Shown here in pieces: positions 1-64,000 of a stretch of 64,000 bases of DNA (its first letter is position 1; each line of letters begins with the position of its first letter). This stretch comes from an uncultured Candidatus Saccharibacteria bacterium (GTDB lineage: Bacteria > Patescibacteriota > Minisyncoccia > UBA6257 > 2-01-FULL-56-20), in assembly GCA_964361095.1 (NCBI GenBank), contig CAYHZA010000004.1, forward strand, positions 2,236 through 66,235, in the 5' to 3' direction. The notes under the pieces were generated by a model. It made no database searches and was not told the DNA's origin. It saw only the letters and a list, made by a program, of their open reading frames with translations. The position numbers were made by a program, and so were the translations under genes.

Positions 1-339
1 ACTCGTCCTGTTGTTATTCACGAAAATAAGGGTGGCAATTTAGGAATACATCCTTTTTCCACCGCTTTGCGCGCCAACGGCTCATATAACTACGTTACTG
101 TGAATGGCGAACGCCGACTTACTCCGAGGGAGATGTTGCGCTTACAGGGTTATCCGGACACATTCAAAATGGTTGTGCCCGACACGCAGGTTAGGAAACA
201 GGCTGGCAATAGCGTAGTTATTCCAAAGATTGAAGCCGTTGCACAAGCAATGGTTCAAGCAATGAGCCAAAAACCGCAACGCAAGCCGGTTCAGTCCGAT
301 TTATTCGCAACAGAAGAAAAAATATATGCGCACAAATAA
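1..339 (+). CDS. DNA (cytosine-5)-methyltransferase, C-terminal fragment (5' end lies outside window)
   Basis: Frame 1 is open from nt 1 with no stop. The translation ...GERRLTPREMLRLQGYPDTF...QAGNSVVIP carries the C-terminal C5-MTase motifs (R-x-T-x-RE-x-x-RLQGFPD and Q-x-GNSV). Confidence 0.8.
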   Translation, partial: TRPVVIHENKGGNLGIHPFSTALRANGSYNYVTVNGERRLTPREMLRLQGYPDTFKMVVPDTQVRKQAGNSVVIPKIEAVAQAMVQAMSQKPQRKPVQSDLFATEEKIYAHK

Positions 340-1396
340 TAACTTATCAAAGAAAGCGTTGGATTTGGTAATTCGCAAATCGCGCGTTCATTTGTATAAA
401 CCAATCCAGATTGCCGAAATTTTACATCATCACAGAACAGAACGCGGTTTGGATTTAAGCGATTTGCAAGCATATCGCAATATTTCCAAGCGTTGGCGTG
501 ATGAAGTGTCTTTGCTTTTGGTTGGACGACGAAGCACCTCAAGTCAAAAGTATCAAGACAATGTTTTTGAAGCCAACGCCATGCCGCCCGAACTGCTTGC
601 AAAACTCGGCGAGATAAACAAGAAAAGCAAAGGGGTCGTTGAGGCATACATCTACAAAGCTTTAGAAGCGCGTCTCTCGTCCGTTCGAGAAGTTGAAGAT
701 TATATAAGAAAATCAACACCGGACACTTTTGATCTCAAAAAGCTAGTTTCTATTTTCCAAACTACGCCGGGTTTACGTCGTAGCGTAGATAAAATGTACG
801 AAATTTTGATTTATGCTCTTTTTACGACAATCGTCCGCGCGTTGAAAGCGCAAGTAACTTTGGAAATTGGAAATAAAGACAAAGAAATTTTGAAGGACTT
901 TGAACGATTTATAAAAATGGTTCTTGGTATTGACGCAAAACAAACACGACTTGTTTCGCCCGCAGCACTGTATCGCGTTGGCGTTACAAATGCCTCGGAT
1001 AGAGGTTTGGACATCTGGGCTAACTTTGGCCCGGCAATTCAAGTTAAACACCTTACTCTTACGCCGGAACTTATGGAGGACATCGCAGGCGACATAACTT
1101 CCGACAGAATTGTGATTGTTTGTATTGATACCGAGCGAGAAACGATTGAGGCATTGCTCAAACAAGTCGGGTGGAGCGAACGAATACAGGGCGTCATTAC
1201 CATTAACGACTTGGATGATTGGTACAAACTTTGTTTGAGCAAAAAATACAGAGCTAATCTCGACGCAAAATTATTGCAAGATGTAGGACGAGAATTTGCC
1301 GCGGAATTTCCGTCAAGCAAAGAAATCGCGCCGTTTATGGCAAAACGTGGGTATGACAAAATCGTCATGCCCCCTGATTGGCAAATTCAAATCTAA
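326..1396 (+). CDS. putative type II restriction endonuclease (uncharacterised family)
   Basis: 356-aa ORF overlapping the MTase 3' end by 14 nt and followed 8 nt later by vsr. The MTase-REase-Vsr gene order is typical of m5C restriction-modification systems. No catalytic motif was recognised by eye. Confidence 0.4.
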   Translation: MRTNNNLSKKALDLVIRKSRVHLYKPIQIAEILHHHRTERGLDLSDLQAYRNISKRWRDEVSLLLVGRRSTSSQKYQDNVFEANAMPPELLAKLGEINKKSKGVVEAYIYKALEARLSSVREVEDYIRKSTPDTFDLKKLVSIFQTTPGLRRSVDKMYEILIYALFTTIVRALKAQVTLEIGNKDKEILKDFERFIKMVLGIDAKQTRLVSPAALYRVGVTNASDRGLDIWANFGPAIQVKHLTLTPELMEDIAGDITSDRIVIVCIDTERETIEALLKQVGWSERIQGVITINDLDDWYKLCLSKKYRANLDAKLLQDVGREFAAEFPSSKEIAPFMAKRGYDKIVMPPDWQIQI

Positions 1397-1403
1397 CGTA
1401 TGT

Positions 1404-1805
1404 ATGGACACTGTTTCAAAACAAAAGCGAAGCGAAATAATGTCTCGGATAAAAAGCCGAGACAGCAAAATTGAGACACTCTTTCGCAAAGAACTTTGGA
1501 AATTAGGATTTCGTTATCGCAAAAACTCTGGCAAATATTTTGGGAAGCCGGATATTGTTTTAAAACAACACAAAACCGTCGTTTTTATTGATTCCTGTTT
1601 CTGGCATGGTTGCAAAAGACATTGTCGCATTCCGACTGTTCGTAAAAGTTACTGGACGCAGAAAATCGCACGGAATGTAACGAGGGATAAGGAGGTTACA
1701 AAGCACTATAAGAAGCGGGGGTGGAAAATTTTTAGAATTTGGGAGCACAAATTAACAATGGGAATGCCAAAAGTGCTAAAAATTGTCCAATCCGAGCTCA
1801 AGTAG
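1404..1805 (+). CDS. vsr: very short patch repair (Vsr) endonuclease
   Basis: Motif FIDSCFWHGC, the signature Vsr F-x-D-G-C-F-W-H-x-H/C region. The ATG at 1404 follows the upstream stop at 1394-1396, giving a ~133-aa product. Confidence 0.85.
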   Translation: MDTVSKQKRSEIMSRIKSRDSKIETLFRKELWKLGFRYRKNSGKYFGKPDIVLKQHKTVVFIDSCFWHGCKRHCRIPTVRKSYWTQKIARNVTRDKEVTKHYKKRGWKIFRIWEHKLTMGMPKVLKIVQSELK

Positions 1806-1861
1806 CTTATCCAAAGCGAAAAGTCCTTGACTCCACAAAGATTGTGGAGTAGTATTGAAAT

Positions 1862-2461
1862 ATGACGAAGAATCAGGAAAATCTCATACGCTTTATAGCC
1901 GACTACAGGGTTAAGTACGGTGCCTCGCCTACGCTTCAGGAAATGGTGGCAGGCATTCATGTTTCTGACCATAAATCTGTAAGCGGCATTATTTCCGCCC
2001 TTACAAAACAAGGATTTTTAGAGAAAGGCAAGCAAAAAACCAGGTCGATTCTCTTGACCGATAAGGCATTTGAGTTGCTTGGTATTCCGCTTTTCCGTCG
2101 TCAACAACTGGAAGAATTTAACTACTCCTTCCGACAAATGTCGCCTGCCAGCAGTGGCCTAATTACCTCTCCCACTCCAGATTATATAAGGCACGGCGAA
2201 CAGTCTATAAAAACTGATATAAAAACTGACGGGACAAATTTAACTAATGATTTACGAACAGTCGTAGGAAATACTGTGGCCGGTATTGCAACCAAAATAT
2301 ATGCGAATGAAGAAGCGGGAGCAATTTTTAGCTGGGCATTGCTACTGGGCGGGCTAACCTGGGCAAACACCGGCATAATCGGAAACGGAACGAGTGCCCT
2401 TATTTGGACAGCAGTCGAAGCCGTAATAATCAAATTTTTAAGTAAAAAAATAACACTATGA
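1862..2461 (+). CDS. LexA-type winged-helix DNA-binding protein without S24 peptidase domain
   Basis: The N-terminal ~75 aa (NLIRFIADYRVKYGASPTLQEMVAGIHVSDHKSVSGIISALTKQGFLEKGKQKTRSILLT) align to the LexA N-terminal DNA-binding domain. The C-terminal ~90 aa is Gly/Ala-rich and hydrophobic (WALLLGGLTWANTGIIGNG) and has no Ser-Lys peptidase motifs. The stop overlaps the next start as ATGA. Confidence 0.6.
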   Translation: MTKNQENLIRFIADYRVKYGASPTLQEMVAGIHVSDHKSVSGIISALTKQGFLEKGKQKTRSILLTDKAFELLGIPLFRRQQLEEFNYSFRQMSPASSGLITSPTPDYIRHGEQSIKTDIKTDGTNLTNDLRTVVGNTVAGIATKIYANEEAGAIFSWALLLGGLTWANTGIIGNGTSALIWTAVEAVIIKFLSKKITL

Positions 2462-3411
2462 GTCTTGGAATTAACACGACAACGCCGGAAGGAATCGTTT
2501 TAGCCGCCGACAGTCGGCAGTCATATCGTAACCAAAAAGGTATGAGCAGAATCGGCTCCGATTCTGCGTCAAAAGTTTTCAAGATAAATGACAGGGCGGG
2601 TTTGATAGTTGCGGGGCTAGCATTTTTGCCGGAAAATGGCGTCTTGAAAAACATCAGCAGGTTTGTGGAAGAATTTAAGAAAAGTATTGAGACTGAAAAA
2701 ATAACAATCCTAGAAACCGCCCAAAAATTGAAAGATTTTTTTGAAGAAAAATATCAATACAAAGACCAGCTAAAAATTCTCCCTAATCAAATAAAAGCGG
2801 ATTTGGAACGACAAGGCTGTCAAATAATAGAGATTAAAGAAGAAAGCGGTCATGTTAAGTTTAAGTTTAAGGATCCTAAGGGAATTCAAAAAGAAGGGAT
2901 AGCGGGCGTAGAGCAGTTGCAGTTTATTGTCGCCGGTTACAATCAAGATAAATCGCATCAAGTTGCGATGGTGTATATTCCTGGCAATGTTGAGCTCAAG
3001 AGAGATAGCGCAAAGCGAGGGCAAGAATATGGTGCCAGTTGGATAGGTCAGATTGATGTGGTATCAAGAATCGTTCTTGGTTTTGATGGACGTATTGGCA
3101 ATTTGCCGGCCATGCAAAAAATGGCTTCCGATATGGGTGCCCAAGAGGTTCAAAAACAATTGAGGAGTTTGGAATACGTCATTCAGTGGGGAACCATGAC
3201 TTTGCAGGACGGTATTGATTTTAGTACATTAGCAATCGGAACAACTACGGCCATTCAAAGATTTTCTGATGGTATCGCGGGCGACCCTGGCGATATGCCT
3301 GGCGTAGGTGGCTCGATTGACGTTGCCGTTATAACGCCGGAAAAGGGATTTGTATGGATTGCAAAGAAAAATTTGAAAGTTGGAGATAAAGAGGTAGATT
3401 TAGAAAAATAG
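2458..3411 (+). CDS. proteasome-beta-like Ntn-hydrolase family protein
   Basis: N-terminus GINTTTPEGIVLAADSRQS...SKVFKINDRAGLIVAG resembles the proteasome/HslV beta-subunit active-site region (Thr nucleophile, AADxR, K-x-x-x-I-x-D...AG). At 317 aa it is longer than canonical beta subunits. Confidence 0.5.
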   Translation: MSLGINTTTPEGIVLAADSRQSYRNQKGMSRIGSDSASKVFKINDRAGLIVAGLAFLPENGVLKNISRFVEEFKKSIETEKITILETAQKLKDFFEEKYQYKDQLKILPNQIKADLERQGCQIIEIKEESGHVKFKFKDPKGIQKEGIAGVEQLQFIVAGYNQDKSHQVAMVYIPGNVELKRDSAKRGQEYGASWIGQIDVVSRIVLGFDGRIGNLPAMQKMASDMGAQEVQKQLRSLEYVIQWGTMTLQDGIDFSTLAIGTTTAIQRFSDGIAGDPGDMPGVGGSIDVAVITPEKGFVWIAKKNLKVGDKEVDLEK

Positions 3412-3541
3412 CCGCCGCCAAAAATCCCGTTCGTCCGAGCGAGGGTGCGGCGGAAAAAAAGGGGGGGTGAGGGGGCAGCTTCCTTAGTTCCGCTCAAAGA
3501 ATGCTCGAGCGAAGTTGTATAATTCTACGATATTAAATAAA

Positions 3542-3570
3542 TTGACAAAAACAATGAATCAGCTACAATA
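3542..3570 (+). promoter_or_regulatory. sigma70-like promoter (TTGACA-N16-TACAAT) driving the riboswitch
   Basis: TTGACA at 3542-3547 and TACAAT at 3564-3569. Confidence 0.5.
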
Positions 3571-3589
3571 AACTTACAACTGAATAAGC

Positions 3590-3695
3590 AGTTATCAAGA
3601 GCGTGGCGAGAGCAACTGGCTCAATGACCCACCGGCAACCCTCGGAAACGAGAAGGTGCCAAATCCAGCCCCAACAGGGGAAAGATGATAGTCGT
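3590..3695 (+). ncRNA. SAM-I (S-box) riboswitch aptamer
   Basis: UUAUCAAGAG...GUGGCGAGAGCAACUGGCUCAAUGACCCACC...GGCAACC-cucgGAAAcgag-GGUGCCAAAUCCAGCcccaacagggGAAAGAUGAUAG matches the S-box consensus P1-P4, including the GNRA-capped P3 and the AAAUCC and AGAUGA elements. Confidence 0.7.
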
Positions 3696-3697
3696 TA

Positions 3698-3731
3698 CTC
3701 TTTCCTATGTTTCGGAAGGAGTTTTTTATTT
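3698..3731 (+). terminator. riboswitch expression-platform intrinsic terminator
   Basis: Stem CTCTTTCC/GGAAGGAG with an 8-nt loop, followed by TTTTTTATTTAT. Confidence 0.6.
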
Positions 3732-3748
3732 ATAGGCGAATAAATAAA

Positions 3749-4000
3749 ATGATCGAAATTTCAGAAAAAGATATAGATAAATACAAGTTCATAGGTAGCG
3801 CAGGGGGCTTCTCTTTGGGGTTTTGTGTTTACCTTGCACACAGGCACACACCGAACTTTTTTAATCGTGTAGTCGGCTATCGCATTGAAGAGCGTGGCAT
3901 CGGCGAAATGATGAGCGAAGCTGCTCGAAAAGTAGGACTTCCCAAAGAAAAGCAGAAGTATATAACCATCAGTTTCTACGAGGAGAAAACTATTAACTAA
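3749..4000 (+). CDS. hypothetical protein (riboswitch-controlled)
   Basis: ORF 3707-4000 trimmed to the first ATG after the terminator. No recognisable motifs. Confidence 0.35.
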   Translation: MIEISEKDIDKYKFIGSAGGFSLGFCVYLAHRHTPNFFNRVVGYRIEERGIGEMMSEAARKVGLPKEKQKYITISFYEEKTIN

Positions 4001-4009
4001 AACAAATTT

Positions 4010-4402
4010 ATGAACAACCACGACTTTATCAGTTTCGTGCCATATCCGCTAGAGATAAAGGAGCGGCCAGAGTTAGATGTTTTTCCGTTGAATGTTCTAT
4101 TTGCTAAACTCGGAATAAGGAACGGTAAAAATGCCATGGGTACCGCCTTATATGAGCCAAACTTGGAATCGTTTAAACGAGAGGAAAATAAATGTTCTAT
4201 AGAGTATTACAATATTCATGGGGGCAAGAGCCGGCTGGTAATTGAGTACGATATGCTGAGGAAAAGTTATCATGGCGAAAAAGTAGTAAATGGAGAATTG
4301 GCAGGGATGGCTTCCGGTCCAGAATGGAAGATGTTTTTCGTCCACTTCACGATGTTGGGATTAACTAAAGGGGAGATGTGTGAATTTGAAGATATTGGTT
4401 AA
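4010..4402 (+). CDS. hypothetical protein (riboswitch-controlled)
   Basis: 130-aa ORF 9 nt after the preceding stop, same strand, no intervening terminator. No recognisable motifs. Confidence 0.4.
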   Translation: MNNHDFISFVPYPLEIKERPELDVFPLNVLFAKLGIRNGKNAMGTALYEPNLESFKREENKCSIEYYNIHGGKSRLVIEYDMLRKSYHGEKVVNGELAGMASGPEWKMFFVHFTMLGLTKGEMCEFEDIG

Positions 4403-4447
4403 TTTTGATAATCTATTTTTATTATCCACGCCCCCATTTTTCCACCC

Positions 4448-5074
4448 ATGACCAAAAAGGAACTTTTGGAACAATTAGAAAAAGAAATAGCCGCGGATGT
4501 CTCGCTTCAGCTTCGGGAGTCAAATTTGGTTTTTGGCGAGGGGAATCCCGATTGCGATGTTTTGTTTATTGGTGAAGCCCCGGGATTTCACGAAAACCAA
4601 CTGAAGCGTCCCTTCGTCGGACGTGGCGGCCAACTGCTCGATCAATGCATCACAATGATCGGCTGGAAGCGCGAGGATGTTTACATTACAAATATTGTGA
4701 AGCGCCGCCCGCCGGAGAATCGCGACCCCTTGCCGGAGGAAATTGAATCCTATAAGCCCTACCTCACGCGGCAGATAGAAATTATCGATCCCAAGGTAAT
4801 CGTACCCCTCGGACGTTTCGCGATGAATTATTTTCTGCCGGAGGCAAAGATTTCGCGTGATCAGGGCACGGCCTTTCGCGTGGACGGGCGTCTTGTGGTG
4901 CCGGTTTTCCATCCCGCCGCCGCGCTCCGAGGAACGGGGGTCTTAAATGAGTTCAAAGAAAGCTTCAAAAAGCTTCCGAAGATTATTTCAGGAGATGGTT
5001 TGCCCAAAGAAATCGCACCGGCGTTTCCCGCATCGCGCAAGGATAATCCTCCGCCCCAGGCGAAGCTTTTTTGA
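4448..5074 (+). CDS. uracil-DNA glycosylase, family 4
   Basis: GEGNPDCDVLFIGEAPGFHENQLKRPFVGRGGQLL matches the family-4 UDG motifs (GE-G-x-x-A-x-x-M-x-V-GEAPG, PFVG-x-AG-x-LL). HPAA near the C-terminus matches the H-P-S motif region. Confidence 0.85.
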   Translation: MTKKELLEQLEKEIAADVSLQLRESNLVFGEGNPDCDVLFIGEAPGFHENQLKRPFVGRGGQLLDQCITMIGWKREDVYITNIVKRRPPENRDPLPEEIESYKPYLTRQIEIIDPKVIVPLGRFAMNYFLPEAKISRDQGTAFRVDGRLVVPVFHPAAALRGTGVLNEFKESFKKLPKIISGDGLPKEIAPAFPASRKDNPPPQAKLF

Positions 5075-5125
5075 TTCGTCTTTTTCTCCTTCGCTTCGGG
5101 GTTTTTCAGATGTATAATAGAGGGA

Positions 5126-5500
5126 ATGAATTTCGCTCCAACGTATTTGCTCGGCCGCTTCTTCTATCGAATTTACGATTTTCTGCATCATTGGTATTTT
5201 GACGGTTCTCGGGCGTTCTTCCACCGTTTTGTGGCCGTTCTCGAGGTATTTGAACGGATCTTCGCGGTAGGAATGACGGCAAGATTTTTTTTCCATCCGC
5301 TCTATGGAGATTACACCTTGGTCGGAAGAATTTTGGGTTTTATTTTCCGGTCGTGCCGCATCGCAATCGGTCTTTTTGTGTACATAATCCTTCTCGCGAT
5401 CTTTCTTTTCCTGTACGCGATTTGGCTTTCGTTCCCCGCCATCCTTGTTTTTTATGCCGTTTTGAACTTTGTTAAGCCTTCATCACTCCCCGTCTTATAG
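5126..5500 (+). CDS. hypothetical membrane protein
   Basis: 124-aa ORF with a hydrophobic C-terminal half, ending 18 nt before the Clp-like gene. It competes with an antisense ORF, so the call is weak. Confidence 0.3.
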   Translation: MNFAPTYLLGRFFYRIYDFLHHWYFDGSRAFFHRFVAVLEVFERIFAVGMTARFFFHPLYGDYTLVGRILGFIFRSCRIAIGLFVYIILLAIFLFLYAIWLSFPAILVFYAVLNFVKPSSLPVL

Positions 5501-5517
5501 ATTATGTACCTATCGCT

Positions 5518-8046
5518 ATGACGCCTAAAACATACGAACTGTACTTTGATGATCCACGTCTTCGGATGACGATTGGGGGCAGGTTTCTCGTACGGGTCGT
5601 AAGTTACGTATCTTATTTATTTATCGTTGCCGCATTTTTCACGCTCTTTTTTTCGGGGATTCGCCCGCTTCAGTCTTTAGGCGCCTTGATCGCGCTTTTT
5701 TTGATCGACTACTTCCTCCATTTCCGGGAAGCCGATAGTCATCTCACCGAGCTTCCTTCCGGGGAGGCTTTGGTGAACGCGGCGCGGTATCTTTCGCCTG
5801 CCGCTTTTTCGCACATTGAGCACGCGTACCAGAGAAGCTCGTTCTCTCGTGGAAATTTTTTTGTAGAACTCGCGGTGCAGCTTTTGGGCGTACGCGAGAT
5901 CCGTGAAGGAATCAATCGTCTTGATGTGAAGCCCACTGAGTTCAAAGAAAAGGCGGAAGAACTTCTCCGCGCTGAAGACAATCGGGAGAAGATCACCAAA
6001 GACGAACGGCGGGCGAAGGTTGCGCTTCTCGGCACGCGCGCGTTTACGCAGGCGCTTCGGAGCGAGCGTCGGTTTGTCGGGATCTCTGATGTATTCTCCG
6101 CGCTTTCGCTGGTCGGAGATCCTTTGATCGATCGGCTTTTTAATGTTTTTGCGATCGAGAGCGGGGATTTGGAGCGCGCTTTGATTTTAAGCGCAGAACG
6201 GAAGCCCTTTGGCATTTTTTTCCGGCTTCCCAGAACGATAGGAAGTTTTATTTTTGAATCGTACCGTTCCTCGCGTCACCGCGTAGTGAATCGCGCGTGG
6301 ACATCCCGCCCGACTCCCACGCTTGACCAGTTCAGCACGGACTTCACCGATCTCGCGCGTCGCGGGGAGATTGGGTTTTTAATTGGGCACAAGGCGGAAT
6401 ACGAGCGCATGACGGATGTGCTCTCGCGCGCGACGAATCCGAATGCGCTTCTCGTGGGAGAGGTGGGGGTCGGGAAAGAAACCATGATCGCTCATCTCGC
6501 GCTTGATCTTGTAAAAGACAGGGTACCTGCCGCGCTTTTTGATAAGCGGCTTGTGGGGTTGCATCTGGGAACGCTTGTTGCCGGCGCTCCGCCGGACGAG
6601 CTCCAGAAGCGGCTTACGCGGATTGTCCAAGAGATCTCGCTTGCCGGCAATGTGATTCTTTATATTCAAGATATTCACAATCTGGTTAAAACTTCGGGTT
6701 CCGCCTATCTTTCCGCCGCGGATGCTCTGATGCCCATTATTATGAACAGTGCTTTTCCCGTTGTGGGGACGACGTATCCGAGGGAGTTCAAAGAGTTTCT
6801 CGAACCGAGGACGGATGTCGCGGGAGTGTTCGAAGTCTTGAACGTCAACGAGCTTTCCGAAGGAGAGGCCGAAGAGGTACTTGCCTATGAGACGCTTCTT
6901 ATGGAGAAAAAGGCGAATGTTATCGTGAGTTTCGGAGCGATCAAGCAAGCGGTATCTCTCGCGAAAAAATATTTCCGCGCGAAGCTCTTGCCCTCGAGCG
7001 CCGAAGAACTTTTGCGGGACGCGGTAAGCGAGGCGGCGCGGCGCGGGGAGAATACCGTGAACGCGGAGAGCGTCATCCGCGTTGCCGAGACGAAGGTAAA
7101 TATTCCGCTTCATACTGCAGACGCCACCGAAGCGGACACGCTTTTGAATATGGAAGCGATCATCCATAAGCGTTTTGTGGATCAAGACGAGGCGGTAACC
7201 GCCGTTTCGAACGCGCTTAAGGAATATCGCAGTGGTCTGAGCCGTTCCGGAGGTCCCATCGCCACCTTTCTTTTTGTGGGTCCCACGGGAGTCGGAAAAA
7301 CCGAACTCTCAAAAGTTCTTGCCGAGATCCAATTCGGCTCCGAAAAAGCAATGGTTCGTTTTGACATGTCCGAATACCAAGAGAAGGAAAGCATCAACCG
7401 CTTTATCGGATCCTCGGGCGGGCAAACAACGGGCGCGTTGACCGACGCGATTACCGCGCATCCCTACGCCCTCGTTCTTCTCGATGAATTCGAAAAGGCG
7501 CATCCCGATATCCTTAATCTTTTTCTTCAGGTGTTTGATGACGGGCGCCTTACCGACAGTTTGAATCGGACGGTTGATTTTTCGAATACTATCATCGTCG
7601 CGACTTCGAACGCGCATTCCGATATTATCGTACGCGCCATCGAAGAGGGACAGGCGATCGGCGATATCGCCGAATATTTAAAAAAACGCCTGCTGGATGT
7701 TTTTAAGCCGGAACTTTTGAATCGTTTCACGAAGATCATTGTCTTTAAAAACCTCGGTCCGGCGGAACTCGTGAAGATTTCCGAACTGAACCTCCGTTCG
7801 TTCGCGGCGCTTCTTGCGAGGAAGGGCATCGTCTTTGCTTTCGAAGAAGAAGTAGTGCGGAAGATCGCTTCGTTGGGATTCGATCCGGTATTTGGCGCCC
7901 GACCGCTCCGCAGAGTTCTTGAGGAAAAAATTCGTGTTCCGCTCGCGGAAAAGATTTTGCGCAAAGAGGTACGGCGCGGGGAGGGGGTGAGGGCGGTTCT
8001 CAAGGCGGGCGAGATAGTGCTCGTGACCGAAGCGGGCGGTGTGTAG
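5518..8046 (+). CDS. Clp-family double-AAA+ ATPase (ClpA/ClpC-like) with N-terminal membrane anchor
   Basis: The D2 Walker A is FLFVGPTGVGKTEL and Walker B is LLDEFEKAH, with the C-terminal GARPLRRVLEEKI motif. D1 has GEVGVGKETMI and YIQDIHNL. The N-terminal ~70 aa are hydrophobic rather than a Clp_N domain. Confidence 0.8.
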   Translation: MTPKTYELYFDDPRLRMTIGGRFLVRVVSYVSYLFIVAAFFTLFFSGIRPLQSLGALIALFLIDYFLHFREADSHLTELPSGEALVNAARYLSPAAFSHIEHAYQRSSFSRGNFFVELAVQLLGVREIREGINRLDVKPTEFKEKAEELLRAEDNREKITKDERRAKVALLGTRAFTQALRSERRFVGISDVFSALSLVGDPLIDRLFNVFAIESGDLERALILSAERKPFGIFFRLPRTIGSFIFESYRSSRHRVVNRAWTSRPTPTLDQFSTDFTDLARRGEIGFLIGHKAEYERMTDVLSRATNPNALLVGEVGVGKETMIAHLALDLVKDRVPAALFDKRLVGLHLGTLVAGAPPDELQKRLTRIVQEISLAGNVILYIQDIHNLVKTSGSAYLSAADALMPIIMNSAFPVVGTTYPREFKEFLEPRTDVAGVFEVLNVNELSEGEAEEVLAYETLLMEKKANVIVSFGAIKQAVSLAKKYFRAKLLPSSAEELLRDAVSEAARRGENTVNAESVIRVAETKVNIPLHTADATEADTLLNMEAIIHKRFVDQDEAVTAVSNALKEYRSGLSRSGGPIATFLFVGPTGVGKTELSKVLAEIQFGSEKAMVRFDMSEYQEKESINRFIGSSGGQTTGALTDAITAHPYALVLLDEFEKAHPDILNLFLQVFDDGRLTDSLNRTVDFSNTIIVATSNAHSDIIVRAIEEGQAIGDIAEYLKKRLLDVFKPELLNRFTKIIVFKNLGPAELVKISELNLRSFAALLARKGIVFAFEEEVVRKIASLGFDPVFGARPLRRVLEEKIRVPLAEKILRKEVRRGEGVRAVLKAGEIVLVTEAGGV

Positions 8047-8061
8047 TAGAATAAGAAATAT

Positions 8062-8718
8062 ATGAAGATACGAGTCAATATCAATCTCCAGATCGGACGC
8101 GTCGTGAAGTATTTTATTTTAGTTGACCTTTTTTTGCTCGCGGGCTGGGGGCTTATCGACCCCATTTTTTCCATTTTTATCGTGGAGAATATACCCGGGG
8201 CGACCGTGGTTACCGTAGGCGCGGTGGCGGGAATGTATTGGATCCTCAAATCGGCGATCCAATTGCCTATTGCGAAATATCTCGATCGGACGCCGGGCGA
8301 AAAAGATGATTTCTACTGCCTCATCCTCGGACTTCTCGTGGTTTCCGCCTCCGCGTTCGGATTCGTCTTGGTGCGTGAGATTTGGCAGTTGTATCTCGTC
8401 CAAGCCATTAAGTCCCTTGGATTCGCTCTCTACGCCGCCTCGTGGCCCACTATCTTTTCCCGACATCTCGATAAAGAGAAGGTGTCGTTTGACTGGGCGC
8501 TCGACTCGACCGCGGTGAGTCTTTCCGCCGGAGCGAGTGGATTTTTGGGAGGCGTTATAGCGAATAGCTTCGGTTTTCCCACTGTTTTTCTCGCGGGCGC
8601 GTTCTTCTCCTTCGTTTCGGCGCTTGTTTTGCTCGCGGTTCCCGACCTGGTGCTTCCCAAGGTGAGCAAGTCCGAGTCGCTTATCAAGGATCATGGTCCG
8701 GTGAATCTCGGGAGATAA
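8062..8718 (+). CDS. hypothetical polytopic membrane protein
   Basis: 218-aa ORF with about 6 predicted hydrophobic helices. Confidence 0.5.
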   Translation: MKIRVNINLQIGRVVKYFILVDLFLLAGWGLIDPIFSIFIVENIPGATVVTVGAVAGMYWILKSAIQLPIAKYLDRTPGEKDDFYCLILGLLVVSASAFGFVLVREIWQLYLVQAIKSLGFALYAASWPTIFSRHLDKEKVSFDWALDSTAVSLSAGASGFLGGVIANSFGFPTVFLAGAFFSFVSALVLLAVPDLVLPKVSKSESLIKDHGPVNLGR

Positions 8719-8759
8719 TCTCCGCTATCCTAGAACGTGTTACAATTCCTGAAATAGTT

Positions 8760-9275
8760 ATGACGGCGCCCATCAAGGAAACAAAAGAACCCCCGAAACT
8801 TCAGCAGAAAATAAAGAAGCAAATAGTTGCGGGATTTGTCGTTTATCGTCGCACGCACGAAGGCACGAAGTTTTTGCTTTTGTATCGGCGGGGGAACTAT
8901 TGGAATTTTCCCAAGGGACATTTTGAAGAAGGAGAGCATGACCTCGATACCGCGCTTCGGGAAACCGAGGAAGAGACGGGACTTAAGCACTCGGATCTGC
9001 GCATCGTTCCGGGATTCCGCACTTTCGAGCGATTTTCTTTCCGCCGCGGCACACAAACAATTCACGACACGGTCATACTCTATCTCGCGGAAACGAAAAA
9101 TCCTCGCATTACCATTTCGCCTCGCGAACACAGCGGGTATGCTTGGTTTTTTTATCAAGACGCTCTCAAGGTTCTCGGAAATAAATACGTCGGCACGAAG
9201 CGAGTTTTGAAACAGGCATATGACTTCATTCACCACAAGGGTCCTCACGGTCGTCGCCCGAATCCCGCGCGGTAA
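8760..9275 (+). CDS. NUDIX hydrolase
   Basis: Nudix box GHFEEGEHDLDTALRETEEETGL (G-x5-E-x7-REUxEExGU). Confidence 0.8.
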   Translation: MTAPIKETKEPPKLQQKIKKQIVAGFVVYRRTHEGTKFLLLYRRGNYWNFPKGHFEEGEHDLDTALRETEEETGLKHSDLRIVPGFRTFERFSFRRGTQTIHDTVILYLAETKNPRITISPREHSGYAWFFYQDALKVLGNKYVGTKRVLKQAYDFIHHKGPHGRRPNPAR

Positions 9276-9480
9276 GACGCTCACATACAAAGAAGTTGCG
9301 CGCCGTGCGGGCAATCCCCGCGCGTACAGGGCGGTCGGCACTATTTTGAATCGCTACGATTCAAAAAAAATTAAAGTGCCGTGTCATCGTGTGGTGCGAT
9401 CCGACGGTATGATAGGCGGTTATCGTTGGGGATCGCGAAAAAAAATAAGCTTGCTTCGTAAAGAAAAAGCGATTCCTTAG
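9220..9480 (+). CDS. MGMT-family (O6-alkylguanine-DNA alkyltransferase-like) DNA-binding protein
   Basis: IPRGKTLTYKEVARRAGNPRAYRAVGTILNRYD...PCHRVV matches the methylated-DNA-protein-cysteine methyltransferase C-terminal domain, including the PCHR active-site motif. Confidence 0.75.
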   Translation: MTSFTTRVLTVVARIPRGKTLTYKEVARRAGNPRAYRAVGTILNRYDSKKIKVPCHRVVRSDGMIGGYRWGSRKKISLLRKEKAIP

Positions 9481-9824
9481 GAAATCGCTTTTTCTACAAT
9501 CTTTTTGAATATCGCCGGTTCGCGTTTCGCGAGATCGGCAAGAGTTTTTCGGTCAAGGAGTATCTTCTGTTTTTTCAAAGCCGCGATGAGCTTGCTGTAG
9601 GAAATGCCTATTTCACGGGAGGCGGCGTTGATTTGCACGTTCCACAATGTGCGGAAGACGCGTTTCTTTTCTTTCCGGCCTCGGAACTTTCGGGAAAGCG
9701 CGTGAAGAAGCGCCTCTTTCGCGGCGCGCTCCTTGGATTTTCTGCTCCAGCGAAATCCTTTCGTGAGCTTTAGGAGCTTTTCCCTCTTTTTATGGGCTAT
9801 GGTACCTCGTTTGACTCGTGGCAT
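9477..9824 (-). CDS. rplT: 50S ribosomal protein L20
   Basis: MPRVKRGTIAHKKREKLLKLTKGF...WNVQINAASREIGISYSKLIAALKK matches L20 along its whole length. Confidence 0.9.
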   Translation of the reverse strand: MPRVKRGTIAHKKREKLLKLTKGFRWSRKSKERAAKEALLHALSRKFRGRKEKKRVFRTLWNVQINAASREIGISYSKLIAALKKQKILLDRKTLADLAKREPAIFKKIVEKAIS

Positions 9825-9946
9825 GAACGTAAGTGTAAAGTTTAAAAATCAAAATGTAAAATGACAGTTCAAAAAGCTAAAAATAAAATTTTTGCGGGTT
9901 TTTCGCAAAACACCTAATTTTTTAACTTTGATATTTGATTTTTGCA

Positions 9947-10114
9947 TTAGTAGTTAATTATGGATTTCTTCGGGTGGTCAAGCGACGTATTCTTTCCTTT
10001 TCTGCGGAGTACTTTTTGTGATTTTCTGGTGCGAAAATGATTCACTCCCATCGGGCGCCGAATCATTTTCCCGTTTTTTGTTATCCTGATCCGCTTGGTA
10101 ACGCTCTTCCTCAT
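9947..10114 (-). CDS. rpmI: 50S ribosomal protein L35 (absent from the ORF track, 55 aa)
   Basis: Manual minus-strand translation gives MRKSVTKRIRITKNGKMIRRPMGVNHFRTRKSQKVLRRKGKNTSLDHPKKSIINY. The ATG overlaps the infC stop as ATGA. The infC-rpmI-rplT gene order is conserved. Confidence 0.8.
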   Translation of the reverse strand: MRKSVTKRIRITKNGKMIRRPMGVNHFRTRKSQKVLRRKGKNTSLDHPKKSIINY

Positions 10115-10629
10115 GTTGATTTTTTTACAATTTGAGTGGTAATGCCGAAGCCGCCCTGTTTCGGTTCGCTTATCATTTTATGATCGATAGTTATCATCTT
10201 TAGGAACTCATCGAGCTTATGGAATGCCCAGGGTTTGTTGTATTTCTCTCTTCCGCGGAGACGCACACGAATTTCTACCGGATGCCCTTCGTTCATGAAC
10301 TTCTCCGCCTGCTTCGCTTTGATCAGGAGATCGTTCGCGGCCGCCCGGGCGCTGATTTGTACCTGCTTTATCCCCGTTGATTTTTGCGCGAGTCGGCGTT
10401 CTTTCTTCTCCTCCTTCTCTTTCTGATAGCGGTACTTATCGTAACTCATAAGCCGCGCGACGGGGGGGTGCGCCTGCGGGGCAATTTCAATAAGGTCGGT
10501 ATGCCGCTCCTGCGCCATTGCGAAAGCTTTTTCTCGGCTTAAGACGCCGAGATTTTCTCCCTCTTCGTCAACGACGCGGAGCTCGGGCGCGGTTATCTGG
10601 TTGTTAATTCGTATCGTAGCGATGGTAAT
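10111..10629 (-). CDS. infC: translation initiation factor IF-3 with non-AUG (AUU) start
   Basis: The track ORF (from its first ATG) encodes ...LIEIAPQAHPPVARLMSYDKYRYQKEK.... Upstream in frame the reading is stop-ITIATIRINNQITAPELRVVDEEGENLGVLSREKAFA, which aligns to the IF-3 N-domain. The only in-frame candidates before the domain are ATT/ATC/ATA codons, at 10629 and 10608. Confidence 0.8.
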   Translation of the reverse strand: MTIATIRINNQITAPELRVVDEEGENLGVLSREKAFAMAQERHTDLIEIAPQAHPPVARLMSYDKYRYQKEKEEKKERRLAQKSTGIKQVQISARAAANDLLIKAKQAEKFMNEGHPVEIRVRLRGREKYNKPWAFHKLDEFLKMITIDHKMISEPKQGGFGITTQIVKKST

Positions 10630-10923
10630 CTATATGCGATACGCGCCTCGTTTTCCGTTTGCCATGTGCCTTGTGGTATGAGTACGTAATGCTATGCCGT
10701 GAGTATAACAGGAATATTGGTTTTGACAAGCCCAGACCTCTCTTGAATTAAAAAGGGACCTCGAGTTTTTGAAGTGAGATCCCTGTAGGGTGGGCGTTTG
10801 GTTCACGCCAAGTAATCGTCCGGGCAGCGCCCGTGGGGGTGTGCGGGAAAGAATACTGCCAGGCTCTGCCTTTATAATAGCACTTCAGAATTTTATGTGA
10901 AGTGGATATCCCGCACCGGCTAT

Positions 10924-11871
10924 TTACTTCTTTTTGAGCGCCGCTTGTATCATTTTATCGAGCAATACTTCAAATGAAATTCCTATCGCCGCGGCCGCTT
11001 GGGGATAAAGACTTGTTTCCGTCATTCCCGGGATCGTGTTTGTTTCGAGGACATAGATCGTTCCGTTTTCGGCGACGATCATATCCGTCCGTGACATTCC
11101 GGAGCATCCGAGCGCGTTGTGCGCGGTGAGTGCCGCATTCTCTATTGACTGAATTACTTCCTTTGCGAGGCGGGGAGGTATGATATGCTCCGATCCACCT
11201 GCCGTGTATTTTGCGTGATAGTCATAAAATTCGTGTTCTGGCGAGAGAATTTCTACAGGAGGAAGAGCAGTCGGTTTTTCTCTCTTACCCTCATCGAGTA
11301 CCCCGCAGGACACTTCAACTCCTTTTATATATTGTTGGGCAATAACTGTTGCGTCGTGTTCGAATGCGCGGATGAATGCGTCGTGGAGTCCATTTATATC
11401 TTTAAGAATACTAATTCCCACGCTTGATCCTCCTCGTGATGGTTTTATAACACAGGGGATTCCAAGCGCCGTGATGTTCGCTATGATATTTTTCTGATTC
11501 TCGACCCACTCATTTTTTTTAAAAACGATTTGCTTCGGCACATTTAGTCCGTGGAATGAAAAAAGTTCGGCGGATTTTACCTTGTCCATCGCGAGCGCGC
11601 TCGCGAGGACTCCCGAGCCCGTGTAGGGGATATCCGCTGATTCAAGAATTGCTTGCACGGTGCCGTCTTCCCCGTATGCGCCGTGCAAAGCGATAAAGGC
11701 CACGTCGGTCGCCTCGGGAATCTCCCACTTTTTATTTATGGGAATCACGAGGGGTACGGCGTCATATTTTTCTTTATTGAGATGTTTCAAAATTACCCCG
11801 CCGGTTTTTAATGACACGTCGTGCTCGGAGGAGGGGCCGCCCATGAGGACCGCGATTCGCAACTTTTTCAT
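10924..11871 (-). CDS. ddl: D-alanine--D-alanine ligase
   Basis: Full-length match to Ddl: MKKLRIAVLMGGPSSEHDVSLKTG...GGSSVGISI...ETNTIPGMTETSLYPQAA. Confidence 0.9.
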   Translation of the reverse strand: MKKLRIAVLMGGPSSEHDVSLKTGGVILKHLNKEKYDAVPLVIPINKKWEIPEATDVAFIALHGAYGEDGTVQAILESADIPYTGSGVLASALAMDKVKSAELFSFHGLNVPKQIVFKKNEWVENQKNIIANITALGIPCVIKPSRGGSSVGISILKDINGLHDAFIRAFEHDATVIAQQYIKGVEVSCGVLDEGKREKPTALPPVEILSPEHEFYDYHAKYTAGGSEHIIPPRLAKEVIQSIENAALTAHNALGCSGMSRTDMIVAENGTIYVLETNTIPGMTETSLYPQAAAAIGISFEVLLDKMIQAALKKK

Positions 11872-11972
11872 AGATATATAGTATCCCGAAGAGCGTGATT
11901 TGAAAATAAAAAAACCGCCTGTCCGTAAAGACCAGGCGGCTATGCATGTGAAGAAATCAGAGTGTTCACGGT

Positions 11973-12335
11973 TTAGTGAACCGCTTCGCCAGGGTCCTCT
12001 TCGGCGAAGAACGACTCTTTTTCTGCATGGTCCGCAGAAAAAAGATCAGTGAGAGCTTTGATTTCCCTTACTGTTTCGTTGAAGACGCTCACGGTGATCT
12101 GGGTCGGGAGATCCGCCTCGCAATTGGCGATGGGCGAATTCCTGACTTCCTCTCGGAGATGCGATCCTTCCTCCTTGGAAAGTATCCCGAGCTGTACTCC
12201 GGTCTTGATTGTGATGAATCCATCGTGCTTTGTTCCGAACTCCGGACTATGTCTTCCTTCCGAAGTGACGATCCGGCCGTGATTCTTACATTCATCACAA
12301 AGCTTCAAGTACGCCGCCCGCACGATCAATCCCAT
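11973..12335 (-). CDS. hypothetical protein
   Basis: 120-aa ORF. It has a weak resemblance to GreA-type C-terminal domains (SPIAN motif). The antisense ORF was judged less plausible. Confidence 0.35.
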   Translation of the reverse strand: MGLIVRAAYLKLCDECKNHGRIVTSEGRHSPEFGTKHDGFITIKTGVQLGILSKEEGSHLREEVRNSPIANCEADLPTQITVSVFNETVREIKALTDLFSADHAEKESFFAEEDPGEAVH

Positions 12336-12485
12336 GGTTTTCCCCCTATCGAGAATTGGTTGTCCGATGTGCTTTCGATTTTATATCACGTGGGCTATGT
12401 CCTGTCAATTATTTGTCAAATAAAAAAGGCGGGTGTCCGAAACACGCCGCCTAAGTTGTTTTAATGCCCTCGTTTTGTGGATTTT

Positions 12486-12656
12486 CTAGAGTTCCCGCAG
12501 AATTGATTTTAGGCGAGTGTCTCTTAAGAGAAGAAGCGCGCCGCACCTCCCGCATCGTTCTTCGCTATCTTCCTCACAAGAGGTGTGAGTTGGACCGTAC
12601 GGGCACTTCTCGTGCGGATCGTGGGCAATTTCAAATTCATCAACAAATTTCGCCAT
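12486..12656 (-). CDS. small 4-Cys zinc-ribbon-like protein (56 aa, below the track cutoff)
   Basis: GGAGGAG lies 5 nt upstream of the ATG. Translation is MAKFVDEFEIAHDPHEKCPYGPTHTSCEEDSEERCGRCGALLLLRDTRLKSILREL with four cysteines. Confidence 0.4.
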   Translation of the reverse strand: MAKFVDEFEIAHDPHEKCPYGPTHTSCEEDSEERCGRCGALLLLRDTRLKSILREL

Positions 12657-12724
12657 GGTCTCCTCCCTCCTTTATGTGGAAGATAGTGTGACTGGGCATA
12701 GGTGAATTGACAAGGAACAAAATG

Positions 12725-12752
12725 AAAAACCGCCCTCGAGAAGGCGGTTTTT
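12725..12752. terminator. bidirectional intrinsic terminator hairpin
   Basis: AAAAACCGCC-ctcgagaa-GGCGGTTTTT. Confidence 0.6.
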
Positions 12753-12940
12753 CTAGGTATCTTTTTTTGTACGTTAACTACCGCAACTTCTCGAGTGTGT
12801 TCAAGGTTGGGTAGCTAAAGTAGATGGCAACTGCTCTTTGCATTATGTTTTTATTGTAGCGTTTTGAACCGAGGTGTCAAATGGGGAAGGGAAATTAGAG
12901 CTTCTTAGATGGGCGGAATTTCACGTGGCGAGTCACTCCT

Positions 12941-12971
12941 ATTGCTTTTTTTCGAAAAGTGCGGTATAATT
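12941..12971 (+). promoter_or_regulatory. candidate ssrA promoter (TTGCTT-N17-TATAAT)
   Basis: TTGCTT at 12941 and TATAAT at 12966-12971, about 100 nt upstream of the tmRNA 5' GGGG. Confidence 0.45.
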
Positions 12972-13078
12972 ATCGCTTGAGAATTGAATATGGGGCTCCC
13001 AGTAACATTGCTTTGGTTATTTCGTTATAGAATAACGGAATAGAGTTACTGGGCGCAGCATGCCAAAGCAATGTTACT

Positions 13079-13398
13079 GGGGATGACCGGCTTCGATGGA
13101 AATGCGTCATGAACCGGCGAGCCGAGCGCAGTCTCGTAAATCCTGCAAAATTATTAACTGCCAACTCTAATCGAGTTACAGCTCCAGCGTTCGCTTACGC
13201 GTAACGCAGGACATCGGCTAACTTGTGTCTCTTAGGTTAAATACTGGTGTAATATAAGGAGGCTCGCCAAGCACGTTTCGCTTCGTGATGTGCTCGGCTA
13301 AAAATAGCGAAGCAAAATTCTTGATCCAATCAAGATACGCTCGTAGATAGTTCATCGATAGTATTTTCAGACGGCGGTTCAATTCCGCCCATCTCCAC
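13079..13398 (+). ncRNA. ssrA: tmRNA (SsrA)
   Basis: 5' GGGGATGACCGGCTTCGATGG compares with E. coli GGGGCTGATTCTGGATTCGACGG. The 3' end GACGGCGGTTCAATTCCGCCCATCTCCAC is a tRNA-like T-arm and acceptor. An internal tag ORF GCC AAC ... GCG TAA at 13160-13204 encodes ANSNRVTAPAFAYA*, preceded by CUCGUAAA as in E. coli. smpB lies immediately downstream on the opposite strand. Confidence 0.8.
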
Positions 13399-13400
13399 AA

Positions 13401-13440
13401 ACTAACACAAAGGCCACCCTCGCGGTGGCCTTTGTGTTAG
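13401..13440. terminator. bidirectional terminator shared by ssrA and smpB
   Basis: Perfect hairpin CTAACACAAAGGCCACC-ctcgc-GGTGGCCTTTGTGTTAG. Confidence 0.75.
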
Positions 13441-13476
13441 TGTAGAAATGCCCCGTTTTTTATATACTACAATTTT

Positions 13477-13911
13477 CTACTGCCTGCGCATCTCCCGTTC
13501 CATCGTGCGTTTTTTGAGCACTTCCCGTTTGTCGTGTTGCTTGCGGCTTTTTCCCAAGCCCAATTTTATTTTTACGAATCCGCGCTCAAGGCGCGCCTCA
13601 AGAGGAAGGAGCGTAAGCCCTTTTTCGTGGAGGCGCCCTTCGAGACTTTTTATCTCCGCCTGATGCAGGAGAAGGCGGCGCGTCCGTTTCGGGTCGTATT
13701 CGGGAGGCGCGTTTTTTGGCTGATACGCGGGAATGTCCGCGTTCAAAAGCCACGCTTCGTGATCGCGGATAATGGCATAGCTTCCGGCAAGGCTTATTCT
13801 CCCGTTCTTTACGCTTTTTACTTCGTGCCCTTGGAGCTCAATGCCCGCCTCAAAGCTTTCAAGAATTTCATAGTCGAATCGTGCGCGCCGATTCTCGGAT
13901 AACGCTTTCAT
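13477..13911 (-). CDS. smpB: SsrA-binding protein SmpB
   Basis: Full-length match: RRARFDYEILESFEAGIELQGHEVKSV...RRLLLHQAEI. Confidence 0.9.
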   Translation of the reverse strand: MKALSENRRARFDYEILESFEAGIELQGHEVKSVKNGRISLAGSYAIIRDHEAWLLNADIPAYQPKNAPPEYDPKRTRRLLLHQAEIKSLEGRLHEKGLTLLPLEARLERGFVKIKLGLGKSRKQHDKREVLKKRTMEREMRRQ

Positions 13912-13960
13912 GATACATAGTATACCTCGGCTTCGGTGATTTATCTCACTCCATAAAGCT

Positions 13961-14134
13961 GGTATACTTCTTTAAGATAACGAGTAAAAAAAAAGCAGCG
14001 GTGAGTACGGGGAGGGTGGTGCGGATAGATTGCGGGGAAAGTCTGAAGGGTTGAGTCGCTCGAGGCGCGAGAAGCCGCACTGCAATGCCCTCTCGTCGTG
14101 ATATTGAAGACCGCTGCTTACCTATAAGTATACC
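13961..14134. other. candidate structured RNA element (nested long-range helices), unassigned
   Basis: GGTATACTT (13961-13969) pairs with AAGTATACC (14126-14134). GCAGCGGT (13995-14002) pairs with ACCGCTGC (14110-14117). An inner GGGGAGGGTGGTGCGG pairs with CCGCACTGCAATGCCCTCTC, allowing G-U pairs. It sits in the divergent smpB/argS intergenic region. Confidence 0.35.
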
Positions 14135-14177
14135 AAAGCGAATAAAGAGATATTTAATTTTTCTGTGATCAACTCCT

Positions 14178-15866
14178 ATGCGTGAAAAAATAGCTCAAAT
14201 ACTGAAGAAAAGTGGCCTTTCCGATGCGGATGTAATCGTTTCCGAACGGGAAAATTTTGGGCACTACTCGACGGCGATCGCCATGCGGCTCGCAAAGACG
14301 GAGCACAAAAACCCAATTGAGCTCGCGGAAGAATTTACCCGCCGCATCCGCGAAAGGGCGCCCGCTCATTTTTTTGAAAAAGTGGAAGTGGCGCCGCCAG
14401 GGTTTATTAATTTTTGGATCAATCGCAAAGTTTTGGAGAGTGAATTTCAGAAAATATACAAAGCAAAGAACGTTTACGGAAAAAGTAGCATAGGCAAAAA
14501 TAAAAAAGTTATCGTCGAATATTCCCAGCCGAATATCGCGAAACCGCTTCACGTGGGACATCTTCGCACTACGGTACTTGGCGACGCGCTCGCGAATATG
14601 CACGAACTCGCGGGGTATAAGGTTGTTCGGTGGAATTATCTCGGTGACTGGGGAACGCAGTTCGGAAAAGTTATTGCCGCGTATAAATTATGGGGCAACC
14701 GTGAAGCGTTGCGGAAAAATCCGATCCGCGCGCTCGGGGAACTCTACGCGCGCTTTCACGGTGAAATGAAAGCGCGTCCCGAACTCGAGGAGCAAGGCAG
14801 GGAAGAGTTCAAAAAACTTGAAACCGGAGATAAAGAGAATAAAAAATTGTGGGAATGGTTCAAAAAAGAATCTGTTAAAAAACTGAATGCTCTCTACGCA
14901 ATTCTCGATATAAAATTTGACGTGTGGATCGGCGAGAGTTTTTTCGAGAAAGAACTGCGCCCTCTGGTTGCCGAATTGCTTAAGAAGAATATCGCTAAGA
15001 GAAGCGAGGGGTCTGTTATTGTGTCATTCGGAAACGACGTGCTTCCTCCCGCGCTTATTCAGAAGTCGGATGGCGCGAGCTTATATCTGACGCGTGATAT
15101 CGCGAATTTACGTTATCGTTTAAAGAAGTATAAGCCTCATAAAATTTTGTACGTGGTAGGAAACGAACAGTCGCTTCACTTTGAACAACTTTTCTCCGTG
15201 GCGCGACTTTTGCATATGACAGGTTCCGAGCTCGCGCACGTAAAATACGGATTGGTGCTCGCCGAGGGAGGTAAAAAATTCGCGAGTCGCGAGGGAAGAG
15301 CGGTATTTTTGGAAGATATGTTACGGAAATCAATTACATTGGCGGAGAAGATCGTTTCGGAAAAGAACCCCGCGCTTTCCGCGAGAGAAAAAGAGCGAGT
15401 TGCTCACGCGGTCGGCGTCGGTGCCCTGAAGTACGTAAATCTCAAGGAAAATCGACATTCGGACATAGTTTTTGACTGGGAGCGCATGCTTGATTTCTCG
15501 GGAGACAGTTCCCCTTATCTTCAATATACCTACGCGCGCCTTCAGGGAATTTTACGCAAGGCGGGCAATGTTCGATCATTAGGTGCGCCGGTTTTTGAAA
15601 GTTCCTTAGAACTTCAGATCGTGCGGAAACTCTTGGAATTTCCGGAGGTCATCAAAGAAGGAGTTCTTGGGTATGCCGTAAACGGTCTTACGGCCTATCT
15701 TTATGAACTTGCGGTGCTCGCGAATAAATTTTATGAGATTACGCCCATTATAAAGGATGAGAATCGCGCCCGCCGCGCCTCGCGCCTCGCGCTTGTCGGT
15801 ATGGTGTCCGTGGTTTTAAAGAAGGGACTTGGTCTTTTGGGCATAAAAGTAGTACCTCAAATTTAG
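14178..15866 (+). CDS. argS: arginine--tRNA ligase
   Basis: HIGH-type motif KPLHVGHLRTTVLGDALAN and overall ArgRS architecture at 562 aa. Confidence 0.9.
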   Translation: MREKIAQILKKSGLSDADVIVSERENFGHYSTAIAMRLAKTEHKNPIELAEEFTRRIRERAPAHFFEKVEVAPPGFINFWINRKVLESEFQKIYKAKNVYGKSSIGKNKKVIVEYSQPNIAKPLHVGHLRTTVLGDALANMHELAGYKVVRWNYLGDWGTQFGKVIAAYKLWGNREALRKNPIRALGELYARFHGEMKARPELEEQGREEFKKLETGDKENKKLWEWFKKESVKKLNALYAILDIKFDVWIGESFFEKELRPLVAELLKKNIAKRSEGSVIVSFGNDVLPPALIQKSDGASLYLTRDIANLRYRLKKYKPHKILYVVGNEQSLHFEQLFSVARLLHMTGSELAHVKYGLVLAEGGKKFASREGRAVFLEDMLRKSITLAEKIVSEKNPALSAREKERVAHAVGVGALKYVNLKENRHSDIVFDWERMLDFSGDSSPYLQYTYARLQGILRKAGNVRSLGAPVFESSLELQIVRKLLEFPEVIKEGVLGYAVNGLTAYLYELAVLANKFYEITPIIKDENRARRASRLALVGMVSVVLKKGLGLLGIKVVPQI

Positions 15867-15896
15867 CGTTCGCGATTCACGTTCGCGCTTAATACT

Positions 15897-18800
15897 TTGC
15901 GCCGATTGTCATCATGGCGCGTTTCTTTTATGATGAAAAGACACATGGCTTCTAAAAAAGGTGCTCGCAGAGATTTTTTCGGCGGAGAGCTCAATCTTCC
16001 CGCGCTCGAGAATAAAGTATTGGAATTCTGGCGCGACAATGCGATTTTCGAAAAAAGTCTCGCGTTGCGCAAAGGAAAAAAACGATTCGTATTCTACGAG
16101 GGCCCTCCTACGGCGAACGGCAGGCCGGGCATTCACCACGTGCTCGCGCGCGCGTTCAAGGACATTATTCTTCGCTATAAAACGATGCAGGGATTTTTCG
16201 TGCCGAGAAAAGGCGGGTGGGATACACACGGACTTCCCGTGGAACTTGAAGTCGAAAAAAAGCTCGGCCTGAAATCTAAAAAAGATATCGAGAAATTCGG
16301 CATCGCCGAGTTTAACAGGAAATGCAGAGAATCGGTCTGGCAGTACAAGGACGATTGGGAGAAATTGACCGAGCGGATGGGATTCTGGCTTGATTTCAAG
16401 GATCCCTATATCACTTACGAAACCGATTACATCGAAACGCTCTGGTGGATCATCAAAGAAGTTGCAAAGAAAAAACTTTTATATAAAGGTCACAAAGTGC
16501 TTCCTTGGTGCACGCGGTGCGGCACGTCACTTTCCTCACACGAATTGGGCCAGCCGGGCGCGTATCGTGAAGTTGTCGACAATTCGGTATACGTAAAATT
16601 CAAATTGAAACCGAATAATGCAAGGCGTGGTGTTGTGCAGCTAGGAAGCCACGAGTTTTCAAATATTAGTATTTTGTCTTGGACAACGACTCCCTGGACA
16701 TTGCCGGGAAATGTTGCGCTTGCGGTAGGGGAAAACATTCGGTATTCGGTTCGACATACAGGAAGCGAGGCATTTATTATGGCAGAAGATTCTCCATTGG
16801 GGCGTACTTTTGTTGGCAATATTGAAGAAACTGTACGCGGGAAGGATCTTGTTGGGTTAGAATACGAACCGCTTTTTGACATTCCAACTCTTCAAAACGA
16901 AAAATCTCATCGTATTTACGCCGCCGATTTTGTAACTACCAATGAAGGTACGGGTGTGGTGCATACGGCGGTGATGTACGGGGAAGACGACTATCAATTG
17001 GGCATAAAAGTGGGATTGCCCCAGCATCATACGGTCGACGAGATTGGGAAATTTACGGGCGAGGTTTCGGGTCTTGCGGGGTTGTATGTCAAAGCAAAGG
17101 AAGCGGAGGAGAAAATTTTTAAGCACCTTGATAAAAACGGAAATCTTTTTAAAATCGAACCATACAAACACGAGTACCCTCACTGCTGGCGATGTAATAC
17201 GCCGCTTCTCTACTACGCGCGGACGTCGTGGTTTGTGGCGATGACGAAAATCCGCGCCGCGCTCTTGAAGAATAATCAGGATATTAACTGGATTCCCGAA
17301 CATATAAAAACAGGCCGGTTCGGCGAGTGGTTGAGGGACATCAAGGACTGGAACTTCTCCCGCGAGCGTTATTGGGGTACGCCGCTTCCGATTTGGGAGT
17401 GCGCGAAATGCGGCACGCACGAAACAATCGGCGGCACCGAGGAGTTACACCGGCATTTGGGAGGCGCGCGGAATGAGTACTTCGTTATGCGTCACGGACA
17501 ATCGGAGACGCAGATAAAAAAGGTTATTGATTCCGGAGAAAAGCCTTACCATTTGACGACAATCGGAAGAGATCAAGTACGGCGCACGGCGTCAAAGCTT
17601 AGGGGCAAAATCGATTTGATTATTGCTTCGGACATTTTGCGTACCAAAGAAACCGCGGGAATCGTCGCGGAGGCGCTGGGGGCGAAGAAAATTATTTTTG
17701 ATCCGCGGTTGAGGGAAATCCGTGCCGGCATTTTTGCCGGATGCCACGCGGCAGAATATCATCGAGCATTCCCGACGCATCAGTCACGTTTTGAGGGCCG
17801 TCCCGAAGGCGGGGAGTCGCTCCGCGATTTGCGCGCGCGTCTGTGGGATTTTATGCGCGACATCGAAAAAAAATATTCCGGGAAAAAGATCCTTTTAATA
17901 AGTCATGAGTATCCGATCTGGATGCTTTTCCATGCGGCGGAGGGATGGAGTGAGAAAAAGGCGATCGCGGCAAAGCACGGTACGGAAGAGGATTTTATAA
18001 ACGTTGCCGAGGTGCGGAAGCTCGGGTTTAAAGCCGGACCGCGTAACGAGCTTGGGGAGTATGATTTACATCGCCCTTATATTGATGAGGTACGTTTTTC
18101 ATGCGGTAAGTGTAAAGGAGAAATGCGCCGCGTAAAAGAGTTGGCCGATGCCTGGTTTGATTCGGGTTCAATGCCGTTTGCAGAGGAGCACTATCCTTTC
18201 GGAAAACAGAAGCTTGTTTTTCCCGCCGATTATATTTCCGAAGGGATTGATCAGACGCGGGGATGGTTCTATACGCTTCTTGCCGTTGCTACACTTTTGG
18301 GCAAGGGGACTTCCTATAAGAACGTGGTGTGTTTGGGACTCATAAACGATAAGACCGGACAGAAGATGTCGAAGTCTAAGGGAAATATCGTAGACCCATG
18401 GGCGATGGCCGAAAAGCACGGGATGGACGCGGTAAGATGGTATTTTTACACCTTGAATCCTCCCGGTGAAATGAAGAATTTTGACGAGGTGGAGATCGCG
18501 AAGACATCCCGAAGATTCCACTCGATTCTCTATAACTCTTTTGTTTTTTATGAAACATATGCGGCACCGTCGGGTAAGCCGGTTGCGCGAGAGAGCAAAA
18601 ACGTGCTTGACCGATGGATTCTCACGCGATTGAACGAAACGATTTTTGAAACAAGCAAAGCACTTGATACGTACGCGATTCGTGAGGCGGCGCTTGCGAT
18701 CGAGGCATTCACCGACGATCTTTCGCGTTGGTATATTCGTCGCTCGCGGAGGCGTCTTCAAAAACCGGAGAGTACGATTGATTATGAAAATGCTTCGCGG

Positions 18801-19526
18801 ACGCTACGGCACGTACTCCTCGAAACCGCAAAGCTCGCCGCGCCGTTTTCTCCGTTTTTTGCGGAGGCCCTCTACGCGCGTTTTGAGGGTACTTCGGTCC
18901 ATTGTGTCGATTGGCCAACGACAAGTGACAAGCGACAAGTGTCCAGCGACAAGAAGTTACTTCGGGATATGGCGGAGGTACGTCGATTCGCGAGCGTCGG
19001 TCTTGCGAAGCGCGCCGAAGCGGGGATAAAGGTGCGCCAGCCGCTGGCTTCGCTGAAAATCTCGAAACAATCTCGAACGGCTAATTCTCGAATATTCGCG
19101 AATGATTCGAGATTATATGTTCGGGATTTATTAGCGATTCTCGCGGACGAGGTGAATGTGAAAGAGATAATTTTTGACTCGAAATTAAATCTGCCAACTG
19201 GCCCTGATGGTACCGTCGGGGCCGGCGGAGAAGTTGAGTTGGATACGGCAATCACACCGGAGCTTAAAGAGGAGGGAATTCTGCGCGAACTTGTGCGCGC
19301 GGTGCAGGATTTACGTCAGGCGGCGCGTTTTCGGCCGCAGGATAAGATAATGTTTATGATCGATGTGCCCATAGGATTGCGTGACATCGTTATAAAAAAC
19401 GAGATTGTGTTCAAAAAAGAAATTGGCGCAAAGCAGATCGAGTATAAGAAATCAGAGAAGTTTGACGCGGAGATAAATACAAAAATAGATAACCAAGCCA
19501 TCTGGCTTGGGGTGCGGAAGATTTAA
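15897..19526 (+). CDS. ileS: isoleucine--tRNA ligase carrying an inserted histidine-phosphatase (PGAM-fold) domain
   Basis: PPTANGRPGIHHV (HIGH), WTTTPWTLP, KMSKSKGN, C-x-x-C zinc motifs and an IleRS anticodon-binding C-terminus. The probable true start is near 15945 (MASKK...LNLP). A ~190-aa insert between the CAKCG region and DLHRPYIDEV contains the motifs VMRHGQSETQ, SDILRTKETA and LISHEYP. Confidence 0.9.
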   Translation: MRRLSSWRVSFMMKRHMASKKGARRDFFGGELNLPALENKVLEFWRDNAIFEKSLALRKGKKRFVFYEGPPTANGRPGIHHVLARAFKDIILRYKTMQGFFVPRKGGWDTHGLPVELEVEKKLGLKSKKDIEKFGIAEFNRKCRESVWQYKDDWEKLTERMGFWLDFKDPYITYETDYIETLWWIIKEVAKKKLLYKGHKVLPWCTRCGTSLSSHELGQPGAYREVVDNSVYVKFKLKPNNARRGVVQLGSHEFSNISILSWTTTPWTLPGNVALAVGENIRYSVRHTGSEAFIMAEDSPLGRTFVGNIEETVRGKDLVGLEYEPLFDIPTLQNEKSHRIYAADFVTTNEGTGVVHTAVMYGEDDYQLGIKVGLPQHHTVDEIGKFTGEVSGLAGLYVKAKEAEEKIFKHLDKNGNLFKIEPYKHEYPHCWRCNTPLLYYARTSWFVAMTKIRAALLKNNQDINWIPEHIKTGRFGEWLRDIKDWNFSRERYWGTPLPIWECAKCGTHETIGGTEELHRHLGGARNEYFVMRHGQSETQIKKVIDSGEKPYHLTTIGRDQVRRTASKLRGKIDLIIASDILRTKETAGIVAEALGAKKIIFDPRLREIRAGIFAGCHAAEYHRAFPTHQSRFEGRPEGGESLRDLRARLWDFMRDIEKKYSGKKILLISHEYPIWMLFHAAEGWSEKKAIAAKHGTEEDFINVAEVRKLGFKAGPRNELGEYDLHRPYIDEVRFSCGKCKGEMRRVKELADAWFDSGSMPFAEEHYPFGKQKLVFPADYISEGIDQTRGWFYTLLAVATLLGKGTSYKNVVCLGLINDKTGQKMSKSKGNIVDPWAMAEKHGMDAVRWYFYTLNPPGEMKNFDEVEIAKTSRRFHSILYNSFVFYETYAAPSGKPVARESKNVLDRWILTRLNETIFETSKALDTYAIREAALAIEAFTDDLSRWYIRRSRRRLQKPESTIDYENASRTLRHVLLETAKLAAPFSPFFAEALYARFEGTSVHCVDWPTTSDKRQVSSDKKLLRDMAEVRRFASVGLAKRAEAGIKVRQPLASLKISKQSRTANSRIFANDSRLYVRDLLAILADEVNVKEIIFDSKLNLPTGPDGTVGAGGEVELDTAITPELKEEGILRELVRAVQDLRQAARFRPQDKIMFMIDVPIGLRDIVIKNEIVFKKEIGAKQIEYKKSEKFDAEINTKIDNQAIWLGVRKI

Positions 19527-19641
19527 CGAGATAAAACCCCGTTAGATCCCGAAAGCTTCAATTTCCGTACCGGAAGCAAAAGAAATGTTTCTTCGTAGCT
19601 CGACAGATGCTGTACCCCCCTGGATCTAACGGGGTAAAAAA

Positions 19642-19680
19642 ATAGCGCACGATTAATTGTGCGCTATGATATTTTTGTTT
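19642..19680. terminator. bidirectional terminator (ileS / HD-domain gene)
   Basis: TAGCGCAC-gattaatt-GTGCGCTA flanked by T-runs on both strands. Confidence 0.65.
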
Positions 19681-19703
19681 TTGGCAGTTCCTCCTCTTAT
19701 GAG

Positions 19704-20912
19704 TTACCGCGATGGGTGAACTCCTTGGTGCACGTCGTCGATCTCGGGAGCCGAGCCGCCTTTCACGAATCTTTGATCGAACTCCGTTGCTTCGGGCATG
19801 TCCTTGTCTTTCTCATTGAACGGAGCCGACGAGAAACAGTCAAATTGCGGATAGGGCTTCGTGAAGACGAAGCGATGGGCCGTGTAACGTGGGATTCGGA
19901 GTGCGACCATGGGAGCGATCTTATACTCGGCTTGCGGACCACAACGTTTTCCTTCGGAGTCGACGGAGTAGGTGAGGACGACGCCTTCGGCATCTCGGAA
20001 GAGAAACACCTCTTCTTTATTCCGGTGGTAATGGTTGCCGAGTGGCTTCTCGATGCCCGATTTTCCGTCGAAGCATTGGACCGAGCCGTTTGCAAAGTCA
20101 TACTCGTAAATGTCCCGCCGGCTGTCCGAACTCACTCGTTCGAGTCGTCCTGCTTCGATACTACTCCTTGTGACTTTCCAGTAGTAATTTCCGAGCGCTT
20201 GTCGGATGTCGTCCTCGACGCGGTTCGCGTCACCAGTTGCTTCCGCTATCTCGTTGCCGAGTTCACGGATGTAGTTCACAAAAAAGAGCAGTCGGCCGTG
20301 ATTTACGAGCGCCCGTGCCTTCTCCGAGGGCAACATCCCGTACCACTCGAGAATCCGGAAGAGATCATTGTAACAACTCCGGAGCTTTCCTTCGTCGGTT
20401 GAGGAGTAGCCGAAGGGATACTGGGGATCGTAGGGAAGCAAGTCGTTTCCGCGGAAGGCGGCTGATGCCATGATTCCCAGTGGGCCCATGCGGTCGAGCT
20501 TGTCGGCAATCCGAAGCGCCGTGAGGAGCGTCGAATCGCTTGGATCGTCATCCTTCTTGGGGTGCTGGAGTACGGCGTCAACGATGCGAATCTTTGTTTC
20601 TTCTTCAAATGGACTGTCCAAGAGAAATCCGAGACAGATTGCCCCGAGGGAGATGCCCGTCCGTTGGATGCGGGTCTTGGTTTCGGGATTTCGGTCCACG
20701 TTGTGGAGCCAGACGGCTGCCACGTACTCGTCGGAGTTGAAGTTGAGGATGGTAGCGATCTTCGGTCCCATCACTTCCATTCTCTCCACGTGGGTTACGT
20801 CATGACCTCCAAGGCACGCGGGCGGCGTGTAGCGAGGACGGAGCTGATTCTTGAGATGCGCGAGGAACGTTTGTCGTGGGGTGAGCCTTGTGTTTGAAAC
20901 TGACACTGGCAA
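19704..20912 (-). CDS. HD-domain phosphohydrolase with uncharacterised ~200-aa C-terminal region
   Basis: GGHDVTHVERM, AAVWLHNVD and RIADKLDRMG give the H...HD...H...D pattern of the HD superfamily. The gene sits in a visibly more GC-rich, CG-codon-rich patch than its neighbours. Confidence 0.6.
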   Translation of the reverse strand: MPVSVSNTRLTPRQTFLAHLKNQLRPRYTPPACLGGHDVTHVERMEVMGPKIATILNFNSDEYVAAVWLHNVDRNPETKTRIQRTGISLGAICLGFLLDSPFEEETKIRIVDAVLQHPKKDDDPSDSTLLTALRIADKLDRMGPLGIMASAAFRGNDLLPYDPQYPFGYSSTDEGKLRSCYNDLFRILEWYGMLPSEKARALVNHGRLLFFVNYIRELGNEIAEATGDANRVEDDIRQALGNYYWKVTRSSIEAGRLERVSSDSRRDIYEYDFANGSVQCFDGKSGIEKPLGNHYHRNKEEVFLFRDAEGVVLTYSVDSEGKRCGPQAEYKIAPMVALRIPRYTAHRFVFTKPYPQFDCFSSAPFNEKDKDMPEATEFDQRFVKGGSAPEIDDVHQGVHPSR

Positions 20913-21021
20913 CCTCCTCTCTTATCTTACGGTTGGTTGTCAAATTGGTAAGTGGAAACTACACCAAAAACTTTACCCATTATACATCGACAAAAGTTTT
21001 TTGTCAAATTCAACCCCAGGG

Positions 21022-22062
21022 TTAGAGCGAAATCCCGATCTTCTTTTTGATTTCGCCGATTTTTCGAGCAGCAACTTTACCGGCTTTCTTGGAGCCGGAG
21101 GTCAATATAGTTTTCAAAGCGGATGATTTTCCCGCGAGAGCTTTCTTCTTTTTGCGATAGTCGGCGAAGTGGAGGATGACGAGTTCCGCGAGATCGGTTT
21201 TGAATTCGGAGTACGTTTTTCCCGTATATTTTTTCTCGAGTTTTTGCATGTTCTCGCCGCTTATCGAAGAGTAAATTTTCAAAAGATTGCTTATCGCGGG
21301 TTTTTTCTCTTCGTCGTATTTTATTTCGTTGCCGGAGTCGGTTACGGCACGTTTGATTTTCTCGCGAACAATCTCGGGCGCGTCTTCGAGAAAGAGGCAT
21401 CCCGCGGGCATGGACTTCGACATTTTTTTAGCTGGATCGTTCAGGCTCATCACGCGGGGCGTCGCGGTATGGAGCGAGTTCGGTTCCGAAAACGTTTTTC
21501 CGAATTTCGCGTTGAATTTACGCGCAAGTGTGCGCGTGAGTTCAAGGTGTTGGTCCTGGTCGTCGCCTACAGGTACGAATTTCGCATCATAGAGAAGAAT
21601 GTCGGCGGCCATGAGGACTGGATATTCGGCCAGCCCAAAATTCGATGCCTCAACAACTTCTTCGAATTTTTCTTTTGTGATTTTTTCTCTTTCGCCTGGT
21701 TTCAGGGCTTGCAATACTTTTTCTTTGAACGCTGTCATGCGGAGTAACTCGCTTACGGGCGTAAGTGTGCTCAAAATCCACTTGAGCTCCTGGAGAGGTT
21801 CAATCTGCGATTGCTGAAATATAATTGATTTTTTTGGATCAAGTCCTATGGCTAAAAAGTCAGCTGCAAGACTTATGGTGTTCGTGGTTAAGTCTTTTGC
21901 GGTAGGATTTTCTGTAAGCGCATGCAGGTCCGCAATAAAAAAATAACACTGGTATTTGCCGGAGTTCTGCAGATCAACAAAGTTTTTTAACGCGCCCAGG
22001 TAATTTCCGATATGGAGTTTTCCTGTGGGTTGTATGCCGGAGACGAGAACGGGTTTTGCCAT
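21022..22062 (-). CDS. trpS: tryptophan--tRNA ligase
   Basis: MAKPVLVSGIQPTGKLHIGNYLGA (HIGH-type motif) and KKMSKSMP (KMSKS). Confidence 0.9.
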   Translation of the reverse strand: MAKPVLVSGIQPTGKLHIGNYLGALKNFVDLQNSGKYQCYFFIADLHALTENPTAKDLTTNTISLAADFLAIGLDPKKSIIFQQSQIEPLQELKWILSTLTPVSELLRMTAFKEKVLQALKPGEREKITKEKFEEVVEASNFGLAEYPVLMAADILLYDAKFVPVGDDQDQHLELTRTLARKFNAKFGKTFSEPNSLHTATPRVMSLNDPAKKMSKSMPAGCLFLEDAPEIVREKIKRAVTDSGNEIKYDEEKKPAISNLLKIYSSISGENMQKLEKKYTGKTYSEFKTDLAELVILHFADYRKKKKALAGKSSALKTILTSGSKKAGKVAARKIGEIKKKIGISL

Positions 22063-23831
22063 TAGATCTCGATGACGACCGATAATATCATTGGTCGCCG
22101 TCGGGTTTTATTATACAGGAATTGGCCGATTTGGTCTCGGATCAAGGTTTTTAAGTAGTCGTTTTCGGGAGATCGGTTATTCGGAAGACGCGAGAAGAGT
22201 CCCCGGACGCGTTTTCTGATGTCTTCGAGGACGCCCTGATTTTCCTTAAGGTGGATAAAACCGCGGGAGATGATGTCGGGGTTTTTAAGGAGTCCGCCTT
22301 TGTTGCGATCAATGGTCATGATGATTACCACCATTCCTTCCTTCGCGAGAGTGAGCCGATCTTGGAGGACGATTTCTTTTACGTCGCCAACGCCCAGACC
22401 GTCCACCATGACATAGAAGGCGGGAACGGTTTCTTTGGTTACCAGGAGGCTATTCGGCGTAAGTTCCGCGACTTGGCCATTATCCATCATGATGACGCTG
22501 TCGCGTTTCAGCCCTGCTTCAGCGGCAAGTTTCTGATAGCTTTTTCTTTTGAAGTAATATCCGTGGATGGGTATGATGAATTTTGGCTTCACGCGTTGGA
22601 GTACCAATTTTATATCCTCAGCGTGTACGTGTCCGCTTGCGTGAATGTCGAGAAGTTTTGAGTTGTAGATTTCGTCGACTTGGCGAGCGATATTATCTTG
22701 AAGCGATTGCACGCTTCGTTCGTTGCCCGGAACGACGGATGAAGAGAAAACGACGGTGTCGGTTTGTTTTAACCGTACGACACGGTGCTCTCCGTTTACG
22801 ATGCGCATGAGTCCCGCGTTCGCTTCTCCTTGGGCGCCGGTTGTAAGAATAATAATTTTGTCGTCTCTGTGTTTATTGATATCTTCCAGCGGAATCACAT
22901 GATCTTTCCGTTCTTTGAGATAGCCCAATGACTTCGCAATTTCGAGGTTGTCCTTCATGGAGCGTCCGTTGACGGCTATTTTTCGTCCGAGTCGGTCGGC
23001 GATTTTAATAATTTCAAGAAGCCGGTCAACAAGCGATGCGAACGTCGCGATAATAATGCGACCCTTCGCATTTTTGATGAGCATTTCGAGATTTGCCTCG
23101 ACAGTTTCTTCTGATGGTACGTGACCCGCGATATCCGCGTTCGTGCTGTCCATAAACGCCGTGTGAATTCCTTTTTTACCGACGCGATCGAAGATTTCGA
23201 GATGTTGAGGCACTCCTTCTTTTGTGTAATCTATGCGGAAGTCTCCGAAGCTCGCCATGTTGCCCGCGGGCGTTTCAAGGAGAAATCCATACGCCTGAGG
23301 AATAGTGTGTTCCACTACGAAAAATTCCGCCGTGAAATTTTCCGAAATCTTCACGCGATCGCCGTCTTTTACGGTTATAAATTTAAGCTTAGGCGCGTTG
23401 GTGAACTCGGCATGCCGTTTTTCCACGATGGCCCGAGTGAATTCCGACGTGTATATAATCGGATTTCCCAGTTTTTCGATAAGATAATGAATGGCGGCGA
23501 TGTGATCGTAATGGCCGTGCGTCAAGATGATCGCTTGGATATTCTTTTTCTTTGCTTCAAGATAGGTGACGTTCGGAATAATATAGTCAACGCCGGGCGT
23601 CGACTCTTCGGGGAATTGAATGCCGACATCAACAATAACGATTTCGTTTTTGTATTCGAAAAACGAGCAATTGCGGCCGATTTCTTCAAGACCCCCTAAG
23701 GGAATAAAGCGGACGGCGTTTTCCGATCCGGTCGGTCCTACCGGGCGCGTTGTTTTTCGGACACGAGAATCCATATCGGGTGTTCGATGTGTTTTTGGCA
23801 TTTCATGCCGTGTGAATGTTTTTTTTATCAT
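22062..23831 (-). CDS. rnj: ribonuclease J (metallo-beta-lactamase RNase)
   Basis: ILTHGHYDHIAAIHYL (HxHxDH), a beta-CASP region and an RNase J C-terminal domain at 589 aa. Confidence 0.9.
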   Translation of the reverse strand: MIKKTFTRHEMPKTHRTPDMDSRVRKTTRPVGPTGSENAVRFIPLGGLEEIGRNCSFFEYKNEIVIVDVGIQFPEESTPGVDYIIPNVTYLEAKKKNIQAIILTHGHYDHIAAIHYLIEKLGNPIIYTSEFTRAIVEKRHAEFTNAPKLKFITVKDGDRVKISENFTAEFFVVEHTIPQAYGFLLETPAGNMASFGDFRIDYTKEGVPQHLEIFDRVGKKGIHTAFMDSTNADIAGHVPSEETVEANLEMLIKNAKGRIIIATFASLVDRLLEIIKIADRLGRKIAVNGRSMKDNLEIAKSLGYLKERKDHVIPLEDINKHRDDKIIILTTGAQGEANAGLMRIVNGEHRVVRLKQTDTVVFSSSVVPGNERSVQSLQDNIARQVDEIYNSKLLDIHASGHVHAEDIKLVLQRVKPKFIIPIHGYYFKRKSYQKLAAEAGLKRDSVIMMDNGQVAELTPNSLLVTKETVPAFYVMVDGLGVGDVKEIVLQDRLTLAKEGMVVIIMTIDRNKGGLLKNPDIISRGFIHLKENQGVLEDIRKRVRGLFSRLPNNRSPENDYLKTLIRDQIGQFLYNKTRRRPMILSVVIEI

Positions 23832-23949
23832 AGAGTATATTGTGCTTATTTTTTTGACGTTTTTATGTATGGTTTTTTACTTGGTGCTGAGGAGGAGAAT
23901 TTCACTACTCGCTTCGCTGCGTTTTAAAACCCATCGGTTTTAATATTTC

Positions 23950-24013
23950 CCTGCCTGACGGCCGGCAGGCGCCACGGGGAAACTCCCGTTTCCCCTGCCG
24001 GCCGTCAGGCAGG
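23950..24013. repeat. 64-bp GC-rich perfect palindrome (20-bp arms around a 24-nt spacer that itself forms a hairpin)
   Basis: CCTGCCTGACGGCCGGCAGG-cgccacggggaaactcccgtttcc-CCTGCCGGCCGTCAGGCAGG. Confidence 0.7.
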
Positions 24014-24104
24014 CCGGCCCCTTTCCCAGTTCAAATCTTCCCACGAGGTGTAGTAGTTTTATTGTTTTTCTTTTGATGTTTTTTCATCGTCATAAGTCTG
24101 TATA

Positions 24105-24191
24105 TGGTGCCGAGGGGGAGATTTGAACTCCCACGCTCTTGCGAGCACAGCGCTCTGAACGCTGCGTGTCTGCCGGTTTCACCACCTCGGC
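24105..24191 (-). tRNA. tRNA-Leu (anticodon CAG), CCA encoded
   Basis: Minus-strand sequence GCCGAGGTGGTGAAACCGGCAGACACGCAGCGTTCAGAGCGCTGTGCTCGCAAGAGCGTGGGAGTTCAAATCTCCCCCTCGGCACCA. It has a 7-bp acceptor stem, anticodon loop UUCAGAG, a long variable arm and a GTTCAAATC T-loop. Confidence 0.85.
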
Positions 24192-24250
24192 CTTTATATG
24201 GGTCATGTTCTCGAAAGATCGGCGCAAAGATTTTTTACAAATATTTTCGC

Positions 24251-25237
24251 CTATCCCGCTTTCTTCATTAAGCTTTTCAGCGTGTCGATGATCTTCGTTT
24301 CTTTAGGATCAACGCTGTTGTAGCGGGCGAGAAAATACGTGGTCCAGTCGGCAAGCATGGTCATTTCCCAAATGTTTTCGAGGCGGCTTTGTCCGGTAAG
24401 TTTTATATTAAAAGTTTTTACGCCTTGTTTTTTTGCGAGTGCTTCCGTGATGCTGAATTTTTTTTGAAGTCGTGGGTGGCGCGTGTCGTGTATAAAAAGC
24501 GCGGCGGCAGGATAGGTTAACTTATCGAAGCTTACAATTTCGTTGTGATTCATTTCCGGCAAGACATTCGCGAATGCGAGCATCTTTGCGGTTTCGTTGC
24601 ATTTTATTTTCCAAATATAGCCTGCTACTCCGTATTCTTGATCGGTGTAAATGAGAATGACTCGTTTTTGGAGTTGGTCCGCAAGCGCTTTGCCTTTTGT
24701 TTTATAGTGTTGTGGGTTGAGATGCGTAAATGATTTCGATTGGAGAATGTGTCCTGAAGAACGGAGAATTTTAATTAAGCTATAGAACATACTACCAGCT
24801 GATTGACGTGGTGTCAAGGTGTCGGGTCGGAAAGTCACTAACGGTACGTGATGTTGCCGGGCAAGTTTTTCGAGTTCTCCTCCTGTCGCAATTGCCGCAA
24901 TGCGCCGGTTCGGATCCTTCTTTTTAAAAATAGTTTTAAAGCCTGAGAGGGTTTCTTCGGTATTACCCGAAAAAGAACAAAATATGAAAAGTGTCCTTTC
25001 GATTTTTATAGGAGAAGGGGGTAGGCCATAGTCTTTCCATACTTCGATTTTCGCCCGAAGATTAAGCTCCTGCGCGGTTGTGGAGATCACGTCGCCGGCG
25101 ATGCCCGATCCTCCCATGCCGATAATCACAATACGCGCCGGTTTGAAGCGCGCGAGACGGTCGAGATCGAATCCCGAAAGCCCCTCCTCGTTTAGTTGGG
25201 TATTGAACGCTTTAATATTCTTTTCGTAATCGTCCAT
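24251..25237 (-). CDS. bifunctional phosphoglucose/phosphomannose isomerase (SIS domain)
   Basis: IVIIGMGGSGIAGD plus SIS-domain architecture. The start was chosen at the internal Met that overlaps the upstream stop. Confidence 0.75.
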   Translation of the reverse strand: MDDYEKNIKAFNTQLNEEGLSGFDLDRLARFKPARIVIIGMGGSGIAGDVISTTAQELNLRAKIEVWKDYGLPPSPIKIERTLFIFCSFSGNTEETLSGFKTIFKKKDPNRRIAAIATGGELEKLARQHHVPLVTFRPDTLTPRQSAGSMFYSLIKILRSSGHILQSKSFTHLNPQHYKTKGKALADQLQKRVILIYTDQEYGVAGYIWKIKCNETAKMLAFANVLPEMNHNEIVSFDKLTYPAAALFIHDTRHPRLQKKFSITEALAKKQGVKTFNIKLTGQSRLENIWEMTMLADWTTYFLARYNSVDPKETKIIDTLKSLMKKAG

Positions 25238-26889
25238 TATTTTAAGATTCTTCTTGTTTTTAAATACCAAAACGGGGTGGTGCGCAGATGATCCGCGGGT
25301 TCGTTAATCAGTTGACCGGGCACGCCTTTCAGATCTTTGTCGGTTATCAGAAGATAGTGCGGAGAATAAAGAAAAATAGCAGGGTAATCGCTTGCGATGA
25401 CGTCTTGGAATTCATAGAACTCTTTTTGTCTCGTTTCAAAATCAAAGTTTTGTCTGATTGTCTCAATAAGACGATCCGCTTCCTTATTACTATAAAGGCT
25501 TAAGTTGAGGCCGGGATAAAAACGTTCCGAGGAGTGCCAGAACGCGTAGGGCTCGAATCCGAGATTTAAAATATTTCCGAAGAGAAGTACCTGGTACTCT
25601 CGATTTTTAATGACCGGATCGGTGATTTGATCGAGGGGTAATTCCCGAAGCGTTGTTTGTACTCCAAGCTTTGTCCATTGGGTTTGGATAAGCCGTGCGG
25701 TTTCTTTAAGGAAAAAAACGTCCGGAACCGTTATGGATACGGCAAGTTCGACGGTTGCGCTTTTTATTTTCTTTTCGCGGATTCCGCTTGTATTGAGAAT
25801 CCACCCCTCATCGTCAAGGAGTTGATTCGCTAATACGATTGACGTTGACGCATTTTGAAGTTTTGGATTAAAGTAGGGCGAAATTGAGGGGAGGGGACCA
25901 TAAGCAACTTCCGCTTGTCCGGAAAATACTTTTTGTATGATCTCATTTTTATCTATTGCAAGGGTGAGCGCTTCACGAACCGATGCTTCTTTGAGCGCGA
26001 TATTCTGGCTTTGGTTCAAAAAGAGCGCGTAGTAATTCGGTAACGCGAACGAAGAGCTGGCGTAGGGACGTTTAATGCCATCTAAATCTTCCGGGTCAAC
26101 TCCGGGAAGACCATCAATACGCCCAAGGTTAAACGCTTGGATCAAGTCCTCTTTTTTTGAGAACAATTTTATGTTCAGGCGGTCAATGAAAGGACGCTCG
26201 CTAAAATATTTTGTGTTGGCCTTAAGGTGATAGTCCGTGATAAAGCCGTCGGATTTTATCTCGTATGATTCAAAGCGATAAGGTCCGCTCCCGATCGGTT
26301 TCAGGTTGAAATTTGAGATACGCCAGTTCGCGACGGGAATATCAAGGAACAAATGCCGAGGAAGGATATAGAGATTTTTAAGATAACCCTCGAAGAATGC
26401 ATAGGGCGTGCCTACATTGAATTGGAGTTCAAGTTCGCTTAATCGTTGCACCGCGACGCCTTGCCAATTTTCATGAAGGGGCGAAAGACTGTCAGGGTCT
26501 TGAATTTTCTGAATCGTAAAGGCGATATCATCGCTCGTGAGTTTTTGACCGTCGTGCCAAAAGAGATTTTCTTTGAGGCGGACCTTCCATGCGCGTCCTC
26601 CGTTTTCCGCTTCTATTTTTGAAGCGACGTCGCCGATATTGCTAAAGATAAGGCGTACGAGGGCCTTATCGATGTCGGTTTTCGCGATCACGGGATTAAT
26701 AAATGAAGGCTGATGGAGAAATCCTTCCGTGAAACTTCCGCCGTACCCGGGAACAACTTTTGTGCTCGTATTTACGATGGTCGCCGCAAGCAACGCGAAA
26801 CTTATCAGCGATCCAAGAGCTGCGACGAGAAAGATTGCTTGTTCGGTCCGATTCAGCGCCAAAAATATTTTTTTAAGCGTGGTGAACAT
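25237..26889 (-). CDS. ABC-transporter solute-binding protein, family 5 (orphan, N-terminal membrane anchor)
   Basis: 550 aa with an N-terminal TM helix and an SBP_bac_5-like size and composition. No permease or ATPase gene is adjacent. Confidence 0.55.
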   Translation of the reverse strand: MFTTLKKIFLALNRTEQAIFLVAALGSLISFALLAATIVNTSTKVVPGYGGSFTEGFLHQPSFINPVIAKTDIDKALVRLIFSNIGDVASKIEAENGGRAWKVRLKENLFWHDGQKLTSDDIAFTIQKIQDPDSLSPLHENWQGVAVQRLSELELQFNVGTPYAFFEGYLKNLYILPRHLFLDIPVANWRISNFNLKPIGSGPYRFESYEIKSDGFITDYHLKANTKYFSERPFIDRLNIKLFSKKEDLIQAFNLGRIDGLPGVDPEDLDGIKRPYASSSFALPNYYALFLNQSQNIALKEASVREALTLAIDKNEIIQKVFSGQAEVAYGPLPSISPYFNPKLQNASTSIVLANQLLDDEGWILNTSGIREKKIKSATVELAVSITVPDVFFLKETARLIQTQWTKLGVQTTLRELPLDQITDPVIKNREYQVLLFGNILNLGFEPYAFWHSSERFYPGLNLSLYSNKEADRLIETIRQNFDFETRQKEFYEFQDVIASDYPAIFLYSPHYLLITDKDLKGVPGQLINEPADHLRTTPFWYLKTRRILK

Positions 26890-26965
26890 ACGTACGTTGG
26901 TAAAAACTTATGAAGGAAAGAGAACTTCTTTTCGGAGCGTAGCCTTTCGCTCAAACTTTGGGTTC

Positions 26966-27178
26966 TTAGACGACGAGCTGGAAGATGGCTAATCCAACAA
27001 AGATAAGCGCGAGCACGATTGTGCCTCCGAAGATAAGCTTCTCGAGCCCCCTGCGGGTTTGATAGAATCCGCCGCTTTCGCCGCCAAAAATACCGGAAAG
27101 CCCCGCGGAGCGTTCCTGGAGTAATATCAGAATAATAAGAGCGATTGCGGTTATGATTTGGAGGATTGCGATAATCAT
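26966..27178 (-). CDS. secG: preprotein translocase subunit SecG
   Basis: 70 aa with two TM helices and a Gly-rich GIFGGESGGF linker. Confidence 0.8.
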   Translation of the reverse strand: MIIAILQIITAIALIILILLQERSAGLSGIFGGESGGFYQTRRGLEKLIFGGTIVLALIFVGLAIFQLVV

Positions 27179-27531
27179 TTACTTTTTACGATAAGATGCA
27201 CAATAAGATTTGTAATGCCGATTATGAGTGTTCCATATATCAACGTTGGAATACCTTGAATGGTAATGTTTTTTGAAAGTGTGTCAAGAATAAAGAGGAC
27301 AAGAGCGTTTACGATGACGATTCCAATGCCGAAGGTGAGGAGAATAATCGGCCCGAGCATAAGCTTTAAGATCGGGCGAATGATGAGATTCAAAAGAGCG
27401 AGGATGAACGCAAGAAGCAAGAGACGGTACCAATCTCCCTGGAGCTCGAATCCCGGAATAAACCGATTCGCGATAAAAAGGCCGAGAGCATTGCCGAGAA
27501 TACTTGCGATGATTTTTATAAAAAACTTCAT
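27175..27531 (-). CDS. YvlD/DUF360-family membrane protein
   Basis: 118 aa with 4 TM helices and NALGLFIANRFIPGF...LNLIIRPIL, similar to B. subtilis YvlD. Confidence 0.6.
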   Translation of the reverse strand: MKFFIKIIASILGNALGLFIANRFIPGFELQGDWYRLLLLAFILALLNLIIRPILKLMLGPIILLTFGIGIVIVNALVLFILDTLSKNITIQGIPTLIYGTLIIGITNLIVHLIVKSK

Positions 27532-27590
27532 CTCTCTATAACACAGTATACCACGCCAAAGATTTTGTTACTCGGTTTTTTAGATGAACG

Positions 27591-29126
27591 TTACAAAAGA
27601 TCGCGCAAAAGATTTCGCCCCGTCATTTCTTTCGGAACGGGAATTTCCATGAGGGTGAGTATCGTTGGCGCGATATCGGCGAGGATGCCGATCGGTTGTC
27701 GGATGTTGTTTTGATTGTAGAATTTTTTATTTTTAAATTCAGGAGCGATAACGTGAAAAGGAACGGGGTTTGGATCGTGCTGGGTTTCGGAGCTTCCCGT
27801 CATTGGATTCAGCAGCTCTTCGGCGTTCCCGTGGTCAGAGGTGATGACGAGTATGGTTTCCGTATTTTCAATACCTTTTATGATTCTTCCGATTTCTTTG
27901 TCGATAGCCTTTACCGCTTCTATGGTGGCATCATAGTTTCCGGTATGCGCGATGGTGTCGGGATTGGCGTAATTTGCGAGAATAAAATCGAATGACTGAT
28001 TTTCAATTGCCTGTAGGATACGGTCGGTGATTGCGGGTGCCATCATCTGCGGGTGCTCATATACCTTAGGAGTGCTTAACGAGGGGATCAACACGCGGTA
28101 TTCATTTTTAAATGGGGGTTCTTCATAGCCGTTGAAAAAGTAGGTGACATGCGCGTATTTGTAACTTTCAGCGACACGCAGTTGGGTTTTGCCCGCTTCG
28201 CTTACGACGCGTCCAAGGGGCTGCACCACCTTTTCGGGGGGATAGGCCACCGGAACCGTGAAGCGGTCCTCGTAGTGGGTCATGGTGGCAATATAAACAT
28301 TCGTAAGTTTTTTCGTTGGAAACTTGTCGAACGAAGGTACGATAAACGCTTCGGCGAGCTGTCGAATGCTGTCTTCACGAAAATTGAAAAAAAGAATTGA
28401 TTCGTTATCGCGAACAACCCCTTCTTTCATAAAGCGGACTGGCGGAAGAAATTCTTCGGTGGTGCCTTGTTTGTAGTGCGCCTCAATGATCGCCGGAAGT
28501 TCCGTGATATTTTGGGTACGTATTTCTCCTTCGTTCGTGATCGCCTCATACGCTTTTTGAGTGAGTGACCAATTTCCTTCCCGATCCATCGCATAGTAGC
28601 GACCGACGAGTGTCGCGATCTTTTCTTTCGGAATTGCCCGTAGAAATGACTCAAGGGTTTGAGGGGGACTATCTTTGCCGTCGCTGAAGAGATGGAGTTT
28701 TACGGGAACTTGTTCCTTCTCTCCCATGTTTATTAATGCCTCAAGGTGTTCCAGTGAAGCATGTACGTTTCCCTTGCTTAAAAGACCCAGAAGATTTACT
28801 GCTGACGAATTCTTTTTCGCGTGAAGGAACGCGTCTTTTATCGCTTTATTCTCAAAGAATGTGCCGTCTCGCACGGCGAGCGTGAGACGCGGAAAATATT
28901 GATAGAGAACCTTTCCCGCTCCTATGGTGAGGTGCCCTACTTCGCTGTTTCCGACTTCTCCCCAAGGAAGGCCGACGCTGATTCCGGAGGCCTGCAGGCT
29001 TGTTGCAGGGTAGTTCTCTTTAAGAAATTGGAAGTTTTCGGGTTTTACGACATAGAGGGGATTTGATTCGTCATCGCGACCTATTCCCCAGCCGTCCAAT
29101 ATCAACAAAACAAGAGTTTTTTTCAT
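27591..29126 (-). CDS. gpmI: 2,3-bisphosphoglycerate-independent phosphoglycerate mutase
   Basis: ILDGWGIG...SDHGNAEE and full-length iPGM at 511 aa. Confidence 0.9.
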   Translation of the reverse strand: MKKTLVLLILDGWGIGRDDESNPLYVVKPENFQFLKENYPATSLQASGISVGLPWGEVGNSEVGHLTIGAGKVLYQYFPRLTLAVRDGTFFENKAIKDAFLHAKKNSSAVNLLGLLSKGNVHASLEHLEALINMGEKEQVPVKLHLFSDGKDSPPQTLESFLRAIPKEKIATLVGRYYAMDREGNWSLTQKAYEAITNEGEIRTQNITELPAIIEAHYKQGTTEEFLPPVRFMKEGVVRDNESILFFNFREDSIRQLAEAFIVPSFDKFPTKKLTNVYIATMTHYEDRFTVPVAYPPEKVVQPLGRVVSEAGKTQLRVAESYKYAHVTYFFNGYEEPPFKNEYRVLIPSLSTPKVYEHPQMMAPAITDRILQAIENQSFDFILANYANPDTIAHTGNYDATIEAVKAIDKEIGRIIKGIENTETILVITSDHGNAEELLNPMTGSSETQHDPNPVPFHVIAPEFKNKKFYNQNNIRQPIGILADIAPTILTLMEIPVPKEMTGRNLLRDLL

Positions 29127-29347
29127 ATATTCTTTATTTTACGTGATTTTCCTGTATTTGACACGTTTTCCCCGTTTACTCCACGAGAAGAGGGCAAGTA
29201 TGGCAAGACGAACAGTGTCGAGCTTGAATTGACTGGATCGATTTTTTGAGCTATCATAGTAGGCGAAAGAGTCAATTAAAAACAAAGGACCACATTCCTA
29301 GAAAATTCACTTTTCTTAACTAATGAAGAATTTAGGAATCAAAAACT

Positions 29348-30871
29348 ATGGCATTTGGAATTACGTGGCTTGTAGGCGGCGCTGTTTTGGGATTTGCGCT
29401 CGGGTATTTTGCGCGCAGGTATCTTCTCGGCTCGCACGCTAGCTCGGTTGAGCAAAAAATTAAATTACAGCTTGAGGAAGCAGAGCGAAAAGCAAAAGAA
29501 ATTATTCTCGAAGGAGAGAAGAAAGGGACGGAGCTTTTGACCGAGATAACCCAGCAAGGAAAAGAACGCCAGGCTCAACTTGCTCATTTAGAAAGTCGTG
29601 TGTTGGCTCGGGAAGATGCTCTCGACAAACGATTTAACGCCGTAAGCGAAGAGGAGGCATCATTTAAAGTGAAGGTGGAAGAGGTGAAACACAAAGAAGA
29701 AGAGCTCCAGGCGGCGCGTGAGGATATAGAAGGACGGCTTGAAAAAGTAAGCGGACTTACGCGCGATGCGGCTCGTGGTGAACTTTTTCACCAGATTCGA
29801 GAAACATATCGTGAAGATTTGGCCGCAACGCTCCAAAAACTAAATCAAGAACGGCGTGATGAGATAGAAAAAAAATCAGTTGAAATTTTAGCCACGGCTC
29901 TTCAGCGGTATGCGCGTTCGCATGTTTCGGAAATGACCACGACGGCTTTTCCTCTTAACGATGAGGAGCTTAAAGGAAAGATCATAGGTCGCGAGGGACG
30001 GAACATCAGAGCGCTTGAGCGCGCGACTGGCGTTGAATTTGTAATCGACGAAACTCCCGACAGTATCGTGATTTCTTCATTCGATCCTTACCGTCGCGAA
30101 GTAGCTCGAATGGCGCTTGAAAAACTTATCAAAGATGGCCGCATTCAACCCGCAAAGATCGAAGAGAAAGTCGAAGAGGCTCGACAAGAACTCAATAAGC
30201 GTATTTATGAAGTTGGCGAAGCGGCCGCTATGGAAATAGGAGTGTATGATCTTCCTAAAGAAATCATCCAACTTCTTGGACGTCTTCATTTCCGCACAAG
30301 TTATGGGCAGAATGTTTTGACGCACTCCTTGGAAATGGCTCACCTTGCCGGAATGCTTGCCGCGGAACTTGGGTTGAACGTTGACGTTGCAAAACGCGGC
30401 GCGCTTCTTCATGACATCGGGAAAGCCATCGACCATGAGGTTGAGGGAACTCACGTTGATTTGGGGATGAAGATTTTGAAGAAATATGGCGTAAACGAAG
30501 CAGTTATCCAGGCAATGCAGTCGCATCACGAGGATTATCCCTACGCGACTTCTGAGGCATATGTGATAACCGCGGTTGACGTGCTCTCCGCCGGACGCCC
30601 GGGAGCACGCCGCGGAACGCTTGAAAACTACATTAAACGATTGGGAGACCTGGAGAAGATCGCGAAAGAATTTCCGGGAGTAAAGAACGCCTATGCCATA
30701 TCTGCCGGCCGGGAATTACGGATATTCGTTCTTCCCGAAAAGATCGATGATTTCGGAGCCCTTGAAATGGCGCGCGAAGTTGCGAATCGGATACAGTCCG
30801 AGTTAAAATATCCCGGTGAGATCAAGGTGAACGTTATTCGAGAGATGCGCGCGGTAGAGTATGCCCGGTAA
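29348..30871 (+). CDS. rny: ribonuclease Y
   Basis: N-terminal TM helix, coiled coil, KH domain (IIGREGRNIRALERATGVEF) and HD domain (HSLEMAHLAGMLAAELG...LLHDIGK). Confidence 0.9.
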   Translation: MAFGITWLVGGAVLGFALGYFARRYLLGSHASSVEQKIKLQLEEAERKAKEIILEGEKKGTELLTEITQQGKERQAQLAHLESRVLAREDALDKRFNAVSEEEASFKVKVEEVKHKEEELQAAREDIEGRLEKVSGLTRDAARGELFHQIRETYREDLAATLQKLNQERRDEIEKKSVEILATALQRYARSHVSEMTTTAFPLNDEELKGKIIGREGRNIRALERATGVEFVIDETPDSIVISSFDPYRREVARMALEKLIKDGRIQPAKIEEKVEEARQELNKRIYEVGEAAAMEIGVYDLPKEIIQLLGRLHFRTSYGQNVLTHSLEMAHLAGMLAAELGLNVDVAKRGALLHDIGKAIDHEVEGTHVDLGMKILKKYGVNEAVIQAMQSHHEDYPYATSEAYVITAVDVLSAGRPGARRGTLENYIKRLGDLEKIAKEFPGVKNAYAISAGRELRIFVLPEKIDDFGALEMAREVANRIQSELKYPGEIKVNVIREMRAVEYAR

Positions 30872-30925
30872 AAGTTTCGGCGCGCTCTAGAGATTCGATT
30901 TCGAACAATACTTTGTATAATTCCC

Positions 30926-32458
30926 ATGCTTCTTAAGCTGTCAAAATATTCTTTATACCTTCCGCTTTTGAGTGTTGTCGTCGTCGCGACTTCGACATTT
31001 TTCCCTTTTATAGGCGGCAAGTATTATTTTTTCCGCGTTACCGTTGAGCTTGCGCTCATTTTCTTTATTCTATGGTGGGCGTTTGAAGCGCGTGAAGGCG
31101 AAGTGGAACGGTTGGTGCGAGGAGTAGCTGCGCGGCCGTTGTTTCTTGCCGTATCGCTCTTTGTCCTCGTATTTTTGCTCGCCTCGGTTTTTGCTTATGA
31201 CGCGAACGGAGCATTCTGGTCAAGTTTTGAACGAGGCGAGGGCGGTTTTCAGATGCTCCATTATTATATTTTCTTCTTTCTTTTAATGGCTCTTTTTCGC
31301 GAATGGAAAGAGTGGAAAATCGCCTTTTGGGTTTCGATTGTTGCGGCGTTGCTTATGATCGCGTATGGTCTCTTTGCTTATATTCAACTTACTCCATGGG
31401 GACATGGTATTTTTTGCAATACAGTTACCCTTGATGGCACTCCGCGAGAGCGATGTGTTGGTTTTATCACGCCGTATTCTTCCGGTGATCCGGCAAAAAT
31501 TCCTGGAACTCTTTGGGGGCTTTTATCCAAAGAACGTTTTCAGGGAGCGCTTGGGAATCCGGCATATGTTGCTCCTTATCTTATGTTCATACTTTTTTAT
31601 GTCGGGTATCTTTGGATTAAGGGTTCATGGAAGAAGGAGTGGATCAAGCATTCTATTTTCGCCCTCCTCGCGCTCGTATTTTTACTTTTCTTTGTTTTAA
31701 GCCAGACGCGAGGAGCGTTTCTTGGTCTTGTTGCCGCCTTTGGAATTTTTTTGATATATTTCTCGATTTTTTCAAAAAAGTACAGGAAATATACTATTGG
31801 ATTCATTGTTTTTTGTGTGGTGATTGGGGGATTATTACTCAATCATGGTTATCGCAAAATTCTTCCCGGATCACTCGCTCGGCCTGTCGATGGGTTTTTG
31901 GAGAGTCCCTTGGGAAGTCCGCTGAATCGTTTTTTAGATCTTGGTTTTTCCGAAGCTACCGCCAGAACTCGTTTTTGGACTTGGAATTCCGCATGGCAAG
32001 GATTTAAGGATAGGCCTATCTTAGGATGGGGACCGGAAAATTTCAGTACCGTTTTTGACCGGCATTTTGATCCACGCCACTTCGTTCCCGGCCAAAATTC
32101 GGAAACATGGTTTGATCGGGCTCATAGTGTTATTTTTGACTATTTGTCCGAGACGGGGCTTCTAGGACTCTTGAGCTATCTTTCCGTTTTTGTAATTTTT
32201 TACTGGCAATTTTTCCGCAGCGTTTCTCTTCGCACCATTCGAGGGAACCATGACCGTGAGAATCATGCGCATAGACATGAAATAATACTCATGGGGCTGG
32301 TTTTCGTCATGCCGGTCGCGTATCTCGTCCAAGGACTTTTTCTTTTTGACGTTCTTCCGATTTACCTCAACCTCTTTTTCTTCCTTGCTTTCGCTGATTA
32401 TCTTTTTTCCCAACATCATAATACAGGAAGTCGAACCTTGAATTCTCATATATCATGA
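30926..32458 (+). CDS. O-antigen ligase / Wzy-like polymerase family membrane protein
   Basis: About 12 TM helices and an LSQTRGAFLGLVAAFG Wzy_C-type motif. Confidence 0.6.
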   Translation: MLLKLSKYSLYLPLLSVVVVATSTFFPFIGGKYYFFRVTVELALIFFILWWAFEAREGEVERLVRGVAARPLFLAVSLFVLVFLLASVFAYDANGAFWSSFERGEGGFQMLHYYIFFFLLMALFREWKEWKIAFWVSIVAALLMIAYGLFAYIQLTPWGHGIFCNTVTLDGTPRERCVGFITPYSSGDPAKIPGTLWGLLSKERFQGALGNPAYVAPYLMFILFYVGYLWIKGSWKKEWIKHSIFALLALVFLLFFVLSQTRGAFLGLVAAFGIFLIYFSIFSKKYRKYTIGFIVFCVVIGGLLLNHGYRKILPGSLARPVDGFLESPLGSPLNRFLDLGFSEATARTRFWTWNSAWQGFKDRPILGWGPENFSTVFDRHFDPRHFVPGQNSETWFDRAHSVIFDYLSETGLLGLLSYLSVFVIFYWQFFRSVSLRTIRGNHDRENHAHRHEIILMGLVFVMPVAYLVQGLFLFDVLPIYLNLFFFLAFADYLFSQHHNTGSRTLNSHIS

Positions 32459-33144
32459 CGCTGCGCACTATCAAACAAATTATTGCCGCAGTGCTTGTTT
32501 CGATGATTTTAGGGATTGCCTATTATGGCTCATATCTTCCCCTTAGAAAATCACAGGCGTTTATTGTCGCTCTTCGAAGTCCGGGTCCCGTTGCTACGTT
32601 TGATGATTTTAAGAAAGTTTTTTCGGTTCCGCTTGATGCTCCATCGCCGATCGGTCAAGAAGAGTTGGTGCGGAATTTCGCAAATAATATTGTGAATGTC
32701 GTAAACCAACAAGGGACCAATCCAAAACTGACCGAAGAGGCCATCCAGCACCTTGATTCGTATTTTACCCCTATTCTCGAGAGGGGACGCGGATTAAGTT
32801 TTGCCCAAAATTTATATATCCTTGGGGCGTTAAATGAACTTGCTCTTTTTAAAACGCGCGATGTAAAAAATGGCCAGATACAGTTGCGATATCTTGTTGC
32901 CGCAAAAAATTATTTTTCTCAAGGTTTTGCCCTGGGTCCGAAGAGGCCACAATTTCTTTATGGTATGTTCGATGTAACAAGGGCGGAATATGATATCCTA
33001 CGCGCTCAAGGTCAAAAACAGGAAGCTGAGGCAAAAAAACAAGAAGCAGTAAAAATTGGAAAACAGATTTTGAATCAGTGGCCTACGGACGAAAAAACGC
33101 AAAAGGCACTTACGGAATTTTTGAATCATACTTTGACTAAATAG
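32455..33144 (+). CDS. hypothetical membrane-anchored protein
   Basis: 229 aa with one N-terminal TM helix. No recognisable motifs. Confidence 0.5.
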   Translation: MTLRTIKQIIAAVLVSMILGIAYYGSYLPLRKSQAFIVALRSPGPVATFDDFKKVFSVPLDAPSPIGQEELVRNFANNIVNVVNQQGTNPKLTEEAIQHLDSYFTPILERGRGLSFAQNLYILGALNELALFKTRDVKNGQIQLRYLVAAKNYFSQGFALGPKRPQFLYGMFDVTRAEYDILRAQGQKQEAEAKKQEAVKIGKQILNQWPTDEKTQKALTEFLNHTLTK

Positions 33145-33167
33145 TCATAGCGTGGTATTAACATTGG

Positions 33168-34175
33168 ATGAAGAAAGCCCTTATTTTTGGAGTGACCGGC
33201 CAGGATGGAAGCTATCTTATGGAACTTCTTTTGGCGAAGGGGTATGAAGCTCATGGCGTGATTCGCCGAGCATCAACGTTTAATACCGGCCGAATCGATC
33301 ATCTCTATAATGACCCGCACGTGAACGATGCCGGGGCGCCGCGCATGCATCTTCACCATGGCGACTTGGCAGATGCGAGTACGATAAGAAAATTAATTTA
33401 TAAAATCGGTCCGGATGAAATATATAATCTTGGGGCACAGTCGCACGTTCGGGTTTCTTTTGATATTCCGGAATATACGGCGAATATTGTCGGATTAGGA
33501 GCGTTGCGTCTTCTTGAAGCTATTAAAGATTATGAAGAACAGATGGGGAAAAAGATTAAATTTTACCAGGCTTCGAGTTCGGAGATGTTTGGCGGGGCTC
33601 CTCCTCCCCAGAACGAGGAAACAAAATTTTATCCCCGTAGTCCTTATGGAATCGCGAAGGTTTTCGCATATAACACAACGCGAAATTATCGGGAGGCCTA
33701 TGGAATTTTTGCATCCAACGGAATTTTATTTAACCACGAGTCTGAACGGCGCGGAGAAACGTTCGTGACGCGGAAAATAACGCGCGGTATCGCTCGCATT
33801 AAGGCCGGTTTGGATAAAAAAATATACCTCGGGAATCTCGATGCTCGGCGTGATTGGGGGTATGCCCCGGAATACGTTGAGGCGATGTGGCGTATGTTGC
33901 AACAGCCCGAACCGGACGATTACGTCATCGGTACAGGGGAGTCGCACACGATCCGTGAGTTCGTAGAACTCGCGTTTCGTCATGCGGGTTTGCCGGATTG
34001 GGAAAAGTATATCGGTATTGATCCGCGTTACTATCGCCCAACCGAGGTGGAGCATTTAGTGGCCGATTGCACGAAAGCGAAAACAAAAATAGGATGGGAG
34101 CCTAAAACAAAATTCAATGACCTCGTGAAAATCATGCTCGAGGCGGATTTAAAGGCTCATGGATTTAAAAACTAA
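33168..34175 (+). CDS. gmd: GDP-mannose 4,6-dehydratase
   Basis: [46 protein letters not shown] and full-length GMD. Confidence 0.9.
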
Positions 34176-35106
34176 AAAAATTCTCGTAACCGGCGGACAT
34201 GGTTTTTTGGGTAGGCATTTAGTGCGCCGATTATCTGAGATTAATGAGGTTTCTGAATCCCAACTTTTTATTCCTGATGCTCAAGAATGTGACCTGCGAA
34301 GATGGGAAAACTGCGTTCGAGTTGTTAAGGGAATTGACGTAGTGATTCATTTAGCAGGAAAAGTGGGGGGTATCGGTTTTAACGAAGAAAAGCCTGCCGA
34401 GCTTTTTTACGACAATATTGTTATGGGTGTTCAATTGATGGAGGCGGCACGCCAAGCGAACGTCCAAAAATTTGTTGCACTTGGAACGATTTGTTCGTAT
34501 CCTAAGCTTACCCCTGCGCCCTTTAAGGAAGATGATATTTGGAACGGTTATCCCGAAGAGACAAATGCTCCCTATGGTCTTGCTAAAAAGATGCTCTTGG
34601 TGCAAGCACAGGCGTATCGTTCGCAGTATGGGTTCAACGCCATTACCATCTTTCCCGTTAATATGTATGGCCCGGAAGATAATTTTGACTTGGCAAGTTC
34701 CCATGTTATTCCGGCGATTATCCGTAAGGTTGCGGAAGCCAAGGATCAAAATCAAAAATCCATCAGCGTATGGGGAACGGGAGAGCCAACTCGTGAGTTT
34801 ATCTACGTAGAGGATGCCGCGCGGGGAATTATTTTAGCTACGGAGTCTTATGATAAACCGGAACCGGTTAATCTTGGATCGGGCGTCGAGATTTCTATTA
34901 AAAATTTGGTGCATCTTATCTGTGAACTTATGGAATTTCGCGGTGAGGTTGTATGGGACAATTTACGGCCAGACGGTCAGCCCAGGAGGCTTCTTGATGT
35001 GACGAGGGCTGAAAAAGAATTTGGTTTTCGGGCAGAAATGGATTTCAAAGAAGGTCTAAAGAAAACAATTGGATGGTGGGTCGATCAACACCTTAAAAAA
35101 CATTAA
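34159..35106 (+). CDS. fcl: GDP-L-fucose synthase
   Basis: [26 protein letters not shown] and a C-terminal ...[20 protein letters not shown] match GDP-4-keto-6-deoxymannose epimerase/reductase. Confidence 0.8.
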
Positions 35107-35124
35107 TCATTATTTATAACTATT

Positions 35125-35814
35125 ATGTCGCAGAAAGTGTATCCCGAATGGAGCCTCGTAGGATTTGCCGATGATGAATTGACGGCTCAGCAAATTAAAA
35201 AAATCATTGATACGCATGGCGTTCGCAATGTTGTTGAAACGGGAATTTTTGAGGGGAAAACAACGAATCGTTTCCGATTGATGGGAGTTAACGTCATCGG
35301 TGTTGAGATCAATCCGGAATATGCAGAGAACTCTAAGACTCTCATTGAGCGCGAAGGAGGTAACGTTGAGATAATAAAAAAATTCTGGGAGACGAACGAA
35401 AAGACACTTCTTGATTCGTCGGTCGTAAAAATCATATTAGGAAATAGCCCGGATGTTATGAAGACGGTCGCTCCCATCCTTCAGAAAAACGGTCTTACGC
35501 TTTATTTTCTCGATGCGCATTGGGGGGATTATTGGCCGATTCGCGACGAGATAGCGGTGCTCCAAAACTATGATAATCTTATTATTATAGCGGATGATTT
35601 TAAGGTGCCCGGAAAGGATTGGGGCTATGTTTCTTATAAAGGAAAGGATTTAGATTGGCATTATATTGAAGATGTTGTAAATGGTTTTAAGAAAAAATAC
35701 CGCTACTTTTATTCCCGAGAATTGAGCGAAAAGAGCGCATTGCACGGCAAGATTTATATTTTTATTGGGCCTATTGCCGATACGCTCGAGAATTTCGACG
35801 GCGAGGGCGAATAG
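35125..35814 (+). CDS. putative class I SAM-dependent (sugar O-)methyltransferase, CmcI/TylF-like
   Basis: VVETGIFEGKTT...VIGVEINPEY resembles the TylF/CmcI fold. Confidence 0.4.
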   Translation: MSQKVYPEWSLVGFADDELTAQQIKKIIDTHGVRNVVETGIFEGKTTNRFRLMGVNVIGVEINPEYAENSKTLIEREGGNVEIIKKFWETNEKTLLDSSVVKIILGNSPDVMKTVAPILQKNGLTLYFLDAHWGDYWPIRDEIAVLQNYDNLIIIADDFKVPGKDWGYVSYKGKDLDWHYIEDVVNGFKKKYRYFYSRELSEKSALHGKIYIFIGPIADTLENFDGEGE

Positions 35815-35822
35815 CGGCAATT

Positions 35823-36770
35823 ATGTTTGGCAACCATACAAAAATCTTGGTCGTAGGTGAAACTGGATTTTTGGGAAAACGCCTTGTAAAACGTCTTGCC
35901 AGAGATGGTTACACGTACGTAGTTGGGTCTTTGGATACCGGCTTGGACCTTCGGGATGCGTATGCCGTTGAGGCATTTTTTAAGAAGGAAAAACCGGAAG
36001 TCATTATGAATTGCGCCGCGTATGTGGGCGGTATTAAATTTAACGCAGAACATGAAGGAGAGATTTTTTATAACAATACGCTCTTGAACCTCAATTTGCA
36101 GGAGGCGGCTCGGAAATATGGGGTGCGCAAACTTATTAATCCGATTGCAAATTGTTCTTATCCCGATGTAGCACAGAAAGACTTTAAGGAATATGAATGG
36201 TGGGATGGACCTCTGCATCCCTCGGTGATGGTATATGGGTTTACCAAGAAGGCGACTTGGGTGAATGCATATGCCTATTTTAGGCAGTATGGCATACAAT
36301 CAACCCACCTTTTAATTCCAAATATGTATGGCCCCGAAGATCACTTTGATGAAGTGCGCTCACATGCGATGGGAGCTCTGATTATGAAAATTATCAAAGC
36401 GAAAGAAAAAGGTGAACCTCATATTGATGTATGGGGGAGCGGGAGTCCGGTGCGCGAGTGGCTCTACATTGATGATTGCGTGGATGCTTTTGTAAGGATT
36501 TTGAACATTGATACCGGTATCGAGCCGTTGAATATTGGGCAGGGAATTGGGATATCCATCAAAGAAATGGCAGAGAAGATATGTTACGTTGTCGGTTACG
36601 AAGGGAAGCTTGTGTTTGACGCTACTCGGCCCGATGGTGCCGCATATAAAGTTATGAATATCGAGAGAATGAAAAAAATTTTGAATTGGATGCCGCCTAC
36701 TTCTCTTGACCAAGGTATTCGCGAGACCGTTGCGTGGTATTACGACAACGTCGTGCATAAGGCACAATAA
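35823..36770 (+). CDS. NAD-dependent epimerase/reductase, Fcl-like paralog
   Basis: KILVVGETGFLGKRLVKRL and an extended-SDR architecture related to the gene at 34159-35106. Confidence 0.7.
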   Translation: MFGNHTKILVVGETGFLGKRLVKRLARDGYTYVVGSLDTGLDLRDAYAVEAFFKKEKPEVIMNCAAYVGGIKFNAEHEGEIFYNNTLLNLNLQEAARKYGVRKLINPIANCSYPDVAQKDFKEYEWWDGPLHPSVMVYGFTKKATWVNAYAYFRQYGIQSTHLLIPNMYGPEDHFDEVRSHAMGALIMKIIKAKEKGEPHIDVWGSGSPVREWLYIDDCVDAFVRILNIDTGIEPLNIGQGIGISIKEMAEKICYVVGYEGKLVFDATRPDGAAYKVMNIERMKKILNWMPPTSLDQGIRETVAWYYDNVVHKAQ

Positions 36771-36773
36771 ACT

Positions 36774-37607
36774 ATGATGTCCGCATTAACCCATGAGCAC
36801 ATAAGAGACCTTGAGCATACGGCAAAGAATATACGCCGCACAATTTTGGAAATTATTTTTCGTGCTAAGTCTTCGCATATCGGTTGTTCTTTGTCGGCGG
36901 CAGATATTCTTACTGCGCTTTATTTTAATGTTATGAAAATTGATCCTCGTCATCCCCAAAAAGACGATCGTGATCGTTTGGTTATGAGTAAGGGTCATGC
37001 GGTTTCGGGACTCTATGCCGCCCTTGCCGAGCGGGGATTCTTCCCCCAAGAGAAATTAAAAGAATACGGCACCGAAGGAACCAACCTTGCGAGTCACGTG
37101 GTTCGCGGTTCCGTTCCGGGTACCGAAACAAGTAATGGTTCGGGTGGGCACGGTCTTTCTTTGGGGGTCGGGATCGCATTAGCTTTGCGGAATAAAAAAA
37201 ATAACACACGAGTTTTTGTTCTTTCCGGTGACGGGGAATTACAAGAAGGTTCCGTATGGGAAGCGCTTCTTTCCGGAGCAACCCATGTTCTCGATAATCT
37301 TACGTTGATTGTGGATCGGAATCGCTTTCAAGACGGACAGGATGGCAATGGTACGGATCAGATTTTAGCGCTTGAACCTCTTGATAAGAAATTTGAAGCT
37401 TTCGGCTGGGAGACCGAGACGATAGACGGACATAGTTTTATTGAACTTATTCCCGCTCTTATGCGCCACAGTAAGCGTCCCCGAGTTATTATTGCAAATA
37501 CCATAAAAGCAAAAGGTGTCCCTTTTATGGAAGGTAGACCGGAGTGGCACGGCAAATGTCCCGACGAAGATCAATATAATCTTGCGCTTAAAGAATTGGC
37601 ACATTAA
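36774..37607 (+). CDS. transketolase, N-terminal (TPP-binding) subunit
   Basis: HIGCSLSAADILTALYF...SKGHAVSGLYAALAERGF...GSGGHGLSLGVG matches split transketolase subunit A. Confidence 0.85.
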   Translation: MMSALTHEHIRDLEHTAKNIRRTILEIIFRAKSSHIGCSLSAADILTALYFNVMKIDPRHPQKDDRDRLVMSKGHAVSGLYAALAERGFFPQEKLKEYGTEGTNLASHVVRGSVPGTETSNGSGGHGLSLGVGIALALRNKKNNTRVFVLSGDGELQEGSVWEALLSGATHVLDNLTLIVDRNRFQDGQDGNGTDQILALEPLDKKFEAFGWETETIDGHSFIELIPALMRHSKRPRVIIANTIKAKGVPFMEGRPEWHGKCPDEDQYNLALKELAH

Positions 37608-37614
37608 ACCAACC

Positions 37615-38529
37615 ATGCGATTTGAATCAATTAATACTCTTTATGAGGCAGCGTTGCGAGATGAACGGATTGTTTTTATTACGGGCGATTTCGGTCATCC
37701 AAGAACGGAAGATTTCAAAAAAAATCTTGGAGGGCGCTATATGAATGCTGGCATGTCCGAACAGCACATTATAGGCATGGCAGCCGGTCTGGCATTGGAG
37801 GGTATGAAGGTTTTTGTATATTCGATCGTTCCTTTTATTACGCTCCGATGTTTTGAACAGATTAAGGTTGACGTTTGTTATCATAATACGGACGTGACGA
37901 TTATTGGCGCCGGAGGAGGTTTTGCTTATGGTGCGGCAGGGGGCACGCATTATGCTATTGAAGATATTGCCGCATTGCGTGCATTGCCTCGCATGAAAGT
38001 CATTGTGCCTTCGAGTCCTTGGGAAACGCGTATGTTGATGCCTCAGATTATTGCCGCAGGTGGTCCTACGTATCTTCGAATCGGCAGAGGAAAAGAGATC
38101 GATTTCGGTGAAAATGAAGCGCCAACACTGGGACGATCCCAAGTTTTAAGAAAAGGTTCTGACGCTACGATTTTTTTTGCAGGTCCTATTGGCAAAGAAG
38201 CTTTAGATGCCGCGGAGATTTTAAAACAATGTGACTTAGACGTAGAAGTTATAAGTATGCATACCATTAAACCCATCGACAGAGACGCCATCGCGCTTCG
38301 AGCCGGAAATCGCCGCGCAATTTTTACACTTGAAGAGCATTCCGTGCTTGGCGGTTTAGGAAGCGCGGTTGCCGAGATACTTGCGGAATTGCCGGAACAT
38401 CCGGTTTTTCTAAGGTTTGGCGTGCAGGATACATGGCCGGTTTTGTTTGGCAGTCAAACGTATTTGAGAAATGCGATGGGCATTTCTGCGATGCATGTCG
38501 CGGAAAAAATAAAAAAAGTTTTACTATAA
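37615..38529 (+). CDS. transketolase, C-terminal (pyrimidine-binding) subunit
   Basis: MRFESINTLYEAAL...ITGDFG...YSIVPFITLRCFEQIK matches split transketolase subunit B. The ATG at 37615 follows the subunit A stop. Confidence 0.85.
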   Translation: MRFESINTLYEAALRDERIVFITGDFGHPRTEDFKKNLGGRYMNAGMSEQHIIGMAAGLALEGMKVFVYSIVPFITLRCFEQIKVDVCYHNTDVTIIGAGGGFAYGAAGGTHYAIEDIAALRALPRMKVIVPSSPWETRMLMPQIIAAGGPTYLRIGRGKEIDFGENEAPTLGRSQVLRKGSDATIFFAGPIGKEALDAAEILKQCDLDVEVISMHTIKPIDRDAIALRAGNRRAIFTLEEHSVLGGLGSAVAEILAELPEHPVFLRFGVQDTWPVLFGSQTYLRNAMGISAMHVAEKIKKVLL

Positions 38530-38532
38530 CAT

Positions 38533-39621
38533 ATGGATTCACGTGCAGTTATTAAAGATGATATAAAAGATGTTATTTCTGCTCTTGGTGCGGATGTGAA
38601 TCGTTTGAGCGGGAAAACGGTTTTGATCACCGGACCCAGTGGTCTTTTGGGAAGTTATCTCGTGGATACCATTGCCGAGCTTAATGATCGTAAAATTCTG
38701 GAATATCCATGCCGTGTTATTGGCTTAAGTCGTTCTCCCGTGACGCCTCTATCGCGATTAGGGCATCTTTTAGGAAGGACTGATATGAATTTTATCGTCC
38801 ACGATGTGGCGCAGCCGCTTCCGTTAAAAGAAAAAATAGATTTTATTATTCATGCCGCGGGCCGTTCTGCGCCAGCAATATTTCAAGCGGATCCTTTGGG
38901 AACAATTGATGTGAATATAGGAGGCATTCGGTGGCTTTTGGATTATGCCAAAGATTCGAATGTTGAAAGCGTGCTTTATATGAGCAGTGGAGAAATTTAT
39001 GGTAATCCTCCGCCCGAATTTATTCCTACGTCCGAAACATATGCAGGGAATGTTTCGCCATTATCTCCACGGGCATGCTATATCGAATCCAAACGTTTGG
39101 CTGAAACTCTTTGTCTTGTATATTGGGAACAGTTCGGAGTTCCTGCTAAGATAGCCCGTCCCTTTATCGTATACGGGCCCGGGCTTCTTGTTGAAGATCG
39201 TCGAGTGATGGCCGATTTTATGCGATTAGGAATTGAAGGTAAACCAATTACCATGCTTACGAGCGGTGAAGATACGCGGTCATATTGTTATATTGCCGAT
39301 GCCTCAGTAGTGTTTTGGAAGATCCTATTTTCGAATTACAATGGGGAGCCCTTTAACGTTGCAAGCGACATGGAAGAAGTGAGTATCAAAGAATTAGCTG
39401 AATTAATTCATAGAATTTGCGGGATTCATGCGCCGGTCGGTGTTCCAAAGATACAAAATAAAGACATCGCTTTTTTGAGTGCTTCCCCGCATAGGGTAAA
39501 ACCCGATATATCAAAAATTCGCGAACGTTTTGCTTTTAATCCCCGCATAGGACTTGCCGAGGGGATGCGACGTACTATTAATTGGAATTTGTTGCGTATG
39601 GGCAAGCCCGCGCTTTCTTAA
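38533..39621 (+). CDS. NAD-dependent nucleotide-sugar epimerase/dehydratase
   Basis: KTVLITGPSGLLGSYLVD and an extended SDR with a YxxxK region. Confidence 0.7.
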   Translation: MDSRAVIKDDIKDVISALGADVNRLSGKTVLITGPSGLLGSYLVDTIAELNDRKILEYPCRVIGLSRSPVTPLSRLGHLLGRTDMNFIVHDVAQPLPLKEKIDFIIHAAGRSAPAIFQADPLGTIDVNIGGIRWLLDYAKDSNVESVLYMSSGEIYGNPPPEFIPTSETYAGNVSPLSPRACYIESKRLAETLCLVYWEQFGVPAKIARPFIVYGPGLLVEDRRVMADFMRLGIEGKPITMLTSGEDTRSYCYIADASVVFWKILFSNYNGEPFNVASDMEEVSIKELAELIHRICGIHAPVGVPKIQNKDIAFLSASPHRVKPDISKIRERFAFNPRIGLAEGMRRTINWNLLRMGKPALS

Positions 39622-39624
39622 GGT

Positions 39625-40701
39625 ATGTCCTCAATTCAAACAATTTATATTGTTCCTGCCGGTCCTACTGAACTGCGCGGAAAAATTTTTGAGCCGAATC
39701 TTCCTATCGCGCCCATAGCCCCGTTGGGAGGTGACTTCCTTTATTTTTTTCGCGAGAAGGGAATTCAAGTAAAGACGATAGACGCATGGAATCCAGCTAT
39801 CCATAACGCCGATGATGTTGTTGTTTTTATCAATCATCCCGATGACGATATTTTGCATCGTTTTTTTTATTTTTTTAAATACATCTTGCGAGGACGGAAA
39901 CGATTTGCGATAAGCCCCAAGGAATTATCTCTGATCCGTAGGCTATTTTCCAAAAAAATTCTTTTTCAAGGAGAGCCCCCGACTAATATGCCGTATCCCT
40001 ACGTGCATCTTAAGCGCCTTGCAAAATTATATGATGTAATATTTTTGTATCACAAAATGATGGGCGTGCCTTCGAATGTGTTTTATACGATGTGGCCGCG
40101 TGATTTCAGGGAGGAGTTCGAGTCGTTCTTTGCGGTGCCGAAGGATAAGTTTTTAGTGATGATGAATAACAATGCGCGCCCGCATGCTTTTTTCGCAAAA
40201 GAACTCTACAGTGAGCGTCTCCGAGCGATAAAATTTTTCAGTTCGTCTCCCGGGTTTGATCTTTACGGTGGGCGATGGGAAAGAAAGCCATTTTTTCCAT
40301 TCTGGAGTTATCGCGCGTATGTCCAAAAATGCTGGCGCGGTTATGTGAATGGCGATAAAATCAAGACGTTCGCTTCTTATAGATTTTCTTTGGCGTTTGA
40401 GAATTCACAATATCCCGGATATGTGAGCGAAAAGATTTTTGATTCTTTCTTGGCCGGTTGTATTCCTGTGTATCTTGGGGCTCCTGACGTCACTGATTAC
40501 GTACCGGCGGACTGTTTTATTGATATGCGCGCGTTCAAGGATTACGGAGCTCTCTTAATTCATTTGCAGTCGCTTTCCGATGTCGAATGTGCGTTATATC
40601 GAGATCGTATCAAGCATTATCTTATTTCTCAAAAAAATAATATTTTTTCAAAACGGAAGTTTGCGGAAACTCTATGGGGAGCAATGATAAATTTGCCATG
40701 A
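39625..40701 (+). CDS. GT10-family alpha-1,3/4-fucosyltransferase
   Basis: YRFSLAFENSQYPGYVSEKIFDSFLAGCIPVYLGAPDV closely matches the H. pylori FucT C-terminal motif (FENS...YVTEK...IPIYWG). Confidence 0.75.
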   Translation: MSSIQTIYIVPAGPTELRGKIFEPNLPIAPIAPLGGDFLYFFREKGIQVKTIDAWNPAIHNADDVVVFINHPDDDILHRFFYFFKYILRGRKRFAISPKELSLIRRLFSKKILFQGEPPTNMPYPYVHLKRLAKLYDVIFLYHKMMGVPSNVFYTMWPRDFREEFESFFAVPKDKFLVMMNNNARPHAFFAKELYSERLRAIKFFSSSPGFDLYGGRWERKPFFPFWSYRAYVQKCWRGYVNGDKIKTFASYRFSLAFENSQYPGYVSEKIFDSFLAGCIPVYLGAPDVTDYVPADCFIDMRAFKDYGALLIHLQSLSDVECALYRDRIKHYLISQKNNIFSKRKFAETLWGAMINLP

Positions 40702-41630
40702 CGTTACTTGGAAAGAAAATTTTGGTTACCGGAGGAGAAGGTTTTCTCGGTCAGCATGTAATTAAAGAACTATTAGCACGAGGGGTTGATCGGAAAGATA
40801 TTTCGGTTCCCAGCGCTGCGTCATGCGACCTTCGCTTCTATATCAATTGCGAAAAAGCCGTCGCCAATCATAACGTGGTTTTTCATTTGGCAGCCGTAAC
40901 GGGCGGAATTGAATTCCATACTACCCATCCGGGAAATATTTTTTACGATAATTTGATGATGGGCGTGCATCTTATGGAAAGCGCGCGGCTTGCCGGAGTG
41001 GAGAAGTTTCTTACGATTGGAAGCGCTACCGAGTATCCAACTACTGCGTCTTTGCCGTATCGAGAAGAAAGTTTGTGGCAAGGGCTTCCTGACCCGGTGC
41101 ATATTCCCTATAGCATGGCGAAGCGTATGTTCATTGTGCAAGGAGCGGCATATCGCGCGCAATATGGATTTAACGCTATTCACCTTATGCCGAACAATAT
41201 GTTCGGGCCGGGTGAAAAATTTGAAAGCGGTTTTGTTATTCCTTCCATAATGAAAAAGATTTTAGATGTCAAAGCGTCGGGTGCTGACTTTATAACATCT
41301 TGGGGAACGGGAAAGGCAAAGCGGGAATTTGTCTATGTTGAAGATGCAGCGCGAGCGATTATGCTTGCCGCAGAACGATACGACAAGCCCGAGCCGGTCA
41401 ATATCGGTTCCGGGGAAGAAATATCTATAAAAGATTTAGTAACGTTGATTGCCCGCTTTATGGATTTTAAGGGAGAAATTAAATGGGATCATACGAAGCC
41501 GGATGGTCAGCTACGAAGGAATCTTGATGTTTCTCGAGCGGAAAAAGAGTTTGGTTTTCATGCTGAGGTTTCTTTTGAGGAAGGTCTAAAAAAAACTATT
41601 GATTGGCACTTAAAAACAGTGTATAAATAG
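40698..41630 (+). CDS. GDP-L-fucose synthase-like epimerase/reductase (second Fcl paralog)
   Basis: KILVTGGEGFLGQHVIKEL. The C-terminal ~120 aa are near-collinear with the 34159-35106 product (EPVNIGSGEEISIKDLV...[20 protein letters not shown]). The ATGA overlap with the upstream gene sets the start. Confidence 0.8.
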   Translation: MTLLGKKILVTGGEGFLGQHVIKELLARGVDRKDISVPSAASCDLRFYINCEKAVANHNVVFHLAAVTGGIEFHTTHPGNIFYDNLMMGVHLMESARLAGVEKFLTIGSATEYPTTASLPYREESLWQGLPDPVHIPYSMAKRMFIVQGAAYRAQYGFNAIHLMPNNMFGPGEKFESGFVIPSIMKKILDVKASGADFITSWGTGKAKREFVYVEDAARAIMLAAERYDKPEPVNIGSGEEISIKDLVTLIARFMDFKGEIKWDHTKPDGQLRRNLDVSRAEKEFGFHAEVSFEEGLKKTIDWHLKTVYK

Positions 41631-41654
41631 GTGGTTGTTTAAATCTGAATTATT

Positions 41655-42920
41655 ATGGCTATTACAAAAGTAACAGAGCGAAAAACATGTCGTGTGTGCG
41701 GCGCTGGGTCATTGACCCCCATTTTTTCCTTGGGGCTTTTGTATGTGTCTGATTTTGTGGACGGTCATGACAAGGAGCATGAGAAAATTCCTTTGGAATT
41801 GATATTGTGTAATGAACGAGACGGCGGTTGCGGGCTTTTGCAGCTTAAACATACGGTGCCCCATGAATCTATGTATCGGAACTACTGGTATCGTTCGGGA
41901 ATCAATAAAACAATGACCGATGAGCTTCAGGATATTGCCCGTACGACCGAGAAGATGGCAAATCTGAAGTCGGGCGATTACGTAATCGATATCGGAGCAA
42001 ACGACGGGACTTTGCTTCGAGGATTTACTACGCAAGGCATTCATCGTATCGGTTTTGAACCGGCGAACAATCTTGAGCAATACAATACAGTCGGTACCGA
42101 AAAAGTGTTCCATGATTTTTTTGGCGCGCGCGCCTGGAATGAATCGTATGGAAAAGCCAAGGCAAAGATTATTACGGCGATCGCGATGTTTTACGACCTC
42201 GAAGATCCAAACTCATTCGTGGCGGATATCGCCGCGTCTCTCGATGATGAAGGAATTTGCGTTATTCAACAAAGTTACTTGCCGCTTATGTTAAAGACCA
42301 ATGAGATCGGTAACATTTGCCACGAGCATCTGGAATACTATTCTTTGCTCTCGATGGAAAATCTTTTTTCGCGCCACAATTTGGAGGTGTGTGATGTGAT
42401 GATAAATGACATTAATGGCGGGAGTTTTCGTACGTACATTCGACACAAAGAGAAAGGAACCACGCTTCATCTTGAGCCGGGCGCCGCAGAGCGTCTTTCG
42501 AATATGCGTGCATCGGAAAAAACACTGGGACTTGACGATAGGCAGGTATATGAGGCATTTGTAGGTCGGGTGAATGAGATAAAAAATAAACTCATGAAAT
42601 TTTTGAATGACGAGAAAGCGAAAGGGAAAAAAATTTATGGATATGGGGCTTCTACAAAAGGCAACACGCTTCTCCAATTTTTTAATATCGGTTCGGATCT
42701 GATTACCGCGATCGCGGAACGTAATCCTGATAAATGGGGTAAAAAAACGATCGGGACGCTTATTCCTATTGTTTCCGAAGAAGAAGCGCGAGCCGCGCAG
42801 CCGGATTATTTTTTTGTTTTACCTTGGCATTTTATCGATGAATTCGTGGAACGCGAGGTTGAATTTCGAAAGCGTGGAGGTAAATTTATCGTACCATTAC
42901 CTGAGTTTAAAATAATCTAA
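41655..42920 (+). CDS. NDP-hexose C-methyltransferase (TylC3/NovU-like, zinc-ribbon + MTase)
   Basis: N-terminal CRVCGAGSL...C Zn-binding domain (Methyltransf_13-like), followed by VIDIGANDGTLL (SAM motif I) and a C-terminal Methyltransf_14-like region. Confidence 0.7.
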   Translation: MAITKVTERKTCRVCGAGSLTPIFSLGLLYVSDFVDGHDKEHEKIPLELILCNERDGGCGLLQLKHTVPHESMYRNYWYRSGINKTMTDELQDIARTTEKMANLKSGDYVIDIGANDGTLLRGFTTQGIHRIGFEPANNLEQYNTVGTEKVFHDFFGARAWNESYGKAKAKIITAIAMFYDLEDPNSFVADIAASLDDEGICVIQQSYLPLMLKTNEIGNICHEHLEYYSLLSMENLFSRHNLEVCDVMINDINGGSFRTYIRHKEKGTTLHLEPGAAERLSNMRASEKTLGLDDRQVYEAFVGRVNEIKNKLMKFLNDEKAKGKKIYGYGASTKGNTLLQFFNIGSDLITAIAERNPDKWGKKTIGTLIPIVSEEEARAAQPDYFFVLPWHFIDEFVEREVEFRKRGGKFIVPLPEFKII

Positions 42921-43681
42921 TGCCGCAAGGGTATTGGGATAACTCTTCTTTCTGGCAAAGAGTTAGGCGGGTATATCGGAGGGGGGGCTTTTTTTTCCTG
43001 ATTATCTCAATGATCAGGGCTTTTTTTCGGCCTATTCGTGTCCAGCTATTGGATTGGTACTATAGAATATTTCCCCTAGGGACTTTTTCTTTTCGTGGGC
43101 AGAGGTATGCATATCTTGCTCATAAGTACAACACTACGTGGCAGAACGAGCGAGCGGTAGAAATTCCTATTGCACATGCAATAATCAAACGCTATGCAGG
43201 GAAGCGCATTCTTGAGGTCGGTCATGTTCTCGGGCATTATCTCTCGATTCGTCATGACGTTCTCGACAAGTACGAACTGAATCCAGCGGTCATGAATGAG
43301 GATATTACAACGTTTAAACCGGGGGAAAAGTACGATTTAATCGTAAGTATTTCCACCCTGGAGCATGTTGGCTGGGATGAAGACAAGCGGGAGCCCGATA
43401 AGGTGCTTGAAGCATTCCGCAATCTTCAAGACAATTGTTTGGCCCCGGGTGGAACGCTTTTTGTGACTTTGCCTGTCGGTTGGAATCCTGTTCTCGATCA
43501 ATTTATCAAAGAGGGAGCGATTACGTTCCAGGAACGCTTTTACTTAAAAAAGACTCATAATGAGTGGCGTGAGGTATTGCCACAGGAGGGCGTGAATTCG
43601 GCATATAATAGAAGTGTCCCATCGGCCACTGCGATTTTAATAGGAGTGATCCGGCAGAAGGGCGCGTCGTTATTCCCTTAA
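42920..43681 (+). CDS. putative class I SAM-dependent methyltransferase
   Basis: ILEVGHVLG (motif I-like) and DLIVSISTLEHVGWD (motif II/III-like). Confidence 0.5.
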   Translation: MPQGYWDNSSFWQRVRRVYRRGGFFFLIISMIRAFFRPIRVQLLDWYYRIFPLGTFSFRGQRYAYLAHKYNTTWQNERAVEIPIAHAIIKRYAGKRILEVGHVLGHYLSIRHDVLDKYELNPAVMNEDITTFKPGEKYDLIVSISTLEHVGWDEDKREPDKVLEAFRNLQDNCLAPGGTLFVTLPVGWNPVLDQFIKEGAITFQERFYLKKTHNEWREVLPQEGVNSAYNRSVPSATAILIGVIRQKGASLFP

Positions 43682-43695
43682 TTTTTTATTTATAT

Positions 43696-44904
43696 ATGAA
43701 AATTGCCATCGTTTGCTTTAACTTAAAATGGCAGGCAGGCGGGGCACGCCTTATCTTTTCTTTGGCTCACGGTCTTATGGATCTTGGCCATAGAGTTTTT
43801 ATTTACACGCCGGAATTTGACGAAGGGGTATTTCCGGATTTACGCAAAGGCTTGGATATCCGCGTAGTGCCGCAGGCGCGTTCTTTCGATTGGACCGAAA
43901 ACCCCCCAAGTTTCATTGGGAAAATATTTCATAAAATCAGAGAAGAGCGATTTCACGTCGCTGTGGCGAAAAATATTGCGCTTTCGATAGATCGCGATTT
44001 TGAGGTTGTGAACCTTCATGATTTCGCTTATAAAGTAGGATTTTTCTACAAAAAAATAAATCATCGGGCGAAAATCGTATGGACCGAGAATGACCCTCCC
44101 TTCAGCCATCTTCCCAAAAAAGGGGTCATACGCAATGCGGCAAGTAGGATTTTTAATTCCATAAAAGAATATAGTGAAAGAAAATATTTGAACGCCATGG
44201 ACAGCGTGGTTGTTCTTGATTTTTATAATCGGAATTGGGCGGCACGGCGAGGGTTGCATCCCGTTGTTGTGCGGAGTGGGGTCGACTTTGAAACTTTTTA
44301 TTCCCCGGTTAAACATATTTCTGCGCATCAAAAATCCATCCGTATTTTAGGGATAGGAGCGTTGAATGTATACCGACGTTTTGAGGATATTATCGGTGCC
44401 GTGAAATTGCTTCGATCGTGGGGATATGATGCGCGAGCTCTTATTGTATGCAAGGATATTTGGCGCCAGAAGGAATATCGTGCGTATCTCGAGCAGCTTG
44501 TAGTAAAGGAAAAGCTTGATGATTGCGTCACTTTTAAATTCGAAGGCGTTTCTCATGAGGAATTAAAAATCGCGTATCGTGAGAGCGATGTTTTTGTCCT
44601 TCCTATTTACTTGCCGTCACCTCGGAATGGATATGGGTGGGGACTTTCCAATTTTGAAGCAATGGCAGCCGGTTTACCGCTTGTGATTTGTAATACCAGT
44701 ACGGCGATGGAAGTGCTAAGAGACGGCGAACACGCGCTCGCGGTTCGTCCTATGGATCCGGGCGATATCGCTCAAAAGGTAAAGATGTTAATGGATGACC
44801 CCGTGTTGTATCGTCGCATTACTGAACAGGGTCAACGTTTTGTGCGTGAACATATTTCGTGGGTGAATTATTGCAAGGAAATGGTGAATATATTTACACG
44901 ATGA
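43696..44904 (+). CDS. GT4-family glycosyltransferase
   Basis: C-terminal EAMAAGLPLV...E-x7-E signature of retaining GT-B glycosyltransferases. Confidence 0.8.
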   Translation: MKIAIVCFNLKWQAGGARLIFSLAHGLMDLGHRVFIYTPEFDEGVFPDLRKGLDIRVVPQARSFDWTENPPSFIGKIFHKIREERFHVAVAKNIALSIDRDFEVVNLHDFAYKVGFFYKKINHRAKIVWTENDPPFSHLPKKGVIRNAASRIFNSIKEYSERKYLNAMDSVVVLDFYNRNWAARRGLHPVVVRSGVDFETFYSPVKHISAHQKSIRILGIGALNVYRRFEDIIGAVKLLRSWGYDARALIVCKDIWRQKEYRAYLEQLVVKEKLDDCVTFKFEGVSHEELKIAYRESDVFVLPIYLPSPRNGYGWGLSNFEAMAAGLPLVICNTSTAMEVLRDGEHALAVRPMDPGDIAQKVKMLMDDPVLYRRITEQGQRFVREHISWVNYCKEMVNIFTR

Positions 44905-46097
44905 AGATCGCGATGGTTCATCTTAATTTGACGACCGAAAGCGGAGATCCGCGAATGTTTTTTTCTATCTGCCAGTCTCTTCGGACATTAGGTCACGAAG
45001 TTCATATTTATACCGCCGAACATAACCCAATGTGCTTCCCTGATCTTTCAAGAAATTTTCCTATCCATGTAGTTGCGCCTCCCGCGCCATTGGATACCGG
45101 GTTTGACGCACGGGGATTAATAGGTAGGGTAAAGGCAAAATTATATCGCGGTCGTTTATTGAGTAATGCAGCACGGCGGATTGGAGATGTATTGCCGCCG
45201 GATCTTGATGTGCTTGTGTGCCAAAACGATGCTTCCTATGAATTGGGGGTGGGCTATAAGAAAAAAAATCATCGCGCGCGAATTGTGTGGATTATGAATA
45301 ATGCGCCTTTCTATAGTGGTCCGAAAGGGAATGTTATTGTGAAGTTATTAAGTGCTTTTTCGGCATTATGGGAGAGACACAAAGTGGCACATTACTTGCG
45401 CGGCATTGATGTTGTTTTTGTGCACGATATTGAGCGTAAAAAAATGATTGATGCCCTTGGGGTGTCATCAATCGTTTTGCGGATTCCCGTTGATTTTGAG
45501 AGTTTCTATGTTCCCGTGAAGAAACGGCTCTCGAAAGACAAAAAAGTTACCCTTTTGGGTGTTGGCTCATTAAGTCCCATGAGAAGATTTGAGGATATTA
45601 TCCTGGCGGCGACTTTCCTCAGGAAAAAAGGATACGATGCAAGAGTGGAACTTGTTTGTAAAGATTTTTGGAAAGATACAAAGTATCGATCAGAGCTTAT
45701 TTCATTGATCCGTGATTTATATATGGATCCGTACGTACAATTTCACTTTGAGGGAGTGAGTGAGTCGGTATTGCGCGACATTCAGCGGAACAGTGATGTC
45801 TTTATTTTTCCTAACCATGTTAATATTTGGGGTATGGCTGCTCTTGAAGCCATGGCGGCGGGGTTGCCGCTTGTTGTTTCCCGCGTTACGAGCGTTGCAG
45901 AGGTTTTAAACGATGGTGAGAGTGCATTAATGTGTGAACCGGAGAATCCGGATGATATAGCTCTTAAAGTACGCGCGCTGATCGATAATCCGGCACTCTA
46001 CGAAAAAATTGGCGAGATGGGACAACATTTTGTGAAGGAAAATTTAACATGGGAGAAGTACAGCAAGGATTTTATTGGAGCGATAGAAAATAAATAA
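44901..46097 (+). CDS. GT4-family glycosyltransferase (tandem paralog)
   Basis: Collinear with the preceding gene (MKIAMVHLN..., EAMAAGLPLVVSRVTSVAEVLNDGESAL). ATGA overlap at 44901-44904. Confidence 0.8.
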   Translation: MKIAMVHLNLTTESGDPRMFFSICQSLRTLGHEVHIYTAEHNPMCFPDLSRNFPIHVVAPPAPLDTGFDARGLIGRVKAKLYRGRLLSNAARRIGDVLPPDLDVLVCQNDASYELGVGYKKKNHRARIVWIMNNAPFYSGPKGNVIVKLLSAFSALWERHKVAHYLRGIDVVFVHDIERKKMIDALGVSSIVLRIPVDFESFYVPVKKRLSKDKKVTLLGVGSLSPMRRFEDIILAATFLRKKGYDARVELVCKDFWKDTKYRSELISLIRDLYMDPYVQFHFEGVSESVLRDIQRNSDVFIFPNHVNIWGMAALEAMAAGLPLVVSRVTSVAEVLNDGESALMCEPENPDDIALKVRALIDNPALYEKIGEMGQHFVKENLTWEKYSKDFIGAIENK

Positions 46098-46121
46098 TGT
46101 GTTTTTCTCAATTTGTCGTGA

Positions 46122-47528
46122 GTGCTTAAGGCACTTCTTTTTATGGATGCACTAGGAAGATTTTTTTATCGGATGGGAGCTGGGATGTTTTTTTTGTCGG
46201 TTGTTCTTTTGGTATGGAGGCGGAATCACTATATAACGTTCGGCGTTTACATTCCTACCATTAAATTTTCGGATCTTCTTCTCCTGGGATCTTTGATCTT
46301 CGTCTGCGGGGCGCTTTTGCTCTCGCACTCTTTAAGAGATTTCCTTTTGAAAGAGTGGAAAGCATTCTCGCGGTGGGTGTTCCTTTGGGGTGCATTTATC
46401 TGTTTTTTTATTTTAGGGTCTTTTATCGGTTTTCTTGTGTTTCACGTAAATTTTTTTTCTGGGAGTATAGAGTATATTCGTCTTGGGATAGGACTTACGG
46501 AGTTTTTTCTCATCATAATTTTTGGTTTTCATAATGATCGCTATATTCGCTTGATTGCATACGCTTTTTTTTCCGCATTGTTATTGATCCCATTCCTTTT
46601 TGTCTCCATTGCAACGATTTTTGAATGGTTTGCCGTGGTATCACCCGCAAGCTATACATTGCTCGGCCTCCAGCCAAGTCCTTTGGTACTCGGCAGTTTC
46701 CTTATTATTCCCGCGACATTTCTTTTCGCCTATGTTTGCGCGGATAAAACTTTTAAAAAATATCTGGCATTGATCGGGGTTACATTTTTTGTCGCTCTTA
46801 TTATTTGGACCGGATCGCGTTCCGCTTGGATTTCGTCATTTATCGCGCTTCTTTCGATAGTTTTGGTGCATGCTCGACAACGTGCTTGGTCTTGGGTAGC
46901 ATTAATACGCGGAGGATTTTTTATTGTCTTGGTTTTTCTTTTCGGATTTTTGATATTGCCGGCGCCCGCTCGCAATACGGCGCTGGTGAGAATTTTCCCT
47001 TATTTGAAAGTTGATGTCGTCGTCGTGGATAATAATTTGGTTTTACCAAAAGAGTCTGAATTTCAGCATTATCTCCTTTCGTGGACTACGTGGGATTTTC
47101 TCCGTGTGAGTAGCCCTGTCGTTGATCTGGGTTTTCGTGAAGACAGAGGAGCGATATGGATGAAGTATGGATGGCGTTTTCTTGAAAATCCCTTGGGTGT
47201 CGGACCTCTTTATGCCTCTATTCTTCCCGAACACAATATTAGCAAACAAGGAGTAAATGCTCATAATCTCTGGCTTCAGGTGGCATTAAGCGGTGGCATT
47301 GGTGCTCTTATTGTTTTCGGCTATATTATTTTTGAGATTGGGCGACGACTTTGGAGGCTCGTGTGGCGTTATGCGGATGATGTTCTCGTCCTTGGTTTGG
47401 CGGGTGCATTTGTGGGTATGCTTGTGAATGCGATATTTATGGACACCCTTGATATTCGATGGTTTTGGATTATTTTGGGTATTATTACGGTAATATGGGA
47501 GAATAAAAAAGAAGAATTTTTCATCTAG
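46122..47528 (+). CDS. O-antigen ligase / Wzy-like polymerase family membrane protein
   Basis: About 11 TM helices, IWTGSRSAWISSFIALLSIV (Wzy_C-like) and a large periplasmic loop. Confidence 0.6.
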   Translation: MLKALLFMDALGRFFYRMGAGMFFLSVVLLVWRRNHYITFGVYIPTIKFSDLLLLGSLIFVCGALLLSHSLRDFLLKEWKAFSRWVFLWGAFICFFILGSFIGFLVFHVNFFSGSIEYIRLGIGLTEFFLIIIFGFHNDRYIRLIAYAFFSALLLIPFLFVSIATIFEWFAVVSPASYTLLGLQPSPLVLGSFLIIPATFLFAYVCADKTFKKYLALIGVTFFVALIIWTGSRSAWISSFIALLSIVLVHARQRAWSWVALIRGGFFIVLVFLFGFLILPAPARNTALVRIFPYLKVDVVVVDNNLVLPKESEFQHYLLSWTTWDFLRVSSPVVDLGFREDRGAIWMKYGWRFLENPLGVGPLYASILPEHNISKQGVNAHNLWLQVALSGGIGALIVFGYIIFEIGRRLWRLVWRYADDVLVLGLAGAFVGMLVNAIFMDTLDIRWFWIILGIITVIWENKKEEFFI

Positions 47529-47556
47529 GTAATATTTTGCGACTCCATAAAGAGCA

Positions 47557-48600
47557 ATGAGAATTATTTATAGTGGCGTTCGAAACGAGCATTATGTTCT
47601 CCAGCGCGGGAAAAGTTTTGAATATAATAATTTTTATTTGGCGCTGAAGAATATGCCCGATATTGAAGTTATCGAATATCCTTTTGATGCTATCGTGGCG
47701 CAGGGGCGACGCGTGTTTAACGATAATTTACTTGAGTTGGTGCGTAAGGAGCGGCCCGATCTTGTGTTCTGTTTTATGTATACCGATGAACTGGATCCGA
47801 GGGTGCTTATGGAAATTAAAAAATACACAAAAACAATCGCGTGGTTTGCCGATGACTATTGGAGATTTTGGAATTATTCCCGGAGGTGGGCACCTTACTT
47901 TTCTTCTGTTGTAACGACTTCGCACGAGGCATTCGAGTGGTATCATGCCGAGGGACATCGCAATGTTATATTGTCCCAATGGGCTTGTAATACCGCGCTC
48001 TATGCTCCTCGCGATGTTTCGCGTCGGGATATTGACGTAAGTTTTATAGGCCAATATAAGCCCGTGCGTGCCGCTATTATCAAAACATTGTCGCGTGCCG
48101 GTATTCGCGTTGAGGCATTCGGATTCGGTTGGCCGAATGGCAGGGTTTCGCAGGATCGGATGCTTGATATTTTCTCTCGGAGCAAAATCAATCTGAATTT
48201 GAATGTCCGACCGCACCTTTGGGAGCCGCGGATACTCGCCCGTCTTTTCCTTAAGAAATCTATTACCCGCCTTGTCCCGGATTTTCATTTTCTCGACAAC
48301 TTTTCGGCATATCGGCATGTTGTGCTCCCGCATATTCATGCGCGTCCGTTTGAGCTTGCCGGATGCGGCGCGTTCGTTATCTCGGGATATGCCGCCGGTA
48401 TCGAGAATTACTATGTACCCGACACAGAAATGGTGTTCTATCGTTCTCACGAGGAGTTGATCGAAAAAATCAATTACTATCTTTCTCACGACGAAGGACG
48501 GGAACGTATTGCCCGTGCGGGTTACGAGCGTACCCTACGGGATCACACCTACGAGCGACGTTTTGAGAAAATTTTCAACATTATTCACGCCCTAAAATGA
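47557..48600 (+). CDS. CgeB-family (DUF3880 + GT1-like) protein
   Basis: The domain pattern and size resemble spore-maturation CgeB-type glycosyltransferase-like proteins. Confidence 0.5.
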   Translation: MRIIYSGVRNEHYVLQRGKSFEYNNFYLALKNMPDIEVIEYPFDAIVAQGRRVFNDNLLELVRKERPDLVFCFMYTDELDPRVLMEIKKYTKTIAWFADDYWRFWNYSRRWAPYFSSVVTTSHEAFEWYHAEGHRNVILSQWACNTALYAPRDVSRRDIDVSFIGQYKPVRAAIIKTLSRAGIRVEAFGFGWPNGRVSQDRMLDIFSRSKINLNLNVRPHLWEPRILARLFLKKSITRLVPDFHFLDNFSAYRHVVLPHIHARPFELAGCGAFVISGYAAGIENYYVPDTEMVFYRSHEELIEKINYYLSHDEGRERIARAGYERTLRDHTYERRFEKIFNIIHALK

Positions 48601-49553
48601 AGATGCCCCTCGTATCCGTATTAATTTCTTCATACAATGCCGAAAAATATATTGAAGAAGCGATCAGTTCGGCGTTGCGGCAAACGTATCTGAATATCGA
48701 GGTTATAGTTATCGATGCCGGATCGACCGACCGTACTTCGCAACTTGTCCGAGCATTGAACGATAGGCGAATCCGCTTTATGCAGCATGCTTATGAGCCG
48801 ATTAAAGTAACCCGCAATGCGTTACTCAAGGAAGCCAAGGGAGATTTTCTGACTTTTTTAGACAGTGACGATATCTATCTTGCGGAGAAAGTAGAAGAGG
48901 AGGTTAAATTTTTAGAGCAACATTCGGAATATGCCGCGGTCTACTGTGATCTTCGGTATTTTTTCGACGGTGATCCAGAGCGGCTTTATCGGCATCGGTA
49001 CACTTTTTATTCGGGTGATATCTTCCCCCAACTCTTGGAGAAGATGTTTATTACAAATACAACACTTATGTTTCGGCGCGCGGTAGTCGAAAAAATAGGA
49101 GGGTACGATGAACGTCTTGGTATGGTTGAGGATTGGGATTATTTCTTGCGTATGGCGCATGCGGGATTTCACTTCGGTTTTTTACCGAAAGATTTGGTGC
49201 GGTATCGTTTGCGATGGGACAACCACACTCGCTTTGGCAATCAGGTTCCGATCCAGGAGTCTGCCGTAAAAATTTTTGAGAATCTCAAATTACATATGAC
49301 AAGCGACGAACGTGAACGATATGAAATTGACCGCCATATCGCGAAACGCAAGGAGCGTCTTGTTGTGGCATTACTTGCTGCAGGCAAGAAAAAGATCGCA
49401 TGGGTGTTGTTAGGGGAGTGTCGTACCGCGATGCGAACAACCCGATTGTTGCTTGTCGTATTTTTATTCGTCATTCCTTCCGTATTGTTGCGGTTTGTGA
49501 TCGAACGGGCTTGGAAATGGAAAAAGCGTAATCTTTTTGTTCCGGTTCACTAG
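48597..49553 (+). CDS. GT2-family glycosyltransferase
   Basis: LVSVLISSYNAEKYIEEAISSALRQTY...DAGSTD and DSDD (DxD). Confidence 0.8.
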   Translation: MKMPLVSVLISSYNAEKYIEEAISSALRQTYLNIEVIVIDAGSTDRTSQLVRALNDRRIRFMQHAYEPIKVTRNALLKEAKGDFLTFLDSDDIYLAEKVEEEVKFLEQHSEYAAVYCDLRYFFDGDPERLYRHRYTFYSGDIFPQLLEKMFITNTTLMFRRAVVEKIGGYDERLGMVEDWDYFLRMAHAGFHFGFLPKDLVRYRLRWDNHTRFGNQVPIQESAVKIFENLKLHMTSDERERYEIDRHIAKRKERLVVALLAAGKKKIAWVLLGECRTAMRTTRLLLVVFLFVIPSVLLRFVIERAWKWKKRNLFVPVH

Positions 49554-49623
49554 TCGTGCGTCCGAGGTTACGTTGGACACTCTATAAACCCTGTGGTATA
49601 GTGGTTTTGCTTTAATTCTCATT

Positions 49624-50532
49624 ATGAATCGTATTTTAATAACTGGTATCGCCGGATTTATTGGGAGCAATCTTGCGGATAGATTACTTAAAGAAGGGTA
49701 TTCCGTTGTGGGAATCGATAATCTATCCTATGGCGTACGGGAACAGGTGCCGTCCGGAGTTGAGTTCCATAAACTCGATATCCGTTCAAAAGAGATCTAT
49801 CCGGTTTTTGAAGGAATAGATGCGGTGTTCCATTTTGCGGCAAAGAACTGCTTACCCGATTGTCAGAAAGATCCGCTTGAAACTGCGGATATTAATGTGA
49901 CGGGAACTGTGAACGTTTTCGAGGCCGTGCGCAAAGCAGGGGTTCCGAAAATCATTTATGCCGAGTCATCGGCGATTTATGAGGATCGGGCACTCGGGTT
50001 TTACGCGATAAGCAAAATGGCGTGTAATGCTTTCGCCTCCGGCTATAGGGAGGCTTACAACGTAACAAGCATCGGACTTCGCTACTTTAATGTGTATGGT
50101 CCGCGCCAAGATTACCGGAGGACAATCCCTCCTGTGATGAGTACCTTTATCATTAAAGCGTTAAAAAACGAACCTGCGATCTTGTATGATGGTGATGAGA
50201 ACAATAAGAGAGACTTTGTTGCCGTCGACGACGTGAATGATTTCCACCTCTTGTGTCTTCGTGATGCGCGAGCCGATAATAAGGTGTTCGATATCGGGAG
50301 CGGCAGCAACTACTCGGTATTGGAGGTGTATAATGCGGTTAAGGATCTTTTGAAAAATTCGGCGGAACCCATTCGAAGAAAACGTTTACCGGATGATCCG
50401 GTGGTGCAAACACTCGCGGATATTACTCAATCGAAGGACTTAGGATGGGCGCCCAGGGTTTTACTACGAGAGGGTCTCGAACAGATGATCGCTTATATTC
50501 GCGAAGAAATGAAAAAAGGAAATATAAAATAA
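49624..50532 (+). CDS. NAD-dependent epimerase/dehydratase (UDP-sugar 4-epimerase-like)
   Basis: ILITGIAGFIGSNLADRLLKEGYSVVGIDNLSYG and YAISK (YxxxK). Confidence 0.8.
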   Translation: MNRILITGIAGFIGSNLADRLLKEGYSVVGIDNLSYGVREQVPSGVEFHKLDIRSKEIYPVFEGIDAVFHFAAKNCLPDCQKDPLETADINVTGTVNVFEAVRKAGVPKIIYAESSAIYEDRALGFYAISKMACNAFASGYREAYNVTSIGLRYFNVYGPRQDYRRTIPPVMSTFIIKALKNEPAILYDGDENNKRDFVAVDDVNDFHLLCLRDARADNKVFDIGSGSNYSVLEVYNAVKDLLKNSAEPIRRKRLPDDPVVQTLADITQSKDLGWAPRVLLREGLEQMIAYIREEMKKGNIK

Positions 50533-50536
50533 AAAC

Positions 50537-51523
50537 ATGATTCTCACGCGCGCGCCATTTCGAATTACGTTGGGAGGGGGAGGTACCGATTTACCGGCAT
50601 ATTATTCGAAGTACGGCGGTTTTATATTTGCGGCGGGTATTGATAAATATATGTTCATCAACGTGAATCGCCCCGTTGTTGACGATCTTATTCGTCTTAA
50701 ATACTCCGAGTCGGAGATGGTAGAACATAGAGATGATTTAAAGCACGCGAGCGCGCGCGAAGCGCTCCGCTTTATGGGCATTGAAAACGGTATTGAAATA
50801 AGTTCAATCGCCGACGCGCCTGCGGGAACGGGTCTCGGATCTTCGTGTTGCTACACAGTCGCACTTTTGAAAGGTTTACATGCTTTTAAGAGAGATTATG
50901 TTTCTCTCTATGATCTGGCGGGCGAGGCGTCGCACATTGAAATGGAAGTTTTAAAAAAACCTGCCGGAAAGCAGGACCAGTATATGTCGGCGTTCGGAGG
51001 GCTTACGGTTTTGGATATCGAAAAAGACGGAACAGTAAAAGTAAGAAAAGCGCGCGTTACCGATGATACGATAGACGCGCTCAACAGAAATATGTTGGTT
51101 TTTTATACGAATACCACGCGTAGTGCGGATCATATCTTAAACGATCAAGCGAGTTCAATACGGGAAGAAAAGAAAGATGTCGTGGAGAGTATGCACTATA
51201 TCAAAGATATCGGCTATAAGGTTCTTGAGGCGGTGGAAACGGGAAATCTTTCCGAGGTGGGACTCCTTTTCGATAAGCATTGGCAACATAAGAAAAACAC
51301 TTCTTCGAAGATGTCGAACGAGCGTTTTGATAAAATTTATACTATTGCGAAAGAAAACGGCGCCTTGGGAGGCAAAATTTCCGGAGCCGGAGGAGGCGGA
51401 TTTTTCACGTTTTACGTGGAAGGGGACCAGAAAAAATTTCGAGAAGCCATGAGACAATTGAATCTTCGGGAGATGAAGTATCGCTTTGATTTCGAAGGAG
51501 CAAAAGTGCTTGTTGATTTCTAA
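50537..51523 (+). CDS. hddA: GHMP kinase, D-glycero-alpha-D-manno-heptose-7-phosphate kinase-like
   Basis: MILTRAPFRITLGGGGTDLP compares with HddA MIRSRAPLR...GGGTD. GHMP motif PAGTGLGSSCC. Confidence 0.7.
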   Translation: MILTRAPFRITLGGGGTDLPAYYSKYGGFIFAAGIDKYMFINVNRPVVDDLIRLKYSESEMVEHRDDLKHASAREALRFMGIENGIEISSIADAPAGTGLGSSCCYTVALLKGLHAFKRDYVSLYDLAGEASHIEMEVLKKPAGKQDQYMSAFGGLTVLDIEKDGTVKVRKARVTDDTIDALNRNMLVFYTNTTRSADHILNDQASSIREEKKDVVESMHYIKDIGYKVLEAVETGNLSEVGLLFDKHWQHKKNTSSKMSNERFDKIYTIAKENGALGGKISGAGGGGFFTFYVEGDQKKFREAMRQLNLREMKYRFDFEGAKVLVDF

Positions 51524-51531
51524 TCTCAAAA

Positions 51532-52842
51532 ATGAATTCTTCCTATACGATCGGCGTGATTGGTCTTTGGCATCTCGGAGAGATTTACTCCGCCGGGCTT
51601 TCGGAGATTGGCCATCGGGTAATCGGTATAAGCGATGATGCTGAGTTAGTCGGCCGTTTCGCGAAAAAAATGCCACCGCTTCCCGAGCCCGGTCTTGAAA
51701 AACTTTTGGCTGATAATTTTGAGCGGGGTCGCCTGGAATATACGGTTGATATCGGACGTGTTTCCGAATGTAATGTTGTATGGCTTACGTTTGATACGCC
51801 TGTTGACGAGAATGATGATATTGATCTCTCGCCTATTTATGAAGCCGTAGACCGAATAATTCCCCATCTTCAAGAGGGAGTGCTCATGGTGGTTTCGAGC
51901 CAGATTCCCGTCGGAACTTCAACCGAAATTATGGATCGCATAAGGCGCGTCCGTCCCGAACTTACCTTTCGCTATGCCTACACTCCCGAGAATCTCCGAT
52001 TAGGGGAAGCGGTAAGGTGTTTTATGGAGCCCGTACGTATTGTCGTGGGCGCCGCGGGAGAAGAAGCATTTCTTAACATGAAGGATATTTTTACCCCTTT
52101 AAAGGCGGAAATTATTCAGATGTCTCCGGCGTCAGCCGAGATGGCAAAACATGCTTTAAACGCGTTTCTTGCTTCCTCGATTTGTTTTGCGAATGATTTA
52201 GCCGATATCGCGGAAGAAGTAGGCGCCGATATGCTCGATGTTTCGCGTGCTCTGCATTCCGATCCGCGAATCGGCCCCCGGGCGTATGTTGACGCAGGGT
52301 TAAGTTTTTCGGGGGGTACCTTAAATCGTGACATAAAAGTGCTTCGGGGTCTTGCTCAAAAATACAATATACATCCCTCGGTTATCGCGACGCTGTATGA
52401 AAAAAATGAAGCTCGGAAGAAGCTCGTGCCGGAAAAACTTGCGAAACTTCTCGGCGGACTTACCGGGAAAACGATTTCATTACTTGGACTTACGTATAAG
52501 CCCGGTACGAAAACTCTTCGGCGATCGCATGCGTTGGAAATCGCGAAAGAGCTTGTTGTTCGAGGAGCCGTTCTGCGCTTGCACGATCCGCAAGCGGAAG
52601 AAAAAGAGATCGGTATTCCGGCTGTTTTCTCGCGCGACGTCTATGAAGCATCCAGGGGAGCGCATGCCGTTGTCGTAGTAACCTCATGGCCTGAATTTAA
52701 AGAGATTGATTTTTCAAAACTGGCCGCTTCCGCGGCTCCCGGAGCGATCTTTTTCGACACGTTTAATTTTCTTTCGTCGAAAGAAAAGGCAATCGCCGAT
52801 GCGGGTTTTCGATACATAGGCATTGGAAGAGGAACCATATGA
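51532..52842 (+). CDS. nucleotide-sugar dehydrogenase (UDP-glucose/GDP-mannose dehydrogenase family)
   Basis: Three-domain UDPG_MGDP_dh architecture at 436 aa, with an N-terminal Rossmann IGVIGLWHLG. Confidence 0.65.
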   Translation: MNSSYTIGVIGLWHLGEIYSAGLSEIGHRVIGISDDAELVGRFAKKMPPLPEPGLEKLLADNFERGRLEYTVDIGRVSECNVVWLTFDTPVDENDDIDLSPIYEAVDRIIPHLQEGVLMVVSSQIPVGTSTEIMDRIRRVRPELTFRYAYTPENLRLGEAVRCFMEPVRIVVGAAGEEAFLNMKDIFTPLKAEIIQMSPASAEMAKHALNAFLASSICFANDLADIAEEVGADMLDVSRALHSDPRIGPRAYVDAGLSFSGGTLNRDIKVLRGLAQKYNIHPSVIATLYEKNEARKKLVPEKLAKLLGGLTGKTISLLGLTYKPGTKTLRRSHALEIAKELVVRGAVLRLHDPQAEEKEIGIPAVFSRDVYEASRGAHAVVVVTSWPEFKEIDFSKLAASAAPGAIFFDTFNFLSSKEKAIADAGFRYIGIGRGTI

Positions 52843-53702
52843 TACTTAAAGATAAAACAGCTCTCATAACGGGAGGAAGCAGGGGAATCGGCAAAGCGGT
52901 AGCGCGCGCGTTTTTAAGAGAAGGCGCGCGGGTTATGCTTGCCGCGTATTCATCAGAAGAAGAACTTGCCAAAACAGCTGCCGAACTTCAAGAAGAGTTT
53001 AAAAAAGATACGCCAACCGTGTATTATAGTCGATGCGATGTTTCTGATCCGATTGCCGTAAAACGGCTTATCAAGAGAACTCAAGAAGTATTTCTTTCGG
53101 AGAAAATCGACATTGTAGTGAATGCCGCCGGTATTTACGGTCCTATTGGCCTCTCTCATGAGATTAGCCTGGACGAATGGAGACGAACGTATGAAGTAAA
53201 TGTTTTTGGAACATTTATTGTCGTTCAGGAGGTTGTGCCTTGTATGATTAAAAATGGCGGAGGAAAGATTATTAATTTTTCTGGCGGCGGTGACGGGCCG
53301 CTTCCCCGTTTTAGCGCCTATAATTCTTCGAAAGTTGCCGTGGTGCGTCTTACGGAAACACTCGCGGAAGAGTTGAAACAATGGAATATAGCGGTCAATG
53401 CGATTGCGCCGGGTGCGGTCAATACTAAATTTCTTGATCAAGCGCTTGAGGCGGGAGAAGAGAAGGTCGGTAAAAAACGGTACCAGGAACTTTTGAAGCA
53501 AAAAACAGAAGGAGGAACGCCGCCCGAGAAGACGGCAGACCTCTGTGTTTTTCTTGCGTCCTCAAAATCGGACGGGCTCACGGGAAAATTTTTGAGCGCC
53601 GTATGGGATCATTGGTACGAGTGGGATGAGGCGAAAATAAAAGAAATTATGTCGACTTCGGCTTTTACGATCCGTCGTGTCGATCCTTATAGAAAAAATT
53701 AA
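52839..53702 (+). CDS. SDR-family oxidoreductase
   Basis: KTALITGGSRGIGKAVA and YNSSK (YxxxK). Confidence 0.8.
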   Translation: MILKDKTALITGGSRGIGKAVARAFLREGARVMLAAYSSEEELAKTAAELQEEFKKDTPTVYYSRCDVSDPIAVKRLIKRTQEVFLSEKIDIVVNAAGIYGPIGLSHEISLDEWRRTYEVNVFGTFIVVQEVVPCMIKNGGGKIINFSGGGDGPLPRFSAYNSSKVAVVRLTETLAEELKQWNIAVNAIAPGAVNTKFLDQALEAGEEKVGKKRYQELLKQKTEGGTPPEKTADLCVFLASSKSDGLTGKFLSAVWDHWYEWDEAKIKEIMSTSAFTIRRVDPYRKN

Positions 53703-53709
53703 CCGAATT

Positions 53710-54720
53710 ATGAAATTTTTACGCGTAGGTATCGTGGGTGCCGGTCTGATAGGGGCCAAACGCGCGGCGGCGTTGAAAAAAATCGGACGCGCAAGTCTTA
53801 TCGCGGTTGCCGATGTGGATTTTGAACGCGCGAAGAAGCTTGCGGATGAATACGGGGCAAGCGCGGTTAAAAAATGGGAGGATCTTGTATCGCGAGCGGA
53901 TCTTGATGTGATCATTGTCTCCGTGCCGAATAAATTTACGGCGCCGATCGCGATTCAAGCGTTGAAAAACGGCAAGCATGTACTGTGCGAAAAACCTTTC
54001 GGGCGGAACGCCAAAGAGGCAAAAGCAATTCTTGACGCGGGCAAAAAACACAAGCGCCTTATTAAGGTCGGGTTCAGCAATCGTTTTCATCCCGGAATCT
54101 TTCGGGCGAAGCAACTTTTTGATCAAGGTCTTATTGGAAATGCGCTTTTTATTCGCGCCCGACACGGCCATGGCGGCCGCGTTGGCATGGAAAAGGAGTG
54201 GCGGTTGCGGCGGGAAATTTCGGGCGGTGGCGAATTATTGGATCAAGGAGTACATATTATCGATCTTTGCCGCTGGTTCGGAGGTGAATTTACCGAAGTG
54301 TTCGGGTGCGCGGATACGAAATATTGGAAAACAAACGTGGATGACAACGCGTTCGCGATTATGCGCAATAAAAAAATAACCGCCGCGTTTCACGTAAGTA
54401 CCACCAATTGGGGCAACATCTTTTCTTTTGAAGTATTCGGCGAGAAAGGAGCGCTCACGGTTCACGGATTGGGAAGGCGTTACGGTACGGAAACTTTGGA
54501 AGTGGGTATAAAACAACTGCCATTCGGTGATTTAAAAACCGAAACCTATACCTATCCTCCGGATATCGACGAGAGCTGGGAAGACGAGTGGAAAAATTTC
54601 TTGGAAGCCATTTTGAACAAAAAAAAGCTTATCGGTGACGCAATGGACGGATATCGCGTGAATCGGATCGTTGACGCGATCTATCGTTCTTCGAAAACAA
54701 AGAAAACAATCAAGCTTTGA
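53710..54720 (+). CDS. Gfo/Idh/MocA-family oxidoreductase
   Basis: LRVGIVGAGLIG, EKP motif and a C-terminal alpha/beta domain. Confidence 0.8.
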   Translation: MKFLRVGIVGAGLIGAKRAAALKKIGRASLIAVADVDFERAKKLADEYGASAVKKWEDLVSRADLDVIIVSVPNKFTAPIAIQALKNGKHVLCEKPFGRNAKEAKAILDAGKKHKRLIKVGFSNRFHPGIFRAKQLFDQGLIGNALFIRARHGHGGRVGMEKEWRLRREISGGGELLDQGVHIIDLCRWFGGEFTEVFGCADTKYWKTNVDDNAFAIMRNKKITAAFHVSTTNWGNIFSFEVFGEKGALTVHGLGRRYGTETLEVGIKQLPFGDLKTETYTYPPDIDESWEDEWKNFLEAILNKKKLIGDAMDGYRVNRIVDAIYRSSKTKKTIKL

Positions 54721-54757
54721 TTTTGACATTCTTTGCTATGTCTTTTAAGCTCTAATA

Positions 54758-55474
54758 ATGAAAACCGTAGCGGACTTGCGTATTAAGATCTTTGGGGATG
54801 GCGCCGACAAGGCAAGTATGCTTGAACTTGCGAAGAAGCCTTTTATTAAGGGTTTCACGACAAATCCGACGCTTATGCAAAAAGCGGGAATTTCCGATTA
54901 TCAGGCGTTCGCGAAGGATATTCTTGCGGCGATTACCGCACTGCCGGTTTCGTTCGAGGTTTTTGCCGATACGTTTTCGGAGATGGAGCGGCAGGCACGG
55001 ATTATCGCTTCGTGGGGAAGTAATGTGTACGTAAAGATTCCTATCACGAATACCAAGCATGAATCGGCGATTCCTTTGGTTAAAAAACTCACCGCCGAGG
55101 GGATCAAGATCAATGTGACCGCGATGCTTACCTTGGAACAAGTGCGGGATGTCGCGGCGAATTTCGCTTCGGGAACACCCGGAATCGTTTCGGTTTTCGC
55201 GGGCCGTATTGCCGATACCGGCAGGGACCCGGTACCGATGATGCAAGAGGCAAAAAAAATCCTCGCGTCACAACCGAATCTGGAACTTTTATGGGCGAGC
55301 CCGCGGGAGCTTTTGAATATTTTCCAGGCGGATGATATCGGATGCGAAATTATTACGGTCACTCCCGATATTTTGAAAAAACTCGACAAAGTAGGGTACG
55401 ACCTTGACATATTGTCGCTTGATACGGTAAAAATGTTCTATGACGACGGCAAAAAAGCCGGTTATACCCTTTAA
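54758..55474 (+). CDS. tal: transaldolase (Tal/FSA family)
   Basis: IKIFGDGAD...FTTNPTLM...VYVKIP matches the short transaldolase / fructose-6-phosphate aldolase family. Confidence 0.8.
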   Translation: MKTVADLRIKIFGDGADKASMLELAKKPFIKGFTTNPTLMQKAGISDYQAFAKDILAAITALPVSFEVFADTFSEMERQARIIASWGSNVYVKIPITNTKHESAIPLVKKLTAEGIKINVTAMLTLEQVRDVAANFASGTPGIVSVFAGRIADTGRDPVPMMQEAKKILASQPNLELLWASPRELLNIFQADDIGCEIITVTPDILKKLDKVGYDLDILSLDTVKMFYDDGKKAGYTL

Positions 55475-55476
55475 CT

Positions 55477-56079
55477 ATGTATCACGATTATATCCATTCA
55501 TATCTCGCCGAGGTACAAGAGGTCGCCGCGAAGCTTGACCGCGAGGCGATCAATAAAGCAATAGGCATCCTAAAAGAAGTCCGCGACAAAAAGGGGCGGC
55601 TTTTTATTCTCGGTGTTGGCGGGAGCGCGGGGAACGCGAGCCATGCGGTCAATGATTTCAGAAAACTTGCGGGTATCGAATCGTACGCTCCTACGGACAA
55701 TGTTTCGGAACTTACCGCACGTACGAATGACGACGGCTGGGAGAGCGTGTTTGTGAGGTGGCTCGAAGGAAGCTCGGTGGGAGCGAAGGATGCCATTATG
55801 GTTTTTTCGGTTGGAGGAGGAAATGCCGAAAAAAATGTGAGCATGAATATTATTCATGCTCTGGAATATGGCAAGAAAAACGGAGCGAAGGTGATCGGCA
55901 TTGTAAGTCGCGACGGAGGACATACGAAGAAAGTAGCCGATGCCTGTATTTTGGTTCCCGTTGTAAATCCCGAGAACGTAACCGCGCATGCCGAGGCGTT
56001 TCAGGCGGTCATTTGGCACTTGATGGCTTTTCACCCCAAGTTCAAGGTGAACGAAGGGAAATGGGAATCAACGGTATAA
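55477..56079 (+). CDS. gmhA: sedoheptulose-7-phosphate isomerase (phosphoheptose isomerase)
   Basis: SIS domain with GRLFILGVGGSAGNASHAVNDF and a 200-aa length typical of GmhA. Confidence 0.8.
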   Translation: MYHDYIHSYLAEVQEVAAKLDREAINKAIGILKEVRDKKGRLFILGVGGSAGNASHAVNDFRKLAGIESYAPTDNVSELTARTNDDGWESVFVRWLEGSSVGAKDAIMVFSVGGGNAEKNVSMNIIHALEYGKKNGAKVIGIVSRDGGHTKKVADACILVPVVNPENVTAHAEAFQAVIWHLMAFHPKFKVNEGKWESTV

Positions 56080-56151
56080 ACCCCGTTACTTCCTGAGTAG
56101 AGGCGATAGGATTTTTTTAAAAAATAATTCAATGCGGCAACCCGAAGGAAT

Positions 56152-56721
56152 ATGCTACGCGTTCAAGGAAGTAACGGGGTAAAACACAAAGCGGTTTTTC
56201 TTGATCGGGACGGAACGATTCTCCGTCCGATTTTGGTACTTACGAAGCCGACTCAGGTGCGTCCATATGCTGTTGCCGCCCGTGCGATTAAGCTTTTGAA
56301 TCAATTGGGATATCTTGTCGTCGTGGTTACGAATCAGCCGATTATTGAAAAGGGGTTTATAGATGAGAGGGGTGTGAAAAAGCTCCACGCGGTGCTCCAA
56401 AAAAAACTTGCGAAGGGTGGCGCGCTGGTTCGCGCGTTTTATGTGTGCCCTCATCGTTATCCTTCAACGTGTCGGTGCCGCAAACCGAATATAGGATTAG
56501 TGCGGAGAGCGCAAAAGGAATTCAAAATAGATCTTAAAAAAAGTTTTTTTGTGGGGGATTCGACGCGTGACGTGCAAACGGGCAAAAACGCCGGCATAAA
56601 AACTATTTTGGTGCGCACGGGCGAGGGAGGGAAAGACACTCGGTTTTATAAGGCAAAAGCGGATTATGTCGCGCGCGATATTTTAGGCGCCGTAAAACTC
56701 ATAGAGAAACTTTCGGGGTAA
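56152..56721 (+). CDS. gmhB: D-glycero-D-manno-heptose-1,7-bisphosphate 7-phosphatase (HAD)
   Basis: AVFLDRDGTI (HAD motif I), ...GDSTRD and a GmhB-like Cys cluster CPHRYPSTCRCRKP. Confidence 0.8.
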   Translation: MLRVQGSNGVKHKAVFLDRDGTILRPILVLTKPTQVRPYAVAARAIKLLNQLGYLVVVVTNQPIIEKGFIDERGVKKLHAVLQKKLAKGGALVRAFYVCPHRYPSTCRCRKPNIGLVRRAQKEFKIDLKKSFFVGDSTRDVQTGKNAGIKTILVRTGEGGKDTRFYKAKADYVARDILGAVKLIEKLSG

Positions 56722-56776
56722 AAAAGTGGCCGCACAGGATAGTTGCCCGTGCGGCCATGATGAGTTGCTGTTGTTT

Positions 56777-57502
56777 CTAGACCTCCGTCTCGATTCTCGG
56801 CTTTGCGTCGCCGTAGACGCCACGGATGATCTTCGAGATCCCGTCCGCCTCGCGCTTCCAGGTGCGGGCGAAGCTCTTGGAATTCCGGAGTGTCGCGACG
56901 CGTCCGGCGTATCTCTCCGGAGCTGCTTCGAGAAGCACCTTCTCGCTCTCGAAGACATTGATGTGAAGGCTCCGATACCTCGGGTTTCTTGTGAGGTGTT
57001 TCGCGATGTAGGTCATGGTTCGTGGCATGTGGACGCCTACGGTAACTAAGCCCACACTTTCGAACTTTTCATCTCTTGCGAGCTCGAAGATGTTCAGAAG
57101 TTCGCGGCCGGTGTTCGAAGGACCCGGGAGAGATTGCTCTTGAGGCCAAGACCAAATTCCCAAGGAGAGGGACGGTCTGATATGTGCCGTGAACTTCTCA
57201 GCCATCACCGTGCTTTCGGTTGGCCCATCGACGCTCTTTAGGTAGTCCGAACGATCACCATACGCGCAGACGACCACCCCTGGTTTGTACTGGCTGTTGT
57301 ATGCGGTGCAGAGGATGATGCCGGCCTCAAGATTCATCTCGCCGCCGCCCACCATGCAGTAGGGATTTTTGTCGTCTGCGGGAACGCGGACAGGCAGATG
57401 TGCTGAGTTCTGACCACAGACTTCCAGGTCTTCGGTCAGAACCCACGGGCCGTCTTCACTCACGCGTTGGATTCCTCTTCCGAGAATTGCCAAAAGATCC
57501 AA
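56777..57502 (-). CDS. hypothetical protein (possible LOG/SLOG-like Rossmann fold)
   Basis: 241-aa ORF in a GC-rich patch on the opposite strand to the flanking heptose genes. CMVGGGEMNLEAG and LPGPSNTGRELL weakly resemble LOG-family GGG and PGG-GT-EE motifs. Confidence 0.4.
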   Translation of the reverse strand: MDLLAILGRGIQRVSEDGPWVLTEDLEVCGQNSAHLPVRVPADDKNPYCMVGGGEMNLEAGIILCTAYNSQYKPGVVVCAYGDRSDYLKSVDGPTESTVMAEKFTAHIRPSLSLGIWSWPQEQSLPGPSNTGRELLNIFELARDEKFESVGLVTVGVHMPRTMTYIAKHLTRNPRYRSLHINVFESEKVLLEAAPERYAGRVATLRNSKSFARTWKREADGISKIIRGVYGDAKPRIETEV

Positions 57503-57629
57503 GGAGCACCTCCTCTTCTTTAGGGGTTACCAAGCTTTGTTTCTCAAGAAATTCAACTTATATAATATATGAAAATCCATACTTTGTCAACTATTCCAAT
57601 TATATTTTTCCTGCTATAACTAGAGCATT

Positions 57630-58352
57630 ATGGTTACGCAGGCAGTTATCGCGGCAGGGGGATTGGGGACGCGTCTCCGGCCGCTTACGGATACGATTCC
57701 CAAAGTAATGGTTCCGATTCTCGGTAAGCCGCTTCTCGAGCATCATATTGAGCAGTTCAAAAAACACGGCGTTAAAGAATTTTTCTTTACGTTGCATTAT
57801 CTGCCGCAAGTTATTATTGATTATTTTGGCGATGGCACGAAGTGGGGAGTGAAGGTAAATTATTTCATAGAAAAAAAACTGCTTGGTACCGCGGGAGGCA
57901 TAAAAAAATTCAAAGATAAACTCGATGAAAGTTTTTTCTATACGCTCGGCGATATTTTCAGTTTAGTGGATTATTCGAATGTCTCACGGGTATTTTCCGA
58001 AAAACCGGACGCAATCGGCATGCAGAGAATCGGGAAAACGGAGAAGTTTGAGAATATCGATCTCGTTGAGGTTAATGACGAAAAATTATTTTTGAAAATT
58101 CATCCCAAGCCCAACGTTTCAAGGCCACCAAGTTCCTATCTTCTGCGCGGTTCTTTTCTTTTGAACAAAAAAATACTTTCGTACATACCCGAAGACTTGG
58201 AGTATGCGATGACGACTCAGCTTTTGCCGAACGTTATCGCGCGTGGTGAGAAATTCTATGGATATGAATGTGACGATTATTCACAGGGGATTGATACTGC
58301 CGAGAAATTAAGAGAAGTTGAGGAGTATTTAAAAAATCACCTTATAAAATAA
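57630..58352 (+). CDS. hddC: D-glycero-alpha-D-manno-heptose-1-phosphate guanylyltransferase-like sugar-phosphate nucleotidyltransferase
   Basis: AVIAAGGLGTRLRPLTDTIPKVMVPILGKPLLEHHIE matches NTP_transferase motif G-x-G-T-R-L-x-P-L-T...K-P-M at a size consistent with HddC. Confidence 0.75.
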   Translation: MVTQAVIAAGGLGTRLRPLTDTIPKVMVPILGKPLLEHHIEQFKKHGVKEFFFTLHYLPQVIIDYFGDGTKWGVKVNYFIEKKLLGTAGGIKKFKDKLDESFFYTLGDIFSLVDYSNVSRVFSEKPDAIGMQRIGKTEKFENIDLVEVNDEKLFLKIHPKPNVSRPPSSYLLRGSFLLNKKILSYIPEDLEYAMTTQLLPNVIARGEKFYGYECDDYSQGIDTAEKLREVEEYLKNHLIK

Positions 58353-58392
58353 TTCGAGGGTCGGTTCATATAATCCGACCCTCGGTTTTGCG

Positions 58393-58821
58393 TTACTTGC
58401 TCGAAATGAGCCACACGACGACCGCGGCTCCTATGAGTCCCACTGCCTTTTTTGGCGAAAGGGATTCTCCATAAAAAAGAATGCCGCCGAGCGCCGTTGT
58501 CGAAATTGCAACGACTCCGGCGATGGGCATTACGATTGATACTTCGGCCTCGCCGAGTCCTGCAACGAGTGGCTGGAAGATGATATGGCCGGCAATGTTC
58601 AGTACTCCCGCGAGGAGGGCGAATCCTCCCGTAATCGACAAAAGAAGAGCAATATTGGCTTGGTTTTTCATGAACGGCACGCAAAGCAGTCCTGAGGCAA
58701 AGCTCATGATGAAGACACGTGTGATTGGCGGGATGGCGCCACACTGTTTCATGACGAGCGGCCATGTACCCCAGAAAAGGCCGGCTACGATTGCGAGAAA
58801 AAGAGCCGATGTGTTTTTCAT
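58393..58821 (-). CDS. small DMT/EamA-like 4-TM membrane protein
   Basis: ORF 58393-58860 trimmed to MKNTSALFLAIVAGLFWGTWPL..., with four hydrophobic helices. Confidence 0.45.
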   Translation of the reverse strand: MKNTSALFLAIVAGLFWGTWPLVMKQCGAIPPITRVFIMSFASGLLCVPFMKNQANIALLLSITGGFALLAGVLNIAGHIIFQPLVAGLGEAEVSIVMPIAGVVAISTTALGGILFYGESLSPKKAVGLIGAAVVVWLISSK

Positions 58822-58903
58822 TATTTCACCTCCGTGAAGTGCGTCGTGAATGTATCTCATAAGTTTTCAATGTGCGAATGGATAATAATGTTTTTCTATT
58901 ATT

Positions 58904-59776
58904 TTGTCAAATGAAGGTTTTTTTGCTATCGTTTATGGTATGCCGTATCCAAAAGTAAGCGTTTTGATTACGACGTACGAGAGGCCCCGATTCATCGATC
59001 GCGCGATTGGAAGCGTTTTGCAACAGACATTTACCGATTGGGAGATTGTTGTTGTGGATGACAGCGCAAGTGATGCGACCAAAAAGGCGGTCGGTGATTT
59101 TTTAAAAAAAGATAATCGCATTCGGTATTTTCATCGCGAAAAGAAGGGAACGATCGCGCAAGCCTCAAATTTTGGTCTTCGGGAGGCTCGCGGAGAATAC
59201 ATCGCGATTCTTGATGATGATGATTTTTGGAGTGACGAGAGCAAGCTTGGGGAACAGGTTTCTTTTTTGGATTCGCATCGGGAGTACGTCGGGTGCGGGG
59301 GAGGTTTTGTGACGATTGATGAGCATGGGAAAGAAACGACAAAAATTTTGAAACCCGAAACAAATCACGCGATTCGCCGTCATGCGCTTATGGCAAATCC
59401 CATGGCAAACTCAACGACGCTTTTCCGCTTGAGCGCGGCGCGTCATGTCGGCTTTTACGACGAAACACTCCCGCAATTCGCCGATTGGGATTTTTGGCTG
59501 AAGATGGGATTGTCGGGAAAACTTCACAATGTCTCGAAATATTACGCCTCGTACATGATGTGGCAGGAAGGCGCTTCTTTCGCGCACCAAAAGGTAAATG
59601 CCCGCTCCGCGCTTCGTATCGTTCGACGGTATCGCGGCAAATATCCCGGATTTATTACGGCTTATATGATGGCATGCCTTTATTTTTGCTACGCGCATCT
59701 TCCGGAAGCGATTAAAAAAATCACAAACCCCATTCTTTCGCGCGCAAAGAAATTTCTTTTCGGTGTTCGGTTGTAA
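58904..59776 (+). CDS. GT2-family glycosyltransferase
   Basis: KVSVLITTYERPRFIDRAIGSVLQQTFTDWEIVVVDDSASD and DDDD (DxD). The start may instead be the internal Met near 58940. Confidence 0.8.
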   Translation: MSNEGFFAIVYGMPYPKVSVLITTYERPRFIDRAIGSVLQQTFTDWEIVVVDDSASDATKKAVGDFLKKDNRIRYFHREKKGTIAQASNFGLREARGEYIAILDDDDFWSDESKLGEQVSFLDSHREYVGCGGGFVTIDEHGKETTKILKPETNHAIRRHALMANPMANSTTLFRLSAARHVGFYDETLPQFADWDFWLKMGLSGKLHNVSKYYASYMMWQEGASFAHQKVNARSALRIVRRYRGKYPGFITAYMMACLYFCYAHLPEAIKKITNPILSRAKKFLFGVRL

Positions 59777-59790
59777 GTTATGCCGCCGAA

Positions 59791-61281
59791 CTATTGGATC
59801 GTGGAGGTTTCGCGGGGCGATTCCGGGTGTATGACCAATCTTATTTCTTCAAGTGTTGGTTCTTTGAAGCGATAGAGGAGTAGGAAGTATATGGCTACGG
59901 AGAGGCCGATATTCATAAATACATTCATTCCGGATATAAGAAAAAGCCATGATGCCGGTGCCATAAGGAGGGTTGCCCCGATGATCTTTTTGAGATGCGG
60001 AAGAATTTCGAAGTTTACGTTTTTTCTTGCAATGTGCCAAAGATAGCGGTTGCTCACGAGTTGCGCGATGAGCGTCGCGACTGCCGAACCGGCAATGCCG
60101 AATCGGGGGATAAGGAGTATATCCAAGGCGACATTCAAAAATCCTCCGATCGCGGCATTTACCACAAGGTTTCGTTGTCGGTTATACGCAAACACGACAT
60201 TGCTCAAGATGACCGCCGGAAAATCAACGAGGAGCGTGAGCATCAGAATTTGAAACGAGAGCGCGCCGGGAGCGTAACTCGCTCCAAATGTGGCAGTTAT
60301 AAATTGTCGCCCCAAGATAACACCTCCGATGGCTGTGGGGATAGCGATTGAATATGCCAGTGTTACAATCCGCTCAATAGCCCGCTTCATTTTCTCTGGA
60401 TTTTCGGTGGCGAATCTTGTAAGGCTCGGAAGAACACTCAAAGCAAGAATACCGGGGAACATATATATGACTTGAATAATCCTGTTCGCGGCGGAATAAA
60501 GGCCGACGTCTTCGGTGGTGCCGAGCCAACCGATGATGAGAATATCCGTATTGATCATTAAGATGCCGAGGAGTCCCGATACGGCGAACGGCCACGCGGC
60601 ACTCAAAATAGGCCGCATGAGTTTAAAGGAGAAGTTTGAAAATATTCCCTCCAGGTTTTTCCTCAGGGCGTAAAAAGTCGCGGCCATGCCGATACCCGTT
60701 CCGATCGCATAGGCAACGGCGAACGATTTTACCGTTGGATGAAGATAAAGGAAAAGAAAGCCCACCACGACGATACAAATATTCGTCAAAATAAAAAGCC
60801 CCGCTTCCACTTCCATCTTTTCAAGCGCTCGATTGACCGAAAAGCCGAATTGGCGCATGGCATCAAAAATCATTATCAAGGCGACAATAGGGAAAATTGC
60901 TTTTGCTTCCTCGATTGTGGTTACGTGCGGAGCTATAAAGATTACAATATAGGTTCCCAAGGAAAGAAGTGCGAGCTTCAAGAAAAATGAAGTGGATATT
61001 ATTTCCGCAAGATGTTTTTTGCCCTGGTGTTTTGATGCTTCTTTCGTGATAATCGAGCTTATGCCAAAATCGATGAAGATGGTGAGAAAAGCCGCGAGCG
61101 TGATTGCATAGGAGAACGTGCCCCATCCAATCACTCCTAAAACTCGAGCCGCATATATGATGACCGCGGCGCGAAGGAGACGTCCTCCAAAGTCGCTTAC
61201 CGTAAGCCAAAACGTATTTTTTGCGACCGTTTGGCGAGTGGTCTGATTCGTGAAAAGCAACGCCTTTAATTTTTTGAACAT
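59791..61281 (-). CDS. Wzx-like polysaccharide flippase (MOP superfamily)
   Basis: 496 aa with about 14 TM helices and an N-terminus VAKNTFWLTVSDFGGRLLRAAVIIYAARVLG typical of polysacc_synt proteins. Confidence 0.75.
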   Translation of the reverse strand: MFKKLKALLFTNQTTRQTVAKNTFWLTVSDFGGRLLRAAVIIYAARVLGVIGWGTFSYAITLAAFLTIFIDFGISSIITKEASKHQGKKHLAEIISTSFFLKLALLSLGTYIVIFIAPHVTTIEEAKAIFPIVALIMIFDAMRQFGFSVNRALEKMEVEAGLFILTNICIVVVGFLFLYLHPTVKSFAVAYAIGTGIGMAATFYALRKNLEGIFSNFSFKLMRPILSAAWPFAVSGLLGILMINTDILIIGWLGTTEDVGLYSAANRIIQVIYMFPGILALSVLPSLTRFATENPEKMKRAIERIVTLAYSIAIPTAIGGVILGRQFITATFGASYAPGALSFQILMLTLLVDFPAVILSNVVFAYNRQRNLVVNAAIGGFLNVALDILLIPRFGIAGSAVATLIAQLVSNRYLWHIARKNVNFEILPHLKKIIGATLLMAPASWLFLISGMNVFMNIGLSVAIYFLLLYRFKEPTLEEIRLVIHPESPRETSTIQ

Positions 61282-61371
61282 CTGTTTTATAGTAGTAAGA
61301 ATAATCCTTTTAGGTGTTTGAACTGCAAGCCCAGATTATCATATTTTCGGCAACGGGGCTATATTTTCAAA

Positions 61372-61833
61372 ATGACAAAAAATAAGAAAAAAATAGTGGT
61401 TACGGTAAGCGGGGGATTCGATCCCATCCACGTAGGGCATGTTCGGCTCTTTAAAAAAGCAAAAGCACTGGGAGATGTTTTGGTTGTAATTTTAAACAAT
61501 GATAACTGGCTTAAGAAGAAGAAGCACGTGATCTTTATGCCCGAGAAGGAGCGTAAAGAAGTAATCGAAGCTTTGTCGAGTGTTGACCGTGTGGTGCTTA
61601 CGAGGCACCCAAAAAATCCAAAAGACATGAGTGTGTGCCGGGAGATCCAAGAGATTAAACCCGATATTTTCGCAAATGGCGGAGACAGGCATCATCATAA
61701 TACTCCGGAGATGCCGATATGTCGGGAAATAGGATGTAGGATGGTTTTTAACGTGGGGCACGGAGGAAAGGTGCAATCAAGCTCATGGCTTTTGGAGAAA
61801 TATCTTACGGCGGTAAAAAAGACAAAACAGTGA
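61372..61833 (+). CDS. cytidylyltransferase-fold nucleotidyltransferase (RfaE domain II / HldC-like)
   Basis: VVTVSGGFDPIHVGHVRLFKKAKALGDVLVVILNNDNW...ANGGD matches the (T/H)xGH nucleotidyltransferase motif and the ADP-heptose synthase domain II layout. The ORF was trimmed to MTKNKKKIVV. Confidence 0.65.
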   Translation: MTKNKKKIVVTVSGGFDPIHVGHVRLFKKAKALGDVLVVILNNDNWLKKKKHVIFMPEKERKEVIEALSSVDRVVLTRHPKNPKDMSVCREIQEIKPDIFANGGDRHHHNTPEMPICREIGCRMVFNVGHGGKVQSSSWLLEKYLTAVKKTKQ

Positions 61834-61847
61834 CCAGAGGAGATTTT

Positions 61848-62765
61848 TTATATTGTTGCGGCTGTTCTTGAAATACCTTCTTCAAATTTTACGCTTGGAT
61901 TCCAGCCGAGTATTCTTTTTGCTCGTTGTGCGTCAAGCGAAATGCGATAAACTTCTCCTTTCCGGTAGGGCGCGTAGTTTGGTTTTCCCGTAAAACCGGT
62001 TACGTTTGCTATGGTGTCAAAAATCTTCTGGTCGCTTATGGTTTTTCCCGAGCCAATATTTACCGCGTCGTTTTTTCCGCGTTTTGTCGCAAGAAGATTC
62101 GCATGAGCGATGTCTCCTACATATACGTAATCTCGGCTTTTTGTGCCGTCGCCAAAGATCGTGGGCGTTATGCCTTTTTTCATTAGTCCGCTAAAGATCG
62201 CGACAACGCCGGCTTCTCCTTTCGGATTCTGGCGCGGTCCATAAACGTTCGCGTAGCGTAATATGAAATAATCAAAATTGTGCATTCTTCCGTAGTATCT
62301 TATGGTGTCTTCGGCGAGTTTTTTCGAGAGTCCGTACGGAGAAAGAGGGAGGATCGGCGTTGATTCATTCGCCGGTATTTTTCTTGGTTCTCCATAGAGA
62401 GCTCCGCCGGTTGAGGCGAAGATAAATTTTTTATTTTTTCCTGTTCCATAGCGGGCGAACTGCGCAAGAAGGTTCGCTGTTCCCAGAATATTTACGGTAA
62501 GCGTGGGCAGGGGATCGCGGAGCGATTTTATGATTTCTACGACTGCCGCGTGATGGTTCACGACTTCCGGCTTTTCTTTTTTGAAAATCGTTTCTATCGC
62601 GCGGGCGTTCGTGATATCCGCTTTATAAAAAACGGCTTTTGGATTCAGGTTCTTGCGAAATCCACTCGAGAGATTATCAACCACAATGATCCGATGACCT
62701 GCGTTTATATACGCGTCGACAATATGAGAGGCGATAAACCCCGCTCCTCCGGTAACGAGAATTTT
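61848..62765 (-). CDS. NAD-dependent epimerase/dehydratase (UDP-hexose 4-epimerase-like)
   Basis: MKILVTGGAGFIASHIVDAYINAGHRIIVVDNLSSG. The start was trimmed to the Met overlapping the upstream stop. Confidence 0.8.
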   Translation of the reverse strand, partial: KILVTGGAGFIASHIVDAYINAGHRIIVVDNLSSGFRKNLNPKAVFYKADITNARAIETIFKKEKPEVVNHHAAVVEIIKSLRDPLPTLTVNILGTANLLAQFARYGTGKNKKFIFASTGGALYGEPRKIPANESTPILPLSPYGLSKKLAEDTIRYYGRMHNFDYFILRYANVYGPRQNPKGEAGVVAIFSGLMKKGITPTIFGDGTKSRDYVYVGDIAHANLLATKRGKNDAVNIGSGKTISDQKIFDTIANVTGFTGKPNYAPYRKGEVYRISLDAQRAKRILGWNPSVKFEEGISRTAATI

Positions 62766-64000
62766 CATTTCTGGTTTATAAAGAATGATTTGAACGTCTT
62801 GAGAATAATAGCGCAATCGAGGATAAGCGAGCGATTTTTTAGGTAGTATATGTCGTATTGAAGCTTTTCCTGCGTGTCGTCCACCGAGGCGCCATAGCGG
62901 TAGTTTATCTGGGCCCAACCGGTGATTCCCGGCTGTATCAAATGGCGGATCTTATAGTGAGGAATTTCTTTTTCGAGTAATGCAACGAATTCCGGCCGTT
63001 CCGGACGCGGACCAACGAACGAGAGCTCTCCTTTGATTACATTAACAAGCTGGGGTAGTTCATCAAGGTGTGTATAACGGAGAAATCCGCCGATAAACGT
63101 GGTGCGGTTATCCTTTGTGTCTGCCCATTGGGGGCCATCTTTCTCGGCGTCTTCGCGCATGGTTCGGAATTTATAGAGGACAAAGGATTCGTTCCATATC
63201 CCTATCCGTGCCTGTTTGTAGATCACCGCTCCCGGTGATGTTATTTTGATGAGTATAGCAATGAGAAGTTCGAGAGGGAGTAGCACGATACCGATTACAC
63301 ACCCGGCGACAAATTCAAGTCCTCGTTTCAGGTCGTCATAAAATTTTTTCTGCCCGATTTTGTTTTCGAGAAACCATGCCTCTTCGAGATCCGCGAGGGG
63401 AAGTTTTCGGAATACCAATTCATAAAAACTGGGAAAATCGACAATTTCAACACCGGATGCCAAGAGTTCATAAAACGCCTTGGTGAGCTTCAAATTTTTC
63501 TTCAGTTCGCTGGGGATCACAATGAGATTGATATGGTGGGTTTTTACAAGTTCGTGGAGGTGCCCGCTTTCGGGATCCGCGAGCCCCTTCTTGAGCCAGA
63601 GGCGTATTTCGTAACCGATTTGGGGGTTTTTACCGAGTGTTTCGGCGATTTCATTGATTCGTGGCCCCTCGCCAAGCAGGAGGATTTTATTGAGGCCCTC
63701 GCGGAAGCTTGCGCGGATGTTAAAGTTTTGTCGCCACCATGCTTCGATTACGGTAAACACAATAAGGAAGATAAATAAATTTCTCCTTGGCGCGATGCCG
63801 AAGACGGGGATAAGATAAAAAAGGGCGATGGTAAGAAGCGCGTTTACCGCGAGGGCAAGCGCGAGCGTTTTTAAAAAATCAATATTGTTTCGAAGGCGTG
63901 GAAGATCATAAAGCCCGGCGATATAAAAAACGATGATCCAGAGTACGAATACGAAGGAAAAAGGAGCCAGGTGACCCCCGATAAACTCTTCATAAAAATT
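62765..64000 (-). CDS. polyprenyl-phosphate sugar-1-phosphate transferase (WbaP/PglC-like initiating transferase), 5' end outside window
   Basis: C-terminal bacterial sugar transferase domain (ELPQLVNVIKGELSFVGPRPERPEF...GITGWAQ). The frame stays open and hydrophobic from 63761 to the window edge (...LIPVFGIAPRRNLFIFLIVFTVIEAWW). The track M at 63760 is a GTG inside the gene. Confidence 0.8.
   Translation of the reverse strand, partial: NFYEEFIGGHLAPFSFVFVLWIIVFYIAGLYDLPRLRNNIDFLKTLALALAVNALLTIALFYLIPVFGIAPRRNLFIFLIVFTVIEAWWRQNFNIRASFREGLNKILLLGEGPRINEIAETLGKNPQIGYEIRLWLKKGLADPESGHLHELVKTHHINLIVIPSELKKNLKLTKAFYELLASGVEIVDFPSFYELVFRKLPLADLEEAWFLENKIGQKKFYDDLKRGLEFVAGCVIGIVLLPLELLIAILIKITSPGAVIYKQARIGIWNESFVLYKFRTMREDAEKDGPQWADTKDNRTTFIGGFLRYTHLDELPQLVNVIKGELSFVGPRPERPEFVALLEKEIPHYKIRHLIQPGITGWAQINYRYGASVDDTQEKLQYDIYYLKNRSLILDCAIILKTFKSFFINQK

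Follow-up and report, generated by a model that had tools for sequence, protein, structure and literature searches.

In the loci that encode O-antigens, capsules or S-layer glycans, the polymerase genes are normally the most variable. The O-oligosaccharyltransferases PglL, WsfB and WsaA/WsaB are described as combining a Wzy_C domain with a fused or adjacent TPR domain (PMC2943079), virenose of Coxiella serves as the model for a route to a 6-deoxy-3-C-methyl-hexose (PMC3539893), and the lincosamide pathway leads to a GDP-octose. The window analysed here, a 64,000-nucleotide stretch from a Patescibacteria/CPR bacterium of Hainich groundwater (a Liptonbacteria-like member of the Parcubacteria), holds a locus which, judged by its genes, resembles O-antigen, capsule or S-layer-glycan loci in its build. 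A membrane protein (Wzy1) and its neighbour have the same Wzy_C plus TPR architecture as the oligosaccharyltransferases, a putative C-methyl sugar route would follow the plan proposed for virenose, and the predicted enzyme families of its "heptose" module parallel those of the octose pathway.

Glycan-biosynthesis genes, approximately 35 of them, run continuously from 30926 to 64000 when all main ORFs are scanned (Table 1), beginning immediately 3′ of the housekeeping gene rny. Families were assigned by Pfam, NCBIfam and PDB searches, and nearly all calls of an earlier sequence-only reading were reproduced: gmd/fcl with two Fcl-like paralogs, a split transketolase (Transketolase_N and Transket_pyr plus Transketolase_C in adjacent genes), three further epimerase/dehydratases (all extended SDRs, including the GalE-like protein), a GT10 enzyme, a TylC3-like C-methyltransferase, tandem GT4s, two GT2s, a CgeB-like protein, a nucleotide-sugar dehydrogenase with SDR and Gfo/Idh/MocA oxidoreductases, two Wzy_C proteins, Wzx and WbaP. 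Its description of a Wzx/Wzy-type heteropolysaccharide locus with GDP-fucose chemistry is supported. An ENA assembly and two Logan runs, each independent, show the identical arrangement, which excludes misassembly. In the compared locus L083 the WbaP-like gene, cut by the window end, continues to approximately 64102 (445 aa in full) and is followed by a further GT2 gene fragment; 33 kb is therefore a lower bound. Since related genomes are single contigs of 0.84-0.91 Mb, the locus accounts, at 33 kb or more, for some 4% of the genome; it had been called unusually elaborate for a small genome, and it is indeed large for the lineage.

Table 1. Segments and genes of the glycan locus, with the family matches on which the assignments rest.
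Feature	Position	Strand	Evidence or remark
HEAD	30926-35106	+	lineage-conserved
Wzy1, Wzy_C-domain membrane protein	30926-32458	+	PF04932, 66 bits
TPR-like partner of Wzy1	32455-33144	+	N-terminal membrane anchor, all-helical TPR-like domain
gmd	33168-34175	+	TIGR01472, 501 bits (cutoff 415)
fcl1, GDP-L-fucose synthase	34159-35106	+	NF047922, 287 bits
MIDDLE	35125-47528		12.4-kb cassette; gene content varies between species
229-aa protein, class I methyltransferase-like (weak)	35125-35814	+	marginal matches
fcl2, Fcl-like paralog	35823-36770	+	NF047922, 256 bits
Split transketolase, N-terminal ThDP-binding subunit	36774-37607	+	PF00456, 114 bits; NF004559, 247 bits
Split transketolase, C-terminal subunit	37615-38529	+	PF02779 and PF02780; NF004559, 167 bits
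Extended SDR epimerase/dehydratase/reductase	38533-39621	+	PF01370, 134 bits
GT10-family glycosyltransferase	39625-40701	+	PF00852, 57.5 bits (cutoff 23.9)
fcl3, Fcl-like paralog	40674-41630	+	NF047922, 229 bits
NDP-hexose 3-C-methyltransferase, TylC3/TcaB9 type	41655-42920	+	full Methyltransf_13/23/14 architecture
SAM-dependent methyltransferase (probable)	42920-43681	+	Methyltransf_23, 21.6 bits (cutoff 27)
GT4 glycosyltransferase a	43696-44904	+	PF00534, 77 bits
GT4 glycosyltransferase b	44901-46097	+	PF00534, 88 bits
Wzy2, second Wzy_C protein	46122-47528	+	PF04932, 39.6 bits
TAIL	47557 to beyond 64000		gene order recurs in other CPR contigs
CgeB-like glycosyltransferase (Glyco_trans_1_2)	47557-48600	+	PF13524, 114 bits
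GT2 glycosyltransferase a	48597-49553	+	PF00535, 106 bits
Extended SDR epimerase, first gene of operon	49624-50532	+	PF01370, 173 bits
GHMP sugar-phosphate kinase, HddA-like	50537-51523	+	GHMP_kinases_N and _C
Nucleotide-sugar 6-dehydrogenase (UDP-glucose/GDP-mannose dehydrogenase family)	51532-52842	+	TIGR03026, 294 bits, above cutoff
Classical short-chain dehydrogenase/reductase	52839-53702	+	adh_short, 180 bits
Gfo/Idh/MocA sugar oxidoreductase	53710-54720	+	PF01408, PF22725, PF02894
Transaldolase, dedicated to sugar operon	54758-55474	+	TIGR02134, 347 bits (cutoff 282)
SIS-domain ketose-phosphate isomerase, GmhA-like	55477-56079	+	SIS_2
HAD-IIIA sugar-bisphosphate phosphatase, GmhB-like	56152-56721	+	NF006506, 141 bits (cutoff 178)
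DUF218-like conserved protein	56777-57502	-	PF02698, 22 bits, sub-threshold
Sugar-1-phosphate nucleotidylyltransferase, HddC/ManC-like	57630-58352	+	PF00483, 94 bits
EamA-like small membrane protein, 155 aa	58393-58860	-	PF00892, 40 bits
GT2 glycosyltransferase b	58904-59776	+	PF00535, 108 bits
Wzx-type flippase, MOP superfamily	59791-61281	-	Polysacc_synt, 114 bits
Cytidylyltransferase-family nucleotidyltransferase, RfaE domain II/TagD-like	61396-61833	+	PF01467
GalE-like 4-epimerase	61848-62768	-	TIGR01179, 190 bits (cutoff 262)
WbaP-like polyprenyl-phosphate phosphoglycosyl transferase, initiating enzyme	62765-64000	-	Bac_transf, 209 bits

Three segments can be told apart when neighbourhoods are viewed 10 kb to each side of the query genes. 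Directly after rny, 49 of 80 related species-level genomes carry Wzy1, 43 the TPR-like partner, 33 gmd and 29 fcl; downstream of this head, the genes of the 80 loci fall mostly into singleton clusters. The tail (two glycosyltransferases, a nine-gene sugar-nucleotide operon, a GT2, Wzx, the GalE-like epimerase and the WbaP-like transferase) keeps its gene order, from the CgeB-like enzyme to WbaP, in five other CPR contigs (L094, L095, L096, L099 and L100) at 41-78% identity, similar to that of core genes. In two relatives head and tail lie on one contig with different middles, the loci measuring approximately 37 and 43 kb. Head and tail are thus vertically conserved within the lineage, and we read the whole, with a probability of roughly 0.7, as a resident cell-surface glycan locus that occupies a fixed chromosomal site and whose ends are conserved while the middle can be exchanged.

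The sequence-only reading had taken the entire 33 kb for a horizontally acquired accessory island inserted at about 30.9 kb, which we now consider very improbable. The GC content of the locus is slightly below that of the upstream DNA (0.452 vs 0.474) and its GC3 is more heterogeneous, the middle (0.42) differing from the core (0.50; p = 3e-4). The head is equally low (0.41), so that composition is no clean mark of the middle as foreign; the tail (0.50) equals the core, and a sharp step at 30.9 kb is absent. Neither an integrase nor flanking repeats or a tRNA were found at the locus, the nearest tRNA (24105-24191) being six core genes away. A Nitrospirota genome contains a module of five genes from these families in another order (transaldolase 68% identical, gmhA-like 63%, hddA-like 47%, others 30-36%), so that some of the locus may be exchanged across phyla, and the middle is not constant among relatives. 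The locus is nevertheless largely conserved and syntenic across many species-level genomes, the head in 33-49 of 80 and the tail in five contigs, with only the middle variable, and the whole-locus island is largely refuted.

Within the locus, gmd keeps its position in 33 relatives (70-84% identity). All three Fcl-like proteins score below the NF047922 equivalog cutoff of 500 bits. Fcl1 (212 bits to solved GDP-fucose synthases) has the full epimerase/reductase set T107, C109, Y136, K140 and H179 (E. coli numbering), identical in 30 orthologues. Fcl2, 35% identical to Fcl1, has Ala for Ser107 and retains Cys109 and His179. In Fcl3, 53% identical to Fcl1, Thr and Phe stand in place of the epimerisation residues Cys109 and His179. 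All six proteins of its type (five genomes and the window) lack this pair, and Fcl3 is a candidate 4-ketoreductase that would not epimerise.

The C-methyltransferase aligns over its full length with D-mycarose 3-C-methyltransferase (4rv9, 181 bits) and TcaB9 (approximately 155 bits) and retains C12, C15, C52 and C59 of the putative N-terminal zinc-binding domain; a 63% identical homologue lies directly 3′ of gmd in L041. Of the two further methyltransferases claimed earlier, the sub-threshold one beside it is probable, with 40-44% identical homologues in two loci, while the 229-aa protein is barely methyltransferase-like (E ~0.05-0.1; Pfam E 0.1-0.2, PDB 8ryd E 0.046) and had no orthologue in the 80 relatives' loci. 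The tandem GT4 paralogs are 41% identical.

The GT10 protein aligns with the solved alpha-1,3-fucosyltransferases FucTA, FUT9 and H. pylori FucT over the motif FSLAFENSxxxxYVSEK, its catalytic motif being genuinely of the GT10 type. The link to host mimicry drawn earlier is not supported: at least six loci of related CPR bacteria from groundwater or soil have homologues (70% identical in L012), and the catalytic domain forms 9,622 clusters at 50% identity in public data. In L012 the transketolase pair and the SDR are followed by one unrelated gene and then GT10, the SDR travelling with the pair. The C-terminal transketolase subunit, which comprises the pyrimidine-binding and C-terminal domains, starts as in the gene call of L001.

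The transaldolase gene, overlooked by the sequence-only reading, is followed after 2 nt by the gene for the SIS isomerase. That it and the transketolase pair are housekeeping pentose-phosphate genes inside the locus, contributing to the glycan only by supplying sedoheptulose-7-phosphate, we regard as possible but somewhat doubtful. CPR genomes usually retain the non-oxidative pentose-phosphate pathway, the transaldolase passes the equivalog cutoff for a bona fide transaldolase family and matches thousands of sequences at 66-75% identity, and either enzyme can make sedoheptulose-7-phosphate, the substrate of GmhA. However, transketolase N-subunit homologues in three relatives' glycan loci (L007, L012, L044) are only 34-42% identical, against approximately 70% for rny (L007, L012), which points to cassette genes and not orthologous housekeeping genes; other ThDP enzymes (E1_dh) fill relatives' cassettes; and the transaldolase accompanies SIS, HAD, GHMP-kinase and NTP-transferase genes in six of six homologue contexts, including that of Nitrospirota, which are expected to possess their own pentose-phosphate pathway.

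The GDP-heptose genes claimed earlier stand at family level, with scores below cutoff (GmhA 62 bits vs 209, HddA 174 vs 600, HddC 80 vs 300, GmhB as tabulated); heptose itself is an inference, and the module, equipped with a transaldolase of its own, might yield some other higher-carbon sugar. The HddC/ManC-like protein scores 114 bits with the mannose-1-phosphate guanylyltransferase model, and the RfaE/TagD-like protein 82 bits with TIGR02199 (cutoff 181), its slot holding other nucleotidyltransferases in relatives. The nucleotide-sugar dehydrogenase, missing from L099, is closest, among solved structures, to UDP-glucose dehydrogenase (4a7p, 231 bits; GDP-mannose dehydrogenase 129), and the Gfo/Idh/MocA protein to DgpA, levoglucosan dehydrogenase and similar sugar 3-dehydrogenases.

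Tail orthologues are 48-64% identical for the CgeB-like enzyme (same place, three contigs), 53-58% for GT2 a (three contigs; 31% in L096), 54-63% for the first SDR (all five), 65-71% for the kinase, 63-78% for the isomerase, 52-59% for GT2 b, 45-55% for Wzx (12 hydrophobic segments), 58% for the GalE-like protein (L096) and 56-59% for the WbaP-like enzyme, whose gene stop is overlapped by the GalE-like gene by 4 nt. Two minus-strand genes had been overlooked: the EamA-like ORF, a called gene in L083, and the DUF218-like gene (GC3 0.67), kept in size and strand in three contigs (40-56% identity). The window yielded neither a chain-length regulator (Wzz/PCP) nor an LCP ligase, and the GDP-mannose supply genes ManB and ManC had no unambiguous match.

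The two Wzy_C proteins show no similarity to each other detectable by BLASTP. Wzy2 (approximately 10 hydrophobic segments) has no orthologue among the 80 relatives and is a candidate repeat-unit polymerase. Orthologues of Wzy1 immediately after rny are 41-57% identical; its more than 1,200 homologues are named "O-antigen ligase family" by the sources. The AlphaFold model (pLDDT 87) has WaaL (7tpg) as its sole significant PDB fold match (E 1e-7), with no Wzy or PglL structure matched, and this match cannot separate ligase, O-oligosaccharyltransferase and polymerase. The partner gene, also overlooked earlier, shares its first 4 nt with the end of the Wzy1 gene. A Pfam scan of its product gave no match; its model (pLDDT 93, nine helices) matches TPR proteins weakly. 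Of 187 homologues, the named ones are all Patescibacteria and a few have TPR_14 or TPR_19 matches; P0015 and P0032 carry it fused to a Wzy1 homologue (681 and 695 aa, respectively).

For Wzy1 we favour a role as ligase or O-oligosaccharyltransferase over one as repeat-unit polymerase. We think it rather unlikely that it is a second or conserved-backbone polymerase, with a polymer that is either released as capsule/EPS or linked to peptidoglycan or a lipid through enzymes whose genes lie outside the locus. The Pfam domain shared with Wzy2 and the fold match would allow this, and the conserved gmd/fcl beside it could mean a conserved fucose-containing backbone; yet Wzy1 is among the most conserved genes of the locus, a TPR partner or fusion is described for O-oligosaccharyltransferases and not for Wzy polymerases, and the cassette-specific Wzy2 is already there.

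The chemistry of every proposed sugar is predicted from enzyme families, several scoring below equivalog cutoffs. The WbaP-like enzyme would start the repeat unit on undecaprenyl phosphate with a hexose-1-phosphate, probably provided via the adjacent GalE-like epimerase, and the cytoplasmic GT2, GT4, GT10 and CgeB-like transferases would lengthen it with several sugars. These would be GDP-L-fucose (gmd and Fcl1), a 6-deoxy-3-C-methyl-hexose (gmd, the C-methyltransferase and Fcl3), perhaps a sugar on which ThDP chemistry has placed a two-carbon branch (transketolase pair and SDR), and a heptose-type sugar from the transaldolase, isomerase, kinase, phosphatase and nucleotidyltransferase of the tail, tailored by its epimerase, dehydrogenase, SDR and Gfo-type oxidoreductase. 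Wzx would flip the unit, Wzy2 polymerise it, and the conserved Wzy1/TPR pair hand the glycan to its final acceptor. To our knowledge CPR cells have no LPS, so that this acceptor would most likely be a surface protein (S-layer or pilin), and the pair would then be a split O-oligosaccharyltransferase of the PglL/WsaAB type.

Genes are packed almost without gaps from directly downstream of rny to the end of the window, as judged from the ORF listing and its translation. Twenty-six of them follow one another on the forward strand (30926-56721), after which comes a block of mixed orientation. Families were assigned using Pfam, NCBIfam and PDB sequence searches, which reproduced almost all of the family calls of an earlier sequence-only reading. 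A Wzx/Wzy pathway set, comprising Bac_transf (209 bits), Polysacc_synt (114 bits) and two Wzy_C proteins, is found within the one locus, and both the Wzx/Wzy pathway logic and the rare-sugar chemistry proposed in that reading hold. This is a Wzx/Wzy-type surface-glycan locus of an ordinary kind, all of its families being known and no new mechanism being required. Two additional methyltransferases are weaker than had been claimed, their matches being sub-threshold or marginal. The genes that had been overlooked encode a transaldolase, a TPR-like partner of Wzy1, an EamA-like membrane protein and a DUF218-like protein.

Positions of the features discussed, in the window unless a relative is named; for the Fcl paralogs the NF047922 score is followed by the residues at positions 107, 109, 136, 140 and 179 of E. 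coli Fcl
Feature	Position	Strand	Remark
HaeII-type restriction endonuclease	326-1396	+	PF09554, 420 bits
SAM riboswitch	3589-3691	+	RF00162, 71 bits (gathering score 44.4)
Uracil-DNA-glycosylase-family ORF	4448-5074		
tmRNA	13079-13400	+	Tag peptide ANSNRVTAPAFAYA
IleRS ORF	15897-19526	+	1209 aa
Head	30926-35106	+	
Wzy1	30926-32458	+	
TPR partner	32455-33144	+	229 aa
gmd	33168-34175	+	
fcl1	34159-35106	+	287 bits; T, C, Y, K, H
Middle	35125-47528	+	
fcl2	35823-36770	+	256 bits; A, C, Y, K, H
Transketolase pair	36774-38529	+	
SDR	38533-39621	+	
GT10	39625-40701	+	
fcl3	40674-41630	+	229 bits; S, T, Y, K, F
C-methyltransferase	41655-42920	+	
Wzy2	46122-47528	+	
Tail	47557 to beyond 64000		
CgeB-like GT	47557-48600	+	
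Sugar operon	49624-58352		
Transaldolase	54758-55474	+	
DUF218-like ORF	56777-57502	-	GC3 0.67 (neighbours 0.45-0.55)
EamA-like ORF	58393-58860	-	155 aa
WbaP-like gene	62765-64000	-	Cut by window end; full length 445 aa
Middle of relative L101	10309-13865		
Middle of relative L102	8986-12558		
Sugar module of L098	5179-8717		Nitrospirota, GCA_040757335.1

A Logan contig contains the complete WbaP-like gene and, after it, a further GT2 gene, so that the locus exceeds 33 kb. This contig ends 450 nt past the WbaP-like gene, and the 3′ boundary of the locus was inferred from relatives. The EamA-like protein is encoded between the nucleotidyltransferase and a second GT2 (GT2b), and with GT2b it might make up a polyprenyl-phosphate-sugar synthase/flippase pair through which the glycan is decorated outside the membrane. 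The DUF218-like ORF differs from its neighbours in GC3; an ORF of equal size on the same strand (40-56% identity) occupies the equivalent position in three CPR relatives (L096, L099 and L100).

Exact protein matches put the window on a 70.7-kb contig from the 0.1-µm fraction of Hainich groundwater, and the locus has an identical arrangement in independent assemblies. A search with the rny protein returned 80 species-level relatives, all of them Patescibacteria/Parcubacteria, the closest named ones being Candidatus Liptonbacteria. Two relatives are assembled into one contig each (0.84 and 0.91 Mb), by which measure the locus makes up about 4% of the genome, and its earlier description as elaborate for a small genome is fair. 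Upstream are ordinary core genes (ArgRS, IleRS, TrpRS, RNase J, PGI, SecG, iPGM and RNase Y). The IleRS carries a phosphoglycerate-mutase-like His_Phos_1 domain (residues 529-690, E 1e-32) inserted between two tRNA-synt_1 segments, and the gene call of the source contig shows the same architecture. ARAGORN and Rfam agree on a tmRNA, and a SAM riboswitch lies 5′ of an ORF of the uracil-DNA-glycosylase family. The HaeII-type restriction endonuclease is encoded where the window begins, in DNA of low GC (0.42).

The window proteins were compared by tblastn with the 80 rny loci, all ORFs of which were clustered. Directly 3′ of rny, a Wzy_C gene is present in 49 of the 80 loci, the 229-aa partner in 43, gmd in 33 and an Fcl-type gene in 29; farther downstream, gene content consists mostly of singleton clusters. 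The 3′ half was examined through a transaldolase search, which yielded six homologue contexts. Five CPR contigs share a common order: CgeB-like GT, GT2, epimerase, GHMP kinase, (dehydrogenase), SDR, Gfo oxidoreductase, transaldolase, SIS, HAD, opposite-strand DUF218-like, NTP transferase and GT2, followed on the reverse strand by Wzx, epimerase and Bac_transf. Their tail proteins are 41-78% identical to those of the window, similar to rny itself (69-73%). Two of the five also bear the head, with different middles, in loci of about 37 and 43 kb. With head and tail conserved and the content between them differing, the locus has three parts (table).

Composition agrees with this division only in part, GC3 being 0.50 in the core genes and in the tail, 0.42 in the middle (p = 3e-4 versus core) and 0.41 in the head. 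As a decisive sign of transfer it was dropped, since GC3 is as low in the conserved head as in the variable middle. A repeat search revealed only similarity between paralogs (fcl1/fcl3 and GT4a/b) and no insertion scars. The sequence-only reading had proposed an accessory island beginning at 30.9 kb. For the locus as a whole this fails, because head and tail are syntenic among relatives, no integrases or flanking repeats were found at the locus, and the nearest tRNA, 6.7 kb upstream, is separated from it by six core genes. All that remains of the idea is an exchange of cassettes in the middle, which is variable and lower in GC3; the HaeII-type endonuclease region resembles mobile DNA more closely than the glycan locus does. 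The middle of one relative (L101) encodes a 4,6-dehydratase/epimerase-family SDR, an NTP transferase, a C-methyltransferase and an RmlC-like isomerase, and that of another (L102) a GT10, an E1_dh-type ThDP enzyme and a DegT aminotransferase.

Like the Wzx/Wzy-dependent O-antigen and capsule loci of, for example, enterobacteria, the locus combines a phosphoglycosyl transferase, Wzx, Wzy_C, nucleotide-sugar genes and several GTs in one array, and it has a fixed chromosomal position, content that varies among relatives and a lower GC in the variable part. Unlike the enterobacterial O-antigen loci, it possesses conserved sugar-pathway modules at both ends, and a ligase-like Wzy_C protein (Wzy1) inside the locus is its most conserved element; no orthologues of Wzy2 were found anywhere among the 80 rny loci. 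A further difference is that no Wzz/PCP or CpsC/D-type co-polymerase domain was detected in the main locus ORFs or in the upstream ORFs scanned. A chain-length regulator may be located outside the window.

Wzy1 has a Wzy_C domain (66 bits), approximately 11 hydrophobic segments and more than 1,200 homologues, which carry the name “O-antigen ligase family” in their source annotation. The sole PDB fold match of its AlphaFold model (pLDDT 87) is WaaL (7tpg, E 1e-7), a match that does not separate ligases from polymerases, and PDB sequence searches with Wzy1 and Wzy2 gave no matches even at E = 10. The WaaL-type H-X10-G motif was rejected as a ligase marker, since by eye its spacing occurs in both proteins. 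The partner of Wzy1, whose named homologues are all from Patescibacteria, has a single hydrophobic segment at its N-terminus and a repeat domain of nine helices that matches TPRs weakly; in two relatives it forms a single polypeptide with Wzy1. The head thus displays the architecture of the O-oligosaccharyltransferases, that is, a polytopic Wzy_C protein with a fused or adjacent TPR element. The same pairing is found in slg clusters and O-glycosylation systems (WsaA/WsaB of Geobacillus, WsfB of Paenibacillus, PglL of Neisseria, and PilO): PglL and WsfB bear a C-terminal TPR, while WsaB is without it and is adjoined by a small TPR ORF, WsaA (PMC2943079). The S-layer glycan clusters also resemble the present locus in having a WbaP/WsaP-type initiating enzyme with galE, and 6-deoxyhexose and heptose chemistry is known from S-layer glycans (PMC2943079). 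Unlike in those systems, to whose proteins there is no sequence-level match, the TPR partner is located downstream rather than upstream, and the G. stearothermophilus cluster employs an ABC transporter where Wzx/Wzy is found here.

The host is a CPR bacterium, a group of monoderm-like cells that, unlike enterobacteria, is not known to make LPS. From this, the conservation of Wzy1, the lack of Wzy2 orthologues and the architecture described for S-layer systems, we infer that Wzy2 would be the repeat-unit polymerase and the Wzy1/TPR pair the final transferase, its acceptor probably being protein.

The gmd product is a clear equivalog (TIGR01472, 501 bits versus a cutoff of 415). All three Fcl paralogs score below the 500-bit equivalog cutoff of NF047922; Fcl1 gives 212 bits against solved GDP-fucose synthases. 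They were aligned to E. coli Fcl, and the Ser/Thr107-Tyr136-Lys140 triad and the epimerisation residues Cys109 and His179 were compared; the reference is what we take to be the E. coli sequence, its length (321) and the five numbered residues being in agreement. The full residue set is found in Fcl1 alone and is likewise kept in 30 orthologues of it, while Fcl2 has lost Ser107. Both epimerisation residues are missing from Fcl3, as from each of the six Fcl3-type proteins seen, which makes it a candidate 4-ketoreductase without 3,5-epimerase activity.

The fcl3 gene adjoins that of the C-methyltransferase, for which the earlier call is confirmed by a complete TylC3/TcaB9 architecture: PF08421 (Cys4 zinc domain), PF13489 (SAM-binding) and PF08484 (Methyltransf_14), all above cutoff or significant. 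The protein aligns over its full length with 4rv9 (181 bits) and TcaB9 (approximately 155 bits), and C12, C15, C52 and C59 are present. In a related locus (L041) a 63% identical homologue is encoded immediately 3′ of gmd, which supports GDP-4-keto-6-deoxymannose as the predicted substrate. [quoted passage not shown] The Coxiella GMER keeps the epimerase residues whereas Fcl3 is without them, a difference that predicts a different stereochemistry.

The assignment of the GT10 stands on its catalytic motif, FxLxFENSxxxxYxTEK, and on PF00852 (57.5 bits versus a cutoff of 23.9); its sequence FSLAFENSQYPGYVSEK aligns with FucTA (9s6a), FUT9 (8d0o) and H. pylori FucT (2nzw). GDP-fucose is a plausible donor, gmd and fcl1 being in the same locus. 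Relatives of the N-terminal acceptor domain are few (about 15 full-length clusters at 50% identity), and the catalytic domain has 9,622 clusters at 50% identity. The host mimicry that had been suggested for this enzyme is not indicated, given the abundance of the catalytic domain and the presence of GT10 homologues in at least six related environmental loci.

Homologues of the transketolase pair are found in three more glycan loci of relatives, with an identity of only 34-42%, and another relative has an E1_dh-type ThDP enzyme in its cassette. The pair might plainly supply sedoheptulose-7-P. [quoted passage not shown] With this proposal and the ThDP enzymes of the relatives in mind, it is a reasonable guess that a two-carbon branch would be added to a GDP-4-keto sugar and then reduced by the adjacent SDR.

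In the tail, the transaldolase reaches its equivalog cutoff and is located inside a kinase/NTase/SIS/HAD module in all six contexts, one of them from Nitrospirota. The Nitrospirota module (L098) is part of a glycan and methyltransferase cluster, with a transaldolase that shares 68% identity with the CPR enzyme. The distribution suggests that the sugar module may have moved between these phyla. The genes previously read as GDP-heptose genes do belong to the GmhA, HddA, GmhB and HddC families and share one operon, as in the heptose pathway, but with 62 (cutoff 209), 174 (600), 141 (178) and 80 (300) bits, respectively, they are well below every curated equivalog cutoff. The operon additionally has the transaldolase, a UGDH-family dehydrogenase, an SDR and a Gfo-type oxidoreductase. 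To our knowledge the characterised heptose clusters contain none of these four, and a literature search revealed no transaldolase in characterised GDP-heptose clusters. The NDP-sugar dehydrogenase is nearest to UDP-glucose dehydrogenases and is missing from one relative; a metagenome scan with it returned generic homologues alone (28-39% identity), which were of no use for context.

The lincosamide thiooctose operon does have a transaldolase. Its sugar-nucleotide stage consists of LmbR, N, P, K, O, M, L, Z and S, of which LmbR is the transaldolase making octulose-8-P, LmbN/P/K/O are GmhA/HddA/GmhB/HddC-like and LmbM/L/Z are tailoring enzymes (PMC4351081, PMC12945683). Eight of these nine enzyme families (transaldolase, isomerase, kinase, phosphatase, nucleotidyltransferase, epimerase, UGDH-type dehydrogenase and Gfo-type oxidoreductase) are present here in one conserved operon, a parallel in family content alone. 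Unlike the lincosamide pathway, the operon has an SDR and no aminotransferase, and its setting is a surface-glycan locus rather than an antibiotic cluster. If the product were an octose, the dedicated transaldolase would build octulose-8-phosphate, and, with the SDR replacing the Lmb aminotransferase, the dehydrogenase/Gfo pair would lead to a deoxy-octose nucleotide. We consider a heptose product more likely than an octose. The Fcl-like C4-reductases and Gmd-like dehydratase could act on GDP-heptose, as their counterparts do in C. jejuni (PMC10680097). That the tail operon is the surface-glycan counterpart of the lincosamide GDP-octose pathway and, jointly, that the head is a split PglL-like O-oligosaccharyltransferase we consider improbable, with a chance of perhaps one in seven.

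For CPR bacteria a life attached to other cells is generally assumed. We know almost nothing reported of their surface chemistry, and a literature search on CPR surface glycans gave nothing specific. The locus provides a Wzx/Wzy-type system in this under-studied lineage, and rny followed by a Wzy_C gene is a simple marker for the equivalent locus in related genomes. Three sub-features merit experiments, namely the split O-oligosaccharyltransferase-like head, the epimerase-dead Fcl paralog and the transaldolase-containing operon; the targets for heterologous expression are the Wzy_C/TPR pair, the same Fcl paralog, the split transketolase and the sugar operon. The data suggest that a lineage with genomes probably smaller than 1 Mb devotes some 4% of its DNA to one glycan, and that the assembly machinery and two sugar pathways remain constant while a rare-sugar and transferase cassette of about 12 kb differs from one species to the next. 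Such a constant/variable pattern is commonly ascribed to diversifying selection in the case of O-antigen and capsule loci. Were both the octose pathway and the split O-oligosaccharyltransferase real, many Parcubacteria would decorate their surface proteins with an octose-containing, cassette-variable glycan.
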